DNA from: Paragordius varius
Taxonomy: Eukaryota > Animalia > Nematomorpha
Direction: 5' to 3'
NCBI GenBank assembly: GCA_964247055.1
Contig: OZ176054.1
Coordinates: forward strand, 3,286,001 to 3,350,000
DNA: 64,000 nucleotides
Shown: positions 1-64,000 of the stretch, in pieces
Numbering within the stretch: the first letter of the stretch is position 1
Layout: each line of letters opens with the position of its first letter
Made by a program: the position numbers and the translations under genes
The notes under the pieces: generated by a model
The model's input: the letters and a program-made list of their open reading frames with translations, nothing else
The model's database searches: none
Told to the model about the DNA's origin: nothing

Positions 1-524
1 GAAATGAATGCATTTAAAATATCACCAAAATATATCATAACCACCTATAAATAGCAAAATAATATTTATAAAATTTAAATTTTACAACGGCACCGAAAGT
101 ATCAAAATTTCGGACCTGTTCAAGCAAGCTCTCTCAAAAAATACAAGCGGGCCGAGATTGGGCATTAAAAAATTTTAATAAATGCTTAAGTATGAAAAAT
201 CGAAAATCAGATATTGTACTTGAAATTCTATTTTATAACAAAGTCTTTGCGAAGCAAATTTTATGTTGAAGGAAACGGAAACCCTTTAAGATATAATAAC
301 ACTTTTAATGCTAAATCATTTTATATCACCTTAGAATTGTAATTTAAAGGTTTCTTTGCTTAATTTTGGAGAGTTTCTGTACAAAACATTTTTCATTAAA
401 CATAAATATAAAGACCAAGGGATTATTAATACTAATTTGGGTATTAAAAATTTTCAGCTTATAACTATATGGAGAGAGTCTTTCAATAAATAAAATTTTT
501 GAACAATTATGAATTATTTTAAAA

Positions 525-980
525 CAGGGCTACCGCGTAGGTTCTTAAGAATTTAAAAATAGAACCGGGCGGTTCCTGAAATTTTGGAACCGGAACTGGG
601 GTGGTTCCTAAAATTTAGCGGTTCCGGAACCGGTTCTTTACATTCAGAACCGGTTCTATTTTCGGTTCCTGACTTTTGATTAAATAATTTTCTTAAATTA
701 TTATTATAATAATATAACCAAAATAACAATTATGAATCAAACAATTTATTATAAATTTCCAAATGTATATTGAAAGAAATATAATGTAGCATAATAAATG
801 AAGCAAATTAAAAAATATAATAGAATAATGTATAACAAAGGGATAAAGTGAGAGTTAAATTAAGTATGGCATCTAAAAAATTCTTTATTTAACTTAAAAA
901 ATTATTGCACCAAGCAATTCGCTGGTCAAACTGCTTCTCGGGTGTGTAAAAAATTAAGGGTTAAACTGCTTTTAAAGAGA

Positions 981-1013
<33 letters not shown>

Positions 1014-1316
1014 TAACATGAGTATTATAAAAAACTTGAGCTATGACTATTAGTAGCCGAATCGCCCAAAATTCAGAAATATCGCTAACATAATATTAGG
1101 CGCTTAGTTTTAGGTTTAAAGTTTGAAGTAAGTAATATGTAGTGGTACAATCAAATTTGAATAATAAAATAAAATTTCTATAATAAAAATCATATGGGAA
1201 CCACTAATTAAGGAGTTGGAACCGGAACCGGGGTGGTTTCATCTAATCCGGTTCTTTTAAAATCCCAGGAACCAGGTTCCGGTTCTAGGCGGTTTCGGTT
1301 CCGATTCCAATCCCCG
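525..1316. mobile_element. Non-autonomous hAT-type element (GGAACC-rich subterminal repeats), copy 1
   Basis: Termini CAGGG...CCCCG, flanked by an 8-bp duplication TTTTAAAA (517-524 and 1317-1324). Many ggaacc/ggttcc motifs near both ends. The internal sequence is clearly homologous to 9605-10302. Confidence 0.8.
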
Positions 1317-1425
1317 TTTTAAAATATGTTTTTTGATTTTATCACTTAACATATATATCAAATTTGCATTGTCATTTTTGCGTTTCTTTTTAAAGAACTT
1401 GCCTATAAAAATTCGGGACATTGGC

Positions 1426-3890
1426 TAGGGTGACCAAACGCCAGCTTTTGGCGGGACAGTCCCGATTAAACATTTGTCCTACTTTTTTTAAAACTCCCGA
1501 CTTTGATAATCCAGATAAATTTTATATTAAACTCATTTGCGCTGTTTGTGTTTGTACTGCTAACTGGACAGTGCTTATCATAGAAAATTATAACAAGTAA
1601 TTTATTTATATAGATATTATTTAGATTTTTTACAAAATGAGTAAGAAAAGAGGATGCAAACTCACCGATGATTTTTGAAGCGAATTCCTTTTATTATTAA
1701 AAAAATCTAAAAAGAATTACATAATGTCGGCGCGAATTCAGTATTTTGCACGGCGGAAAGAATGATAACATAAAAGATGTTTAAATACTGTTGCATCGTA
1801 TTTTAAAATGATAGAGTTTTTTCAAAAAACAACTTAGGGAGATGAGGAAAAAATTATAAACAGCAGAATGCGCCGTTAATCACAACCATTCATTTCGATC
1901 TATGGATTGTACAACAAAAGTTATCAGAATTTAATAAAAAATTTACCTGTGCTAGAACAAAGGCCAAGGCAATAGTATGTAATGTGCCTTCCCCACCTGC
2001 ATTTTCAGAAATATAAAATAATTGTCAAAACATTAATTTTATATTCATATATTCTGACACATCTAATCATAAAGGAAATTAATTATCCAACCAAAATCTA
2101 TTTTTTGTATATGCGCTCTCTTTTAAAATATACAACAAATGCTCATTTGTAATATATGATATGAAAGAGTAATTAAAACTCTATTATGATAATAGGTTTA
2201 GCATTGATAGTTAATATTAGACATAGGAAGTGACAAACGCGCGAAAGCGTTTTTTTAATAAATTTAAACTAATGGATGAATAAAGGTCAATCTTTGTCTA
2301 GATGGCTATGAATGTACAAAAAAATAACACAAGAAAGTTGATTATTGCTTTTATGTCATTCAAAACAGCCATTATTAAATATTTGGTTTTTTAAAATATT
2401 ATCATCTCATCAATATTAATTTATCTTTTTTACGAGGCTAATATTTCAAAATTTTAAAGACTAATAATAAAATATAAGGTATTTTTGATCTTTTATAGCC
2501 AGATGTATAAACTTACAGTTATAAATATGCATTTTAACATTCACTAGGTAATATAATTATGATAGTAATAATTTTTAATAAAAAAGCAAACCTAATTTTT
2601 CAAAATTTTTTTAAATTAAATGCTAATATAACCCAAATAATTATATTCTAATAATTTACATGATTTACAAATTAGTTTGTCCGTGAATTTATTTGTATTT
2701 AAGGGTTGACAATTTTGACCATGTGAATCTATATAACTTTTACACCAGATTGATGTAAATGACTACCATTTGAAAGATATATTTCGCGCTCTTTAGAATG
2801 ATATAAACTAAATGGCTTTAAACTTTTAATTTTGAAAATTTCGAGTTTAATGTTAATTCGGGGACAAAAATTATCGGAAAAATTTAAAAAAATTAGGTGT
2901 TAGGCCAATTTTTTCAGATATACTATTTATATACTTTAATGATATAATATAAATTTTACATTTACAAGAATGACAGTTAACACTTGGATACAACACACTC
3001 ATTTTAGTCCTTCGATTCAAATTGGGGTAGTTGGATACCCCAGGCCTGTTTAAAATCAAATATTTTAAAAAGTATGAAAGGAATCGAAACCATGGCAGAA
3101 TTTTGCTTATATAACATTAATAAACCGAAATATATAAAAAATTTTATTCAACAATACTTGATATTACTTATTTTAAGCTAAAACCGTAAGGTAAAAATTT
3201 CGTCAACGTGACATGTGTCAAATTGTAAAATTGAAAAATTATACAAACTAAACCGCTTTTTCTATTTCTATCATGTTAGATGTAATTTATATAAAAAATT
3301 AGCTTTAGTTTTACCCTTGAAATTAAATAAAGACGATATTTTGCAAAAATTTTGTAAAATAAAAATGGCGTCGAAGTAGTTTGATATGGAGCTTTTTTTT
3401 TCAAAACAAAATTTTATCAAGATATTTTGGCATATTTATATAATATTTATCAGGATAGAAGCATTAATTTAAATTGGGACCGTTTCCTTCAGTAGTATTT
3501 TAAAAATAATAATTTAAATTAAGACTGGGGTATTTAGATACCCCAATTTGAATCGAAGTGTTAAAAAGACAAGTTGTCTAGTGCTATAGATATTTGGAAA
3601 AAAATAATTTAAAACAAAAAATTATCGCATACTGTGCAGACAATACGAATACTAGTTTCAAAGGAAAAGCGAGAAGAAAAACAAATAATATTTTTTATGA
3701 ATTAGCGAAAGATCTGAATCAAAATATTATTGGTGTTGGGTGTGCAACGCATATATTACACAACGCTAATCAAACAGCTGCTGACTTGTCACCAATAAAT
3801 GTGAAAAATATTGTTGTTAAAATATATTCTGATTTCTATATATACACTGTAGGCGTTGAAATGCTTAAAGAATTTAGCGAAATGCATTAA
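1426..3890 (+). mobile_element. Decayed hAT (Blackjack-like) DNA transposon with transposase remnants
   Basis: Starts TAGGGTGACCA, the terminus of MER81/MER94/Blackjack-type hATs. Broken reading frames (MSKKRGCK..., SFRSMDCT..., FTCARTKAKAI..., SDTSNHK). ORF 3594-3890 (YCADNTNT...GVGCATHILHN...KIYSDFYIYTV) resembles the hAT catalytic core. Right terminus not found. Confidence 0.65.
2981..3560. mobile_element. TTAA-flanked (piggyBac-like) MITE inserted in the Blackjack remnant
   Basis: TTAA at 2977-2980 and 3561-3564. Termini CACTT...AAGTG. Inverted repeat ttcgattcaaattggggta (~3010) / taccccaatttgaatcgaa (~3540). Confidence 0.6.
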
Positions 3891-4934
3891 ATTTTTAGAG
3901 CTGACCTCTAAAAGTCTCAAATATTTAACCCCTTTAAAATGGGCTTTTTCGAAATTATATCTAAAATACCGAACACTAAAATAATTTTTAATTATGCTAG
4001 ATTTACGACATCAAAAAATTTTAAAAAATGAATAGGCTAAAAATAAATTAATTGTTCGCATTTTGTTGAAGATTTAATGTAATTTTGAAAATGAATTTAT
4101 TATAACCTTTTTAAAGTAGTTCGATGCTGCTTAAGATTTTATCTTTTTGGCATTTTAGATTGTTTTAAAATTTGGGTAATAATTTTACGAACACAATAAT
4201 ATTAACTTATATTCGTAGACAAACAAATCTTCTAAATATTTTGCATACTGAAAAAAATAAAAAAGTTTTTAAAAAATGATATCCTTATTTTATAATTTCA
4301 AAGTTTATAATAAGCGGTTGACCCTTAACTCTCCGTTAATAATACTCTAAAAACCAATATAAATTGCATAACATTTTATCCTTTAACACGCTTTTAAACC
4401 ACTAATCCAACATTACACTGAGTGCAAAAGAAAATTAAACAAAATATTTTTTTTTCATGAGATAGCTTATGACCAGCGAATTCATTCGCCGAAATTTTTT
4501 ATGTTTACGACCATGTTTTTGAAATAGAGAAAATCGAAATCGGGCAAAAAGTGAATATTAAGCATAAATAAGGATAAATTAAAAAATAATGATAAAAGTT
4601 GAGATATTATGGTTTATTATCATTTTAGGACATATTTTAAATCCATAGCCTAAAATATTGTTAGGTTTTGTATAAAATCTTGCTTAAAAAGATGGCGTTT
4701 TTTAACGATAAATGATTCATTATAGTATCTATATTTAAATATTTATATTTACACTAGATAAACGCGCTATAAAAATCAACATTCATTAAAAAAAACTATA
4801 TTAAATTATGTATCAAAGTAAAAATCACTATTGTTTTAAAATGAACAAAATCTTTATATATAAACTATGTAAATTTTTTCATGAGATAGCTTATGACAAG
4901 CGAATTCATTTGCAAATTTTTACTTGTTGACGAC

Positions 4935-5198
4935 TGTAAAGTTGATTTATTCACGTATAGCAATATGGATTAAAATAGAGTTGAGCGATAAAAAGAAAAC
5001 CAAAAAATAAAAAAGTGAGTGGCTATTATATCACAAGTTCTTTTTATGTGTGCATGCCTTATTTGCGTAGACGTTACACAATGGTTATTCTCAACAACAG
5101 ATAAGCTTTAACATGATATATATATAATATTCAAATACAAAATAACTGATGCAACATGAATTGAGTATGTTAACAAAATAGAATATTATAACCTTACA
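4935..5198 (-). repeat. 3' LTR (264 bp)
   Basis: Identical by eye to 9198-9463 except for a 2-nt indel after acatg. AATAAA on the minus strand near the LTR end. Confidence 0.95.
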
Positions 5199-5212
5199 TT
5201 ACTCTCCCCCTA
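5199..5212 (-). promoter_or_regulatory. Polypurine tract of the LTR element
   Basis: Minus strand reads AGGGGGAGAGTAA immediately before the 3' LTR TGTAAGG. Confidence 0.85.
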
Positions 5213-5249
5213 AGTTAACCACGGGGGCTGTCGTGTTCGTACATTATAC

Positions 5250-8080
5250 CTATAAGTTTAAACGATCGGGAGGCTGCCGTCTTCTTAGCGGATATCTACG
5301 CTCGGGTAGGTCAGAAACCTCCTTTACCACGTCGGGTGTGGCCTCTACAGGCGTCAGCGATTCTGGGGCTACGTCTTGCCATGAGGTAGCATGAGTAGGG
5401 GCATGGACTATTTGAGATTCCGAGGTGGGATGGAAGGTTTGTTCGGAGTGGGCTCCCTCGACATGACCCGGGACACTTTCGACGCTGGGATATCTATGCT
5501 CTATTAAGGGATTAGTTTCGTATGAATTCCCTCCTGACCTACGTCGTAACTGATCTGCATGTTTACGTTTTCGAATCCCTTCCTCATCTTGCATTCATAC
5601 GAGAGTAATCCCCTTCTCTCCAGAATGTGACCTGGCCGCCAGCCTACGGCCATTTCATTTTTAATATAGACAGGATCGTCTTGTTGGAATTCGCGTCTCG
5701 GTTCATTTTCGTGCTCTATAAATTCGACAGGGGTTGTTTTTACCCAAGAGATAGGATTGTGTACACGCCGTTTTAGGAATATGGCGGAAGGCGTTTCTTT
5801 TAGCGAAGAATGCATGCTAGTTCGATACGAATAAAGGACCGTGTTGATAGCTTCATATGCATGCATTTGTTGGGTCTTAGTAGCGGCGTATTTCGTTTTT
5901 AATGTCTTTATTACTCTCTCTACTAGACCGTTTGTTTTGGGGTGATAGGGTGCTGCACAGATGTGCTTTATATTCATATGATTTAGGAGAGTCGTAAATT
6001 CTCTTGAAGTAAAATACGTGGCGTTATCGGTCACAATTTGGCGGGGAAAACCAAATCGTGCGATGTGTTTTTCCAGGCAATTTAAAACGCTTTGACTCGT
6101 TATTGATTTAAGAAGATCTATCTCTACCCACCGTGAGGCGCTATCGATAGTCACTAACCAATAATATCCGTCCACCGGTCCAACATCTATATGTAACCTT
6201 TCCCATGTCAAAGTGTTAAAATTCCATCGATAGGGAAGATTTTCAGGTGCGTTAGGTCGATAGGTTTGGCAAGCCTCGCACCTCTCCACATAATTCGCTA
6301 GATCGGTGTCTAATTCGGGCCAAAATACCGAACACCGGGCTTGGGCTTTCATTGTTTTTAGCCCGCTGTGTCCCGTATGCAGAAGTTTCAATATCGTTTC
6401 CTGCATCGCTTGTGGTATCACTAAGCGATCATTCAGGTATAACAGATTATAACAACACTCCAAGTTGTTTTTATGTTTTAAAAAGGGTTTCAGATCTTTG
6501 TCGATCCAACTGTTTGTCCTGAGAGCATTTTTAACTTTTGATAACCGTTGGTCAGTGATCGTTGCCTCTTCGACCACTTTCTTATTTACATCCAGCGTTT
6601 TTAGAGCCAAAAATCGTACCTGCTTGGTGGCCGCGTCATCTTCATCATCTGGTTGGCTATGCTCTATGGGAAGTCTCGACAACGCGTCGGCTAAGTTTTC
6701 TTCCCCTTTCTTGTAAAATATTTCATACTCGTACCCGATGGTCTTCGATATCCACCTGAGCAGTTTGCTATTATTAATGTTGTTGATGTCTCTCTTCCCC
6801 CCAAATAGTGACACCAGCGGTTTATGATCTGTATATATCTCGAAAGGTCTTCCATATATAAAGTATTTAAATTTTTCTAGGGCAAACACTATGGCCTTGG
6901 CCTCTTTTTCGATCGTGGAATAACCCTTTTCTGCTATGGAACAAGTTCGTGACGCGTAAAAAATTGGGCGTTTCCCCTGTGGGGTCTTATGAAACAGTAT
7001 TGCCCCAAACCCCTTGTTGGAAGCATCTGTTTCGATCAACAAGGGAAAACGGTCGTTAAATGGCATTAAAGCGGGGGGCCTGGTTAGCAAGCTTTTTGCT
7101 TTCGCGAATTCACTATCATCTGCCGGGGTCCACCGCCAAGGTGTATTCTTTCCACTTAACTTGTGTAAGGTTGCTAGGTGTGGGTGACAGTTTGGTATAA
7201 ACCGCTCTTGAAAATTTATTAAGCCTAAGAACGAACGTAGCTCAGTTTTGTTTGTAGGTGTCGGACAATTTTTAATGGCCTCTAATTTTTCATTAGACGG
7301 CTCAATACCTTTGTCAGAAATCACGTACTTCATGTATTTGACTCGTGAGATACCAATTTGCAATTTGTCTCGGCGCAATCGTAATACCGCCTCTTGTAAC
7401 CTTCTAAATACTTCCCTTAATCTTTGATCATGTTCCTCCCTGGTAGCTCCGGAAATTAAGACATCATCCAGGTACACACAAATACCAGGTATGTCTTTTA
7501 AAAGATTGTCCATGCATCTTTGAAAGATCATAGGTGATGAAGTTAAACCGAATGGAAGTCGTTGGTAAGCATAAAACCCTTTGTGAGTTGTGATGGTTAC
7601 TAGCGTCTGTGACGCCCGGTCTATCGGAAATTGTAAGTAAGCATCTTTCAGGTCTAAAGTGGAAAAAATTATCCCATTTGCCACTTTGGTGGCCACTTCG
7701 TCAAAAGTAGGTATCAGATGAGAATCCTTTGCTAAATAACGGTTGATACTAATTCGGAAATCGGCACATATCCTAATTTCTCCATTTCCTTTAACTATAT
7801 TTACTGTGGGAGAGGCCCATGTTATTGGGGTTTGGGTCGGATCAATAGGTCGGAGTATTTTGAGTTGAACTAATCTATCAATTTCATTTTCTACTAAAGG
7901 TTTTAGAGTTAAAGGTACCCTACGACAAGGAAAAACTTTAGGTTTGGCCCCGGGGTCGATAAATAATTTTATTGGGGGCCCCTTGAAAGTACCTAACTCG
8001 TCTGAAAACAATTTGTCAAAATAATCAAATAACATTTTATTATTAGGTGCTTGCGTATGTAAAACTGAAAAAACATTTTT
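5250..8080 (-). CDS. Gypsy pol: reverse transcriptase, RNase H, integrase (frameshifted near 8070 and 5594)
   Basis: RT WASP/YLDD, RNase H TDAS...E...TDHKPL...ADALSRLP, integrase HTGH...CEAC zinc finger and D,D,E core. The C-terminus (KHADQLRRR...RYPLRRRQPPDRLNL) continues in the 5250-5594 frame. Confidence 0.92.
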
Positions 8081-9176
8081 TTGGGAATTCTAACCGAAAC
8101 GCCCGCATCCAATTCATCCCGAACACGGCTGGCGGGTTAGTTTGCGTCACCACGCAGGGCAGGCACTTCTCCTCTTCGTTCAAAACCACTGAAATCATCG
8201 ATTTTCCGAGTACTTCTATCGGGCCATCATTGTAGGTTCGCAAATTTGGAGCTGGGAGCAAACGAGGTCGACCAATATTTACCCAAGTGCGCTTGCCAAT
8301 AACGGATACCTCGGCGCCCGTATCGTAGATAAACGTTGTTGGTATATTATTTATTAATACCTGAATCCGGGGGGTGTTCGGGCTAGTCATGGTGCGGATT
8401 GACGGCCGTCGGAACGTTGCCTTGCATACTGTGCTGAAATGATTCCATTTGTCGCAACGTTTTTCTTTTGCCGGACAGGTGGCGGAACCATGTCGATACC
8501 CACAATTACTACATAGCTTTCGGGTTATTTGATTGATTGTATTATTATCATTAACAACTGGTTGGATACTTGAAGGAAGTTCACTGGTATTTTTATTGTT
8601 CATATCATTATTATCTCTGATGTTGTGAACCTTTTTATCTTCTAATTCATAGGAATAAGCGATGTCTACAATCGCTTGAAGGGTTACCGGACCCCCATCC
8701 TTTTTGCCATCTGGATATTTGGATTGAATTTCGCGTTCTACTCTGGGATTTTCAAGACCTACCAGGAATAAATCGCGTAATTTTGACTGAATATCCCCTT
8801 CAAATTTCCCGGCTTCACACTTTGCTTTCAGACGTTCCAGGAAATCCATGACTGATTCATCTGGCATTTTTTTTAATCGGTAGAATTCAACTCGATTTAA
8901 CCATAGGCTGCTGATTGGTGAATATATCTGAGTGGCCAAGGTTGCAATTTCCTCCCATTCCATGTCATCTATGAGTTTTGGGAATGCTAACGTTTCGATT
9001 TTCATTATTACTTGAATACCGCCGAAAGCGAGAAAAGTGCGTTTCATTGTGGTGTCATTGGATTCGATATTTTTGGAATTTAAGACTCTCCTGATGTGAC
9101 GTATATATTGCGTAAAATTCATCGGTTCCTTAAAAGGCTCCAAAATCAGTTTTGAAATGTCCAACGCTTGGCTCAT
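8043..9176 (-). CDS. Gypsy gag plus aspartic protease
   Basis: Capsid-like region (RLK...C...LRDLFLVGL), zinc-knuckle region CSNCGYRH...CPA...HFSTVC, protease YDTGAEVS and AVFGMNW. Confidence 0.9.
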   Translation of the reverse strand: MSQALDISKLILEPFKEPMNFTQYIRHIRRVLNSKNIESNDTTMKRTFLAFGGIQVIMKIETLAFPKLIDDMEWEEIATLATQIYSPISSLWLNRVEFYRLKKMPDESVMDFLERLKAKCEAGKFEGDIQSKLRDLFLVGLENPRVEREIQSKYPDGKKDGGPVTLQAIVDIAYSYELEDKKVHNIRDNNDMNNKNTSELPSSIQPVVNDNNTINQITRKLCSNCGYRHGSATCPAKEKRCDKWNHFSTVCKATFRRPSIRTMTSPNTPRIQVLINNIPTTFIYDTGAEVSVIGKRTWVNIGRPRLLPAPNLRTYNDGPIEVLGKSMISVVLNEEEKCLPCVVTQTNPPAVFGMNWMRAFRLEFPKKCFFSFTYAST

Positions 9177-9183
9177 TGAAAGC

Positions 9184-9195
9184 TAAACGGCACCA
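9184..9195 (-). promoter_or_regulatory. Primer-binding site candidate
   Basis: Minus strand TGGTGCCGTTTA, 2 nt after the 5' LTR. The first 9 nt match the recalled complement of the tRNA-His 3' end (TGGTGCCGTGA). Confidence 0.6.
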
Positions 9196-9197
9196 AA

Positions 9198-9463
9198 TGT
9201 AAAGTTGATTTATTCACGTATAGCAATATGGATTAAAATAGAGTTGAGCGATAAAAAGAAAACCAAAAAATAAAAAAGTGAGTGGCTATTATATCACAAG
9301 TTCTTTTTATGTGTGCATGCCTTATTTGCGTAGACGTTACACAATGGTTATTCTCAACAACAGATAAGCTTTAACATGAAATATATATATAATATTCAAA
9401 TACAAAATAACTGATGCAACATGAATTGAGTATGTTAACAAAATAGAATATTATAACCTTACA
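9198..9463 (-). repeat. 5' LTR (266 bp)
   Basis: Direct repeat of 4935-5198 with TG...CA ends, followed on + by the TSD ACGAC. Confidence 0.95.
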
Positions 9464-9604
9464 ACGACCTAATTTTTTATATGTAGAAGGGAAAATTTTA
9501 ATCGAGAAAAAAGTGAAAATTAAGTATAATTCAATAAATTATGATAAATGTGGAGATATTATGGTTTATTGTCATTTTATGAGATATTTTCAATATATAA
9601 ATAG

Positions 9605-10302
9605 CAGAGCTTGGAATCCGTTCAATAAAAGTGGAACCGGATCGGTTCCTTTAAAATCTTGCGGTTCCGGAACCGGTTCCATTTTCGGTTCTTGACTTTC
9701 AATTAAATGATTTACAAAATTATTATTATAATAATAAAACCAAGATATTAACAATGATAAATCAAACAAATTATTATAAAGCCAAGTGTATAGTGAAAGA
9801 AATATAGTGTAGCATAATAATTGAAATTATAAAATAAAAATAGGAAAATGTATAAGTACAAAAATATAAATTTTTAATTAAGTATGGGATCTAAAAAGAT
9901 CTTTAAACTTTAAAAAATAATTGCATCAAGCAATTCGCTGGTCAACTGTTTTCCAGGTCTGAAAATAGATAATTAAGGGTGAAAAAACTCCTTTCAATGG
10001 AGAACTATATATAGGAACATATGTATTATAATAAACTTGACTTATGACTATTACTTTTTTTAGAATAGCCGAATCGCCCAAAATTCAGAGAGTATCGTTA
10101 ATGTAATATTAGGCGCTTAGTTTTAGGTTCAAAGTTTGAAGTATGTAATCTGAAGTGGTACAATCAATTTTAAATAATAAAATAAAATTTTTATACTAAA
10201 AATCATATGGGAACCAGTAATTAAGGGGATCGGGTTGGTTCCTGAACTGGACCGGAACCGCGTTGGTTCCATCCTAATGGAAGCGGTTCTTGTTAAAATC
10301 CC
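9605..10302. mobile_element. Non-autonomous hAT-type element, copy 2 (right end truncated)
   Basis: Starts CAGAGCTTGGAATC, similar to the inverted right end of copy 1. Colinear homology to 525-1316; lacks the last ~50 bp. aaatag occurs on both sides. Confidence 0.7.
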
Positions 10303-12395
10303 AAATAGCCTAAAATAATATAGTCAGTGTTTTTATAAAATCTCAGTTCAAAAGATGGAGTTTATCTTTTAACACACTAAAGAGAAAAATATTTTTTATG
10401 AAACTATATTAAAATAATTTTTTTTGATTATTTACTAGCTAAACTCACTATTAAATTTTTAACATTCGTATTTTACCCAGTAAAAAAAACTTTTTCAAAA
10501 AACTAAAAAATATTGTTTTTTATTTTTTCATTTTTTTGTTTCTCGGTTTATGACGGTATAAAAAGTTTACTGTTTTATTTTGGAATTCCACATGAGCGGA
10601 AATTTAAAGTATATAAAATAATTCAAAATAATATTTACAAGTGGTAGAATATCAAACCAAAATCCGTACATATCTCAGTAAAAATATTAATTTGTTATAA
10701 CAAACTTGTTATAGGGATTCGTAAGGATTGTTGGTTGATTCATTATTTTTAAATTCTTGCACAAATTATATACCTTATAATCCCACTCATATAGGAACCA
10801 AAAAAACAGTTAAATTTTTTATAGACTAATAAACTAATGACAAAAAATGAAAAAATAAAAAACAATATTTTTTAGTTTTTATGTTTTTTTACTGAATAAA
10901 ATATGAATGTTAAGATAGTTTAGGTTAATATAAAATAATAATTTTAATATAGTTTCATTATAAAAATGTTAATAAATGTGTTATAAGAAATACGCCAACT
11001 TATTTGAGTTTTATACAAACGTTAACTATATGATTTTAGGCTATTTGTTGTTGGAAATATCTCCTAAAATGATAATAAACCATAATATTTCAACATTTAT
11101 CATTATTTTTTTAAATTATCCTTATTCATTTTTTGCCCAATTTCGATTTTCTCCTCATATTTTAAAACGTCAACAAATTAAAATTTTTGCCGCAAATGAA
11201 TTCGCTGGTCATAAGCTATTTAGTTAAAAAATTAAACCCTCTTTTTTGGACACAGTGTTAGGGACGGCAAAATAAAAAATTTGTTAAAGCATTTATTAAA
11301 TTTGGTCATGCGTTCAACAGAAAAATGGCAAAATAAAGAAGTTTAAAACATGAAATAACGCTAAAATCTAACAAAGTTCGTTGCTAAATGATAATTGTTG
11401 TTAATTGTAAATGTGTATAGTGATTTTTAGGATATATATATATATATATATATAAAGGCATATTTTTTCGGTTAAATTAGTAAGTTTGATTGAATGACGT
11501 AGACGTAAAGTATAAATTAGTAGTCATGGGAAGCGAGGTTGTCATTGCCGTGGAAGGTATAAAAATGCTTGAATTGGCAATCGTTTCATTAGTTTTTGAT
11601 AAATTTAACATTTCACGCAAATGCTAAAAATTATTGTATAACAATGAGAATAAGTTATGGTTGGGTTTTTGACCGCTTAAAAAATTACGGATTTTTACAT
11701 AATGTCATCGGTCATAATCAGTCCAATTTTAAAGATAAAAATAAATTTTTAATTACTATACAAAACTAAACAAAATACTAATAGTATTAAATTTTAAATA
11801 AGTGGAAAAGGGTCTAAATTCACTAATCAAATTCTTTAAACATGAATTCTTAATACCATTATTAATTTATATGTAAACGTAAAAACAAATCAAAAAATGA
11901 AAAATACTTGGTTATTATTAAGAAAAATCTAAATTTATAATTTAATGACATTAGCCACCCCATTTAAAATTCTTGACCGATCAAACCCCTTAATCGGCAT
12001 AGAATGTAATTTTCATATAAAATATAAATTCTTTTTCAGATATGGTATCTCTCTAATTAAAGAACTATCCAATTTTTTATAAGATAATAAAACTTATTTG
12101 TATAAGAGCTCATATGGAAAATAACCGGCTTAATTCAAAAATTATAATTTTTATTATTTTTTTTTATTAAAATACAAAATTAATTTTGTCTATAAAAACA
12201 AGATTTAAATACTTGTAGCGTAGGTATACATTCGCCAAATCTATTACACATATTGTTATTTTGATGCTCGTGACATTGACAAGCTAATAAAATGTAAAAA
12301 ATGATTTTGACTACACCTTTTAAATTGATCAATTATTTATGCATAACAAAATGATTTGAATTCTCAAAAGAATATTATCAAAAGTTTATGAATTA

Positions 12396-14402
12396 TCAGT
12401 TGTGATTTGAATATTTTGTGTCTAATTTTAAACTGCTTAATAAAATCAATTGACGCTCACTTGGCAGTTTTAACCAGCCGCTAATATACAATACAGTATT
12501 TATTGCTTTTCTTTTTTATAAGTAATCGCTTACCGATTATGTTGGTGATTTCTGCCCAAAAACAATTCGGTCGCTATAGCGTTAATACTTTTGAACAATT
12601 AATAAAAATTTGTTACAATAGCAATATTTAGTTATTTCTATATATATTACTATTCAACGATTGTAAGTCATAAACCATTTATAACCATTAAAAACAATAA
12701 AAATCATAGGAATTAAAAACTGTAACCTCGCTCACAACGTTCCCCATAAAAGCCATCCAGACAATTACACCGCCCATCAATACAAGAATTAATCGCATAA
12801 GCATTTACGCAATCAGATCTGCAAACTGTATATATTATTATAAATATAATTGCAATATAAAATGCTTATTTATAGATTTTTTAAACTTTATACCATTTTG
12901 ACATCTAGGACCATCGAATCCATTTTTGCAGACGCACGTGCCCTGTTTAGTACAATATATTGTATTGTCCGGGTCGCAATCGCATTCTAAACATAAATGT
13001 TGATAATTGAATAACAAATTTAATTTTATTTTATTGTAATTAAAGTCAAGTAGGTAAGCTAATCAAAATTTTTGCATACCCACATCACAAGTAGCATTTG
13101 ATTTAAGTCCTTTACATCTACATTGTCCAGTTGCATAATCACAAAATTGATTGCTCTTGCATGGCGTAGTTAAATCATCTAAAAGTTGAATAGAGTATAT
13201 ATATTTTTATGATTTGACATAAATTTAAAAACGCCCATCTCTTATGGATTCCGTGCCGGAAGAACTGATCTTATACGGACCAGCCTTCAAGCCATTTTCT
13301 AATATCTTGAAGTGCTGCTGTGCGAAGGTATGTTCATTGATGGGAAGTTGCATTGGTTAGATGCTGATAGGTCAAAGAGTTCAGCAAATGGAAAAGATAT
13401 TGTTTGCATAGAAACGATTTCAAAGTGTCTTTCACTGGTTTTGCTCTGTAGACCTAGCATTAACATGTGGCAAGATCGCCATGCCATGTCTTTTTACGAA
13501 TCTCGGTCCGTGTTTTGTCTGATTTAAATATCATATGTTGGTGTTTTAACGGTTGGTCTCACTCGACACAGAGCACGCCCCCTTGCCGAATCGATTTGGT
13601 GTAGCAGACCGGCTTAGCAAAATAAAAGCCACAATATCCCGCTTTTAATTAAATAATAAAGCCATTTCTTATCATCCGTCCCAATTCAATGCAAAATTAG
13701 CTTCTGTGATGTTGAAGCACAAATTCCCAACATTGCGGTTTTTGATTCGACGTTCATTTTACTTGTGTGAGACCCATAAGAATAAAGTTTATTAATTTTT
13801 CCAGTACACGTGAACGTCTGATTGTATGTGATTCAGGAAATGCTTCTGCCAATCTTTATTAAGTTGGAGTTGTTTACAAACTCTTGCATTAAGTTGACAG
13901 CTGTGTGGTCTCTACCAGATTGTCTATACCATTTCATATAAAATCGCAACTTTTTTAATTTGGAAACCTGTTTCACATGTGTAATCGATAGAGCATGTTC
14001 ACCATACGTTTCTACCTGCAAACGATAACTGACCACCCTTTTTTCCGATGGTAATACATGCGGAAAATTTTCTTTTTCTGGCACAAAATTTGAATTTTAA
14101 ATGACAAAAATTGGACATTAGTTTTTGGCGATCTCATCTTGTGTGTTTTTGTTCAAGGTAAGATGAAAAAAATGTAGTCTGTATCATATATATTAATCGT
14201 CTAAGTACTTAAGTTAAATCGGTAATAACATGTGACTACACTGTTAAAAATTGTTTATCACTCAATTTGGGGTCGGCAACCTGTGGCTCTTAACTTTTGA
14301 ACGGCTCACAAACGCGTTATTTAGCAATAATCATCAAACTCAGATCTTCTATTTTTGCAAACATTCGTTTGTCCTTTCATATCGAGAAGCAATTTTGAAG
14401 GC

Positions 14403-14437
<35 letters not shown>

Positions 14438-17150
14438 ATATATACATATATTTGACATATTCATGCAAAAACAATTTAATGAAAAAAAATATTTTCAGGT
14501 CTTTTTATTAACGACGGCGGCGCATTACTTTAAAAACTTTTAATTTTCTGATATAAGATACTGAAAATGTATAAAGTTTGGGAGACATAAAATTTTATAT
14601 CTAATATGCTAGCCAGTCTATACTATTTTATATTTATATATTTGTTTAGTTACTTATTTATAATACCTGTAGCTCTGATGCATCTCAATAAGCCATTTGG
14701 GTGACAAGCCATTGCCTGATCTTCAACGATGGAACAATCTAAAACAAAATATTTTTTTTGAAAAATCTGAATTTATAGACGCAGAGATCACGTTGTAATA
14801 CTCAGGTAAGAAGCACCTAATATCAATTTAATAATTTTAAATCCCCTTAATTAATTTAAAACGGTGGTCATAACAGCTCATGCGCTTCTCTATGCCGCCA
14901 TTGCATATATTATTTATTTTTTAAAAATTTTTTAATCGAAATAATTATTTGCACTGCAATTAACAAAGATCATTTTAAAATATTTTATAGTCGGAAAAAG
15001 CATCCTAACTTTTTTATGATTTAGCATGTTTAAAATATTTATTTAAAAACAAAGAATAATAACCGATATAAATTATTGACCTGATGTTTACCATCATTAA
15101 AAATATCCTCGAAATTTTTTATTTGGTTTATATATAAACATGTTTACTAAAAATAGTTTGAGATTTAATTTTCATGGTTATATATCTATATATATTTATT
15201 ATAAATTGGAATATTTTTATAGATTATCAAATGAACTCATAAGAAAGGTTGATATTCCTTAAAAAACAAAATATTTTAAATTTTTGTAAAAATAACTTTT
15301 AATATTTTTGGATGAATAAACGAAATTTTAGTATAAAATAATCCCCTAATCTTAATCATGGTTATTAAAATAAGGTTTAAAATAAAATAAGATGTTTCAA
15401 TCTTTTGGAAGTTTAATGGAAAAATCTTAAATTAAGTTTTACAGCAAGGCAATCTCAATATTAAAACATCAATCGATACGGGCTTCATGTATACCATTTT
15501 TCAAGCAACATTTTTTCAAGCAAATGCGATTATCATTGGTCTTAGCTTGAAAAATTTGGTTGGAAATTATTGATCTTAACTAAAAAATAGTATGTCCTAC
15601 CTTGACACAATAAACGTTTTTTTTTTTTATTTTCAACATTTATTCAAATCATATCATCATAGGAATTTAAATTTAAAACCCAAATCTATTATATATCAAA
15701 CTTTTCATTAATTTTTTAAGATTACGTGATATTGTACCGCAGAAAATAATTACTAGTGTAATAAATTTTTTGGACAAAAAGATTACATAATACTTTTATC
15801 ACAATGCATTCCGTATTTTCCACGAGGACATATACAATGCCCATATTTGTTGCAACCATTTGTACAATTAGTATTGCATCCTAAACACAATAAATATTCA
15901 GCAAGGTAGGAAATAGCTCCAGATAAGATTTAGTTGAAATTGCCAATTTATAATATTATAAGTTACAGTCATGAGTACACCCTTTTCCTATTCAACATTT
16001 ACACATGTAACCATTTTTTTTCAAGTTTGCTACATTCATATTTTCATTCACGTAATAAAAAATGTTGCATTCGAATGAATAAATAAAGTTTGAAATTAAA
16101 AAGTGTAGTGTAAAATTAAAAATTACATGTTATTAATAATAGTTTAATCATTACAATCAATTAAATAAGTTATCCCTTAACTTGTGTACACATTTATTAA
16201 TATATAAATTTAAATGCTCTTTTGAAGGAAATCGGGATTTTATGCTATAATAGCTAATGAATTGAGACATTTCTTTATTTTTAAAAATTGGCCAACTGAT
16301 TTATTCCGATAAGATTTTATATGTTTGTTATATACTTTTTCCGCAATTTACACCAAAATAGTGTTGATCACATTGACATTCCCCAAAGTAATTGCAAGAA
16401 AAGCCAACAGATCCCTTCATATCACAATCACATGGCTCTGAAAACAAAAAAATTTTTTTTGATAAAATACGAATTAGGGAAAAAAACATTCAGATTTTTA
16501 TTTCAATAAGGATTAAATTATATAATTGATAGGTAACTTGTGCAGTTAACTCCATAATATCCTGCCGGGCAATTGTTTCCATACAAAGAATGTTGCACTA
16601 AAAATAAAATATAAAATATTCTTAGTAATTTTTATCAAGTCTGTGGAGATTATTTATATTTCCCAAAATTCATAATCTATAAAAGGTCAATTAATTTTAT
16701 AAAATACAAATTTTAACCAAACATATATAAGTTTTTTGGAGGAAAGTTATCTTTTGCGATAAGATATATATATACTACTGTTAATGAAATATTGGAGTTA
16801 ACATGATATAGATAATTATAGACATTTCATGTTAAAAAAATGTAAAATCAAATTGAAACACCTATAAATAACAATATAATTTTACAAAATTAAATATGCG
16901 TAAAAATATATCATTAGTATTGATAAGGACAAGCTTCTGAGTCTCATAAAAGCTTGGTTTATTTTTGATATAATGTTAAAAAGGATTTTATTAATATAAA
17001 TATTTTTTGATATCTTAACATTAAATTTGGCGTTCGGGGTTGATTGATAAAATATTTTTATGTAGAAATTTGACATAATACACAGTTGAAATTTTATTAA
17101 ATAAAAAACTTACTATTTTCATTTAAAATGTCATCATTCTCATTGGTTTT
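12396..17150 (-). CDS. Multi-exon laminin-type EGF / EGF-like repeat protein (5' end unresolved, 3' end tentative)
   Basis: Phase-1 GT-AG exons 16597-16538 (CPAGYYGVNCT), 16437-16336 (PCDCDMKGSVGFSCNYFGECQCDQHYFGVNC), 15880-15794, 14738-14667, 13178-13080, 12986-12894 and 12825-12727 all keep frame and encode EGF cysteine spacing. Exons 17150-17114, 12573-12534 and 12480-12396 fit the phases but are tentative. Confidence 0.75.
13230..14100 (-). mobile_element. Highly decayed hAT-like transposase remnant inside an intron of the EGF gene
   Basis: Frame 13833-14084 contains ...SITHV...HTAVNL..., resembling the hAT core. Recognisable nucleotide homology to 56730-57900 (shared blocks ttgaagtgctgct, gaccggctta, aataaagccattt, ttggttttgc). 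Confidence 0.45.
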
Positions 17151-18034
17151 CTGGATAATATAGGCATATTTTGAATTGACTTCTAAAATAATTCATTAAT
17201 TAAATAAATATTAATACTGCTTTTGTCTCAATTTTGTATGAATGTTTTGATAAAATACTAATGTCAGACTCTGTGCCAAAGAACAAAGTATTAAATAGAA
17301 AAATTTTTCTAAACACGGTCAGTCTTGGTAGGCGAATGTTAAAATGCTCAGGAATAAAAATTAAATCGTGAATATAAAAATGGGAAAAAGCAATATTCCA
17401 ATCTATCTTACTTGCAACTTATGTAAAACGAACTAAAAAGCTAAATTTTCTTAGTTTTTCAATTTTTATTTCGTATTAAAAACAATTTTTCACCATGCAT
17501 CAGAATTATCAGCTCGCATCTGTTAAGTTTTAAGGGTAAAATTGTACATTTTTTAAGAAACTCTTCTCGGCCAAATTAATCCGGTTATATTGCGTTTTAG
17601 TCGAATGGCTCTAATTTTGGTTCGTTTTTCAAACAAATAAACTACAAAAATTTGTTATTAGATATCAGCTTTCAGACTCTAAGAGCCATTACAAAATACT
17701 TTTTTAAAAAACAAGGTTCATATGATATAAAAATTTTGTTTCTTTTTGAAATCGTTACACTTTGTTGATGTAATTTCACCCTTTCAAAAATTTAAATTCT
17801 ACCGGATTCCTGGTTAATCGAATAAATAAGGGGATCACATTTATGTTCGGTTGTTAGGAGAAGTGAACAAATTGTGATATAAATGACAAAATTAGCAAAT
17901 TTTTCCATCATTTGCGTTTCAACTTAAAGTTATTTCAAATCAAAAAATTGTTTAAAAATATGAAAAAATTTTTTAATGGTTATAATTATTTAAAATAAAA
18001 TATAGCTAGCTAGCTAGCTAGGTGTTAACATAGG

Positions 18035-18070
<36 letters not shown>

Positions 18071-21000
18071 CTACATTTTCCCGTTGTGAAAGGTCAAATT
18101 ACTTTACAGACACAACGAAAAGCCAGGTAGACTAATTTTTATAATATTTGAATTTATACAAAAATGTACTTTATTTTTTTAATAAAAATGGGTTTAAAAA
18201 CTAATTCCCAGGTTATATGGACTTCCCGGGCTCAAATTTTAACTTAGTTGAGTTCAAATTATACGGTCAAAAATAGGGTATAAATATTACCAACGAATAT
18301 CTCTGGTTGATATAGGAAGTATTAAAATATTGATTGTATAAATAGAACTAGCACTGAACTCAATATATACCAAAATTTTTTAACCTATACGAAAAAAACA
18401 TAATTATTTATATTATTTCTGTGTAAATTAAGAGGCCAGATTATAAAATACGGATATAAATCTAAAAATATCCTTAATTTTTTTAAATAAAATTTTGGTC
18501 AAAAAATTTAAATAAATTTTATCATTTTTGATGGTTAAAAAGCGAACCTAATTAGGGGTTTTATATGATATTTCCAATATATAATAACTGTAAAATAAAT
18601 AATAAAATTCTAAGCAAATTGGTTGTTATGATTAAAAGCCAATATTTTAATAAAAACAATTTAAAATTTTAGCTTGATGAAAGTTTTACGACACGCATTT
18701 ATCTATTAACATGATAATTGAATTTTTGGCACTTTTTGCATTACGGTTACTATTTTAGGTGGCGAATTAGGTCTAAATTAAGTGAATAACGAATTTTGAG
18801 AATATATTTATATATAATTTTGTTAAATAAAATATAATTATATATTCTTATAAAAATCTAATTATTTAAATCTTAACATTGCAAAAAGTCCGGCAATGCC
18901 TTACAGGTTCTATAAAGAAAAAAATGCAGTCATATAATATATACAAAAAATTGATTGAAATAATTAAATAAAATAATTTATTGGAAATCACTCAGGTACA
19001 TTTTACTAATGTTAGTGTTTAAAGATTAAGCTTATTACTAAAAGAATTTAATGGTGATTAAATTAATTATCAATTTATATTTTAATATATTTCCAACCCG
19101 TTATTTTTAATTTATGAACGAAATAAACTTATTATGTATTAGCATTTAAAAATAGTAAATATTTAATAGAATAATCAATTTTAAACCATAATATTTTTAC
19201 TTTTTTATCATTCAATTTATTGACCGATTTGCAATATGACCCATTTTTCAAAAAATACCGGTCGGCATAAATATTTGGAATCTAATGTTCACAAGCTGTG
19301 TGTGGGAAAAAATTCTCCCCAGTAACTTTTTTGCACACTACTGATAATTAGCGTAAAATAAAAATTTGACATTATTTTTATATATGGTCCACTTTAATCA
19401 TTTCGGACCAAGGGTTTATTTTAAAAAATAGTTTGAGGTGCATCCACAATCAATTATCCTGTAATAATTATTTTAGCGACGCGATTATTTTTACATAAGG
19501 TGGCCTAAACTCAGGGAATAATTTGTAAACATAATTGGCATTTGCAGTAGAGAATTTGAAATTAAAGACGCTACTTTGGGGCGAAATCCATAAAAATTTA
19601 TCAGAGCATAAAAATCTATCTGAAACTGTTAACTCTCTTTTATGCAGTGAGAAGCATTCTTAAATAGGTTGTGATACAATACTCGGAAGTATCTTAAAAT
19701 CTAACATCATTAACACTTAAATAACTAGCTGTGCCAGTGTCACGCGTCGCTGGGACTTGGTCGTATGATTTTAGTAAATGAATAATGTATTTTTTTCCAA
19801 TAAACGAAAAAATATTTAACACAGGCCGATTTTTTGTTTGGAGGCGTATTTAACCATAGAGTACGGTCTAAACGATGTGCTATTAAAAAAGCTCTTGCCA
19901 AAATTTGGAAAATATCAAAAATCATTAGTTAATCCATATAGTCTCATTATTCTGATTTGTTTCACAACGCTATCATTTTAGGGTGAAGGGCTTAGCAAAA
20001 AGGTGAAGCCCTAATCATGTGATTATTCAAAAAAGTTCCTGACCAATTTCAATAGGAAATATTGGGCTATGGCATATGCACTCCGGAAAATGCTTTCAAG
20101 CCACAAAATTTTAACATGAAATGGGGCTCAGAGCTTAATAGGCTCTCAACCACAATTTTGCCTTTATGCATGGCAGTTCACTATTATTAATTTTATAGAG
20201 TCTCACAGGTTTTTTAATAATTACTCGAAATCTACATTATTTTATATGGTGGAGCTTTTTCTCAGACTGTGAAGCCCTAGGCGGCTAAAAATGCGTTATT
20301 TGGAATAATTTAGGGCCCTTATGAAAGCCATACAAAAAATTGCCTCAGAGCCACATTTTTTTTATGGTGGCGTAATTTACAGAGGTATTTAATATAATAA
20401 ATCTTACCCAAAGGTTAATATAGTATCAGCGCTTGACTAACTTTTGCCTTTTACACGACCAAAAATTTGAATTTTCACATGACAAAAAATTTGATATTGG
20501 ATAGCCTTCTTGTTTTTCCGAAAACGTGCCTTAAAGTGAGGACTTTACATTAAATCGCATTTTACAGAGTGTGGGTCTCTACCCACGATTGAAAAACACT
20601 TAACTAAAATCTTAGGTGGAACCCAGCGGCCAATTAATAAAAAGCGTCCAACGAAAATTATGGCCGGTTTCCATATGGTCTCTGTTTTTGAAAGCGTGCA
20701 TCAATTATTTCTACATGGTGGTGCATTTTACAGAATGTGCTTGCTTACGTCTATTTACTAAAAAGAGCTGGACAAATTTTGTCTTAAAAATTGGAAATTT
20801 CAATATTTATTTCCTATTTCATGGTTTTTTGATATAATTGAAGCTAAATTATATTTTTATTATCGCGCTTTTTTGATCACAGAGCCCTACCCAGCGGCCA
20901 ATTAAAAATGCCCTCGACATAATTTTTTGACTTACGAGAAATACCCAAATTATTGTTGATTACATATAATAGCTTGGACAACGAACTTAAAAAATTCCCT

Positions 21001-21324
21001 TTTTTCCGACGAGGTGTCTCAAGACACTTTTGAAAAAACTCTTATGTTGACAAGGGCTGACCCCTGACCGAGAGGCTAAATCAAAAATTTTGCTCGATTA
21101 TAGACGGGGCATTCATAGAGGAATATCTTTTGGATTTAATCCGGCCCCACGTTTTCCTTATTTTAGTGTTTAAGCCAATTTGGCATATATACATAAGGTT
21201 AATTGATTTTTCATTTACAAAAAAATTAAATTGTTAAATCACATATACTATTATATAGCTATCCATTTATTTAGCAAGCTTAGTTTAATTTTTCAATTTA
21301 ATTTATTGTATGTCATCAGTAAAA

Positions 21325-23172
21325 CTAAACCCAGCTTTGAAACCATTTCACAATTTTTTCCTTGAGCACAACCGTGCCCATTTTGACTTTGAGCCAATAG
21401 TAACTGAAAGAATTTTTTTCTGTGCATTGATGAGAAGATTCCTCCAAGGATCGGTAAAGAGCACCAAACCTCTGGTCAAATTGTTCCAAATCGTATTGGG
21501 CTATTAGGAGTGGTTCACTTTTATGATCTTTGGCATATGATATTTTGATTTCATCGATTGCGGGGATCGGTGGTTGTGGTGTCTTGTTGACGTTAAGTTC
21601 TGATTGAGCGATTTTTTCAATATGAATATAAGCTCCATATCCTGGTCGACTTTCACACGGGTGATCTAAGATGGTTAGAAAAGCGCACAATGTATGATCA
21701 TGACAACCCATTCCTATAACTTTATCATCAAAATCATGTTCTGTCAGCAATTGCCGCAAACGTGTCAAAAATAGGCCCAATAAATCTTGTTGAAGTTCTG
21801 TGTTATTTTGGATGGCAAATTTGAACATATCATTCACCACTTTGTACAATGAATGTCTAATGCTCACATTTCTGGCCCATTGTGGAATCACGAGTGTTTT
21901 TGAAGCGATGAGATTGTCCAAATTAATTGTTTCGTAAGTCGCTTCCTTTGCATTATAATATTCGGCCAAATAGTTTTTGTGGACCCAAGATCTGCTATTA
22001 GCCCTGCTCTTACCCAATTCCGCTCTTTCAATCAATGATTCAAAACAGTGTACGAAATCGGTAAGATAATATAAATTGGCTAAATCATAAAGACTTTCGG
22101 CTGAAAAACTTTCACCCCTTACCCTTTTCCAGACGGTTTGGATAACATCATTATTCACATGCAGAACATTGGTAAAATTTGGGTTGGAAAGTAGGTTGCT
22201 AACAACATCCATCATAAAATTTTTACAGCTCACGGCCGGACTCAAGTATAAATGCGTAGTTTCATCTTTGGTTATAAATAATTCTTTGTGTTTGTCCGAT
22301 TTAATATAGTTCAAAAATGTTTTCCTGCCCCCCGTCATATTTAGGACACCAAAACTAAATGCCAGAGTTGATTGAATGCTTCGAGGCGATGGACTAGAGT
22401 AAAGGATAACATTGTTTTGTCCAATTTCACCCAAATGATGTCTAATGTGTTGACCTACACGGCGTAATTGATAAGCCCCATGATCTGTTAACTGACCCAA
22501 CCCGTTTGGAAAAATTTTCTGTATGGATGTTTCGTCAAAGTCGCCAAACTTATTTTCAAACGCTCGTTCTCCGTGTCTCAACAAAACTATGTTGGTTGCT
22601 ATCAAACATATTGTAAAAATTAAAAATTAATAAGTGTTTGATAAAAATAATGAAAAATCCAAGAAATAATATTAATTGTTTACATCTAAAAGTTTGTCTA
22701 ATAAGTTGAAATTGTTGATTTTGGATTTGAATAACTTATTTTTATAAATAACTTATAGTTTGATATAACACTGTAAAAGAAGTTTAATTTTTTGACTGAA
22801 TTTTTTTTCATGACATAGCTTAAGACCAGCGAATTTATTTGCCGTAATAATTTTTATTTGTTGCTGAACGACCTAGTTTTTAAAATATGGAGAGGAAATT
22901 AAAATTGGGCAAAAAGTGAAAATTACGGATAATTTAAAAATAATAATAAAACTTGATGTATTATGGTTTATTATTATTATATCAGATATTTACAATTTAT
23001 GAATAGCTCACATATAGTTAAGGCTTTTATAAAAATTCGATCGAAAAATTTGCTTTTTTCTTTTGACAAACTAAAAAGACAAAATTGTTTTATGAAACTA
23101 TAATAAAATTATTTTTAAATATTTACTAGCTAAACTCTTTACTTAAATCTAACCATTCCTATTTTATTCATT

Positions 23173-23241
<69 letters not shown>

Positions 23242-24219
23242 AAATAAAACTAAAAAATATGTTTTTTATTTGTCATCTAGTTTATGAGTATATGAAAAAT
23301 TTGCTTTATTTTGAAATCTCAATGATCGAAATTATAAGTTATATAAATTCAAAAAAGGAATTATAAGTTGTAAAATATCAACCAACAATCCGTATAAATC
23401 CCTTTAGGTTTGTTTCAAATATATTGGGTTCTGTACGGCTTTTGGTAGATATTCCATTACTTGTAAATTAGATTTTGTATTAATTTATATACTTTATAAT
23501 TCCCGCTCATGCAAGATTTCAAAATAAAGCATAAATTTTTTTGACTAATAAACCGGATGATAAAAATAAAAATTATGTTTTTTATTTTTATATTGATAAA
23601 GTTTTACTGAATAAAATATGAATGTTAAGATTTAAATATTGAGTTCTAGTAAATGATTAAAACAAACATTTTGATATAGTTTTATAAAAAAAAATTGTCT
23701 TTTAAGTAGGCTAAAAACGCCATTTTTTCAACTGAGATTTTATACAAATCCCAACTATATGATTATAGGCTATTTATATATTATAAATATTTCCTAAAAT
23801 GTTGATAAACCATAATACATCAAGTTTTATTATTTTTTTTTAATTATCCCAAATTATCCTCAATTTTCACTTTATGCCCAATTTTAATTTTTTCTCTAAA
23901 TTTCAAAAACTAGGCAAACAAATTCGCTGGTCATAAGTCTCATGAAAAAAGATTTTTTGTTAAACATTTTGCCCACATTATAATATCAAATATACTTCTA
24001 AGTTAAATGGCTATTTAAGCTAAATCGATACTTTACTTATTTTTTATTAAAAGTTGTTTTAACTAATATAAATTAAAGATTTTATATTTTGATTCTAGAT
24101 TTAAGTTGGGGAATTCCTATGTTTTTTCAAAATGTTATTACCAATATAATACCTTCAACATGAATATTGTGAATCCAATTGACAATTATCAGAAATATTA
24201 TTACAGGGGATTTTATCAT
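21325..24219 (-). CDS. Secreted histidine acid phosphatase (branch 2), paralog A
   Basis: Exon 1 24219-24153 (67 nt, MIKSPVIIFLIIVNWIHNIHVE, signal-peptide-like) splices in phase 1 to exon 2 22598-21325. Motifs RHGER, GQLT..G, SSxxxR and HD (CHDHTL) are intact. Confidence 0.88.
22769..23980. mobile_element. Foldback/MITE with long inverted arms in the intron of phosphatase A
   Basis: CACTGT left end. tttcatgacatagcttaagaccagcgaatt (~22806) is mirrored by aattcgctggtcataagtctcatgaaa (~23921). The arms stay complementary towards a centre near 23410. (TA)n tract at ~23176-23239. Confidence 0.7.
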
Positions 24220-25688
24220 TTTATATTAAAAATGCCAATGTTAACCAATGTCGCAAAAATGAAATCAATGATAATTTTATATAATTACCGACCTTTTATA
24301 AAGGATATGTGGCCCAAATAATTTTTAAATGTAAATATTTGAACAATAATTTTTGGCTTAATTCCATCATCCCAAAATATTAGGACGCACATTTTAGCGA
24401 GCGTATTGACATATTACTTATTGTTGGCTCTGTAGATAACTTTTTTTATCGTAATATTTATAGAGTAAATTATTTTGTTTATTTAAGACAAGCTATGATT
24501 TTTATGTCAAATTTTTGGCTATACAACATAACAATGCTTAAATAAATATTTGGGTAACCTTGATAACCTTGCAAGGTTGCGAACATTTGTGTAAAATAAT
24601 CCAAATATAGGATATAGATATATTTTTATAACAACGGATTGAGTTTTTGACAACTTTTTTATATAATCATTTATAGTACCTATTACACATACTTATTTGA
24701 CAATCTGACATTTATGATTATATTAACATTTGGTCATATTATGCCTCACAGGTAGAAAGAAAAGTGAAAAAACCCCACCATAGATGAGGTGATAGAACAT
24801 TAACTAAGATGACATTAATAAAAGGTGTGAATATAGAGTTAAAAGCAGGAAGAAATAATCAACAGCCAAAAAGTCGATTTTGACTTAGGTATAACCAACA
24901 ATATTTGAAAATGGTGTTTTTTTATTAGAAATGGAAAACAAATGATAAACCCTAAAAGTAAATGTTTATTTTTTATTCTGACTGTAAGCCATCAATTTTA
25001 GATGACCTTAGGATATAAATAAATATTACTTTGGTCTTTAGAGTATACAAATGTTTAATCATTTTTATCATAAGTTTACCCTTGAATTCGAATGTTTTGA
25101 TCGAAGAGGGTTTTTATAGTTTATAAATATTTTGAAACTATATACGTACTATAATGAAAATACCCCTTCAGTTAAACGCCCTTGACCTTGATTGCATCAT
25201 TTATAAATTTTGGATGTATTAAATTTATTTATAATTTTGTCTTTAAATAAAGAGGCCACGTAATTTTATTCTAACCTATGGGTCCCTAAAAATTATTTAT
25301 TGGAAAAATTAAATAATTTTTATTAAAATTTATAAACCAGAACAGGAAATTCGTTATAATCAGGGCTTTAAACTCTATTTCGGCTATAAAATTTTAAAAA
25401 CTACCTTGGGGTGTTTTTTAAATTTTTAAGAACCAAGCCGATCCTAAATTTTTTCTTGATGAAGATAAAATGTTTTTAAACGCTAAAAAAATCAGGAAAC
25501 AAAGGTCATTTTTCGGTATATACAATACATTGCTATATGCATGGTATAGTCCTGGGTCAATACCGATTAAACTAAGGAAAACATTTGTGAAAAGCAGTTG
25601 ATACAGACGCCATTTCGTTCATCTGACCTAAAATTAAACCATACAATTTGAGTGCACCAAAGTGGCTTTATTTTATCATTCAGTAATC

Positions 25689-26580
25689 ATGTCGAATTTA
25701 GTTCCCAAACATGAACATTTGTGGCAAGTATTGCTTTCTTATTTCATTACAAGAAAAAGGCTGTCAAATTCATCTTTTGCTGGCAGACACATATGGTGTA
25801 TATGTATCGACTACGTGCGAAACATGGTTTTAAAAAATTTAAAGTTGTGATTTCAATGTGAAAAAAAGTGCGCTTTAGTATACAACACAGTTACTAAGGC
25901 GCCGAAGTGCAAGATTTGTTGAATGATGGTCCAACTCAAACACAGCGACAATTAGCAGAACAATAACATGTATCACAATATGAATCAGTACCTGTCTACG
26001 AGCAATGCAAATGACCAATCAACTCGGTAAATACTCCATTTAAATGAACTCCAAATCAAAAATCGCATAAAAACTTGCTAAATTTCGCTTATGTTACGAA
26101 AGGAAATCATTGTGACATCGAATTGGGATGGGCATTAGAAGTGGTAACTAATCGCTTCGGCAGGAAACTCTCTCTGTGTGTGTTGAAACAGAGTGGTTTT
26201 GTATATTATTATAAACTTTTAAAACCCTGTGATTCGAAATGATAAATTTAACCATGATTAATCGAATAGCAACGGAAACAGACCCTTTTAACTGATTTTA
26301 CATGAGAATATGCGTCTAACACAGCAAAAACCAATTAAAGGCACCTATATCAGTGGGAAGAAATTCTTTCGCATCCGCTGAACTCTCTTGAGCTGGCGCC
26401 ATTTGATCAATAAATATTTGCATCAATGGGTCACATTCTCCCAAAGTAGCCCTTTAATAATTTCGAAGACGTTGAAAAATGGCTCGGCTCACTGATTAAT
26501 TTTTCTAGAACGGCATTCATATACACCTGAGATGGGCGAGATGTGCAAAACTGATGGAAAATATTTGGAATAAAATAAAT
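25689..26580 (+). mobile_element. Decayed mariner (Mos1-like) transposase
   Basis: MSNLVPKHEHLWQVLL resembles the Mos1 N-terminus. TQTQRQLAE and WEEILSHPLNSLELAPFD resemble WEVLPH..YSPDLAPSD. Many stops and frameshifts. Confidence 0.8.
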
Positions 26581-26690
26581 AATTAATTTCCTTCTAATTA
26601 CATTTAAAAGAAAAAACAGGTAAAAACATGGGATTACACCTGGTTAAAACGTTTTTTGAATTTATAATAAAAACATTTTGGGAAATTAAA

Positions 26691-26697
<7 letters not shown>

Positions 26698-26767
<70 letters not shown>
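26698..26767. repeat. (TA)n microsatellite
   Basis: About 70 bp of perfect TA repeat. Similar tracts near 984, 11432, 14403, 18039, 23176, 31689, 32329 and 35310. Confidence 0.95.
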
Positions 26768-26769
<2 letters not shown>

Positions 26770-28130
26770 TTATTAAATACAAAATAAATAACTTCTACGT
26801 TCCATGGAAACATTAAGAAATTTTTTGGTTTGAATTATAAAATGTAGTCTACAATATAATAACTATATCAGCTACTCAATTTTTATAGATAAAGCGTCTG
26901 TTGAAGGAAGATTAGAAATAGTAATTTCTGAATGCAATATTTTTGGACCTTAAAAACGATTTAATGAATGCAGTATTATATTTTTCACAATTATTTTGAT
27001 TGGACTTTGTGAATTGTAATGTTTGTTAAGTCTGAAAAATAATGACAATCTTGATTTGAGATTCATACTTTTATGTAGAAGAGGGAATTCGCTTTTGCAA
27101 ACAAATCCCTATAAGTAAAAATATAGGAGACGAACTAAATACTACTAATCAATTAAAGTGGTTACAAAACCACTATAATATTTAAAACTCAGTTCTAGTT
27201 TAACATTTTCGATTTGGTCATAGCCCTATCTATAAATTTTAAAATATTATTTTATGGTAAAGTAGGTTTTTACTTCTCGTATTAAAAATATTAGTTTTAT
27301 ATCAGTTTTCAGGAAGATGTTTCGGCCCACTTTAATTTAAGATCTTTATAATATTTGCCCTGTCTTTAGCCCCACTTAGTAATCATATAATTAATCGCAA
27401 AATTACATGAATTCATATATCGAAACCGCAAAATTAGGAGGTCTTAAGAAATATATCTTGGAACTTTTGAGAAATTGTCATTCTTAATGAGGAATTTTTG
27501 TTGAGTTCTATTTTGTAGCTCTAGTTTTCGACATATTAACACAAAAAATTTGTTTTGAGGCCATTTTTTGAAAAGCGTTTACCGCCATTTAAAGCCGCTA
27601 TAATCCAAGTGTGTCATTTATGAATACGCCGATCTCTTTTTTCGATTGGTCCTTGTGGTAAGCGCACCAAAAAATAAGGCTTTTTAAAAAATTGCAAAAG
27701 CCATGGTTTTTAACTTTGCAGGCCTATTTATAATCAAGAATAACATGCTAAACAAACTCTCCAAAATCAGGGCTTTGAAATTATGTAACTCCCCTAAAAT
27801 CTTACTATAATACCAAAATTTTTCTTACAATACTTTAAGGTTAACAAGAAGTTATATTATAAAAGATAAAACCATCAGATAATCACTCATATATGGTATC
27901 ATTTTAATACCAAAGAAAATATTTAATCAAATTTATTTCAATCGTTTATGCAATGCGTGACATAGCCCAGTGTGTAAGAATTAAAAATTATTTAAATACA
28001 TTAAAATTTTGTTTGTAAACCTTGATACAAAGGATTATTTGATTATATTTGAATCATTAAGAAAAAAGATGTGTGTGCATAATATTAAAATGACAAACAC
28101 CATGTATTTGACGAAATTGCTTACGCTATT

Positions 28131-30533
28131 CTATTTAGATAATTTTGAGCTTAGATAATCTGGTAGCAATTTAGTTAGCATCCAATAGTAACTCCAAGTG
28201 CCAGCTTTTTTACATTCATCATTTGCGTCATCGACGGATGTAAAAACATTTTTGAACTTTTCCTCAAATGTTTTCACGGAGTATTGACCCACTGGTAAGA
28301 GTTGACTCTCAAGCGTTTCCGCATACGAAATCGAGATTTGTGGTTCTACGCTGCTGGTATCAGGATTTGTTTTTTCTATAACAACGTGAGCCCCGTAGCC
28401 CGGTTGGGCCAAACACGGTTTGTGGAAAGCATGTAAAAGTGCACAGATTGAATGACTATGGGCACCTAATCCAATAACTTTACCGGATAACGTGTTGTCC
28501 GCAGCTGTAAAAATATCTCTAAGCTGGCTAAGTAGTAAACCTTGAAGATTTTTTTGTAGCTTTTGATTACCCTGTAAAGCGTAGAAAAACGCATTATTCA
28601 AAATTAGATAAAGACTTTGAGTTATTTTACAATCAGCGGCCCAAGCTGGAAGAGTGAGTGTTGAATCTTCGACATATTGCTTTAATTCATTTGTCTCATG
28701 AATCTCCTCGTCCATATTAAAATATTCTGATGTTGGATTGCTAAGTTTTGATCTTTTAATCAAAGAATCTAGCGCATTTATATTTTGTATGAGATAAATT
28801 AGTTCAATCATGTCCACCACATTTTCAGCCGAAAATTTTCCACCTTTGACCTTTTCCCATGTTGCTTGAATGTTTGTTTCATATTTGGTCAAAAGATTTT
28901 TGAAACCTTGAGCTTGTATCAAATTGTTTGCTATATCTAATTGATAATTTCCACAAGTAATTGCCGGATTCAAGTAGAGATCAGTATTGGTATCTTGTGT
29001 TATTAGCTTTGCAGCATTTTCTTTGGATCTCACATGTTCAAGAAATTCCGTTCTATCCCCAGCAACTCCTTGATTTGGAAGGAGCCCATATCTAAAGGCC
29101 AAAGCTGATTCCGTGTTACTTGAATGTGGACTAGAATACAAAATAATGTCGTTTTCATTCAAACTCTTTGCATTATTTGATAAATAATGACTTCGAATAC
29201 GTCGACCCAATCGTCGTAACTGATAGCAACCATGATTAGTCAGTAATGCTGGACCATCTGGATAAATCTTTTTGAGGTTTTCCAAGCCCTTAGTTTCATG
29301 ATCCAAAGATGTCTCACCGTGTCTGAATAATACAATCGTTGTATCTAAACATATCATCAATATATATTCGCATAAATGCATAAATCCCCAACACAACTTA
29401 GATTTTATGATTTAAGGCGACGCCGCCCTATGAGACATTACGTGCGGTACGCGAAAAATTTGCTGAAATATGTTCACAAAATCTTACTAAAATTGGTATT
29501 TTAATATATCAATTCAAATGACAGCGAACTGCAAAGTTTTATTGTCTGTGAATTTTAAATTCTTATGTTCGTTGAAATCTAATAAATTTATAAATGTACA
29601 TGTATATTTCAAATGCGCGCCTAAATATTTGAGTTTAAAATGCGACTCGCGAAGCCATTTGTGTTGGACACCCTTGATTGAGAGGCGTACCATTTTTACT
29701 TTGCAAGAGTAAAATTATGTTAAAATTTGTCATCTATTATTTTTTAAAATTTAACTTCTGAAAACAGATAATACCACACTAAAATATAAAATAAAACGGA
29801 ATCATCGTTATCTATTTCTACTCAAATATATTTTTAATCAATTTTTTTTATATTTTTCAAAATATCATTTTGAACCTGACTATATTTTAATAATATAAAA
29901 ACTTTTTTAACTGTTGTATTAAACTAAAATTTTATATTTGACATATATTAAAGCAAGGCAAGAAAAGCACATTTCATTTTAAAATGGATTAAAAAGTAGA
30001 TCATTTTAAAATAAATCGTACGAATTGTACTAACAAACTAAATCGCCTAAAAATGATTTCGGCCTAAACTTGGTATCATGATTTGGCAGGATTCATTCAT
30101 AAACAAAATTTCATTGAACATTTAATTGCAGTAGATATTTAAAGTATACAGTCTTAACCTAAAAAATAATGACAAATATATTCTTTCAAACGACAACCAT
30201 ACTTTTATAGACCTTATTTTTCCTATATTGTAAAATATAAATTGATTGTTACCAATTCACATCATTATTTCATACTTTGCAGTTTAAAACAATGAGTGTG
30301 ATATTTGAAAAAAATCAATTTTAAAAAGTATACCGAATTTTTTAAAAAAAACGTTTATATTTTTGCATTTTGTCTGTATAATTTCAATTTTTACTGTAAA
30401 AGTTCAATTCCAAGGATTCGATAACAAAATAGTATAACACATTTAATATAATAAATGCTTTATTACCTTTCTTTGTCTGAACCTGTGCTACTATCGCAAT
30501 CAAGAAGATATTGAAAATAAATAACGGCGTCAT
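28131..30533 (-). CDS. Secreted histidine acid phosphatase-like protein, paralog B (catalytic residues substituted)
   Basis: Exon 1 30533-30467 (67 nt, MTPLFIFNIFLIAIVAQVQTKK, signal peptide) splices in phase 1 to exon 2 29344-28131. Colinear with paralog A, but the motifs read RHGETS, SSPHSS and HS. Confidence 0.85.
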
Positions 30534-32145
30534 AAAAAATTTTTTGTTAATAGTAATTGAAAAATTAAAAGTGATTTTAAGATGAACAAATTACCATGTT
30601 TTATATCATTCGATTAAACAAGACGTTACGGCCCCATTAAGCCTCTAACGGCCTAAAAATACATTAAATATTTATTTAATGAATCTAAAATTAGGTCGAT
30701 TGCATGGTATTGCATATAAAAATAAATTTAATTAAATATCTATTTTAATATCACCAAGCAAGTTTAATTACGTGATACGTTTTATCCAAAATTTCATTTT
30801 AGAACAAATATAAAATAAAGGACATTTGAAGGTTAAACATAGGATGGTATAATTGCATCATTTAAATTATAATTGAGCTAACGTAATATTAAATCATTTG
30901 ATAGCTTTATATCGAACGGATGATTTGTAGGTAGAGAGGGGTGTGGCCGGATTTAACAATGACCCTGACCGTTTATAAAAATAACCACCATCCCATAAAA
31001 ATTTTAAACATATGTTTAAGTGAAGGAAATAAAATAACGGTATAAAACCTAAAGTTAATTTAGTGTAAAAAATGTTTGATTTTAAAATTTAATCGAATTT
31101 GCCATTTAAAAAGATATTTAAAACTATGATTGTAACCGATTTAAACGATTAATATTGTTTTGTCTGGCTAAGTTACAGCATATTTATAATGATGACTTAT
31201 GGTTTGTTGGTAGAGTATAATATCGGTCCTTACAAAGGATTATTTAAGTGATTTTATTAAATGGTAGTGGTAATATAATTTATGATGTAAATTGACAATT
31301 CATAGTATTAATTTTTACAATGGATTTTGGGGATCCATATTTTGCCAATTATTTTTTATTTGTGAAACTATTTGTTTTCAATCGATGGATTTTTCCTGTA
31401 GTTGAGACTGGTTTTGCGTTTGAATTCTTGACTCTTTTATTCAAATTAAACCATGCAAATGACAAGCTAAATTGTTCGCTAGCGTTCCTAATTCAACAAG
31501 AATTTTATGTTTTAAGTATATACGAAGAAATGATAAAATAGTTTATAGGTATAAAATATAAAAGACATCCGGTAATCTAATATAGAGAAACAATAATTTT
31601 AAGACCAATCGTCAAATAGATATCCATATGATATCATAGGTTACGTAAAAATTTATTAATGATATTTAATCAAAAAACTGTTCATACAAATATATATATA
31701 TATATATATATATATTCATCTCAGTGCTTGAAATTTTCTTTAAGTGTAATTATGAGGAAAATGTACTTTTATGGTTAAAAACCACTTGATAACATTTTTT
31801 ATTCAAATCTTACACTTAAGTCAAAAATAATTAATGCATCCATAATTTTGTTTTATTGAATTACTATTAAAAATTTAAAGGATCAATTGTTAAATTTGTT
31901 TTGAAAGCTATTTTTTACAGGAATTTAGAGATATTGAATCTAGAATTTTCAATTCTTAGGACAGTTTTTAGTTCAAATTTGACATTTATTTTAAATTATT
32001 TATATACTAAATCAATAATTTAATAAAAATATATTAAAAAATTATATTATTAGAATATACCAAAACGATGATTTACAACTCAATCAAATTAGGGATTTAT
32101 TATCAAATATAAATTAAATATTTATCACATATAAATATGTTTGCA

Positions 32146-34137
32146 TCAGTCCTTTTTTATCAATGCCAATATACTAAAACGATATTCATCCGTAGCATTA
32201 TTTGATTCTTCCAAATTTTTAGATTGCAGACTTTTGATTAATTTATTTAATGATTGAGCTCCAACCTAAAAATTAAAAAAATATTGAAATAAAATTTTTA
32301 AACGCATTTATATCCGAATACCGAATTAATATATATATATATATATATATATAATTTACTATGGGAAATCTGTCATCATGCTTTAATGTTGCAATCGATA
32401 TTGGTGTTTCATATCTTCCATCTATCGATTTATTCAAAATAATAATTCAAAAATAGCGATTATGAAATGAAAGACAGTATATACCTTTTTTTGTGCAGAC
32501 TATTTTTATGATTTTACCAATTTTTATCTTTTATTGCAGTTTTATGCGATCAAAACTAATTTAAATAATCCATTTATATATGTGTTTTTTTATTTATCTA
32601 TGACCAATGATATTTATTATTTTCGGAAAAAAATATACTTTTTTGTTAAGTTTTTTATATATGAAACCGTATGAAATTCGGATATATATATAATAACCGC
32701 TAAGAGCTTATAAATATTTTAAGATAATACCCAACAAATAAATGGAAGAATTAATGGGAACCAAGGCTACGAAATGCAAATCTATCGGTTCATTGGGTTC
32801 TGGAATCTAAAAAATAAACACAAATGAATTGAATACTCCTTTACTTGCAAAGGTAAACTATAATATAGACTCTAAAATGAGAAAATTTATATTTCTTTAT
32901 TATTACTCAAACTAACTAATATCAAATTTGTACAATCTGCCACACATTCTATATAATTAAAAAAGGGCAATGGGTAAAATTTAAGATATTAATATTTATA
33001 GTGTTTTAAAAATACAAAAATTAAAAGTCAAAATGATATGTTTTGGCCATAATTTAAGAAAATAAATTTATTAAATAATGTTATTAGCAACCTTGTAGAT
33101 TCCTCCATGTGTTTGGACAAAAAATATGCCTTTAAATTGATTTACTTTTTCATATATCACAAGGAGTTAATTGTTTTAATTTTTGTTTTTTAAAATATTA
33201 AACTAAAAATTTATTTGAAGGGCTATGATACGGATGGTCAGCCCAATATTATCTTGAGGTCCTTATAAAAAGTACAGGTAAGTGAATATAATTATATGAA
33301 AAAACGTACATTGGTTTCTCCATTTGCAGCATTTTGAGCATGTTGAGTTTTCAGTGCATCACATTTTTCGAGATAATTTGCTCGATCATCTGGGCTCATA
33401 TCTTTGGTATCTCGATATATTTGATCCAAAACACAACTATTTTCTGTTAGTAGAATGGTTTATATAGTTAAATTTTAATTAAATATGTCAAGCAAGGTAA
33501 AAAATTAAATGGATTCATAAAAAAATAGGCTGTTTTCATTTCTGCAAACACAATCACATATGGACTAAAATACGGGGTTAAGATAATCTTAAACCCAGCT
33601 TAAAAAGACAATTATGTAGATAAAAAGAGAATTATAAAAATAGTTATTTTAAACATGGAGTTCTTCATAGAATATACTTTGTTTACTTTAAACATCGCAT
33701 TATATCATTAAACTCTATTATAAAATATAACCTAATGTAATTTCCTTAACATTGAAAAGAGTATGTAATACAGCCATAGTTCCGCATGAATTTGGAATGG
33801 TTTGTTTTGAGAACCAAATCTCAGCGGAGTTTTTTAGAGATGAATTATTAGGAATATCAATACTCTAAAATAAGAACAACAACCGATACTTTATTAACTG
33901 GATATAAAAAAATGTAGGCGCCAATTTTATTGGCTAAAATATCTATGTAATCTTCGTCCAATGACCAAATATCGATGAATTCCCAATCATTTTTAACACC
34001 AAGTGAATATATATACTTGAATTAGAATAAGTAAAAACTTACTTGATTTAAAACCTAATAAATTTTATCAAAGAAAAAACTTCAGGATTGGACTCCAAAG
34101 GAATCCATGAGGTTTTGCCGTTTTCAGCTGAGAACAT
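32146..34137 (-). CDS. UCHL3: Ubiquitin C-terminal hydrolase, peptidase C12 (UCH-L3/L1-like)
   Basis: Exons 34137-34081 (WIPLESNPE), 34054-34043 (VLNQ), 34015-33890, 33864-33732 (KQTIPNSCGT, catalytic Cys), 33443-33310, 32806-32731 (LHFVAL, His), 32421-32360 (DGR, Asp) and 32265-32146 join into one open frame. Confidence 0.92.
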
Positions 34138-34180
34138 CGATAGATACCGCAAGGTTAAATGAATGCAAGTTTTAAAAAGT

Positions 34181-35306
34181 ATGAGTCACGGTGAATCTCA
34201 ATGGTAAAATATTGGTTTATGCTAAAAATTAGTTCGCCTTTTGCGTTTACAGGCCCAAGGCCCGATCCTAAATTTGGTCCTAAAGCATGCTTATATTGTA
34301 GGCGGTCTTCTCAACCAATTACGTTAGTTTTTTATATATATTTTACCCGATAGCGAAATCCCAGACGCCTCAACTCACATTCTTAAATGGGAATCTCCTC
34401 CTAAAAATGTTCTAGTCATTAAGAAAATTGGTGATCCGTCCCTTAATGAACAGTTTGTTCAAGTTGTTTCATATCTTATCAAGGTATTTTAGTTTATAAA
34501 CAAATTTGTTTTGTCTGGTTTAATATGTTCTTTGATTTTATGAGACTTTATAAAGATTTTTTAAAATGATGTAATTTTGTATAAAATGCCTACCTTAAAC
34601 AGCCTATAAACTAACATATTGATCACCAAGAACCTTTTTAAATTATACTCTGATATAAGTCCTATCGTTTAAAATTGGAATTTACTTCCAACAAACTTAG
34701 TAGTTTGGGATTATAGATCACAAAATCAATTATTTAATCACTTTTTTAAAAAATTGGGTCATAATTTATAAAATAAGCCACTTTTTTTTCAGAGAAGGTT
34801 CATATATATATAAAAAGCCAATTTGCAATAAGAAATATATTTTTTTGCAGAAATATGACATGGAAGTATTTGTAGAGCATACAGTGATGAACGATTTAAC
34901 CGTCCAAAAATTAATTGATGGTTGTCGATCTAAAATTCAAACTTATCATATGGGTAATTTAGATAAATTATTTTACCAATATAAAGTTTCTCAGTGGATC
35001 TTTATTATGAAATTATTTATATTGCATAGACAAATGTAATCTCAATAACCGGGTTGATTTTGTGATTTGCTTGGGAGGGGACGGTACACTTTTATATGCT
35101 TCATCCATATTTCAGGTATAGTTTTTCATATAAATACTTTATTATCCCAAATAATTTTATTTAATGGCGCAAAGGTTTCTAATTACTTAATAAATTGCTT
35201 ATATTTAATTATAAGCCAAATATTTAGCTAAACCAATTATAAATATACTAGGGAAAAAACATTTGATATTTTAAAAAAACTATGAATAATCTATTGTGAT
35301 ATATAC

Positions 35307-35341
<35 letters not shown>

Positions 35342-37032
35342 AAAGTATCCCACCTGTTATGGCCTTTCACTTGGGCAGTTTGGGATTTTTGGCTCCCTTC
35401 TGTTTTTCGGAATATCAAACACGGATTGATGATGTAATCAAAGGTAAGACTTTATTAGCATATAAATTTTAAGGTCAATGCAGTATGGTACTTAGAAGTC
35501 GACTTAAATCAGTTTTTGAATTCAACAAAAACAGCAAACCTACTGAAACTGTGCAAGTTTATTTTACTTTTGTTTTTTATAACTCTATAGTCATTTTATT
35601 ATGTTACCTATTTTTTATTATTGGTTGATTTTTAGGTTCTGAATGAAGTTGTGGTCGATCGTGGTATAAGTGCCTACCTTTCAGCCATTGAACTTTACAT
35701 TGAGAATGAGCTTATAACTATAGTACAAGGCGATGGTAATATATTTTGAATTCTACACATTTTAAAAGGGTCGAGATCTTAAAATTAAACCAAAAATTAT
35801 ATTCTTGAAACAATTCGTCAATCTTATATAATTTTACATGGAAATGTAAATTATGAAATATTTTGCTGCCACCGATTCTTGAATTGAAAACACGCCATTT
35901 GAATAATAATTTAATTGGAATTTCGAAATATCAATTATAATTATTTAGGAAAGCACTCTTGCTTATAAAGTTGATGGATGTTTACTTCATTAATTATTAA
36001 TGCAATTTAAGTCTTTAATTAGATAAAGTCAAAAAGATTCTATAATATTTATTTTTTTTGAAAATTTTTTTAGGTATAATTATTGCGACACCAACGGGTA
36101 GTACTGCATATGCCTGTGCAGCTGGCAGTTCAATGGTTCACCCCGGACTCCCCGCCATGATTATAACACCAATTTGTCCGCATTCTCTTAGTTTTAGACC
36201 CATAGTTATTCCGGCAGGGTGTGAAGTTATGGTATGGGATATATTTTATATTTGATGAGAGGGGGACCCTAATAATTTTCGCAAAATTTCCCATTTTTGC
36301 CATTTTGGCTAAATATAAAAAAGTGGATGTGATAGTTTTTAAAAATTAATAAATTTATACAAAACATTTTTTCCATGAGAATAAGAATTGTGGATACCAG
36401 ATCTAATCATATTAAGTTTTTTGTCGTAATTTTATACAATATACGTTTTTCTTGTAGATAAAATTGACGCCTGTTGCTAGAAGTTCCGCTTGGGTAGCTT
36501 TTGATGGACGAAATAAACATGAAATTAATGTGGGTGATGTGTAAGTTTCTCTTGCATATTTTACTAATTTTATAAATAATTTTTACACCCCGATATTGTG
36601 CGTTTTTGAAATATACATATAATAATTCTTTGTTTTTGTTGTTTTATATCGGTGTTTTTAACCATTTTTTATTATTAATTAAAAAAGACCATTTATATGA
36701 CTTTCTTTGATTGCTATTTAATATTTTAAACGTTATTTATTTTTAAATAAATTAATTTCAATTAATATCCTTCAATCCAATATCATTTGCCTCATATTTA
36801 TAATTTTTACACTTACTAAAAATTTGGTTATAGTTTGCGAATAACGACGTCAATATATCCTATGCCCTCGGTATGTTTTCACAATCAAATATCTGATTGG
36901 TTTATGGCTTTAAAGAAAAGTTTGCATTGGAATGAACGCGTCGTGCAGAAAGAATTAAAGCGCACCAACAGTTTGGATAAAAAGGAAAAAGAAATTGAAG
37001 ATTTAAAAGATGCCAGCATTAGCAAAAATTGA
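34181..37032 (+). CDS. NADK: NAD+ kinase (cytosolic type)
   Basis: Exons 34181-34203, 34233-34322 (FGPKAC), 34354-34483, 34851-34953, 35030-35115 (LGGDGT), 35341-35443 (FHLGSLGFL), 35474-35556, 35636-35735 (VLNEVV...QGDG), 36074-36231 (ATPTGSTAY), 36458-36540 and 36834-37032 join in frame. Confidence 0.95.
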
Positions 37033-37751
37033 TTGATTCTTATTTAAATTTTAGCAACTTCTTTTATTATAATGACGACAATACATAACTCAGGAAATAT
37101 AATTTTTAATTTTACAACTGTGATATATCTAGTTTTAAATTTCTTGTTATCATTGTTAATACCGTATATTGTCTAAAGTCTTGTAGCAATTACAACAAAA
37201 ATTATTTAAATTATATTTTTAATAAATATTGTAAATAAACTTAATAATTTATCAGATGTTTAATAAATATAAATATATTTTATTAAACATAATGATTAAA
37301 TTTTTGAAAAATTGGTCTATCTCTTTATTTTAGGCCGAAAATACAAAAATTTTTTAAAAAAACCCGCCTAGCAAAATATAGTTATTTATTTTTAAATCAG
37401 ATGTTTATTTTTAATCTTTGATGTTAAATATTCATTTTTCAATGATACCTTTTAGCACTTTATATTATTAAAAATTTTAGTTAGTAGAAGATAATTTAGT
37501 AACAATTGTAACTCACAAAATTATTTGCGGAATAAATATTATAAACATTTCGTTACTAGTGTATAGTGCTCAACTTTACCTAATTGTAGGCATACACCCA
37601 TTAGTTTACATCATTTTATAAAAATTAATTTAAAGTTTAAATGTATATTGGTAGTAAAATTAACTCAATATAATTCTAAATGGGTTGTATCTAAAACATA
37701 TACCGTTTCTAAAATAATTGCATATTTACTATACTTTTCAGTGTTAGTACA

Positions 37752-40700
37752 ATGCTTGAGGCGCATGATTTAATTAATGCATCGAAGTTTGTTAGATCCC
37801 ATGAATTATGCCGTAAAACGCCTTTGATCCATATCAAAAATATGTTGGATAATCAAGAACTATATTTAAAATTAGAAAATATGCAAACAACTGGTAAATA
37901 ATTAACTGCAATATCAAAGGTTCTTTTAAAATCAGAGGTGTTATTAATCAAATTTTCACGATGGATGACGATAAACGACAGAAACTAATTACAAGTTCCG
38001 CTGGTAATTATGGGAAAGCATTAGCCTATGTTTCAAATATTTTAAATCTAGATACGCTAATCATTATGCCAATTACGGCACCTCCTGATCGAGTAGATTA
38101 CATTAAGGTAATCACGGATTTTTTGCGCATTGAGTCAAACATAAATATAATTAAAAAAATATTTACAAAAAATGCATAATTATAGGAGTTTTATATTTTT
38201 AAAAAGTACTTAAAAGATGCACAATGTTAATCTATTAAAAAGATCAAACCACTAAATCTAGCCATGCTGCATATTTCATCTAAAGTACCTGTATATTGAT
38301 AAAAAGTTGGTTTTTGGCAATCATATAGTATAGACATAGCTCAATTCACAATCAAAAGTGTCTACTATACGTGCAAGCCGTTAGTAATTATTTTTTAAAA
38401 AATAGGAAGCCAATAAACATTTTTTTTCATTTATATATGCGACAATTTATTGATTACTTCTTGGAGGCCCATAGTTTCTGCCAAAAACTAGGTCACTATT
38501 AATATTTTTTGTAAACATAATTAAGATGGTATAATTTTAATGATAGTTTTGATTATTTTTCTTTTCAAGGCCTGGTAGATTAAAAATTATTTTACAGTTC
38601 CTTTATGGAGCCATCAATCATATTTTATTTGAAAAAAATTATATATTAACCCGTTCATTGATAAAAATACTTTTTCAGACAATTCAATTGTAGACAAAAA
38701 CTTCAAAAAATTTTAGTTATATATTATTATGTACAAAAACAGGGATTAAAACTCTATCGTACATCTTATGTTCGAATAAAAAACCCGATTCGATATAAGA
38801 TTTAAGATACCTAAAATTTCCGTTGATACTATTTTATATATTGAATTTTCCTAATGCGGTTTCACCAAATTTATATTAGTCCCTGGGTTCAAAAGTCATT
38901 AGTGTGCCAAACAATGAATTACAGCTCACTCTTGAACAATATGCCGAGAAAGAAAGGAGAACAATTGTACATCCATACGATGATCTAAATTTGATTGCTG
39001 GTCATTCCAGGTTTTAAAATTTAAGTTTTAAATTAACAGTATAGAAATTAGAAAAACGTAAAGACAGGTATTTTAAAAAAGATTACCATATTTTAAAACG
39101 TATATCAATATAATTAGGGAAATGAGATGTAAATTAATAACACACTATATTATATAATATCTCTTATAGTACACTTTTTTGTCTTTATAAACTTAATTTT
39201 TACCATATAAATTATAAAGTTGTGGGTTTGAAATTATGGAACAAAATCCGGACACCGACCACGTGATAGTTTGTTGCGGTGGTGGCGGATTATTAGCCGG
39301 TATCGCATCAGCTGTTAAACACATCAAACCGACTTGCAAAGTTTATGGAGTCGAACCTTTTGGAGGTCTAAAAATTAATACTTTTTTGGAAAAGGGTATT
39401 TTCATTTATATAACTAATATGCGAAACAAGAAATAAGGTCAAAGATTCTAAATATGTAATTGTGATATTTTAAAGTTTTTTATTTATTTTTTGGTTGGTC
39501 ATGTTTCATTCTCTAAATATGCGACTCTACTTTCCTAAAAAATTTCATATATAAAATAAATTTTAGTAATAATTTTTTTTGAAAAATTCCATATATATTA
39601 TATGTATATACCATTATATGGTATTTAATTCAAATAGCTCCGAAAATGTTTAAAAGTTTTCAACAAAATATGCCTGTTACTCTTCACAATATTGATACAA
39701 TAGCAAGTGGATTGGCTCCACCATATGCGGGTATATATATAAACAAAATTTAGTAAATAACCAAAATTATGAATACATGAAATGTGAAAGATAAATAATT
39801 TTTTATATCCGTTATGACATTTCTATAACCTATATGAATAGAATTTGATACAATTAAATTGGCAAAGGATGATAAGTTTTATTATCCAGTATGCGTTTTA
39901 ATAATTGCTTATTTCACACTATAGTTGGGCAATTTGCAACACAGTAGTGTATGGAAAAGAACAACAAAGTAAAGAATAAAATAAAGAGAGAATTTTTTTC
40001 AAATTTTTTACAATTATATTTTATTATTATAATTATCTTTTTTTTAGTTATTTTATTGAAAAAGATACTACCATGTATCAAAAATTTTGGATATAGTTCA
40101 ATTTCATAAATTTTACGAGAATTTAAAACATAATATATTCGTTCTCGTTGAGACAATATTAGTACGAAAGTAAAAATTGTTTATTTAACATTTTTTTTCT
40201 TTTTTCCAAACACTACTGCATTACAAATTGACCAACTATAGTCTAAAATAAACAACGATTAAAATGCATACTCTAAATTAAATGTTTTACCTTATATGTA
40301 TAATCTTTATAATGTTAATTTTTTACCACCGTCCTTTTATATTAGTTGTTGCAAAATTTCTAAAAAAATTTCGTTTTTTACACATACAGGTAAACTCACG
40401 TTTGAAATTTGCAAACAATTAGTTGAAGCCATTATACTCGTTTCTGATACAGAAATTAAAAGTGCCATCTCACTGCTTTATGGGATCGGTTTGGTTGTGG
40501 AACCTTCGGGGGCCGCAGCTTTTGCTGCCCTGATGCACAATAAAATTCCTGGAATTAACGTTAAGCGACCAAACGCTTCTGAAACGAATGTTGAAAGTGA
40601 ATTAAAAGGTTCTTTGGGAAACGGAGATATGGGTAATTTATAAATTTGAGGGGATTTTTTTTGTTAAGAAAGAAGGGTATTAAAATGGTTTTTTAGAGCA

Positions 40701-41073
40701 TGTCTTGTTAAAATAATAATATTTATTTCCTAGCCTAAACTCTTTTATTACAACACTTTATTAAAATTGTTTTAACTATTTCATTTATTTAAGTGTCTTG
40801 TGATAGTGTCATAACTAATATTATGAAGAAACTCAAACATATTTATGATAAATACTTGATTCAAACAAATATTTGTAATTGGTTCTATTATATATTTTAT
40901 TTATATTTTTTCAAGATTCATCTTATATCGCGTTTTCTCCGAGATTGGTGGCATCTTACAATGGTTCCTCTACAAAATTCACCGAAACGAATGGACATTC
41001 CTTAAGCAATATTGTCGTAGTTTTAACTGGTTCTAATGTAAAACCTCAACAACTTTCACAACTTATAAATTAA
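37752..41073 (+). CDS. PLP-dependent serine/threonine dehydratase / serine racemase-like enzyme (fold type II)
   Basis: Exons 37752-37893, 37920-38107, 38880-39010, 39220-39365, 39638-39730, 40390-40632 and 40916-41073. Motifs [15 protein letters not shown] (PLP lysine), [21 protein letters not shown] and LTGSN. Confidence 0.9.
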
Positions 41074-44000
41074 ATAAATAATCAATCAATTATTATTAAA
41101 TAAATACGAAATTATATAATTAGATTATTTGAAACCTGATGTCATTATGTCGGTTAAAAATTGGGTGATATAATTGTGTCAAAACACCTCAGATTTGAAT
41201 GTCGCGAAAATAGTCAAAAGATTTTTTTATTATAATATTCAATGATAATTACTTTTAATATATTTATAATAATTTATTTTTTATTTAATTAAAATAATTT
41301 TATTTTAAGCAACTATTATATATCAGTCATGGTAACTATACGGGTGTGATTAAGTTAGTATATAAACAATAGATTTCATAAAAAAATGTAATTTATAAAA
41401 CGAAAATCATACTGAAGCTAAATTTGCTAACTCCTGAAAGTTAAAAATATACTGATATATTAACTGAAATTACAAATACGTATGCGGACTAATAAATTAT
41501 TTCTCCTTATAAATTAACGTGAACTTTATGTTTATTATCAAACTACATTGTTACATACTATTCGGCAGTATTGTTTTATTTTTTACAATTAGCCTGCGGT
41601 CATTTTGTTCGTTAAATTCAATTAAAAGTTTCTGAAACCACGCTTAGAATATTAAAATTATAATATAAAAAGTCGGGACCTTTAAATCTTACAGATATTT
41701 TTTGAATAATCGATATTTTTAAATTTTAATTTTCAAAAATTTGGGTTAAGATTAGTTTAACATGGTATTAAAATGATTTTTTGATGAAAAAAAGCTGATG
41801 GATGTTATCGATAGATTAAGTAAAATGCGAAAATATATAGTTAACGGTAAACTTTATTTAACCAAAGTTCCATATCAGACTTTTCGCGCCACTTTTTATA
41901 TACTTTTAACTGTTTTTGAGTAAGGCAATTATTTTAATAATTTTTTTTAATGATTACGTTCTGAGGAAATAAAGGTTGAAATAATTTTGTATTTAGCCCA
42001 TGCATAAATTTGTCCTCCGGGTTAAACCATTAAGTATTAAAATTAAGTCATTGTTAAAAAATATTTTTCCATATTTGTTACATTAGGTAATATATTTCGT
42101 TCAACAAATGATATTTTAATGTTCACCTTTCGCCCGTATATTTGTATTTTTATACAGCTCCCTAGGTAAGGGTAAACACAGGAATTTATTAAAAAAAGTC
42201 AATCGCGAGTATCTTATAAGTCAAGATGAATAAATAACAATTCAATGTTGAATTAGAATGGACTTACATGAGCCGGGAACAGCGTACACCATTTTTGGGT
42301 AGCTGTTAAACCCCATTACATGGGGGGCTGGGAAACATAATTTAAAAGATTGGCCTAATTATCGTTAACGCATTTATAAATTATACTTAAAAAATATCAA
42401 TTTTTATGAATGAACCCACACCACCTCTTCCAGGAAATTGCTTCAAAGCCTACCTTATCATTATAAATATACAGTAAAAATTAAAAATATATAGACAAAA
42501 CGTAAAATAGAAAAACAAATGTTTTTTTCCAAAAGACAACCATACTTATTTAAATCAGACTTTTTCCAACATAAATAATTGAATTATGAATTATAAAATC
42601 ATTGTTAAAGAGAATTAGCCCATTTTAGAAGGATGAAAAAATTTGGATTCGAAGCCCAAAGATACTATTATACCCCTCTATTTTATAATTTGTAAAACAA
42701 TGAGTTATATTAGATATTCAATTTTAAAAAAAGTACAGCGGTCTTTTGAAAAAAAAATTTTGTCTTTATAATTTTACATTTTTCCGTATAATTTCAATTT
42801 TTCTGTAAATAGATTGGAAAAAAATTGGTTATGTCATATCAAGGAACATGCAATAGTATTCTGCAACTAGTTAATCATTAAAAAGAAAAATATAAGTTTA
42901 TTTTAAAAAATCTAAACGGCATGCGGTTTCCCCACGTACTTATTTTTTGCGAATCTTGATATATATTTTTATTTTACCATCAGTCAGTGTTAAAAGTAAG
43001 TATTTTTTTATAATAAGCTTAGAGCCTCATTAAATAGTTTTATATTTATAAATATATTTAAATAAATTTTACAATCACTGGCCAAGCATTTGTTTAACAA
43101 AATATATATATATGACACATATATTAGAGTAAAAATATAAAAAAATGACCACAATCAACCAGTTTAATTATTATACATTGTTAAAGCTATCGTAACACTA
43201 TACAGTCGCAGTCGTTTAATATATAACTTGTAACTTTTACATTTTTTGACAATGTATGTTAAAAATAAAATCCATAAATTTTTTTAAAAAAATAAATAAT
43301 TAATCTTGTGCCGGGGAATTTTCGACTATTGCATTTTTATGGTTTAATATATCCATAAGTTACACTAATTTCAAAAAATTGTCCAACATATAAATCAAAT
43401 TTTTTCTGTTAACTTCAAACTTAATATGACAAAAAGAATTTTTACCGTTTATTTTGTGGACTTTCAAAGATATCTCATATAATATAATAGTTTTAAGAGA
43501 TATAAAAATAGGTATTAACGCAAATTAATTAATATTGAGCAGGCAGTACTTCAAAATCAAATATTGTATATTATTATATAATTATCAGATTTTTTTGTAT
43601 AATATAACCTATCCTTGTCTTTCTTTGTGGTTGCTCTTTTTTGTGTATTTGATCTTGAAAAAAAAGTAAGTTTGCTTGACAAAAAAAATAGAAACATTGT
43701 ATAATATATTTGCTTATATACGTGAGAAACTATCATTAGGTATACATACATAATTTATTAATTAATCAAGTATCCGCAATTAATATTTTTCTTAAATGTT
43801 TTCATAAATAAGATTAGTCATTTCAAATGTATATATTTTTTTATATTATTACCTGATTCAATCTATTCTATTCTATTTCAACAGGTAAAATTTTGTATTA
43901 AATTAAAAACTTAAGGTATTGGTTTAATTGTGAAATATTTTGAAACTTCAAACTTTTAAACACGTCCTTGTCTTTTGAAATTCTAATTGAAAATTAAAAT

Positions 44001-44823
44001 TAACCTATGTTTAATACACCAAGAACACGCTAAAAAATTGTAGCTAAAAAATCTATTAAGTATTTTTTTTGCGTAGGAACCACCGAATATAATTTTGATT
44101 CTCTAATTGATGTTTTTTCGATTCAATAAAAAATTAAATATTATATCTATCTATCTAATAAATTATTTATATACTCTTTAGGTGTGTAAAATATTTTTTT
44201 GAAAAAATTTGTTTGTGCCCCATTAAAAACCTAAAAAAATATTTATTTTTTCGTTTTTTAAAAAGGTTTTAAATTTTTAATTTTTGACGTCATTCAGGCT
44301 TAATTTGGATGTTAATTTTGATAACTTTATCATTAATTGAAATATTAATTGTAAGCTTTTAAATCTATATATATATATATATATATTACTTAATAATGTT
44401 TCTAGATATAATATCAATATATATAATCCCTAATTAGATACTTTTTTGCATTTTCTATTCCTAAATCAATTATACTTAATATTAATCGGCTTAATTATAT
44501 ATATATATATATATATATATTTTAACAATTTTTTTCGCAATTTTAAAAGAAAAAATATTTTAAACCTTTAAACAGCTCCGATATTCGTAATATTTTGCAA
44601 AGGTATTATATTATATTTCAGATTATAATAAAGAAAATCATACCTAAAACTATTGGGTATTTATGAAAAAAATATATAAAAAATCATTTATACATTTTAG
44701 AAACAAGGTGTAATATTTTTACCATTTAAAACTATTCACGCTTAATATATTTAGGTATTTTGGCAATATCACCCATTTCTCTAGATTATACAATATCCTA
44801 AAACAATAATAATAATAAATATA

Positions 44824-47605
44824 ATGATAATTTGTAATATATCGGCATTTTGTAAAGGGCTACTAAAGAGAAATCTTACCATCATTTTTGTCATTTTGAT
44901 TGTGGGCGAAAGATTTTTGGTTGGAACGTCGGTATATATAATTTTGTACTTATAATATGAAATCAAAATGTATTGGGGAGTTATATTTTATTATTTATGC
45001 TTATATTTTAGGGTTTATCCGAAGCTTTTGTTAGTCAGCTATCCAAAAATAGCCAAGGTAAAATATTTAAATTATGTCTCTTATGCAAACTATATTGTCA
45101 GTTCAAGTTATTTTGCGTAAATAGATTCTGTCGGCACCCTAAAACCATTCCTAAATTTCACGAATCAATTCAAGAAAGAAGTTAAATATCCCAAGTTTCA
45201 AGGCAAACTCCTACTTAAATGTTCGGCTTACGGGTCCCCACCTCCCGAAGTTTCCTGGACTTTTGTAGCGGATCGCCCCACGAAACGCATCATGTTAGAC
45301 CAAGATAAACAACTGTTGTTGGCAGATCTCATCAATACGAATCAATATAAATATAAACCTGATATACTTAGGCGTATCCTAACTTCCAAATATGCAAATA
45401 GCCTGATTCAAAAACAAGAAATTAATAATAATATCCCTTTACCAGGCCATCAAGCCTTTTTAGACATGGATGATGAACAAAAAACTAGGGGGGATAAATA
45501 CCCATATGCGGATCAGGCTTTTGGAAACTCACTTTCAAACTTTGCCCATGATTCCTCCTCTTATACGGATGAAATGGAAAACCTAACATTTGGCCCGGAC
45601 GACTCAAGCAAACGTGATGTAACAGAAAATAGGGTTTCATCTTTCCTAACAAAAAACCGGGGTAGACGAAATCCGTTTCTAAGAACCGCTCTTTTTTCAC
45701 CAGAAGATGTCATTATTTCCAACAAAAAACGTTTTTTCTCCAAGTCCTTTCAATCACGTCCATTTATCGGGGGCCGACTTAGGAAAAAACGGACCCTACA
45801 AAATCTAGATGGTAGGTTAAACCCGCTAGAAATTTTAAGCGAATTGCAAAAAGCGGGAAAATTACTTAGAAATAATGCTAATGTGGCTGATGATGAAGGC
45901 GAAACTATTGAGCAAATTGAACCTTTGACTAGTCAAGAAAATAAACCCGATAAAATTGGTTTAGCCACAACCGTTTCTGTGCGAATGATTGAATGTTTGA
46001 ATGAAGAACATGTGGGAACTTATACATGTGTGGCGAAAAATGGTGTAAATACCATACAACAATCAGTTCATGTTGGTATTAAAGGTAGGTATATAACTTT
46101 TAGATTTCTCCCCTCTCTCTCTCTATAATGAGTTAAATAATGGGAGCCATCGCATCATGCCCCTTTTTAAGAAAATATAAATTAATTTTCAATTAATATT
46201 TAAAATTTTGTTAATAACATTTGGTATTAATTAATGTAAAAACCTAAGGGTCCAGAAAATACCAAAAAGTTTGTGATAGGATAGACCAAACTGTAAATAT
46301 CTATTATTCTATGTGCAAAAACTAAATTACTCATATAGTTTTTCGGAAGATAGAACAAAACTTTAACGAGTATAACTTAAAAGGAAAATAGCATGATTAT
46401 CACCATGAGTTAATGTAGATGTTAGGCGATGTTTATTCTAAAAGGTTCATTTTGACGAGAAGGGTCAGTGTATAAAATTAGTTTTTAACCACTAAATTTA
46501 AAATCTTTACAGAATATATTACAATTTTTATGTATCTAGATTCAAGAAAACGAAGGTGTTCTACAAAAGGAACGGGTATGCAATATTCTTTGATTAAAAT
46601 TTATATTAACCCATCCAGTTTACACTCCAGATATCTAAAGATTGCAATCGTCAAATTTATATATTTTTTAAAAAAATTTCAAATAAAATCAGTCAATTAA
46701 TAATTTTTGTATTTTTAGACGAGTTCATATTTATGGCCAATTTAAACTTAATATTAATAAATATAGCATTCATATTTTTTGAACCATTTTAATTTATGTT
46801 TCCACTTATATTAAAACAATTTAGGCGATATACTACCCAATGATATTCAAGTCACGCGAAGAACTGATAAAGGTATTGCTTTACATTGTTAAAATAAAAT
46901 TTTCCACAGTTTTTATAAGATATATTTTTATTTCACACTTTTTTTAGTTCCAGCCCAAATTTATATGTGGACGACGGATAGGTTTGAGAATCAAGGTAAA
47001 AGTGCCAGACTGTTTTGTAGAACCTTTGGCGATGATTTGATAAAACTATGGGTCACTCCCAAAGGCAAAGTAATTGCTCCACAAGGAAATGAAAAATATA
47101 AAGTAAATCTAACATTTTGACCTATTTCTTATTTCTTTAGTAAAATTTCTAATGTTAAAATTTTAATGAATGTTGGAATTAGAGGAACTCAGCTGTTTGT
47201 AGGATTATTGCGTTTATTTCGCTTTTAAGGCGTTCCTTCATATCCTAAAATGTATTTTAGTTTTACCCAAGCAAAATAGATGTATGAAAATTTTTTTATT
47301 TAAATGCAAAATTATGGTAATTTATAGTTTATTAAAAAAGTATCATGTATTTTTATTTAAATTTGACCTGTTAATCGTTTAATATTATTTGTCTCATATA
47401 TAAAAGACAATTGTTTTAATTTAAAATGTAATTGAATTGGCTATCTTATTTAATATAGATACTTTCAAACGGTGATTTATACATCAAAAATATAACTTGG
47501 GAAGATGATTTTGGCTCCTTCAACTGCTTAGTTCACAATGAAGCTGGAACAGATTTCAAAGAAGAATTTCTTTACCCGGTTGCTGTACAAGTCAAAACAA
47601 AATAA
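44824..47605 (+). CDS. Secreted two-Ig-domain protein of the Imp-L2 / ZIG insulin-binding family, with a large insertion in Ig1
   Basis: Exons 44824-44931 (hydrophobic leader), 45012-45057, 45125-46084, 46825-46872, 46948-47102 and 47459-47605. Ig1 reads KCSAYGSPPPEVSW...GLATTVS...GTYTCVA. Ig2 reads PAQIYMW...LFCR...GDLYIKNITW...FNCLVHNEAGTD...FLYP. Confidence 0.8.
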
Positions 47606-48974
47606 AATTACGCTAAAAAATTGTCCGTCCCCTTTTAAAAATGATCATTTAAAAAATATCCGTTTACAAATATTTTCTTACAAAAAGGACGATCTCATAT
47701 TTTGAGAATTTATTATAATTCCCTATATGTATGTATGCGGTGATAATATTTTTCAAATCCTACACATAATTATTTTTTACATTCCAATATTTAAAAAACA
47801 AAGTATCGAATTTTCTAATATTTATTTATACCAACTTTAAAGCAAAATCAGAGTTTTTTATGGATTTCAGTTAATTTTTAATGTTAGTCATTAAACCATA
47901 CACTGTGTCTTATATATGCAAATATTTTACACTGATAAATATCTTGAATCAAGTTATTTAAGCATATTTCCCTTTTCCAATTATAAAATATTTTTATATA
48001 TTATTTAAAAATTATCTCACATGTTTGTAAATTTATTTATATGAAAATTAAAGGCTTTTGGTAAAAAATTGCCTTATAATTCTTATATCTAACCACACCA
48101 CATTTATTTATGTTTTTATATATATGTGTAAAATTAATAAATTTTGTCTTGTGATCAAATATGTTTTGGGTACATCCTAAAATATTATTGTATTAATAAG
48201 TGTACACTTTAAGCTCGAAAATCACATTTTTGATTAACTTTGGATTAGTGTCTACAAAGAACAATAATAAAAACATACATAGTTTGTTGCAAATCTCACC
48301 AATATCCTATTTTCTCAAAGCAAGTCGTCTCAGATACTAGAGCCATATGAAACGCTCAAATGGTTGTATCAACAAAATAGGATTCTTTCATCCCTATGGC
48401 AATTTAAGACCAGGTAGATCATATCATAATTGAGACAAAACCATCAGCCATGCCTAAACATAACTCTATTGACCAAAGACGACTGTCTCGATCGCAGGTT
48501 ATTTGCTCAAAAATATAAAGCAAGCGAGGAGAAACAACTAACTGATGATGATGATGGTGTCATATATGTATAATTATTTCCTTTCTAAAATTGGAGATGT
48601 GAATATTGTTTTTTTGCATAACATATTTGAAAGTGATATCAAATAGAATAAATTAGATAAGTTAGGAGAAAGTTAGTCACCATTTATTCGTGATAGAATG
48701 TTACAGTTGGATTTGAAAAAAAAAATCTTACAAGTTACTTAAAAAAAATTGAAAACTGAAATATGGAGGGTTTGGATTTTCCTGGATCCGAGGCAAAAAC
48801 GAAAAATAATTTTATAAAGTTTCATTTAAACAACCAAATTAAATAACGATTATATAATTTATTATTTAAGAATCTAATGTATATATTATTTGACTAATGA
48901 TATGTGTAAATATATGTGAAGATTGAAAACTCAAATATTTTTTCACAAGGTACATTTTAACCATATAAATACAA

Positions 48975-51900
48975 TCAATTGAAAACAGGTATTTTTTCCC
49001 ACTCCATATGATTGCGTCCACAATTATCCAAAATCACCGCGCCATCTTCCATGCGTGTGGATATGCAAAGTTGAGTGTTCCATTTGCTTTTAATTTTTCC
49101 CTGAAATAACAAATTATAACAAACTTATTTGTATAACTTTTAGGGTAGTTATCTGTCCCAAAGTTTCAAATTTTGCATGACTTAAGTCCATATGATATTG
49201 CGTTATATCTAAGATATGCATTCTATGGCCTGAATATATTGGAAATGAAAAATATCTCAAACTTGGAGCCGTAATTTTGGTTTTTAATTGAAACCAAAAA
49301 TGAAAAATTTGATTAACTAAGTAATTTTAGAATGCTTGAAAATAGTATTAAAATCAGCTGTTTGATCAGATTGGATTGAGCAATTTATTTTAACCTTCCT
49401 TACAAGTTACAAACTGTAAAATAACAATGACAATTATTTTTCGATAGTTTTTTTTTACAAATTTTACTGGGACTAAAAACACCTTAATATATATCCGTCC
49501 CTAAAAAGTAATAAAGTGTTTAATATCAAAATTTTGATATTTGCATACATTATCCCAAATCCATTGTTGAGTTAAAGTTTCAGAACAGCCTGACAAAATA
49601 ATATTCGGTGGGTCATTGCTTGTAACGGCTTGCAAACACACATCATCATGTTTAATTTGACCACTCATGGAATCCATAAAAAATATCTAAAATGTTGAAA
49701 TATATTTTTGAAATTCTAACAAGAGTGATTTAAATTTAAAATATTCACAATTATTTAAACTTGAATTGGGGTAAATATATTTCAATCATCAAACTATTTA
49801 ATTGTGATATAAAATTATAAATAAAATTATCAAATATTATATATAAATTTCAGGTCTTTTGCAAACTCTTTTCCAGACATCAATTACAACATTCCAGCAG
49901 AATATTAATTTATTATAAGCATTTAATATTGCATAATAAATAAAATAAAAACTATACTGATAAAACACGTAAATTATAACCTGAAAACGCCCTTCATTAC
50001 ACCCAAACATACCAATGTTACCGGCATGATTTTTCAATGTGTCTAAGCATTTGGATGTTTCTTTAGCACGAATCTATGGATAGAAAAAATTAAACCGGAA
50101 TCAAAAATAATGGTATACGGACAAAACGTAAATATATAAAGGCAATCATACTTTTTAAATTTTGAATATTTAATATATAAATCATTGTTTAAAATTGCAA
50201 ATTATGAAATAGAGGTGTATTTGGTAATACAATCATTAAATATTTTACATATGATTATATGGAAAAATTTAGGTATAAAAAGGTATGGTTGCCTTATGCA
50301 AATGTCTTTATATTGAAACGTTTTGTCCGTAAAAAAAATAATTTTCAGTGGATATGTTAAAACATATTATTTTGCAAGACATACATTAATGAATTCACTT
50401 ATGTTTGCCGGATAATGGAATGTTTTATAGACATTTTTTATGAACCAGTCAATGGAATGACAACCAAGTTGTTTTTTCATAGCTAATCGTTCTCCCACAT
50501 CTCCTGCATCAACTTCAAGTGCAACTGTTTAACAAAATATTTTGTGTAAAAAACACACCGGACACCACACAAAAAAAGTTTATTTAAAAAAAAGAAATAA
50601 TAGAAATTCACAATTGGTCGCCATAAAAATGCAAAAAAAATGTGTTTATCTTATAAGTGAAAAATGGCAAAATTTTTCTTTCAGTTATTATATTGCCAAG
50701 TCAAACTAAGGTATAAGTTCTTATTCGCGATAATGTCAAAAAAATAATTTTTTAAGCAAAGAGATAAAAATTGGACAACTCATAATATTTTGCAATATCG
50801 GTTGACGACTGTACAATTTTTTTTAGAGATTTCTAAGACCCAAATAAATATAACGGTATTTTTCGAAAAATATTTTAACATAAAATCGTATGCCAAAGTT
50901 TCTATCTATGTTTCTGAATCATCACAAAAACAATCAATGCATTTAAACTACAAAATACTTTATAATCTTGACTAATAAATAAATAGTTTACATTCATTAA
51001 CGCGGTAATAAAAACGTTTCCATTCCTCTCCAAACCAAACTTCAACGAGCCGTTTTTGGTTTTTATGGATGACATTCATGGCACCTCCTGGGAACTTGTA
51101 AGGCGAAGATTTTCTAAAAATGTGTCCAACTCTAGAACAAGGTATAATTTCTAGCGTACCCCCACACAACCATACCTGATAAAAAAAGATCAGTAAAAAT
51201 TGAACAGACAAAACGTGGGAATATTAAGACAAATTGAAAATCATACTTTTTTAAACTTTATTTTTTTCCTATATAATTCGATTACAATTACAAAATATAT
51301 AATTGATTGTGTTACCAAAATACACAAATTTATTTCTACATTGAATTTAAATACAAAGAGTAGAAATTAAAAAAATTACAGCGGTCTTTTGAAAGTAGTA
51401 ATTCTTTGTTTATTTACCTTCCGCAGGATTTTAATTTTTACTGTAGAATACATCTTCCTTTTTTAAAATTTTTTTATGATTTTCCTTATATTTAAATTTA
51501 TGACACAATCATAAATATTTATTTACCCGCAATGATAGTTCAATATTTTCTGCGCCCCAAACATCCATCTTTGTATCGTAAGCGCCCAAATTCTCGAAAA
51601 ATTCGCGATCAATGCTAAATAATCCCCCGGCATGAGCTGGACTCCTAGAAGCGATAAAAATCATTTTTACATATAATTCTTATCATAGTTATTAATAAAA
51701 TTTTGTAAATATTTATATCCCATAAAGAAATAATTATCTGTTAATTCCGCTAATTAAAATTTTTAAATAAATAAGTTTTACACATATTTACCGGTTTGTA
51801 AAAAAAAGAAAGACATAAGAAACCGGCTCTTTAAAAATTATCAAGCTTATAAAATAAAGACCATAAAGGAGATGTCCTGTCATTATTTCGTCGAAGCATT

Positions 51901-54900
51901 TCATGTTTGGGTACATTATACCATCTGAAATTGAGACTCCAATCAAATCCACCCAAGCTTAAATCACTGCCCCCAATGTATTGGAATGTTGTTGCGTGTA
52001 TCACATCAATTATAGGGGCTACAACTTTTTTTCTGTTCTTCAAACAGACAAGACAAAAGCAAAAGAATTTGGATTTAGAACAGTTGCAGAGCAAATAAAA
52101 ATTGCCAAAATTTTGGGGTTATTTTTATATATATGACAGCGCTCAAACTTAGGTCCGTAGCTTAAATCCGTAATAATTTTAAAAACCTATAGGAATATTT
52201 TGATAATTAAATAAACCTTACGTAGGCACAATATTTTAGTTAATTTTGTTTGTAGTAGTTTAAAAACAGAATTTATTATCGAAAAGCGCTCTTTTCATAT
52301 GAGCTTAGTTTAAATTACAGTAAAAACTGAAATTATACGGACAAAAAATAAAAATATAGAGGCAAATATTTCTTAAAGACAACCATACAATTTAAATCTT
52401 TATTTTTTTAAATATAACTCGTTGTTTTAAACTGCAAAGTATAAAGATATGACTAATGGTAAGGCAAACAATTATATATTTTACAATTGTAATTATATAG
52501 TTTATATAAAAAAAAATAAGGTTTAAAAAAGGATGGTTTTCTTTTGAAGAAAAATATTTGTCTTTATATTTTTACATTTTGTCCGTATAATTTCAATTTT
52601 TACTGTAATATTTGGCCATATTAGTACATTATATTTAAGCGATATATCTTACTTTTCACCATTATTTGCAAACAATTATTTTGAATCATTAAAATCAGGG
52701 GTGTTCAACACAAATGGGTTCTACCGGGCAGCATTTTAGATTCAAAAAACCGGCAGGCCGCATTTGAAATTCATATTGGTATTCATAAATAATTTATAGA
52801 TTGTAACCATAAGATTGTATAATGTAAGCACAATATGACAATTTTTTTTCCGTCTTACCAATTGGAAAAACTTGTTTATCAATTTTTTTTAAGAAATATC
52901 AATTTCACCAAAACTTTTTGATCATATTTTGCAAATTTTGGATTCCCGAATTCTCGGGCCGAATATAAAGTCTCGCGGAGGGCCGCATATTAGACACCCT
53001 TGATTGAAATTTCCGAAAACGGAAACGCCAATTATTATTATTATTATTATGGTAGTTTTCGTATAATATATAAAAATAGGTTAATTAACTTGTTTTCATA
53101 TATTTCAGCTAACAAAGGCTCTAACCAACCGACATTCACTTCACAATGTGCATCTAAGAAAGTTAGGGTTTGTCCTTTTGCTTTTTCAGCGCCTACAAGT
53201 CTTGCCCTTATAAGCCCAGATCTTTCTTCTAATCGTATTAGGGTTATTTTCCCCTCATGTTCCGAATTAAGAATCTTCAAATAATCATCTAGCGGTCGAC
53301 CAAGATGTGCTAAAGGCAAAAACAGTATTTCTATGTACTGGGTAAACAGGAAATTCCGTAAAATGATCTAATTTAAAAAAAATTATCCACATCAAAACAA
53401 TCAATTTTTTAATTAGTTATATTAAATCATCTAAATTTCCAAAAAACGAATCAAATATGATTTTTTGTGGTTTATTTTAATAGCTCATACCATGCCTATT
53501 TTGTTAAAGGGTTGCAATTTCCGAACCCGGATACAGTTATAAATTAATGCTGTGCAATCAGCATAAGCTAATATAAGTGTTGTTTATTTAAAAACCTTAT
53601 TTATGAGTTTAAACCCTTAAGCTTTAAATTTTAGAATTAATTAAGAAAAAAATTTCTGCAAATTTTGGCTTATTACGTCTATCACTGCAATCATCAACAA
53701 GTATGATTTCAACCAACAGTTCAGGCGGTGTTCTATTCAGTATACTATGGATATTCCGTAACAGTGTTGACCAAGCTTCATTGTGATATATGATAATGAT
53801 CGAGGTATTGGGCAGGTTCCAGGGGTATCTTTTATCAGCACATCTTGATTATGTGTAACAAGGTTTTAAGTTATAATATTAAAAATCCCGTTAAAAAGAA
53901 TTAAATATATAAAATAAGAACAAGACTAGACTGCCATGTCATCTATTTTTTCACTGAGGTTTTACTTAGTTTTATCCTTTTAATTTAAAACTCATTAATA
54001 TAAATTGACCAATCCTGATTGTCTGAGATAAAAAAAATGTAGGGATGAAAAAAATACCCAGGTAATCGAGTATCCGGAAGCGTTCTATCTAACGCAATTA
54101 AATCACTAACATAGACATCAAATTGATTTTCGTTAAACCGTTCTTTGCGTATGGCATCAGCTTCAGCAGAAATAGAAATGCGAGATCCCTTCTCCCCAGG
54201 TCCCAATCTAACTAAATTTTGGGCTACATGAAGAATATTACATTTTACCGATTTATAACTTGAATGTACTTAAAAAATTATTTAAACATGAGAAATACCC
54301 GATTTTCAATCAGTTTTTAAATTTTATCAAAAGTTTATATTAAAAAAAATTGTTGGTTAAATTTAAAATTGATACAATTATTGTATACGTTTTGGTATTA
54401 TGCGATATTTTGGTGGGCGTCTGGTTTGTGAATCCCAGCTATTGTTCAATGGGTCATTTTCTAGTATATACATATGTGGGCATCAGTTAATTTTAATTAC
54501 ACATAAACAAGATAAAATATATAGTTGAACATTGATATATTACAAAGGCTTCATGGAAAAATGGCAAAAACCTCAATATTAAATATGTTTTTGGAAAAAA
54601 ATAATTTTAGTATGATGGTTTATAAATATATAACATTTACAGTTCAAATTCACCTTAAAAATATATTATGTGTTTTCGAACTAAATAACTCATTATTAAT
54701 ATGAAATATATCTTATTTATGGCACAGTTTATTATTTTTTCAGTATTTTTTTGATCTAAGTCAAAATTTTTATTATTTAAAAATATATAAAAATATAGAT
54801 AATTTTTAATCTTAAAAAACACATAATTTGAGGGTGAATTTGAATTGTTCAAGGGTGAATCTGAATTGTTTAATGGTGAATTGGAATTGTAAATGGTATA

Positions 54901-55519
54901 TTATCACCACTGTAACCGTTTTTAATTAATGAAAATTTTAACTACAAGGAATAACGGTGCCTCATAGCCAATTATAGAAACAGGTATATCAAGCCTTATC
55001 ATACTTAAAACTTCCGAACCGCATCGAAAAAAAAATTCCCTGTCGCAATCTACAGGCGACAAATGCAACAATAAAAATTATTTCAAAAATCTTACCCTTC
55101 AATGATGCCAACAATTCAATATGTTCTGCTTTAAATACGGAATGATCATTTTCATACTCATTGGGATAATTTTTGGAATGCCCATTAGGAGGGAAACGTT
55201 GAACAAATTTATTTCGACTTTTACTTTGGTTTCGGTAAAATGCCGAAGGATCTGATGGATAGTTTGAGGCATATTCATTTGATGATTTACATTGTAGAGC
55301 TCCTTCCATATTTTTCATGAAAGTTAAGTAAACTAATTGTCTTTCAATCACAAACATTGACGCCAATATGTCTAGGAATATCCAAGCTAGGGATGTTATA
55401 ATAATAATGTATATGGTATGTTTCCGATACGAACTATAATTATACACCCTTTGCACGGAAGGCGAACCCAAGGGACTGTTTAATCCATCGCCCCGATACG
55501 ATTGTTTGGAAAAATTCAT
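48975..55519 (-). CDS. Polypeptide N-acetylgalactosaminyltransferase (GT27, with ricin-type lectin domain)
   Basis: About 11 exons. TM segment [40 protein letters not shown] metal motif, [30 protein letters not shown] and C-terminal CLD/QQW lectin repeats. Stop at 48977-48975. The paralog cannot be assigned by eye. Confidence 0.95.
52316..52608. mobile_element. ~300-bp palindromic MITE family (intronic in GALNT)
   Basis: ttacagtaaaaactgaaattatacggacaaaa is mirrored by ttttgtccgtataatttcaatttttactgtaa. Related copies near 30100-30400, 42470-42810, 50090-50330 and 51200-51450. Confidence 0.6.
52696..53002. mobile_element. hAT-type MITE
   Basis: Termini CAGGGGTGTTCAA / TTAGACACCCTTG. Flanks ATTAAAAT / ATTGAAAT (7/8 match of an 8-bp TSD). 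Confidence 0.7.
54631..54898. mobile_element. TA-flanked MITE, same family as 63187-63409
   Basis: catttacagttcaaattcacc at the left end; gggtgaatttgaattg repeats and tgtaaatggtata at the right end. Confidence 0.55.
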
Positions 55520-56729
55520 ATAGAAAATCAAAATGTGAAAAATTTTCAATCAGAAGAAAAAATTGCAAATTTTATCTATATATATTTACACACAAACACA
55601 CAATAGATATAAGTATGTGGGGAAACTATCTTTGTTAGTTTATAATATGTATGTATATGTTGTATAAAATAAAACAAATAATAAGGTCACTTAAGCTAAA
55701 TGGATTGCGAAAAAACCGGTCGGCGCGCGTATATATATAGAGATAGACCTCCACACTAATGTTTATAGATAAACAAATAAACACACATTTTTTTGTAGAT
55801 AAATAGTTAGATAGATACCAAGTAAATTGGTATTTTATTGTACACATATAGAACACAACCGTATTAGCTGGGAAATTATATGATTTTTTTCTTAATATAT
55901 CATTTATTGGTGTAATAAAGTTTATTTTGATTTTATTGACTAAATTCGCAATTAGTATCTAGTTTAGGAATTTTCCATTTTTTTATTTCGTTGATATGCT
56001 GCCATATGCAGCCAAAGATTAGATTAATGGTATGATATCTTAATTTGGCAATTACAGACTAATAATGACATATTTTTGAAAAAAACATGATTATTGATAA
56101 TATCACTCTGACCGACCGTCGTAACTTATGCAAACAACAAAAAGATTTTTTTGAAAATGAAAGAACTACAAAAGTTGTTTGGGAATAATTCCCTAATACA
56201 GATTATAAATGTGTGTATATTTGAAAAATTCCTCATTTTATAATAAATTTCAAACAAGCATATGTTAAAATTCATGATAACCATGCCCTCCAATAGTTTT
56301 TGTCATCTTTAATTTAGACAAGTTTTTGCTTTAAAGGGAATACAAAATTACATTTCATTACAAAATAGGAAATCTTTAACCATTGTAAAATGTTACAAGG
56401 GTCGGATCAAAAATATCAGCCCCCATTAGAAACGTGTAAGTTTGATCGCCTATGAATGCAGTCATTTTTGATTATATAAATGTTATAAATAACATAAATT
56501 AAATGCTTTATCTTAATCGCTAAAACTTCCTTATAGCAGAATAGCATAAATAATTAATTTTTATATAATAACCTATTGCACTAAACCTGATTCATATGTC
56601 TATTATTGGCTAAAAAATGCGTAATTCTGAAAGGAGATCAATTATTTATTTAATCAAAAATTTAACTATTACACATTTACCCCATCTCTCAAGTAATATA
56701 TGAATACAATGCCAGAAAAACTGTTTCTC

Positions 56730-57900
56730 TTTTGTAGAAAACCATTTGTCAAGCTATTTTCCAAAGTCTGCTAAATTATTGAAGTGCTGCTCCACGAGCA
56801 TGTCCTCCATTGATCTCAAAAAGAGGTAATGGATAGATGGCGGTAGGTCAGAAGAATATGGGGTAGCGGAAGAATATCCCATCAAAGCGATTTTAAGCTT
56901 TTCATTGGTTTTGCCATGTGAGACGGAGAATTTTTATCTATCAAATTCATTTTTCCATGTCATATGCCCTATTTCGCACATTTGATAAATGCATGGTTTA
57001 AGTCAGGGCTGGCCAACATGCGGCCATCTTAGACATTAAAAAATTTGGAAATTTATTATTTGCAAAGATATGTTCATAAAATCTAGGGATAGTTATTAAT
57101 TATTATACATATTTTGTGAATAGGTATACCCAATTGGCAAGGAACTACAAAAGATGTTATATTGTGTATGTATTTTTCAGTTTAAGTCTAAAATCCAATA
57201 AAATATTCTCTGAATGTTTTGAATAAAAAATGCGGCCCACGAAGCAATTTGTTTTGAACATCCCTGGTTTCAAATCATTTGGTAGCGCGTGTGCATTAAT
57301 GATTTATTGGCCTTCAAAGTTCAGAATATGCAATACCGCTCTGGTATACATTGAGCATGGTGATCTTGCCGAAGCCATTTAGCCTTTGGTGTTGATGGAC
57401 CGGCTTAATGTGAATACGATTTTTTTCTGTTTGGATTTACAGAATAAAGCCATTTCTCATTACACGTCAGTTCGATGTAAAAAATATTACTTTTCCTGAC
57501 GCTGATCACGATTTCACAAGTTCTTTGATATATTTCATTTGACGTTTTCAAATTGTGTGCAATCCACTTGCCAATTTTGTAATGCTTGAATTAGACATAT
57601 ACTGATTATTTTTTATCCATATAATGATGTTAAAGGCCATTGAATTTGGGTAAGATCATCATTCAGTAACCTTAAAGTTGACTGTAACAAGCAGTATAGT
57701 ACTCTAACCAAGCGCCAAATGCCTTTCAATATCCTATTTTAACTCTAAATAGAGTATGACCATATGCTTATCTCAGCAAAGATAACTTTCAACAGTACTG
57801 TTTTATATTATAAAAAGCAATGCGAACCGCAATTCCTTACATACAATTCGACATGATTACTGAATGATAAAATAAAATGCTAGTTTTTGGTCGACTGTCG
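56730..57900 (-). mobile_element. Highly decayed hAT-like remnant related to 13230-14100, interrupted by a MITE
   Basis: Blocks of nucleotide similarity to 13230-14100 in the same order; no intact ORF. Confidence 0.45.
57004..57266. mobile_element. hAT-type MITE
   Basis: Termini CAGGGCTGGCCAAC / GAACATCCCTG with subterminal tgcggcc motifs; TSD only partly matching. Confidence 0.55.
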
Positions 57901-58807
57901 TTTAAATCAGATGTACCAATAGCGCCTGAGTCAATCTTAATATTTTAAATATTATTCGCTGATGTTTTATTTACAACGGTAACCATGCTTCTATTACCAT
58001 AAAATTTGTTTTCACAAAATTCTGTGAACATTAAATATATGATCTCAAAATTCTGAGATATTTAATTTTTATCCCCATATCTAGGCATTTTAGCCGTTAT
58101 TTCATTTTAAAATTTGAGATGTCACATCAAAAAAATAGGCCTTTCAAATACAGTATTAACATATATATTGACATTTTTTAAAATAAAGCATTTAGCTATT
58201 ACCAAAGCGTATGCGTAAATCTTTAAGCTCTTGATATAAAACAAGTATCACAAAACAGGTAAAACCTTTCTAAATATACTCGGACCACAAACCAATACCA
58301 AAATGCCTAATTTACTATTCATTATTTTTTATTTCCTCCGATTTTGCACACTGTGTGACGTTACTTTATTTTTTTATATTTAGGCCGAATACTTTTATGA
58401 TTTTTGTAAACTTTTGCAACATAAAATCAAATTATAATGGTAATTTATGATAAAATAACCACCACCAAACCAAACCTGTAAGTTAGAATGTAAGTTAATA
58501 CGCAAGTTTTTTATTGGAATTTTTTTTAAAAAAATAATGCTTGGCACTATGTAAATTTTGGTATCAGTTTTATTTTACTTAAGTAAAATATATATTATAT
58601 TTTAATATATCCCATTTATATATATCCGTTCATTCAATTATTATATATTTTTATGGTGTAAAATAATGAAAAACACCCCATATTCATAGGTTGACAATAT
58701 ATAAAGCTTTTAAATCTACCAATGCTAAATTAATTGAACCGTCAGAAATGATAAAAGAAGTTTATTTATAAAAATTTATCGGGAAATTATTTTATGTTAG
58801 CCATTAA

Positions 58808-60781
58808 ATGGCGCTCACCTGGAAAGATGCTTCAAATGAAGTTATTGTAGACGCCCTTCCCTACATCGATCATGGTTATGATGATCCACGAATTCGCGAA
58901 ATAGTAATTATTTTATCTAATTTTTAAGACTTTGGCTTTAGTTGATGAAGAAACTAAACGATATAAATCTACAAAAAATTATTTGGAACATTTACCACCT
59001 TTGAAGTTGACCGATTTCGAAACACCTATTATGAAACATGAATTTCAGCGCATAGCCAATCATACACCTCTAGAAATGATGAATATGCGACGGTATATAT
59101 TTAATCGCATTTATGTTATTATATATATTAATTAATATATTACTAACTTTAGGTTCAGTTATATGAGCTTATTTTATATCTACAATCAACCATACTAATT
59201 TTGAAACAGCATAAAGATTATTTTTTTAGATATGAGTTACCACAACCTCCTTCCACAAAAATGAATGATCTGACAGCCTGGACGGAAGCGGTCGAAAATT
59301 CGATGGCACAATTGGAACATCAAGCCACAAGGTAGAATAATTCTTAATTTTAATTCATTTTTTTGTCGGTATTTTTTATCATTGAGGTTTTTGAAATCTA
59401 TGTAATACCAGACAAAATTGGTTAACAATATATATTTGTTTTTAACTCATAATAAATTATTTTATTTTGATAGACTATTGGACGCGCATATTGATTAATT
59501 TACATTATTTTAATTTTTTTCCCCAAATTATATACTTGTCGCCTTATATGATTTTTCATTAATATTATCAAATTTTTTATTTAATCATATAGAATATCTA
59601 ACCTAGAACTAATGTCAGAATATGGGACCATAACATGGAAAAATTATATTGAAGTTTTGAATGGGATGGTGGATCAATTGCGTAAAGAAGTTTTAGCAAT
59701 AAAGTAACTATTTTTATAAAAATAAAAATAATTTTTATGGACTAAATAGGACTGTTTTAAATTTTAGGAGGCTTACTAAATTTCTCATGAAAAGAGCAGT
59801 TTTTTAATTGGAACCTTAAAATAAACTGTGTACAGGCAAGCTATAATATATGCAATATTCAAAGTTGATTAAATAGTTTTACAGCATTGTCTTGGATCAA
59901 TTATTCATATTGTATTGCCTATTTCCCAAAATTAAATTGTTATAATTTGCTCATTCTCTTTATAAAAATGTATTTTTTTAAAATGGTGGTTGGGTAAAAA
60001 TGAAGCTTTTGAATTATTGAAATATAGTTTTAATGTTTGAAAAACCGATTAACATTCTTATTTAAAATGTAATATACAGTTTTGTAAATTGTTAATTTTT
60101 TTACTAATAATTTTTTGTGCAGAAAAAAGACACAAGAAGTAAACTGGCAACGGAAAAATCAACAAACTCAAATGGGCAAAGAGTTGGAAGATTTAGAATC
60201 AAAGTATTAATATCGATTATTTAATGTTTATTATTTTGGTAGGATTTATATTTGAAAAGTTTTTTTTTAAACAGTATGTAACCGTGTTAGATTTATAAAT
60301 AATAATTTATTAGATAGTGTTAATTTATTCTCATTTTCGCTATTTTATATTAAATAATAAATTATACCCTGTAAAAAATTTTAGTATTTTTTTAAATGTC
60401 GTCATATGTTTTTACCTGAGTTATACAAATATAATAAAAAACGTTTTCATTTTACGACTATTTTAGTGTTATTTCAAAAGTTTTAATTTTTTTGAAAAAA
60501 AAAATAAGAAAGAAATTAAAATATAGTATTCAAAGGGTAAGTTTGGTTTATAATAAAATTAAGAATTCACATCGATTTTTAATTTTATTTTTTTTGATGA
60601 ATTCTATAGCGTAATTTTATTAAAGTAATAAATTAGCTCGGTTTTTTCAATTAATCTTTTATGTCATAGTTGGGTTGGTTTAGTCAGCAAAAACTATGAA
60701 ATCGAAAGAGCCATCGTTGAATTGGACAAAGAAATACAAAGGATACGATCGCACAAAGAAAAGCTTATTGCCTCTTCCTAA
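58808..60781 (+). CDS. BCAS2: Pre-mRNA splicing factor SPF27 / BCAS2 (Prp19 complex)
   Basis: Exons 58808-58903 ([10 protein letters not shown]), 58929-59092, 59230-59331 (RYELPQP), 59593-59703, 60123-60203 (VNWQRKNQQ) and 60670-60781 ([14 protein letters not shown]) join in frame. Confidence 0.95.
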
Positions 60782-61451
60782 TGTGATAATACTATTTATT
60801 GTATATTATGTTAATAAATTAATTTTCATATATATATATATATATATTTATATATTGTAAAAATTAAAATTATACTGACAAAACGTAACACGCAAACATT
60901 TTTTTACAAAAAACCTCTTTTTTAACTTTTAAATATAACTCATCGCTTTTGGTTGCAAAGTATTAAAAAGATGTGTAAATTGGTAACATATACAATTATT
61001 AAACAAAGTATACTGGAAAAATTGTGGTTAAAAAAGTATGGTTGCCTCTGGAAAAAAATTTCGTTTTTAAAAATATTTGCTAAAATTTGATAGTCGTTTT
61101 TTAATTTCTACAATACTTCTTGATACAGTAATTAGATATATTAATAAATGGCTCTTTAAAATTGTTACAGTCAGAAGTTTTATTTTCCGTTTTTATTGAT
61201 ATTATGTAAAATTACATTTTTACTCCCTATGTACAATCAAAAAGACCATACAACCAGTAACCTTACTGTTAATTTATCTGATTAATAAATCAAATTTTGG
61301 TAATTATGTTTTTTATCAAAAGTATATAATTATATATTAACCCATTTATTAAGGCGAAATGGTGTTTTTCATTATTAATACATTAATTATATCATACATT
61401 TTTTTGGGGGCAAATAATAATTTTTTCAAATATCATTTTACATCACATATA

Positions 61452-62117
61452 TCACAATTTTTCATATAACCAAAGCCGGTCATGCCCTTCTCCAATTTCT
61501 TGGACAAGTTTAAATGGGACATTTTGTTTAAATGCATTTTTCGTGTTTTTATCAATATTATAATTATAATTTTGGCCGTATAAAGGGAATCTACAAGTCA
61601 AAATTTTAGATCCTGGTATTAATTCTTCACACAACTTTTCACGGAGGTCTGGCATCATTTCTTTCACCCCAAACACTACGACAGTATTATAATTTGTCAG
61701 GGGATATGTCCACAAATTTCTCCATACAAATTTAATTTCATTCCGTTTCCCAGTTTTTACTTGTGATAATGTTTTAAAGTTTTGAGCAAATTTAACCAAA
61801 TTACAATAGGCAATGAGCCATGCATTTGTTTCAATACCATGGGCTGGTTTTATCCCCAATCCGGCTGCACTAAAAACTAATCGACCATCACCAGATCCTA
61901 AATCAATTAGGGGTCCTTTACAGTTGTGGAGTCTTAATAATCTCATACAATTGGTGAGTTGTGTTGAAGTGGCTGGTAGGTAGGGAATACAGATCCGTTT
62001 TAGAGCTGGTGCAATGAATGGGAATAAGAGGGCATTTATGCCAACAAAAAAACCGCCAGACCACAAAAACGTTTTCCAATTCGGTGGTAAATTAAGTGTA
62101 GTTGTTGTTTCACACAT
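61452..62117 (-). CDS. ATPSCKMT: Mitochondrial protein-lysine methyltransferase, FAM173 family (ATPSCKMT-like), intronless
   Basis: Single ORF with an N-terminal hydrophobic segment, PFIAPALKRICIPYLPAT, DLGSGDGRLV, GIETNAWL, FGVKEMM, CRFPL and GEGHDRLWLY. Confidence 0.85.
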   Translation of the reverse strand: MCETTTTLNLPPNWKTFLWSGGFFVGINALLFPFIAPALKRICIPYLPATSTQLTNCMRLLRLHNCKGPLIDLGSGDGRLVFSAAGLGIKPAHGIETNAWLIAYCNLVKFAQNFKTLSQVKTGKRNEIKFVWRNLWTYPLTNYNTVVVFGVKEMMPDLREKLCEELIPGSKILTCRFPLYGQNYNYNIDKNTKNAFKQNVPFKLVQEIGEGHDRLWLYEKL

Positions 62118-62361
62118 ACAGAGAAGAGTTTTGATTTAAAGTCAAAAAATTCGTTTCATTTCATATGGTTATTAGGTTAGGAAGGACTAATTATAGAATA
62201 ATTTCACGTGTTTACACCCCTTACGGATAATACATATTATTTCCACCCCACAAAATGGGCTTCTAAAAGAGTATGTATGTATAATTACAATATGCATATC
62301 CAAATCATGAGAGATTGCTGTTTTATAAAAATTAAATAAAAGCAACTTTAAATGTATAATA

Positions 62362-63640
62362 TCAAGTAAAACTAATTTCGACATCCATCACATAATGCGT
62401 TACCAAGGGGGCATAAGATTTGACACGTGTTAAACGCCTAATACATATATCATAATTTGGGATTGTCGAAATATTTTTCCCAAAATCTTTTAAGAATTTA
62501 AAATCTAGAATTTTCTTTGCACAGCAGGTAAAGTCAAAAGCCATTTCAATCAACCATATTAGGGGGAGAAAACGTTTATAAAAGAGGGTTTTATTACTTT
62601 GTTTTCCATCAATTTGCTCTAAATATGTTTTAAATAGACTAAGAGGTTGGTCTTGGAATTTATCAAAATGCGATACATGTTTCACCCATAGATTGCTAAT
62701 AAGTTCACGGTTAAACTTTAAGTTTTTCACAGTATTGAGCATATCTAAATTCTTTTTACCATCATCATCAAATTTAGGTTTAATACCAAAAATTTGAGAT
62801 ATGATTTCTGAAAAACTTTGCAGAGATTGGTCATTTTCATTATCTTCATCGGGGAGCCTGTTTGTTGAAATTAAATTTTCCCTAGATATCATAATTTCTG
62901 CTATAAAATCCAAAAAGGTAGCGATGTTTTTTTCGTCTTCTAACAACCTATCTCCATGCCGTATTCTTAATAGCTATAATGTAAAAAAATAAAAAATATT
63001 ATAAAATTGGACAGAAAATGATATTATAAGATGTTAAAATACAGATTGTTTCAAACGCTTTTCCATGGTACGAACATCACAATTCTCATGAATATGCAAG
63101 ATTTTGGTCGAATAATTTGGTTTATCTAAAGAGAATTTTTTAAATAAAACGCATTTAAAAATTTGTTATTAAAAACAACTTATATACCATTTACAGTTCA
63201 TATCCACCCTTAAAGAATTCAAATTCGCCCTCAAAGAAAATTGTTTTTTACGATCAAAAATTACCAATATTTTTATATATTTTTAAAAATATAAAAATTT
63301 TGTTTTAATATAATACTGAAAAAATAATAAAATATGCCATATTAATAATGAGTTATATTGGTTTTAAGATGAATTTGAATTGTTAAAGGGTAATTTGAAC
63401 TGTAAATGGTATATTAAAATAGATCTAAACATTATATTTAAACTTTTTATAATATAATATTTTTGATATATATTTAATCAAATCAAAAGACAGAATTTTA
63501 AGAAATATATTTCGGGCTAAAAAACTACTTTTACCATTTGTTGTAGGCAACTTTAGTGCGTTTACGGCAGACTCCCATGAGGCTTTAGAAGATGGAATTA
63601 AGCCTAATATAACTCTATCGGCAACATTTGAAGGAGTTAC
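62362..63640 (-). CDS. 3' part of an unidentified multi-exon protein-coding gene (continues upstream)
   Basis: Phase-compatible GT-AG exons 63640-63535, 63125-63043 and 62973-62362 give about 265 aa without stops in very AT-rich DNA. No family recognised. Confidence 0.65.
63187..63409. mobile_element. TA-flanked MITE (Tc1/mariner-type TSD) in an intron
   Basis: Perfect 18-bp inverted repeat tataccatttacagttca (63183-63200) / tgaactgtaaatggtata (63396-63413). Confidence 0.7.
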
Positions 63641-64000
63641 CTTGAAATGATAAAAAGAAAATTAATTTTTTTAATCCAATAAAGTAAAGATTTAGTTAAA
63701 AAAGTAAGGATTTCAAAATCAAAAAATATATTTTTAAAAACATCTAGATATCAAAATACTTTTATATTTTATCTAAAAGTGGTTATATCTGCACAATATA
63801 CATATGTGTAAAATTTTATCAATTAATTATATATTCCATTTGCAGTTCAAATTTACTCTCAAACAATTAAAATTCACCCTAAAATAAATTATGTGCTTTT
63901 TAAAATTTAAAATTACCTACATTTTCTAAATTTTTTTAAAATTGAAATTTTGTTTTAAAATATTATACTAAAAAAATAATAAACAATCTCATAAAGATAT

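Follow-up and report, generated by a model that had tools for sequence, protein, structure and literature searches.

Can the genes of an animal carry introns of only 25–31 nt side by side with introns of ordinary length, and which spliceosome would have to cut them? The question is raised by four genes of the hairworm Paragordius varius that lie in a 64,000-nt stretch of contig OZ176054.1 (referred to here as the window, meaning the whole stretch that was analysed). To our knowledge, introns of less than 30 nt were believed to be absent from animals until 2026, and the only published cases that we know of are from two groups of minute and strongly reduced parasites whose genomes are compact. 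An earlier note on this DNA had listed eight such segments, and all eight are found with the coordinates and lengths it gave, bounded by GT and AG in every case (Table 1). It had also held that all eight are needed to restore conserved proteins, and this stands for seven: the homologues of UCH, NAD kinase (NADK), PLP-dehydratase and BCAS2 are readable only after seven segments are removed, with Pfam and PDB coordinates running gapless across the junctions in searches run on single exons. Retention of any one of the eight segments, as read from the window DNA, produces a stop codon or a frameshift. Seven of the eight candidates are almost certainly real introns, and it is from genomic sequence that we infer their excision from RNA.

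Table 1. Candidate tiny introns, ordinary introns and one microexon predicted in the four genes of the window.
Feature	Coordinates	Strand	Length (nt)	Phase	Remarks
UCH intron 1	34055-34080	-	26	0	GT..AG; retention gives a frameshift
UCH microexon	34043-34054	-	12		four codons, V-L-N-Q; profile positions 10-13
UCH intron 2	34016-34042	-	27	0	in-frame stop
UCH intron 3 (UCH_c)	33865-33889	-	25	0
UCH intron 4, ordinary	33444-33731	-	288		ends CTAACAG; exon 4 (Peptidase_C12 73-104) before, 109-153 after
NADK_a, candidate intron	34204-34232	+	29		GT..AG; unproven
NADK intron 2	34323-34353	+	31	2	links two open frames with conserved N-terminal stretches
NADK ordinary introns, span	34484-36833	+			exons match PF01513, PF20143
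NADK ordinary	34484-34850	+	367
NADK ordinary	34954-35029	+	76
NADK ordinary	35116-35340	+	225
NADK intron 6 (NADK_c)	35444-35473	+	30	1	in Gly codon; in-frame stop
NADK ordinary	35557-35635	+	79
NADK ordinary	35736-36073	+	338
NADK ordinary	36232-36457	+	226
NADK ordinary	36541-36833	+	293
Dehydratase (PALP) intron 1	37894-37919	+	26	1	Gly before S-F-K-I-R-G
Dehydratase intron 2, ordinary	38108-38879	+	772
BCAS2 intron 1	58904-58928	+	25	0	retention gives a stop
BCAS2 ordinary introns, span	59093-59592	+
BCAS2 ordinary	59093-59229	+	137
BCAS2 ordinary	59332-59592	+	261

In the UCH homologue, the exon structure is fixed by the Peptidase_C12 profile. Exon 1 (W..E) corresponds to profile positions 1–9 and exon 3 begins at position 14, which is residue 19 of human UCH-L3 (PDB 1uch_A); exactly four profile positions remain between them, and the predicted microexon of 12 nt therefore fits. 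Closure of the two frames at 33860 and 33864 leaves only a tiny solution for UCH intron 3, and exon 3 has the same boundaries in P0003 and P0004, which are exon fragments from other animals. In the NAD kinase gene, keeping intron 2 shifts the frame and then runs into a stop, whilst intron 6 is preceded by residues that align to positions 131–162 of PDB 3pfn. The candidate NADK_a is dispensable because two ATGs, at 34201 and 34219, share the frame of exon 2, and the sequence upstream holds no conserved residue; that it is an intron is plausible. Two of the boundaries of ordinary introns in this gene were adjusted by direct reading, and the intron series (31, 367, 76, 225, 30, 79, 338, 226 and 293 nt) mixes both length classes. 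The PALP profile runs across dehydratase intron 1 from positions 5–34 through the split Gly codon to positions 36–96, and the BCAS2 profile is matched at 2–20 and then at 24–76, gapless across intron 1. Within their genes, seven of the eight candidates are introns 1–3, NADK_c being intron 6, and the ordinary introns of the four genes measure 76–772 nt.

From base composition, GT and AG would be expected together at an alignment-fixed junction with a frequency of ~0.0025, and chance is excluded because they are found at seven such junctions in the window and at five elsewhere in the genome. The positions of the segments were also compared with introns in six loci from other, non-hairworm animals (L031–L036, 32–61% GC). 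At three of the sites, introns occur in other animals as well: the UCH exon-3 boundaries, NADK_c, where the donor in one of these loci (L034) matches in codon and phase, and dehydratase intron 1, at which two animals (L031, L032) carry introns of 312 and 235 nt. When exons were used as queries against protein collections, from which records of the same genome may be excluded, distant exon fragments or matches were returned, or none, and intron-less retrocopies of three of the genes were looked for and not found.

It is most improbable that the segments are not introns at all but debris of pseudogene indels, assembly errors, translated insertions or parts of introns whose true splice sites lie farther off, and this reading may be regarded as close to refuted. 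It draws on the UCH homologue, which may be incomplete: the match covers positions 1–153 of the 211 in the profile, the C-terminal part with the catalytic His was looked for by profile and not found, and many non-synonymous variants are seen among DNA runs. The homologue may be a decaying copy, in which the intron layout would still be inherited. Against a non-intronic origin stand the GT and AG ends at profile-fixed boundaries in all cases, and the fact that at UCH_c, NADK_c, the dehydratase and BCAS2 the reading frames close so near that no room is left for distant sites. At other places in the genome, GTPase motifs that are intact and invariant show the same pattern, and the segments are seen again in independent DNA runs, among them one from a lineage diverged by 1–5%. 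Read in the predicted frames, 10 of the 19 SNPs that the DNA runs show in exons are synonymous, and the sole exon indel is of 3 nt, whilst base 34033 within UCH intron 2 is deleted (1 nt) in three runs; since a coding sequence would not tolerate the loss of a single base, this deletion supports the intron.

The same data bear on the proposal that the segments are removed by somatic DNA elimination, as with the internal eliminated sequences of ciliates, and not by RNA splicing. The shortest eliminated sequences of Paramecium are similar in size to a length of 21–31 nt, and the DNA runs could derive from germline-rich tissue. Among the sequencing runs, the locus was found in genomic DNA and in no run of RNA. 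The four genomic runs aligned to it all keep the segments, and no contig joined across any segment was found among them; moreover, the ends are GT..AG and not TA..TA, and spliceosomal introns of other animals lie at the same positions. Elimination of DNA is thus the least credible of the explanations considered, with hardly any probability left to it.

The earlier note had further proposed that intron lengths are bimodal, and a sample from the whole genome bears this out. Estimated from Pfam-anchored (HMM) exon matches in five families, 88 intron lengths form a sharp peak at 19–31 nt (13 introns), a near-gap at 32–45 nt (one) and a broad distribution from 46 nt to several kb, with 13 introns at 46–99 nt and 61 at ≥100 nt. 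Five of the estimates were checked on the DNA at invariant GTPase motifs and all were exact (23, 26, 25, 58 and 80 nt); a Ral-type gene gave two more by direct reading, of 21 and 24 nt, and GT..AG ends were found in five of five further tiny introns (loci L022, L025, L027, L028). In contrast to Myxobolidae and Dicyemida, with medians of 22–27 nt, the sample is not mostly tiny: 13 of 88 introns (~15%) are ≤31 nt vs 61 of 88 at ≥100 nt. The class is also unevenly spread: CCT genes have no tiny introns, early positions included, whereas in small GTPase and E2 genes they occur all along the gene. When tiny introns were sought de novo in 264 kb, open frames were bridged no better than on reversed sequence, and a score for codon usage, with 971 codons as its training set, failed to separate exons from background.

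Which signals might mark such short introns? The donors read GTA or GTT, with later bases variable and without the extended consensus of the U12 type. The pyrimidine tract is weak, in line with the earlier note, with a pyrimidine share of 0.4–0.9 at positions -12 to -3. The CTAAT-like motifs that had been pointed out near the AG are present, but do not exceed shuffled introns beyond chance: yTnAy occurs in 11 of 13 tiny introns against a shuffled mean of 8.0 (P 0.058), and the P value for TAA is 0.13. As for the machinery, the genome holds more than 30 full-length matches to U2 snRNA above the gathering score (the best at 177.7 bits) and an SF1 with its SF1-HH domain (at C5:3070526); a genome search returned no match to U12 snRNA, which as a non-match is not proof of absence. 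The idea that the spliceosome copes with both tiny and long introns agrees with their occurrence within the same genes, with canonical U2 and SF1 present and U12 unmatched. Because of these shared genes, the presence of U2 and SF1 and the failure to find U12, a single major spliceosome handling both length classes would be the economical reading.

Taken together, the segments are very probably genuine GT-AG introns of the U2 type, shrunk to near the physical minimum and forming a discrete class beside ordinary introns. The tiny introns, of 21–31 nt, would be cut by the major spliceosome, and shrinkage would have taken place at old intron positions, at which other animals carry hundreds of bases. 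The tiny introns stand beside ordinary ones that range from ~46 nt up to several kb. Both classes often occur in one gene, in which the tiny ones may be grouped towards the 5′ end. Recognition would rely on a GT(A) start, a (T/A)AG end and an A-rich stretch 11–23 nt from the 5′ end as a putative branch site, without a real pyrimidine tract and probably with few cues beyond these. A transcript retaining any of the eight would presumably run into a stop or lose its frame. This last point, with the minimal splice signals, is also what could be expected if the introns are real and yet spliced inefficiently or conditionally, the retained RNA being degraded or yielding truncated protein and so acting as a brake on expression. 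For the ultra-short introns of microsporidia, a median splicing of ~25% is quoted in PMC13644364. Such a brake is unlikely here, given that the affected genes are housekeeping genes and that GTPase and E2 genes contain many introns of the tiny class.

Systems with comparable introns have been described, and the features of these introns are best seen against them. In Dicyema and the myxobolid cnidarians (Henneguya, Thelohanellus, Myxobolus), the latter being the second published animal group with introns <30 nt (PMC13644364), most introns are below 30 nt, with medians of 22–27 nt (PMC13644364; PMC6543705). They share with the hairworm GT-AG introns of 20–30 nt at conserved animal positions, signals of roughly GTa...AG with weakly conserved A's before the AG and no pyrimidine tract, a canonical U2 and a tendency of short introns to adjoin other short ones (PMC13644364; PMC6543705). 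They differ in that their introns are mostly tiny and their genomes compact, whereas here ~15% are tiny (13/88) in a repeat-rich genome, most introns measure between 100 nt and several kb, and the phylum is a different one. The nematode cuticle-collagen domain was looked for and not found, a result that carries no information on the phylum. Orthonectids had also been named as a precedent for introns of ~25 nt. Intoshia linei, a reduced parasitic animal that likewise has short introns, is no true precedent, because its median is 57 nt and most of its introns exceed 30 nt (PMC6543705). Introns of ciliates are similar in length, AT-rich and minimal in their signals, and are removed by a conventional spliceosome, with ~25 nt in Paramecium and 15–16 nt in Stentor (PMC5014332; quoted in PMC13644364); practically all ciliate introns are tiny, whereas here tiny and kb-sized introns coexist, in an animal.

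The principle of two modes is not new, since a discrete micro-intron mode with a long majority has already been described in parasitic flatworms (Gyrodactylus salaris; tapeworms) (PMC4040987). In Gyrodactylus, a short mode of ~32 nt at intron positions 1–2 stands beside a second mode at 58 nt, 69% of introns exceed 100 bp and reach up to 20 kb, and the authors speculate on an adapted splicing or export machinery (PMC4040987). Here, the peak lies at 22–29 nt, under the limit of 30 nt, and tiny introns are also found deeper in genes, such as NADK intron 6 and throughout the small GTPase genes. In the hairworm literature, no paper was found that gives intron lengths.

The presence of a minority class of tiny introns beside kb-sized, transposon-filled ones would uncouple the miniaturisation of introns from the compaction of genomes, and would allow one spliceosome to be compared on both substrates inside a single gene. 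A wider reading joins four propositions: that hairworms are a third animal lineage with introns <30 nt, that a class measured by length is recognised differently, that shrinkage went stepwise within the phylum, and that the heavy loss of universal genes reported for the phylum, with its low BUSCO scores, is in part an artefact of annotation, since introns this short are passed over by common gene finders and aligners. As a whole, it is offered tentatively and is rather to be doubted than believed. Gene finders and RNA aligners have a default minimum intron length of ~20–40 nt. Such minima would be expected to break genes with tiny introns, which bears on gene counts, BUSCO values and claims of gene loss in the phylum; the Gordionus paper gives a BUSCO value of 71.6%. 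Hairworms themselves are large animals with a free-living stage, tissues and repeat-rich genomes.

Eight introns of 25-31 nt, in genes for UCH (a ubiquitin C-terminal hydrolase-type Peptidase_C12 protein), NAD kinase (NADK), a PALP-family dehydratase and BCAS2, had been proposed in the window (G000:C5:3286001-3350000 in the assembly), which is very AT-rich (24-42% GC in 2-kb steps). The coordinates, lengths, GT starts and AG ends claimed for them in the earlier note are correct on the DNA in all eight cases. The lengths of six are not divisible by three, and the remaining two (27 and 30 nt) each contain an in-frame stop; retention of any of the eight would therefore break the upstream frame. 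All eight had also been held necessary to restore conserved proteins, which continuity of profile or frame bears out for seven, but the first NADK segment (NADK_a) proved dispensable. Seven of the eight window introns hold up.

Tiny introns of the window and features of the UCH and NADK genes
Feature	Positions	Strand	Remarks
UCH exon 1 open frame		-	Peptidase_C12 profile 1-13; W..E stretch = positions 1-9
UCH intron 1	34055-34080	-
UCH microexon	34043-34054	-	12 nt, four codons, filling the four remaining profile positions
UCH intron 2	34016-34042	-
UCH exon 3		-	residues 2-41 = Peptidase_C12 profile 15-55
UCH intron 3	33865-33889	-
UCH exon 4		-	Peptidase_C12 profile 73-104
UCH exon 5		-	Peptidase_C12 profile 109-153
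NADK_a	34204-34232	+	candidate intron
NADK_b	34323-34353	+
NADK_c	35444-35473	+
NADK 79-nt intron	35557-35635	+	boundaries by reading
NADK 293-nt intron	36541-36833	+	boundaries by reading
Dehydratase tiny intron	37894-37919	+
BCAS2 tiny intron	58904-58928	+

In profile searches, the exon pieces of UCH match Pfam Peptidase_C12 in order. The W..E stretch of exon 1 ends at profile position 9 and exon 3 starts at 14, so that exactly four positions remain for the microexon; the numbering agrees with the alignment of exon 3 to residues 20-59 of human UCH-L3 (chain 1uch_A). The frames flanking the third intron close at 33860 and 33864, and this junction can thus be joined only by a tiny intron. Exon-sized open-frame fragments from other animals (P0003 and P0004) share both boundaries of exon 3 to the residue, so the introns on either side of it are old. 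Within 9 kb downstream of UCH, nothing matched profile positions 154-211, the last quarter of the profile, which carries the catalytic His; in the region 32780-33310 (minus strand), the best candidate exon reads F-K-G in place of the His motif. Eight of the 12 UCH variants seen in sequencing runs are non-synonymous. The gene may be a pseudo-enzyme, or a diverging or decaying copy, and its intron layout would be inherited from a working gene even if the copy decays. A 79-nt stretch at 34102-34180, spanning the UCH/NADK spacer and the 12 initial codons of UCH, has four further occurrences, 79-89% identical, on contig C3 (253-510 kb), a region that also contains a large U2 snRNA gene cluster. Searches for tRNAs and Rfam families did not match this stretch, which may be repetitive or serve as a shared promoter element.

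The exons of NADK match PF01513 and PF20143 in profile searches, and residues 131-162 of PDB 3pfn align with the exon preceding NADK_c. This 30-nt intron lies in phase 1 within a Gly codon, and a donor occupies the identical codon and phase in locus L034, from another animal. The short exon after it matched no profile or structure on its own; its assignment is putative, drawn from the frames and the human NADK sequence. NADK_b (31 nt, phase 2) connects two open frames. NADK_a (29 nt) resembles the other tiny introns in appearance, but exon 2 can be read in frame from ATGs at 34201 and 34219, and there are no conserved residues upstream; it is an unproven candidate. The remaining NADK introns measure 367, 76, 225, 79, 338, 226 and 293 nt. 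A (TA)n microsatellite (35295-35348) abuts the 3' splice site of the 225-nt intron, and the contigs of all runs break there. In the dehydratase, exon 1 ends with PALP profile positions 5-34, position 35 is the Gly whose codon is split, and exon 2 resumes at 36 with the PLP-lysine motif; two other animals (L031 and L032) have introns of 312 and 235 nt in the identical codon and phase. The 25-nt BCAS2 segment is flanked by profile positions 2-20 and 24-76, and the residues between supply 21-23, so that no profile gap exists across it.

Four sequencing runs, all of genomic DNA, were aligned to window positions 33200-39000. Their contigs extend across introns and spacers, and no contig omits a tiny intron. 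Three runs have a one-base deletion at 34033, inside UCH intron 2; in exons, a 3-base insertion at 37858 is the sole indel seen. Under the predicted frames, 10 of 19 exon SNPs are synonymous (NADK 5/6, dehydratase 1/1). Two runs (X4 and X5) derive from a lineage 1-5% diverged from the window. These two share the species label of the best-matching runs yet are only 95-99% identical to the window, and a run with another species label (X3) contains 37% of its words, which suggests cryptic lineages or mislabelled samples. Debris, assembly error, the use of distant splice sites or excision at the DNA level all fit the segments poorly, since GT-AG falls at profile-fixed boundaries, the segments recur in independent DNA runs, and their positions are common to introns of other animals. 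Most probably the segments are ordinary major-spliceosome introns, presumably excised from RNA, that sit at ancestral positions, have shrunk to 21-31 nt and form a discrete class alongside long introns.

Six-frame Pfam searches of the whole assembly, in which genes were matched exon by exon, gave a sample of intron lengths from across the genome. In five families (protein kinases, Ras-type GTPases, CCT chaperonins, proteasome subunits and E2 enzymes), 88 intron lengths were estimated by subtracting three nucleotides per missing profile position from the genomic gap between neighbouring matches. A discrete group of 19-31 nt (13/88) stands apart from longer introns, with a single estimate (43 nt) at 32-45 nt, 13 at 46-99 nt and 61 at 100 nt or more. 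Five estimates checked on the DNA each had a GT-AG solution of exact length (23, 26, 25, 58 and 80 nt), within invariant GTPase motifs. Introns of 21 and 24 nt in a Ral-type gene were read through in frame by the profile search, and at least four further read-through tiny introns in the search tables were left out of the 88. The 24-nt intron of this kind in the Ral-type locus L022 (G000:C2:9616675-9617196) lacks an in-frame stop; if it were retained, eight residues would be inserted in the conserved motif that follows the DTAGQE switch region, and the protein would not be truncated. Tiny introns are unevenly spread among families: 11 in GTPases and two counted in E2 enzymes (about six in all), while no tiny intron turned up among about 33 from CCT genes and about 20 from kinase genes. 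Seven of the eight in the window are at intron positions 1-3, a 5' bias that exists but is not a strict rule. The proposed bimodal system in a non-compact genome is thus supported and extended beyond the window, with removal from RNA as its presumed basis.

Splice signals were compared in 13 tiny introns, with motif expectations taken from shuffled introns. Ten have A at position +3 and three have T; only five have G at +5. At -3, eight have T, five A and none C, and pyrimidines make up 40-90% of the ten bases preceding the AG, with A residues in between. The branch-like motifs noted earlier are present, but at n = 13 they give no evidence of a signal: yTnAy words occur in 11 introns against 8.0 expected (P 0.058), and TAA in 11 (P 0.13). 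Lengths divisible by three (4/13) show no visible depletion. Searches for the splicing machinery found the SF1 helix-hairpin domain and more than 30 full-length U2 snRNA matches (best 177.7 bits); U12 snRNA had no match in the whole-assembly search, which does not prove its absence. The U2 genes are clustered in arrays at C3:250-530 kb, C2:11.95-11.99 Mb and C5:12.73-12.79 Mb; over 30 copies exceed the Rfam gathering score, and many others are weaker.

Introns below about 30 nt had been considered absent from animals, and among 51 genomes they were found only in myxobolid myxozoans (medians 22-27 nt) and Dicyema, with signals reduced to GTa...AG; further such lineages were predicted (PMC13644364, 2026). 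Median introns are 27 nt in Dicyema and 57 nt in the orthonectid Intoshia (PMC6543705). In myxobolids and dicyemids most introns are tiny, unlike the length distribution here. The nearest parallel in architecture, and a precedent for the two-class system, is the flatworm Gyrodactylus, whose intron lengths have modes near 32 and 58 nt; there, 69% of introns exceed 100 bp, and the short mode belongs to intron positions 1-2 (PMC4040987). No mention of intron length was found in the searched literature naming a hairworm genus. The class itself is known already; here it occurs in what seems to be a new lineage and in a non-compact genome. The GC content here fits that of the Gordionus genome paper (26.9% GC, 64% repeats), and the assembly (110.6 Mb, 44 contigs) is smaller than the 200-300 Mb reported for hairworms. 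Elsewhere in the window, a GC-richer block (42%) at 5507-9182 on the minus strand contains a pair of long open frames, 861 and 379 codons in length, which are probably a retrotransposon pol region.
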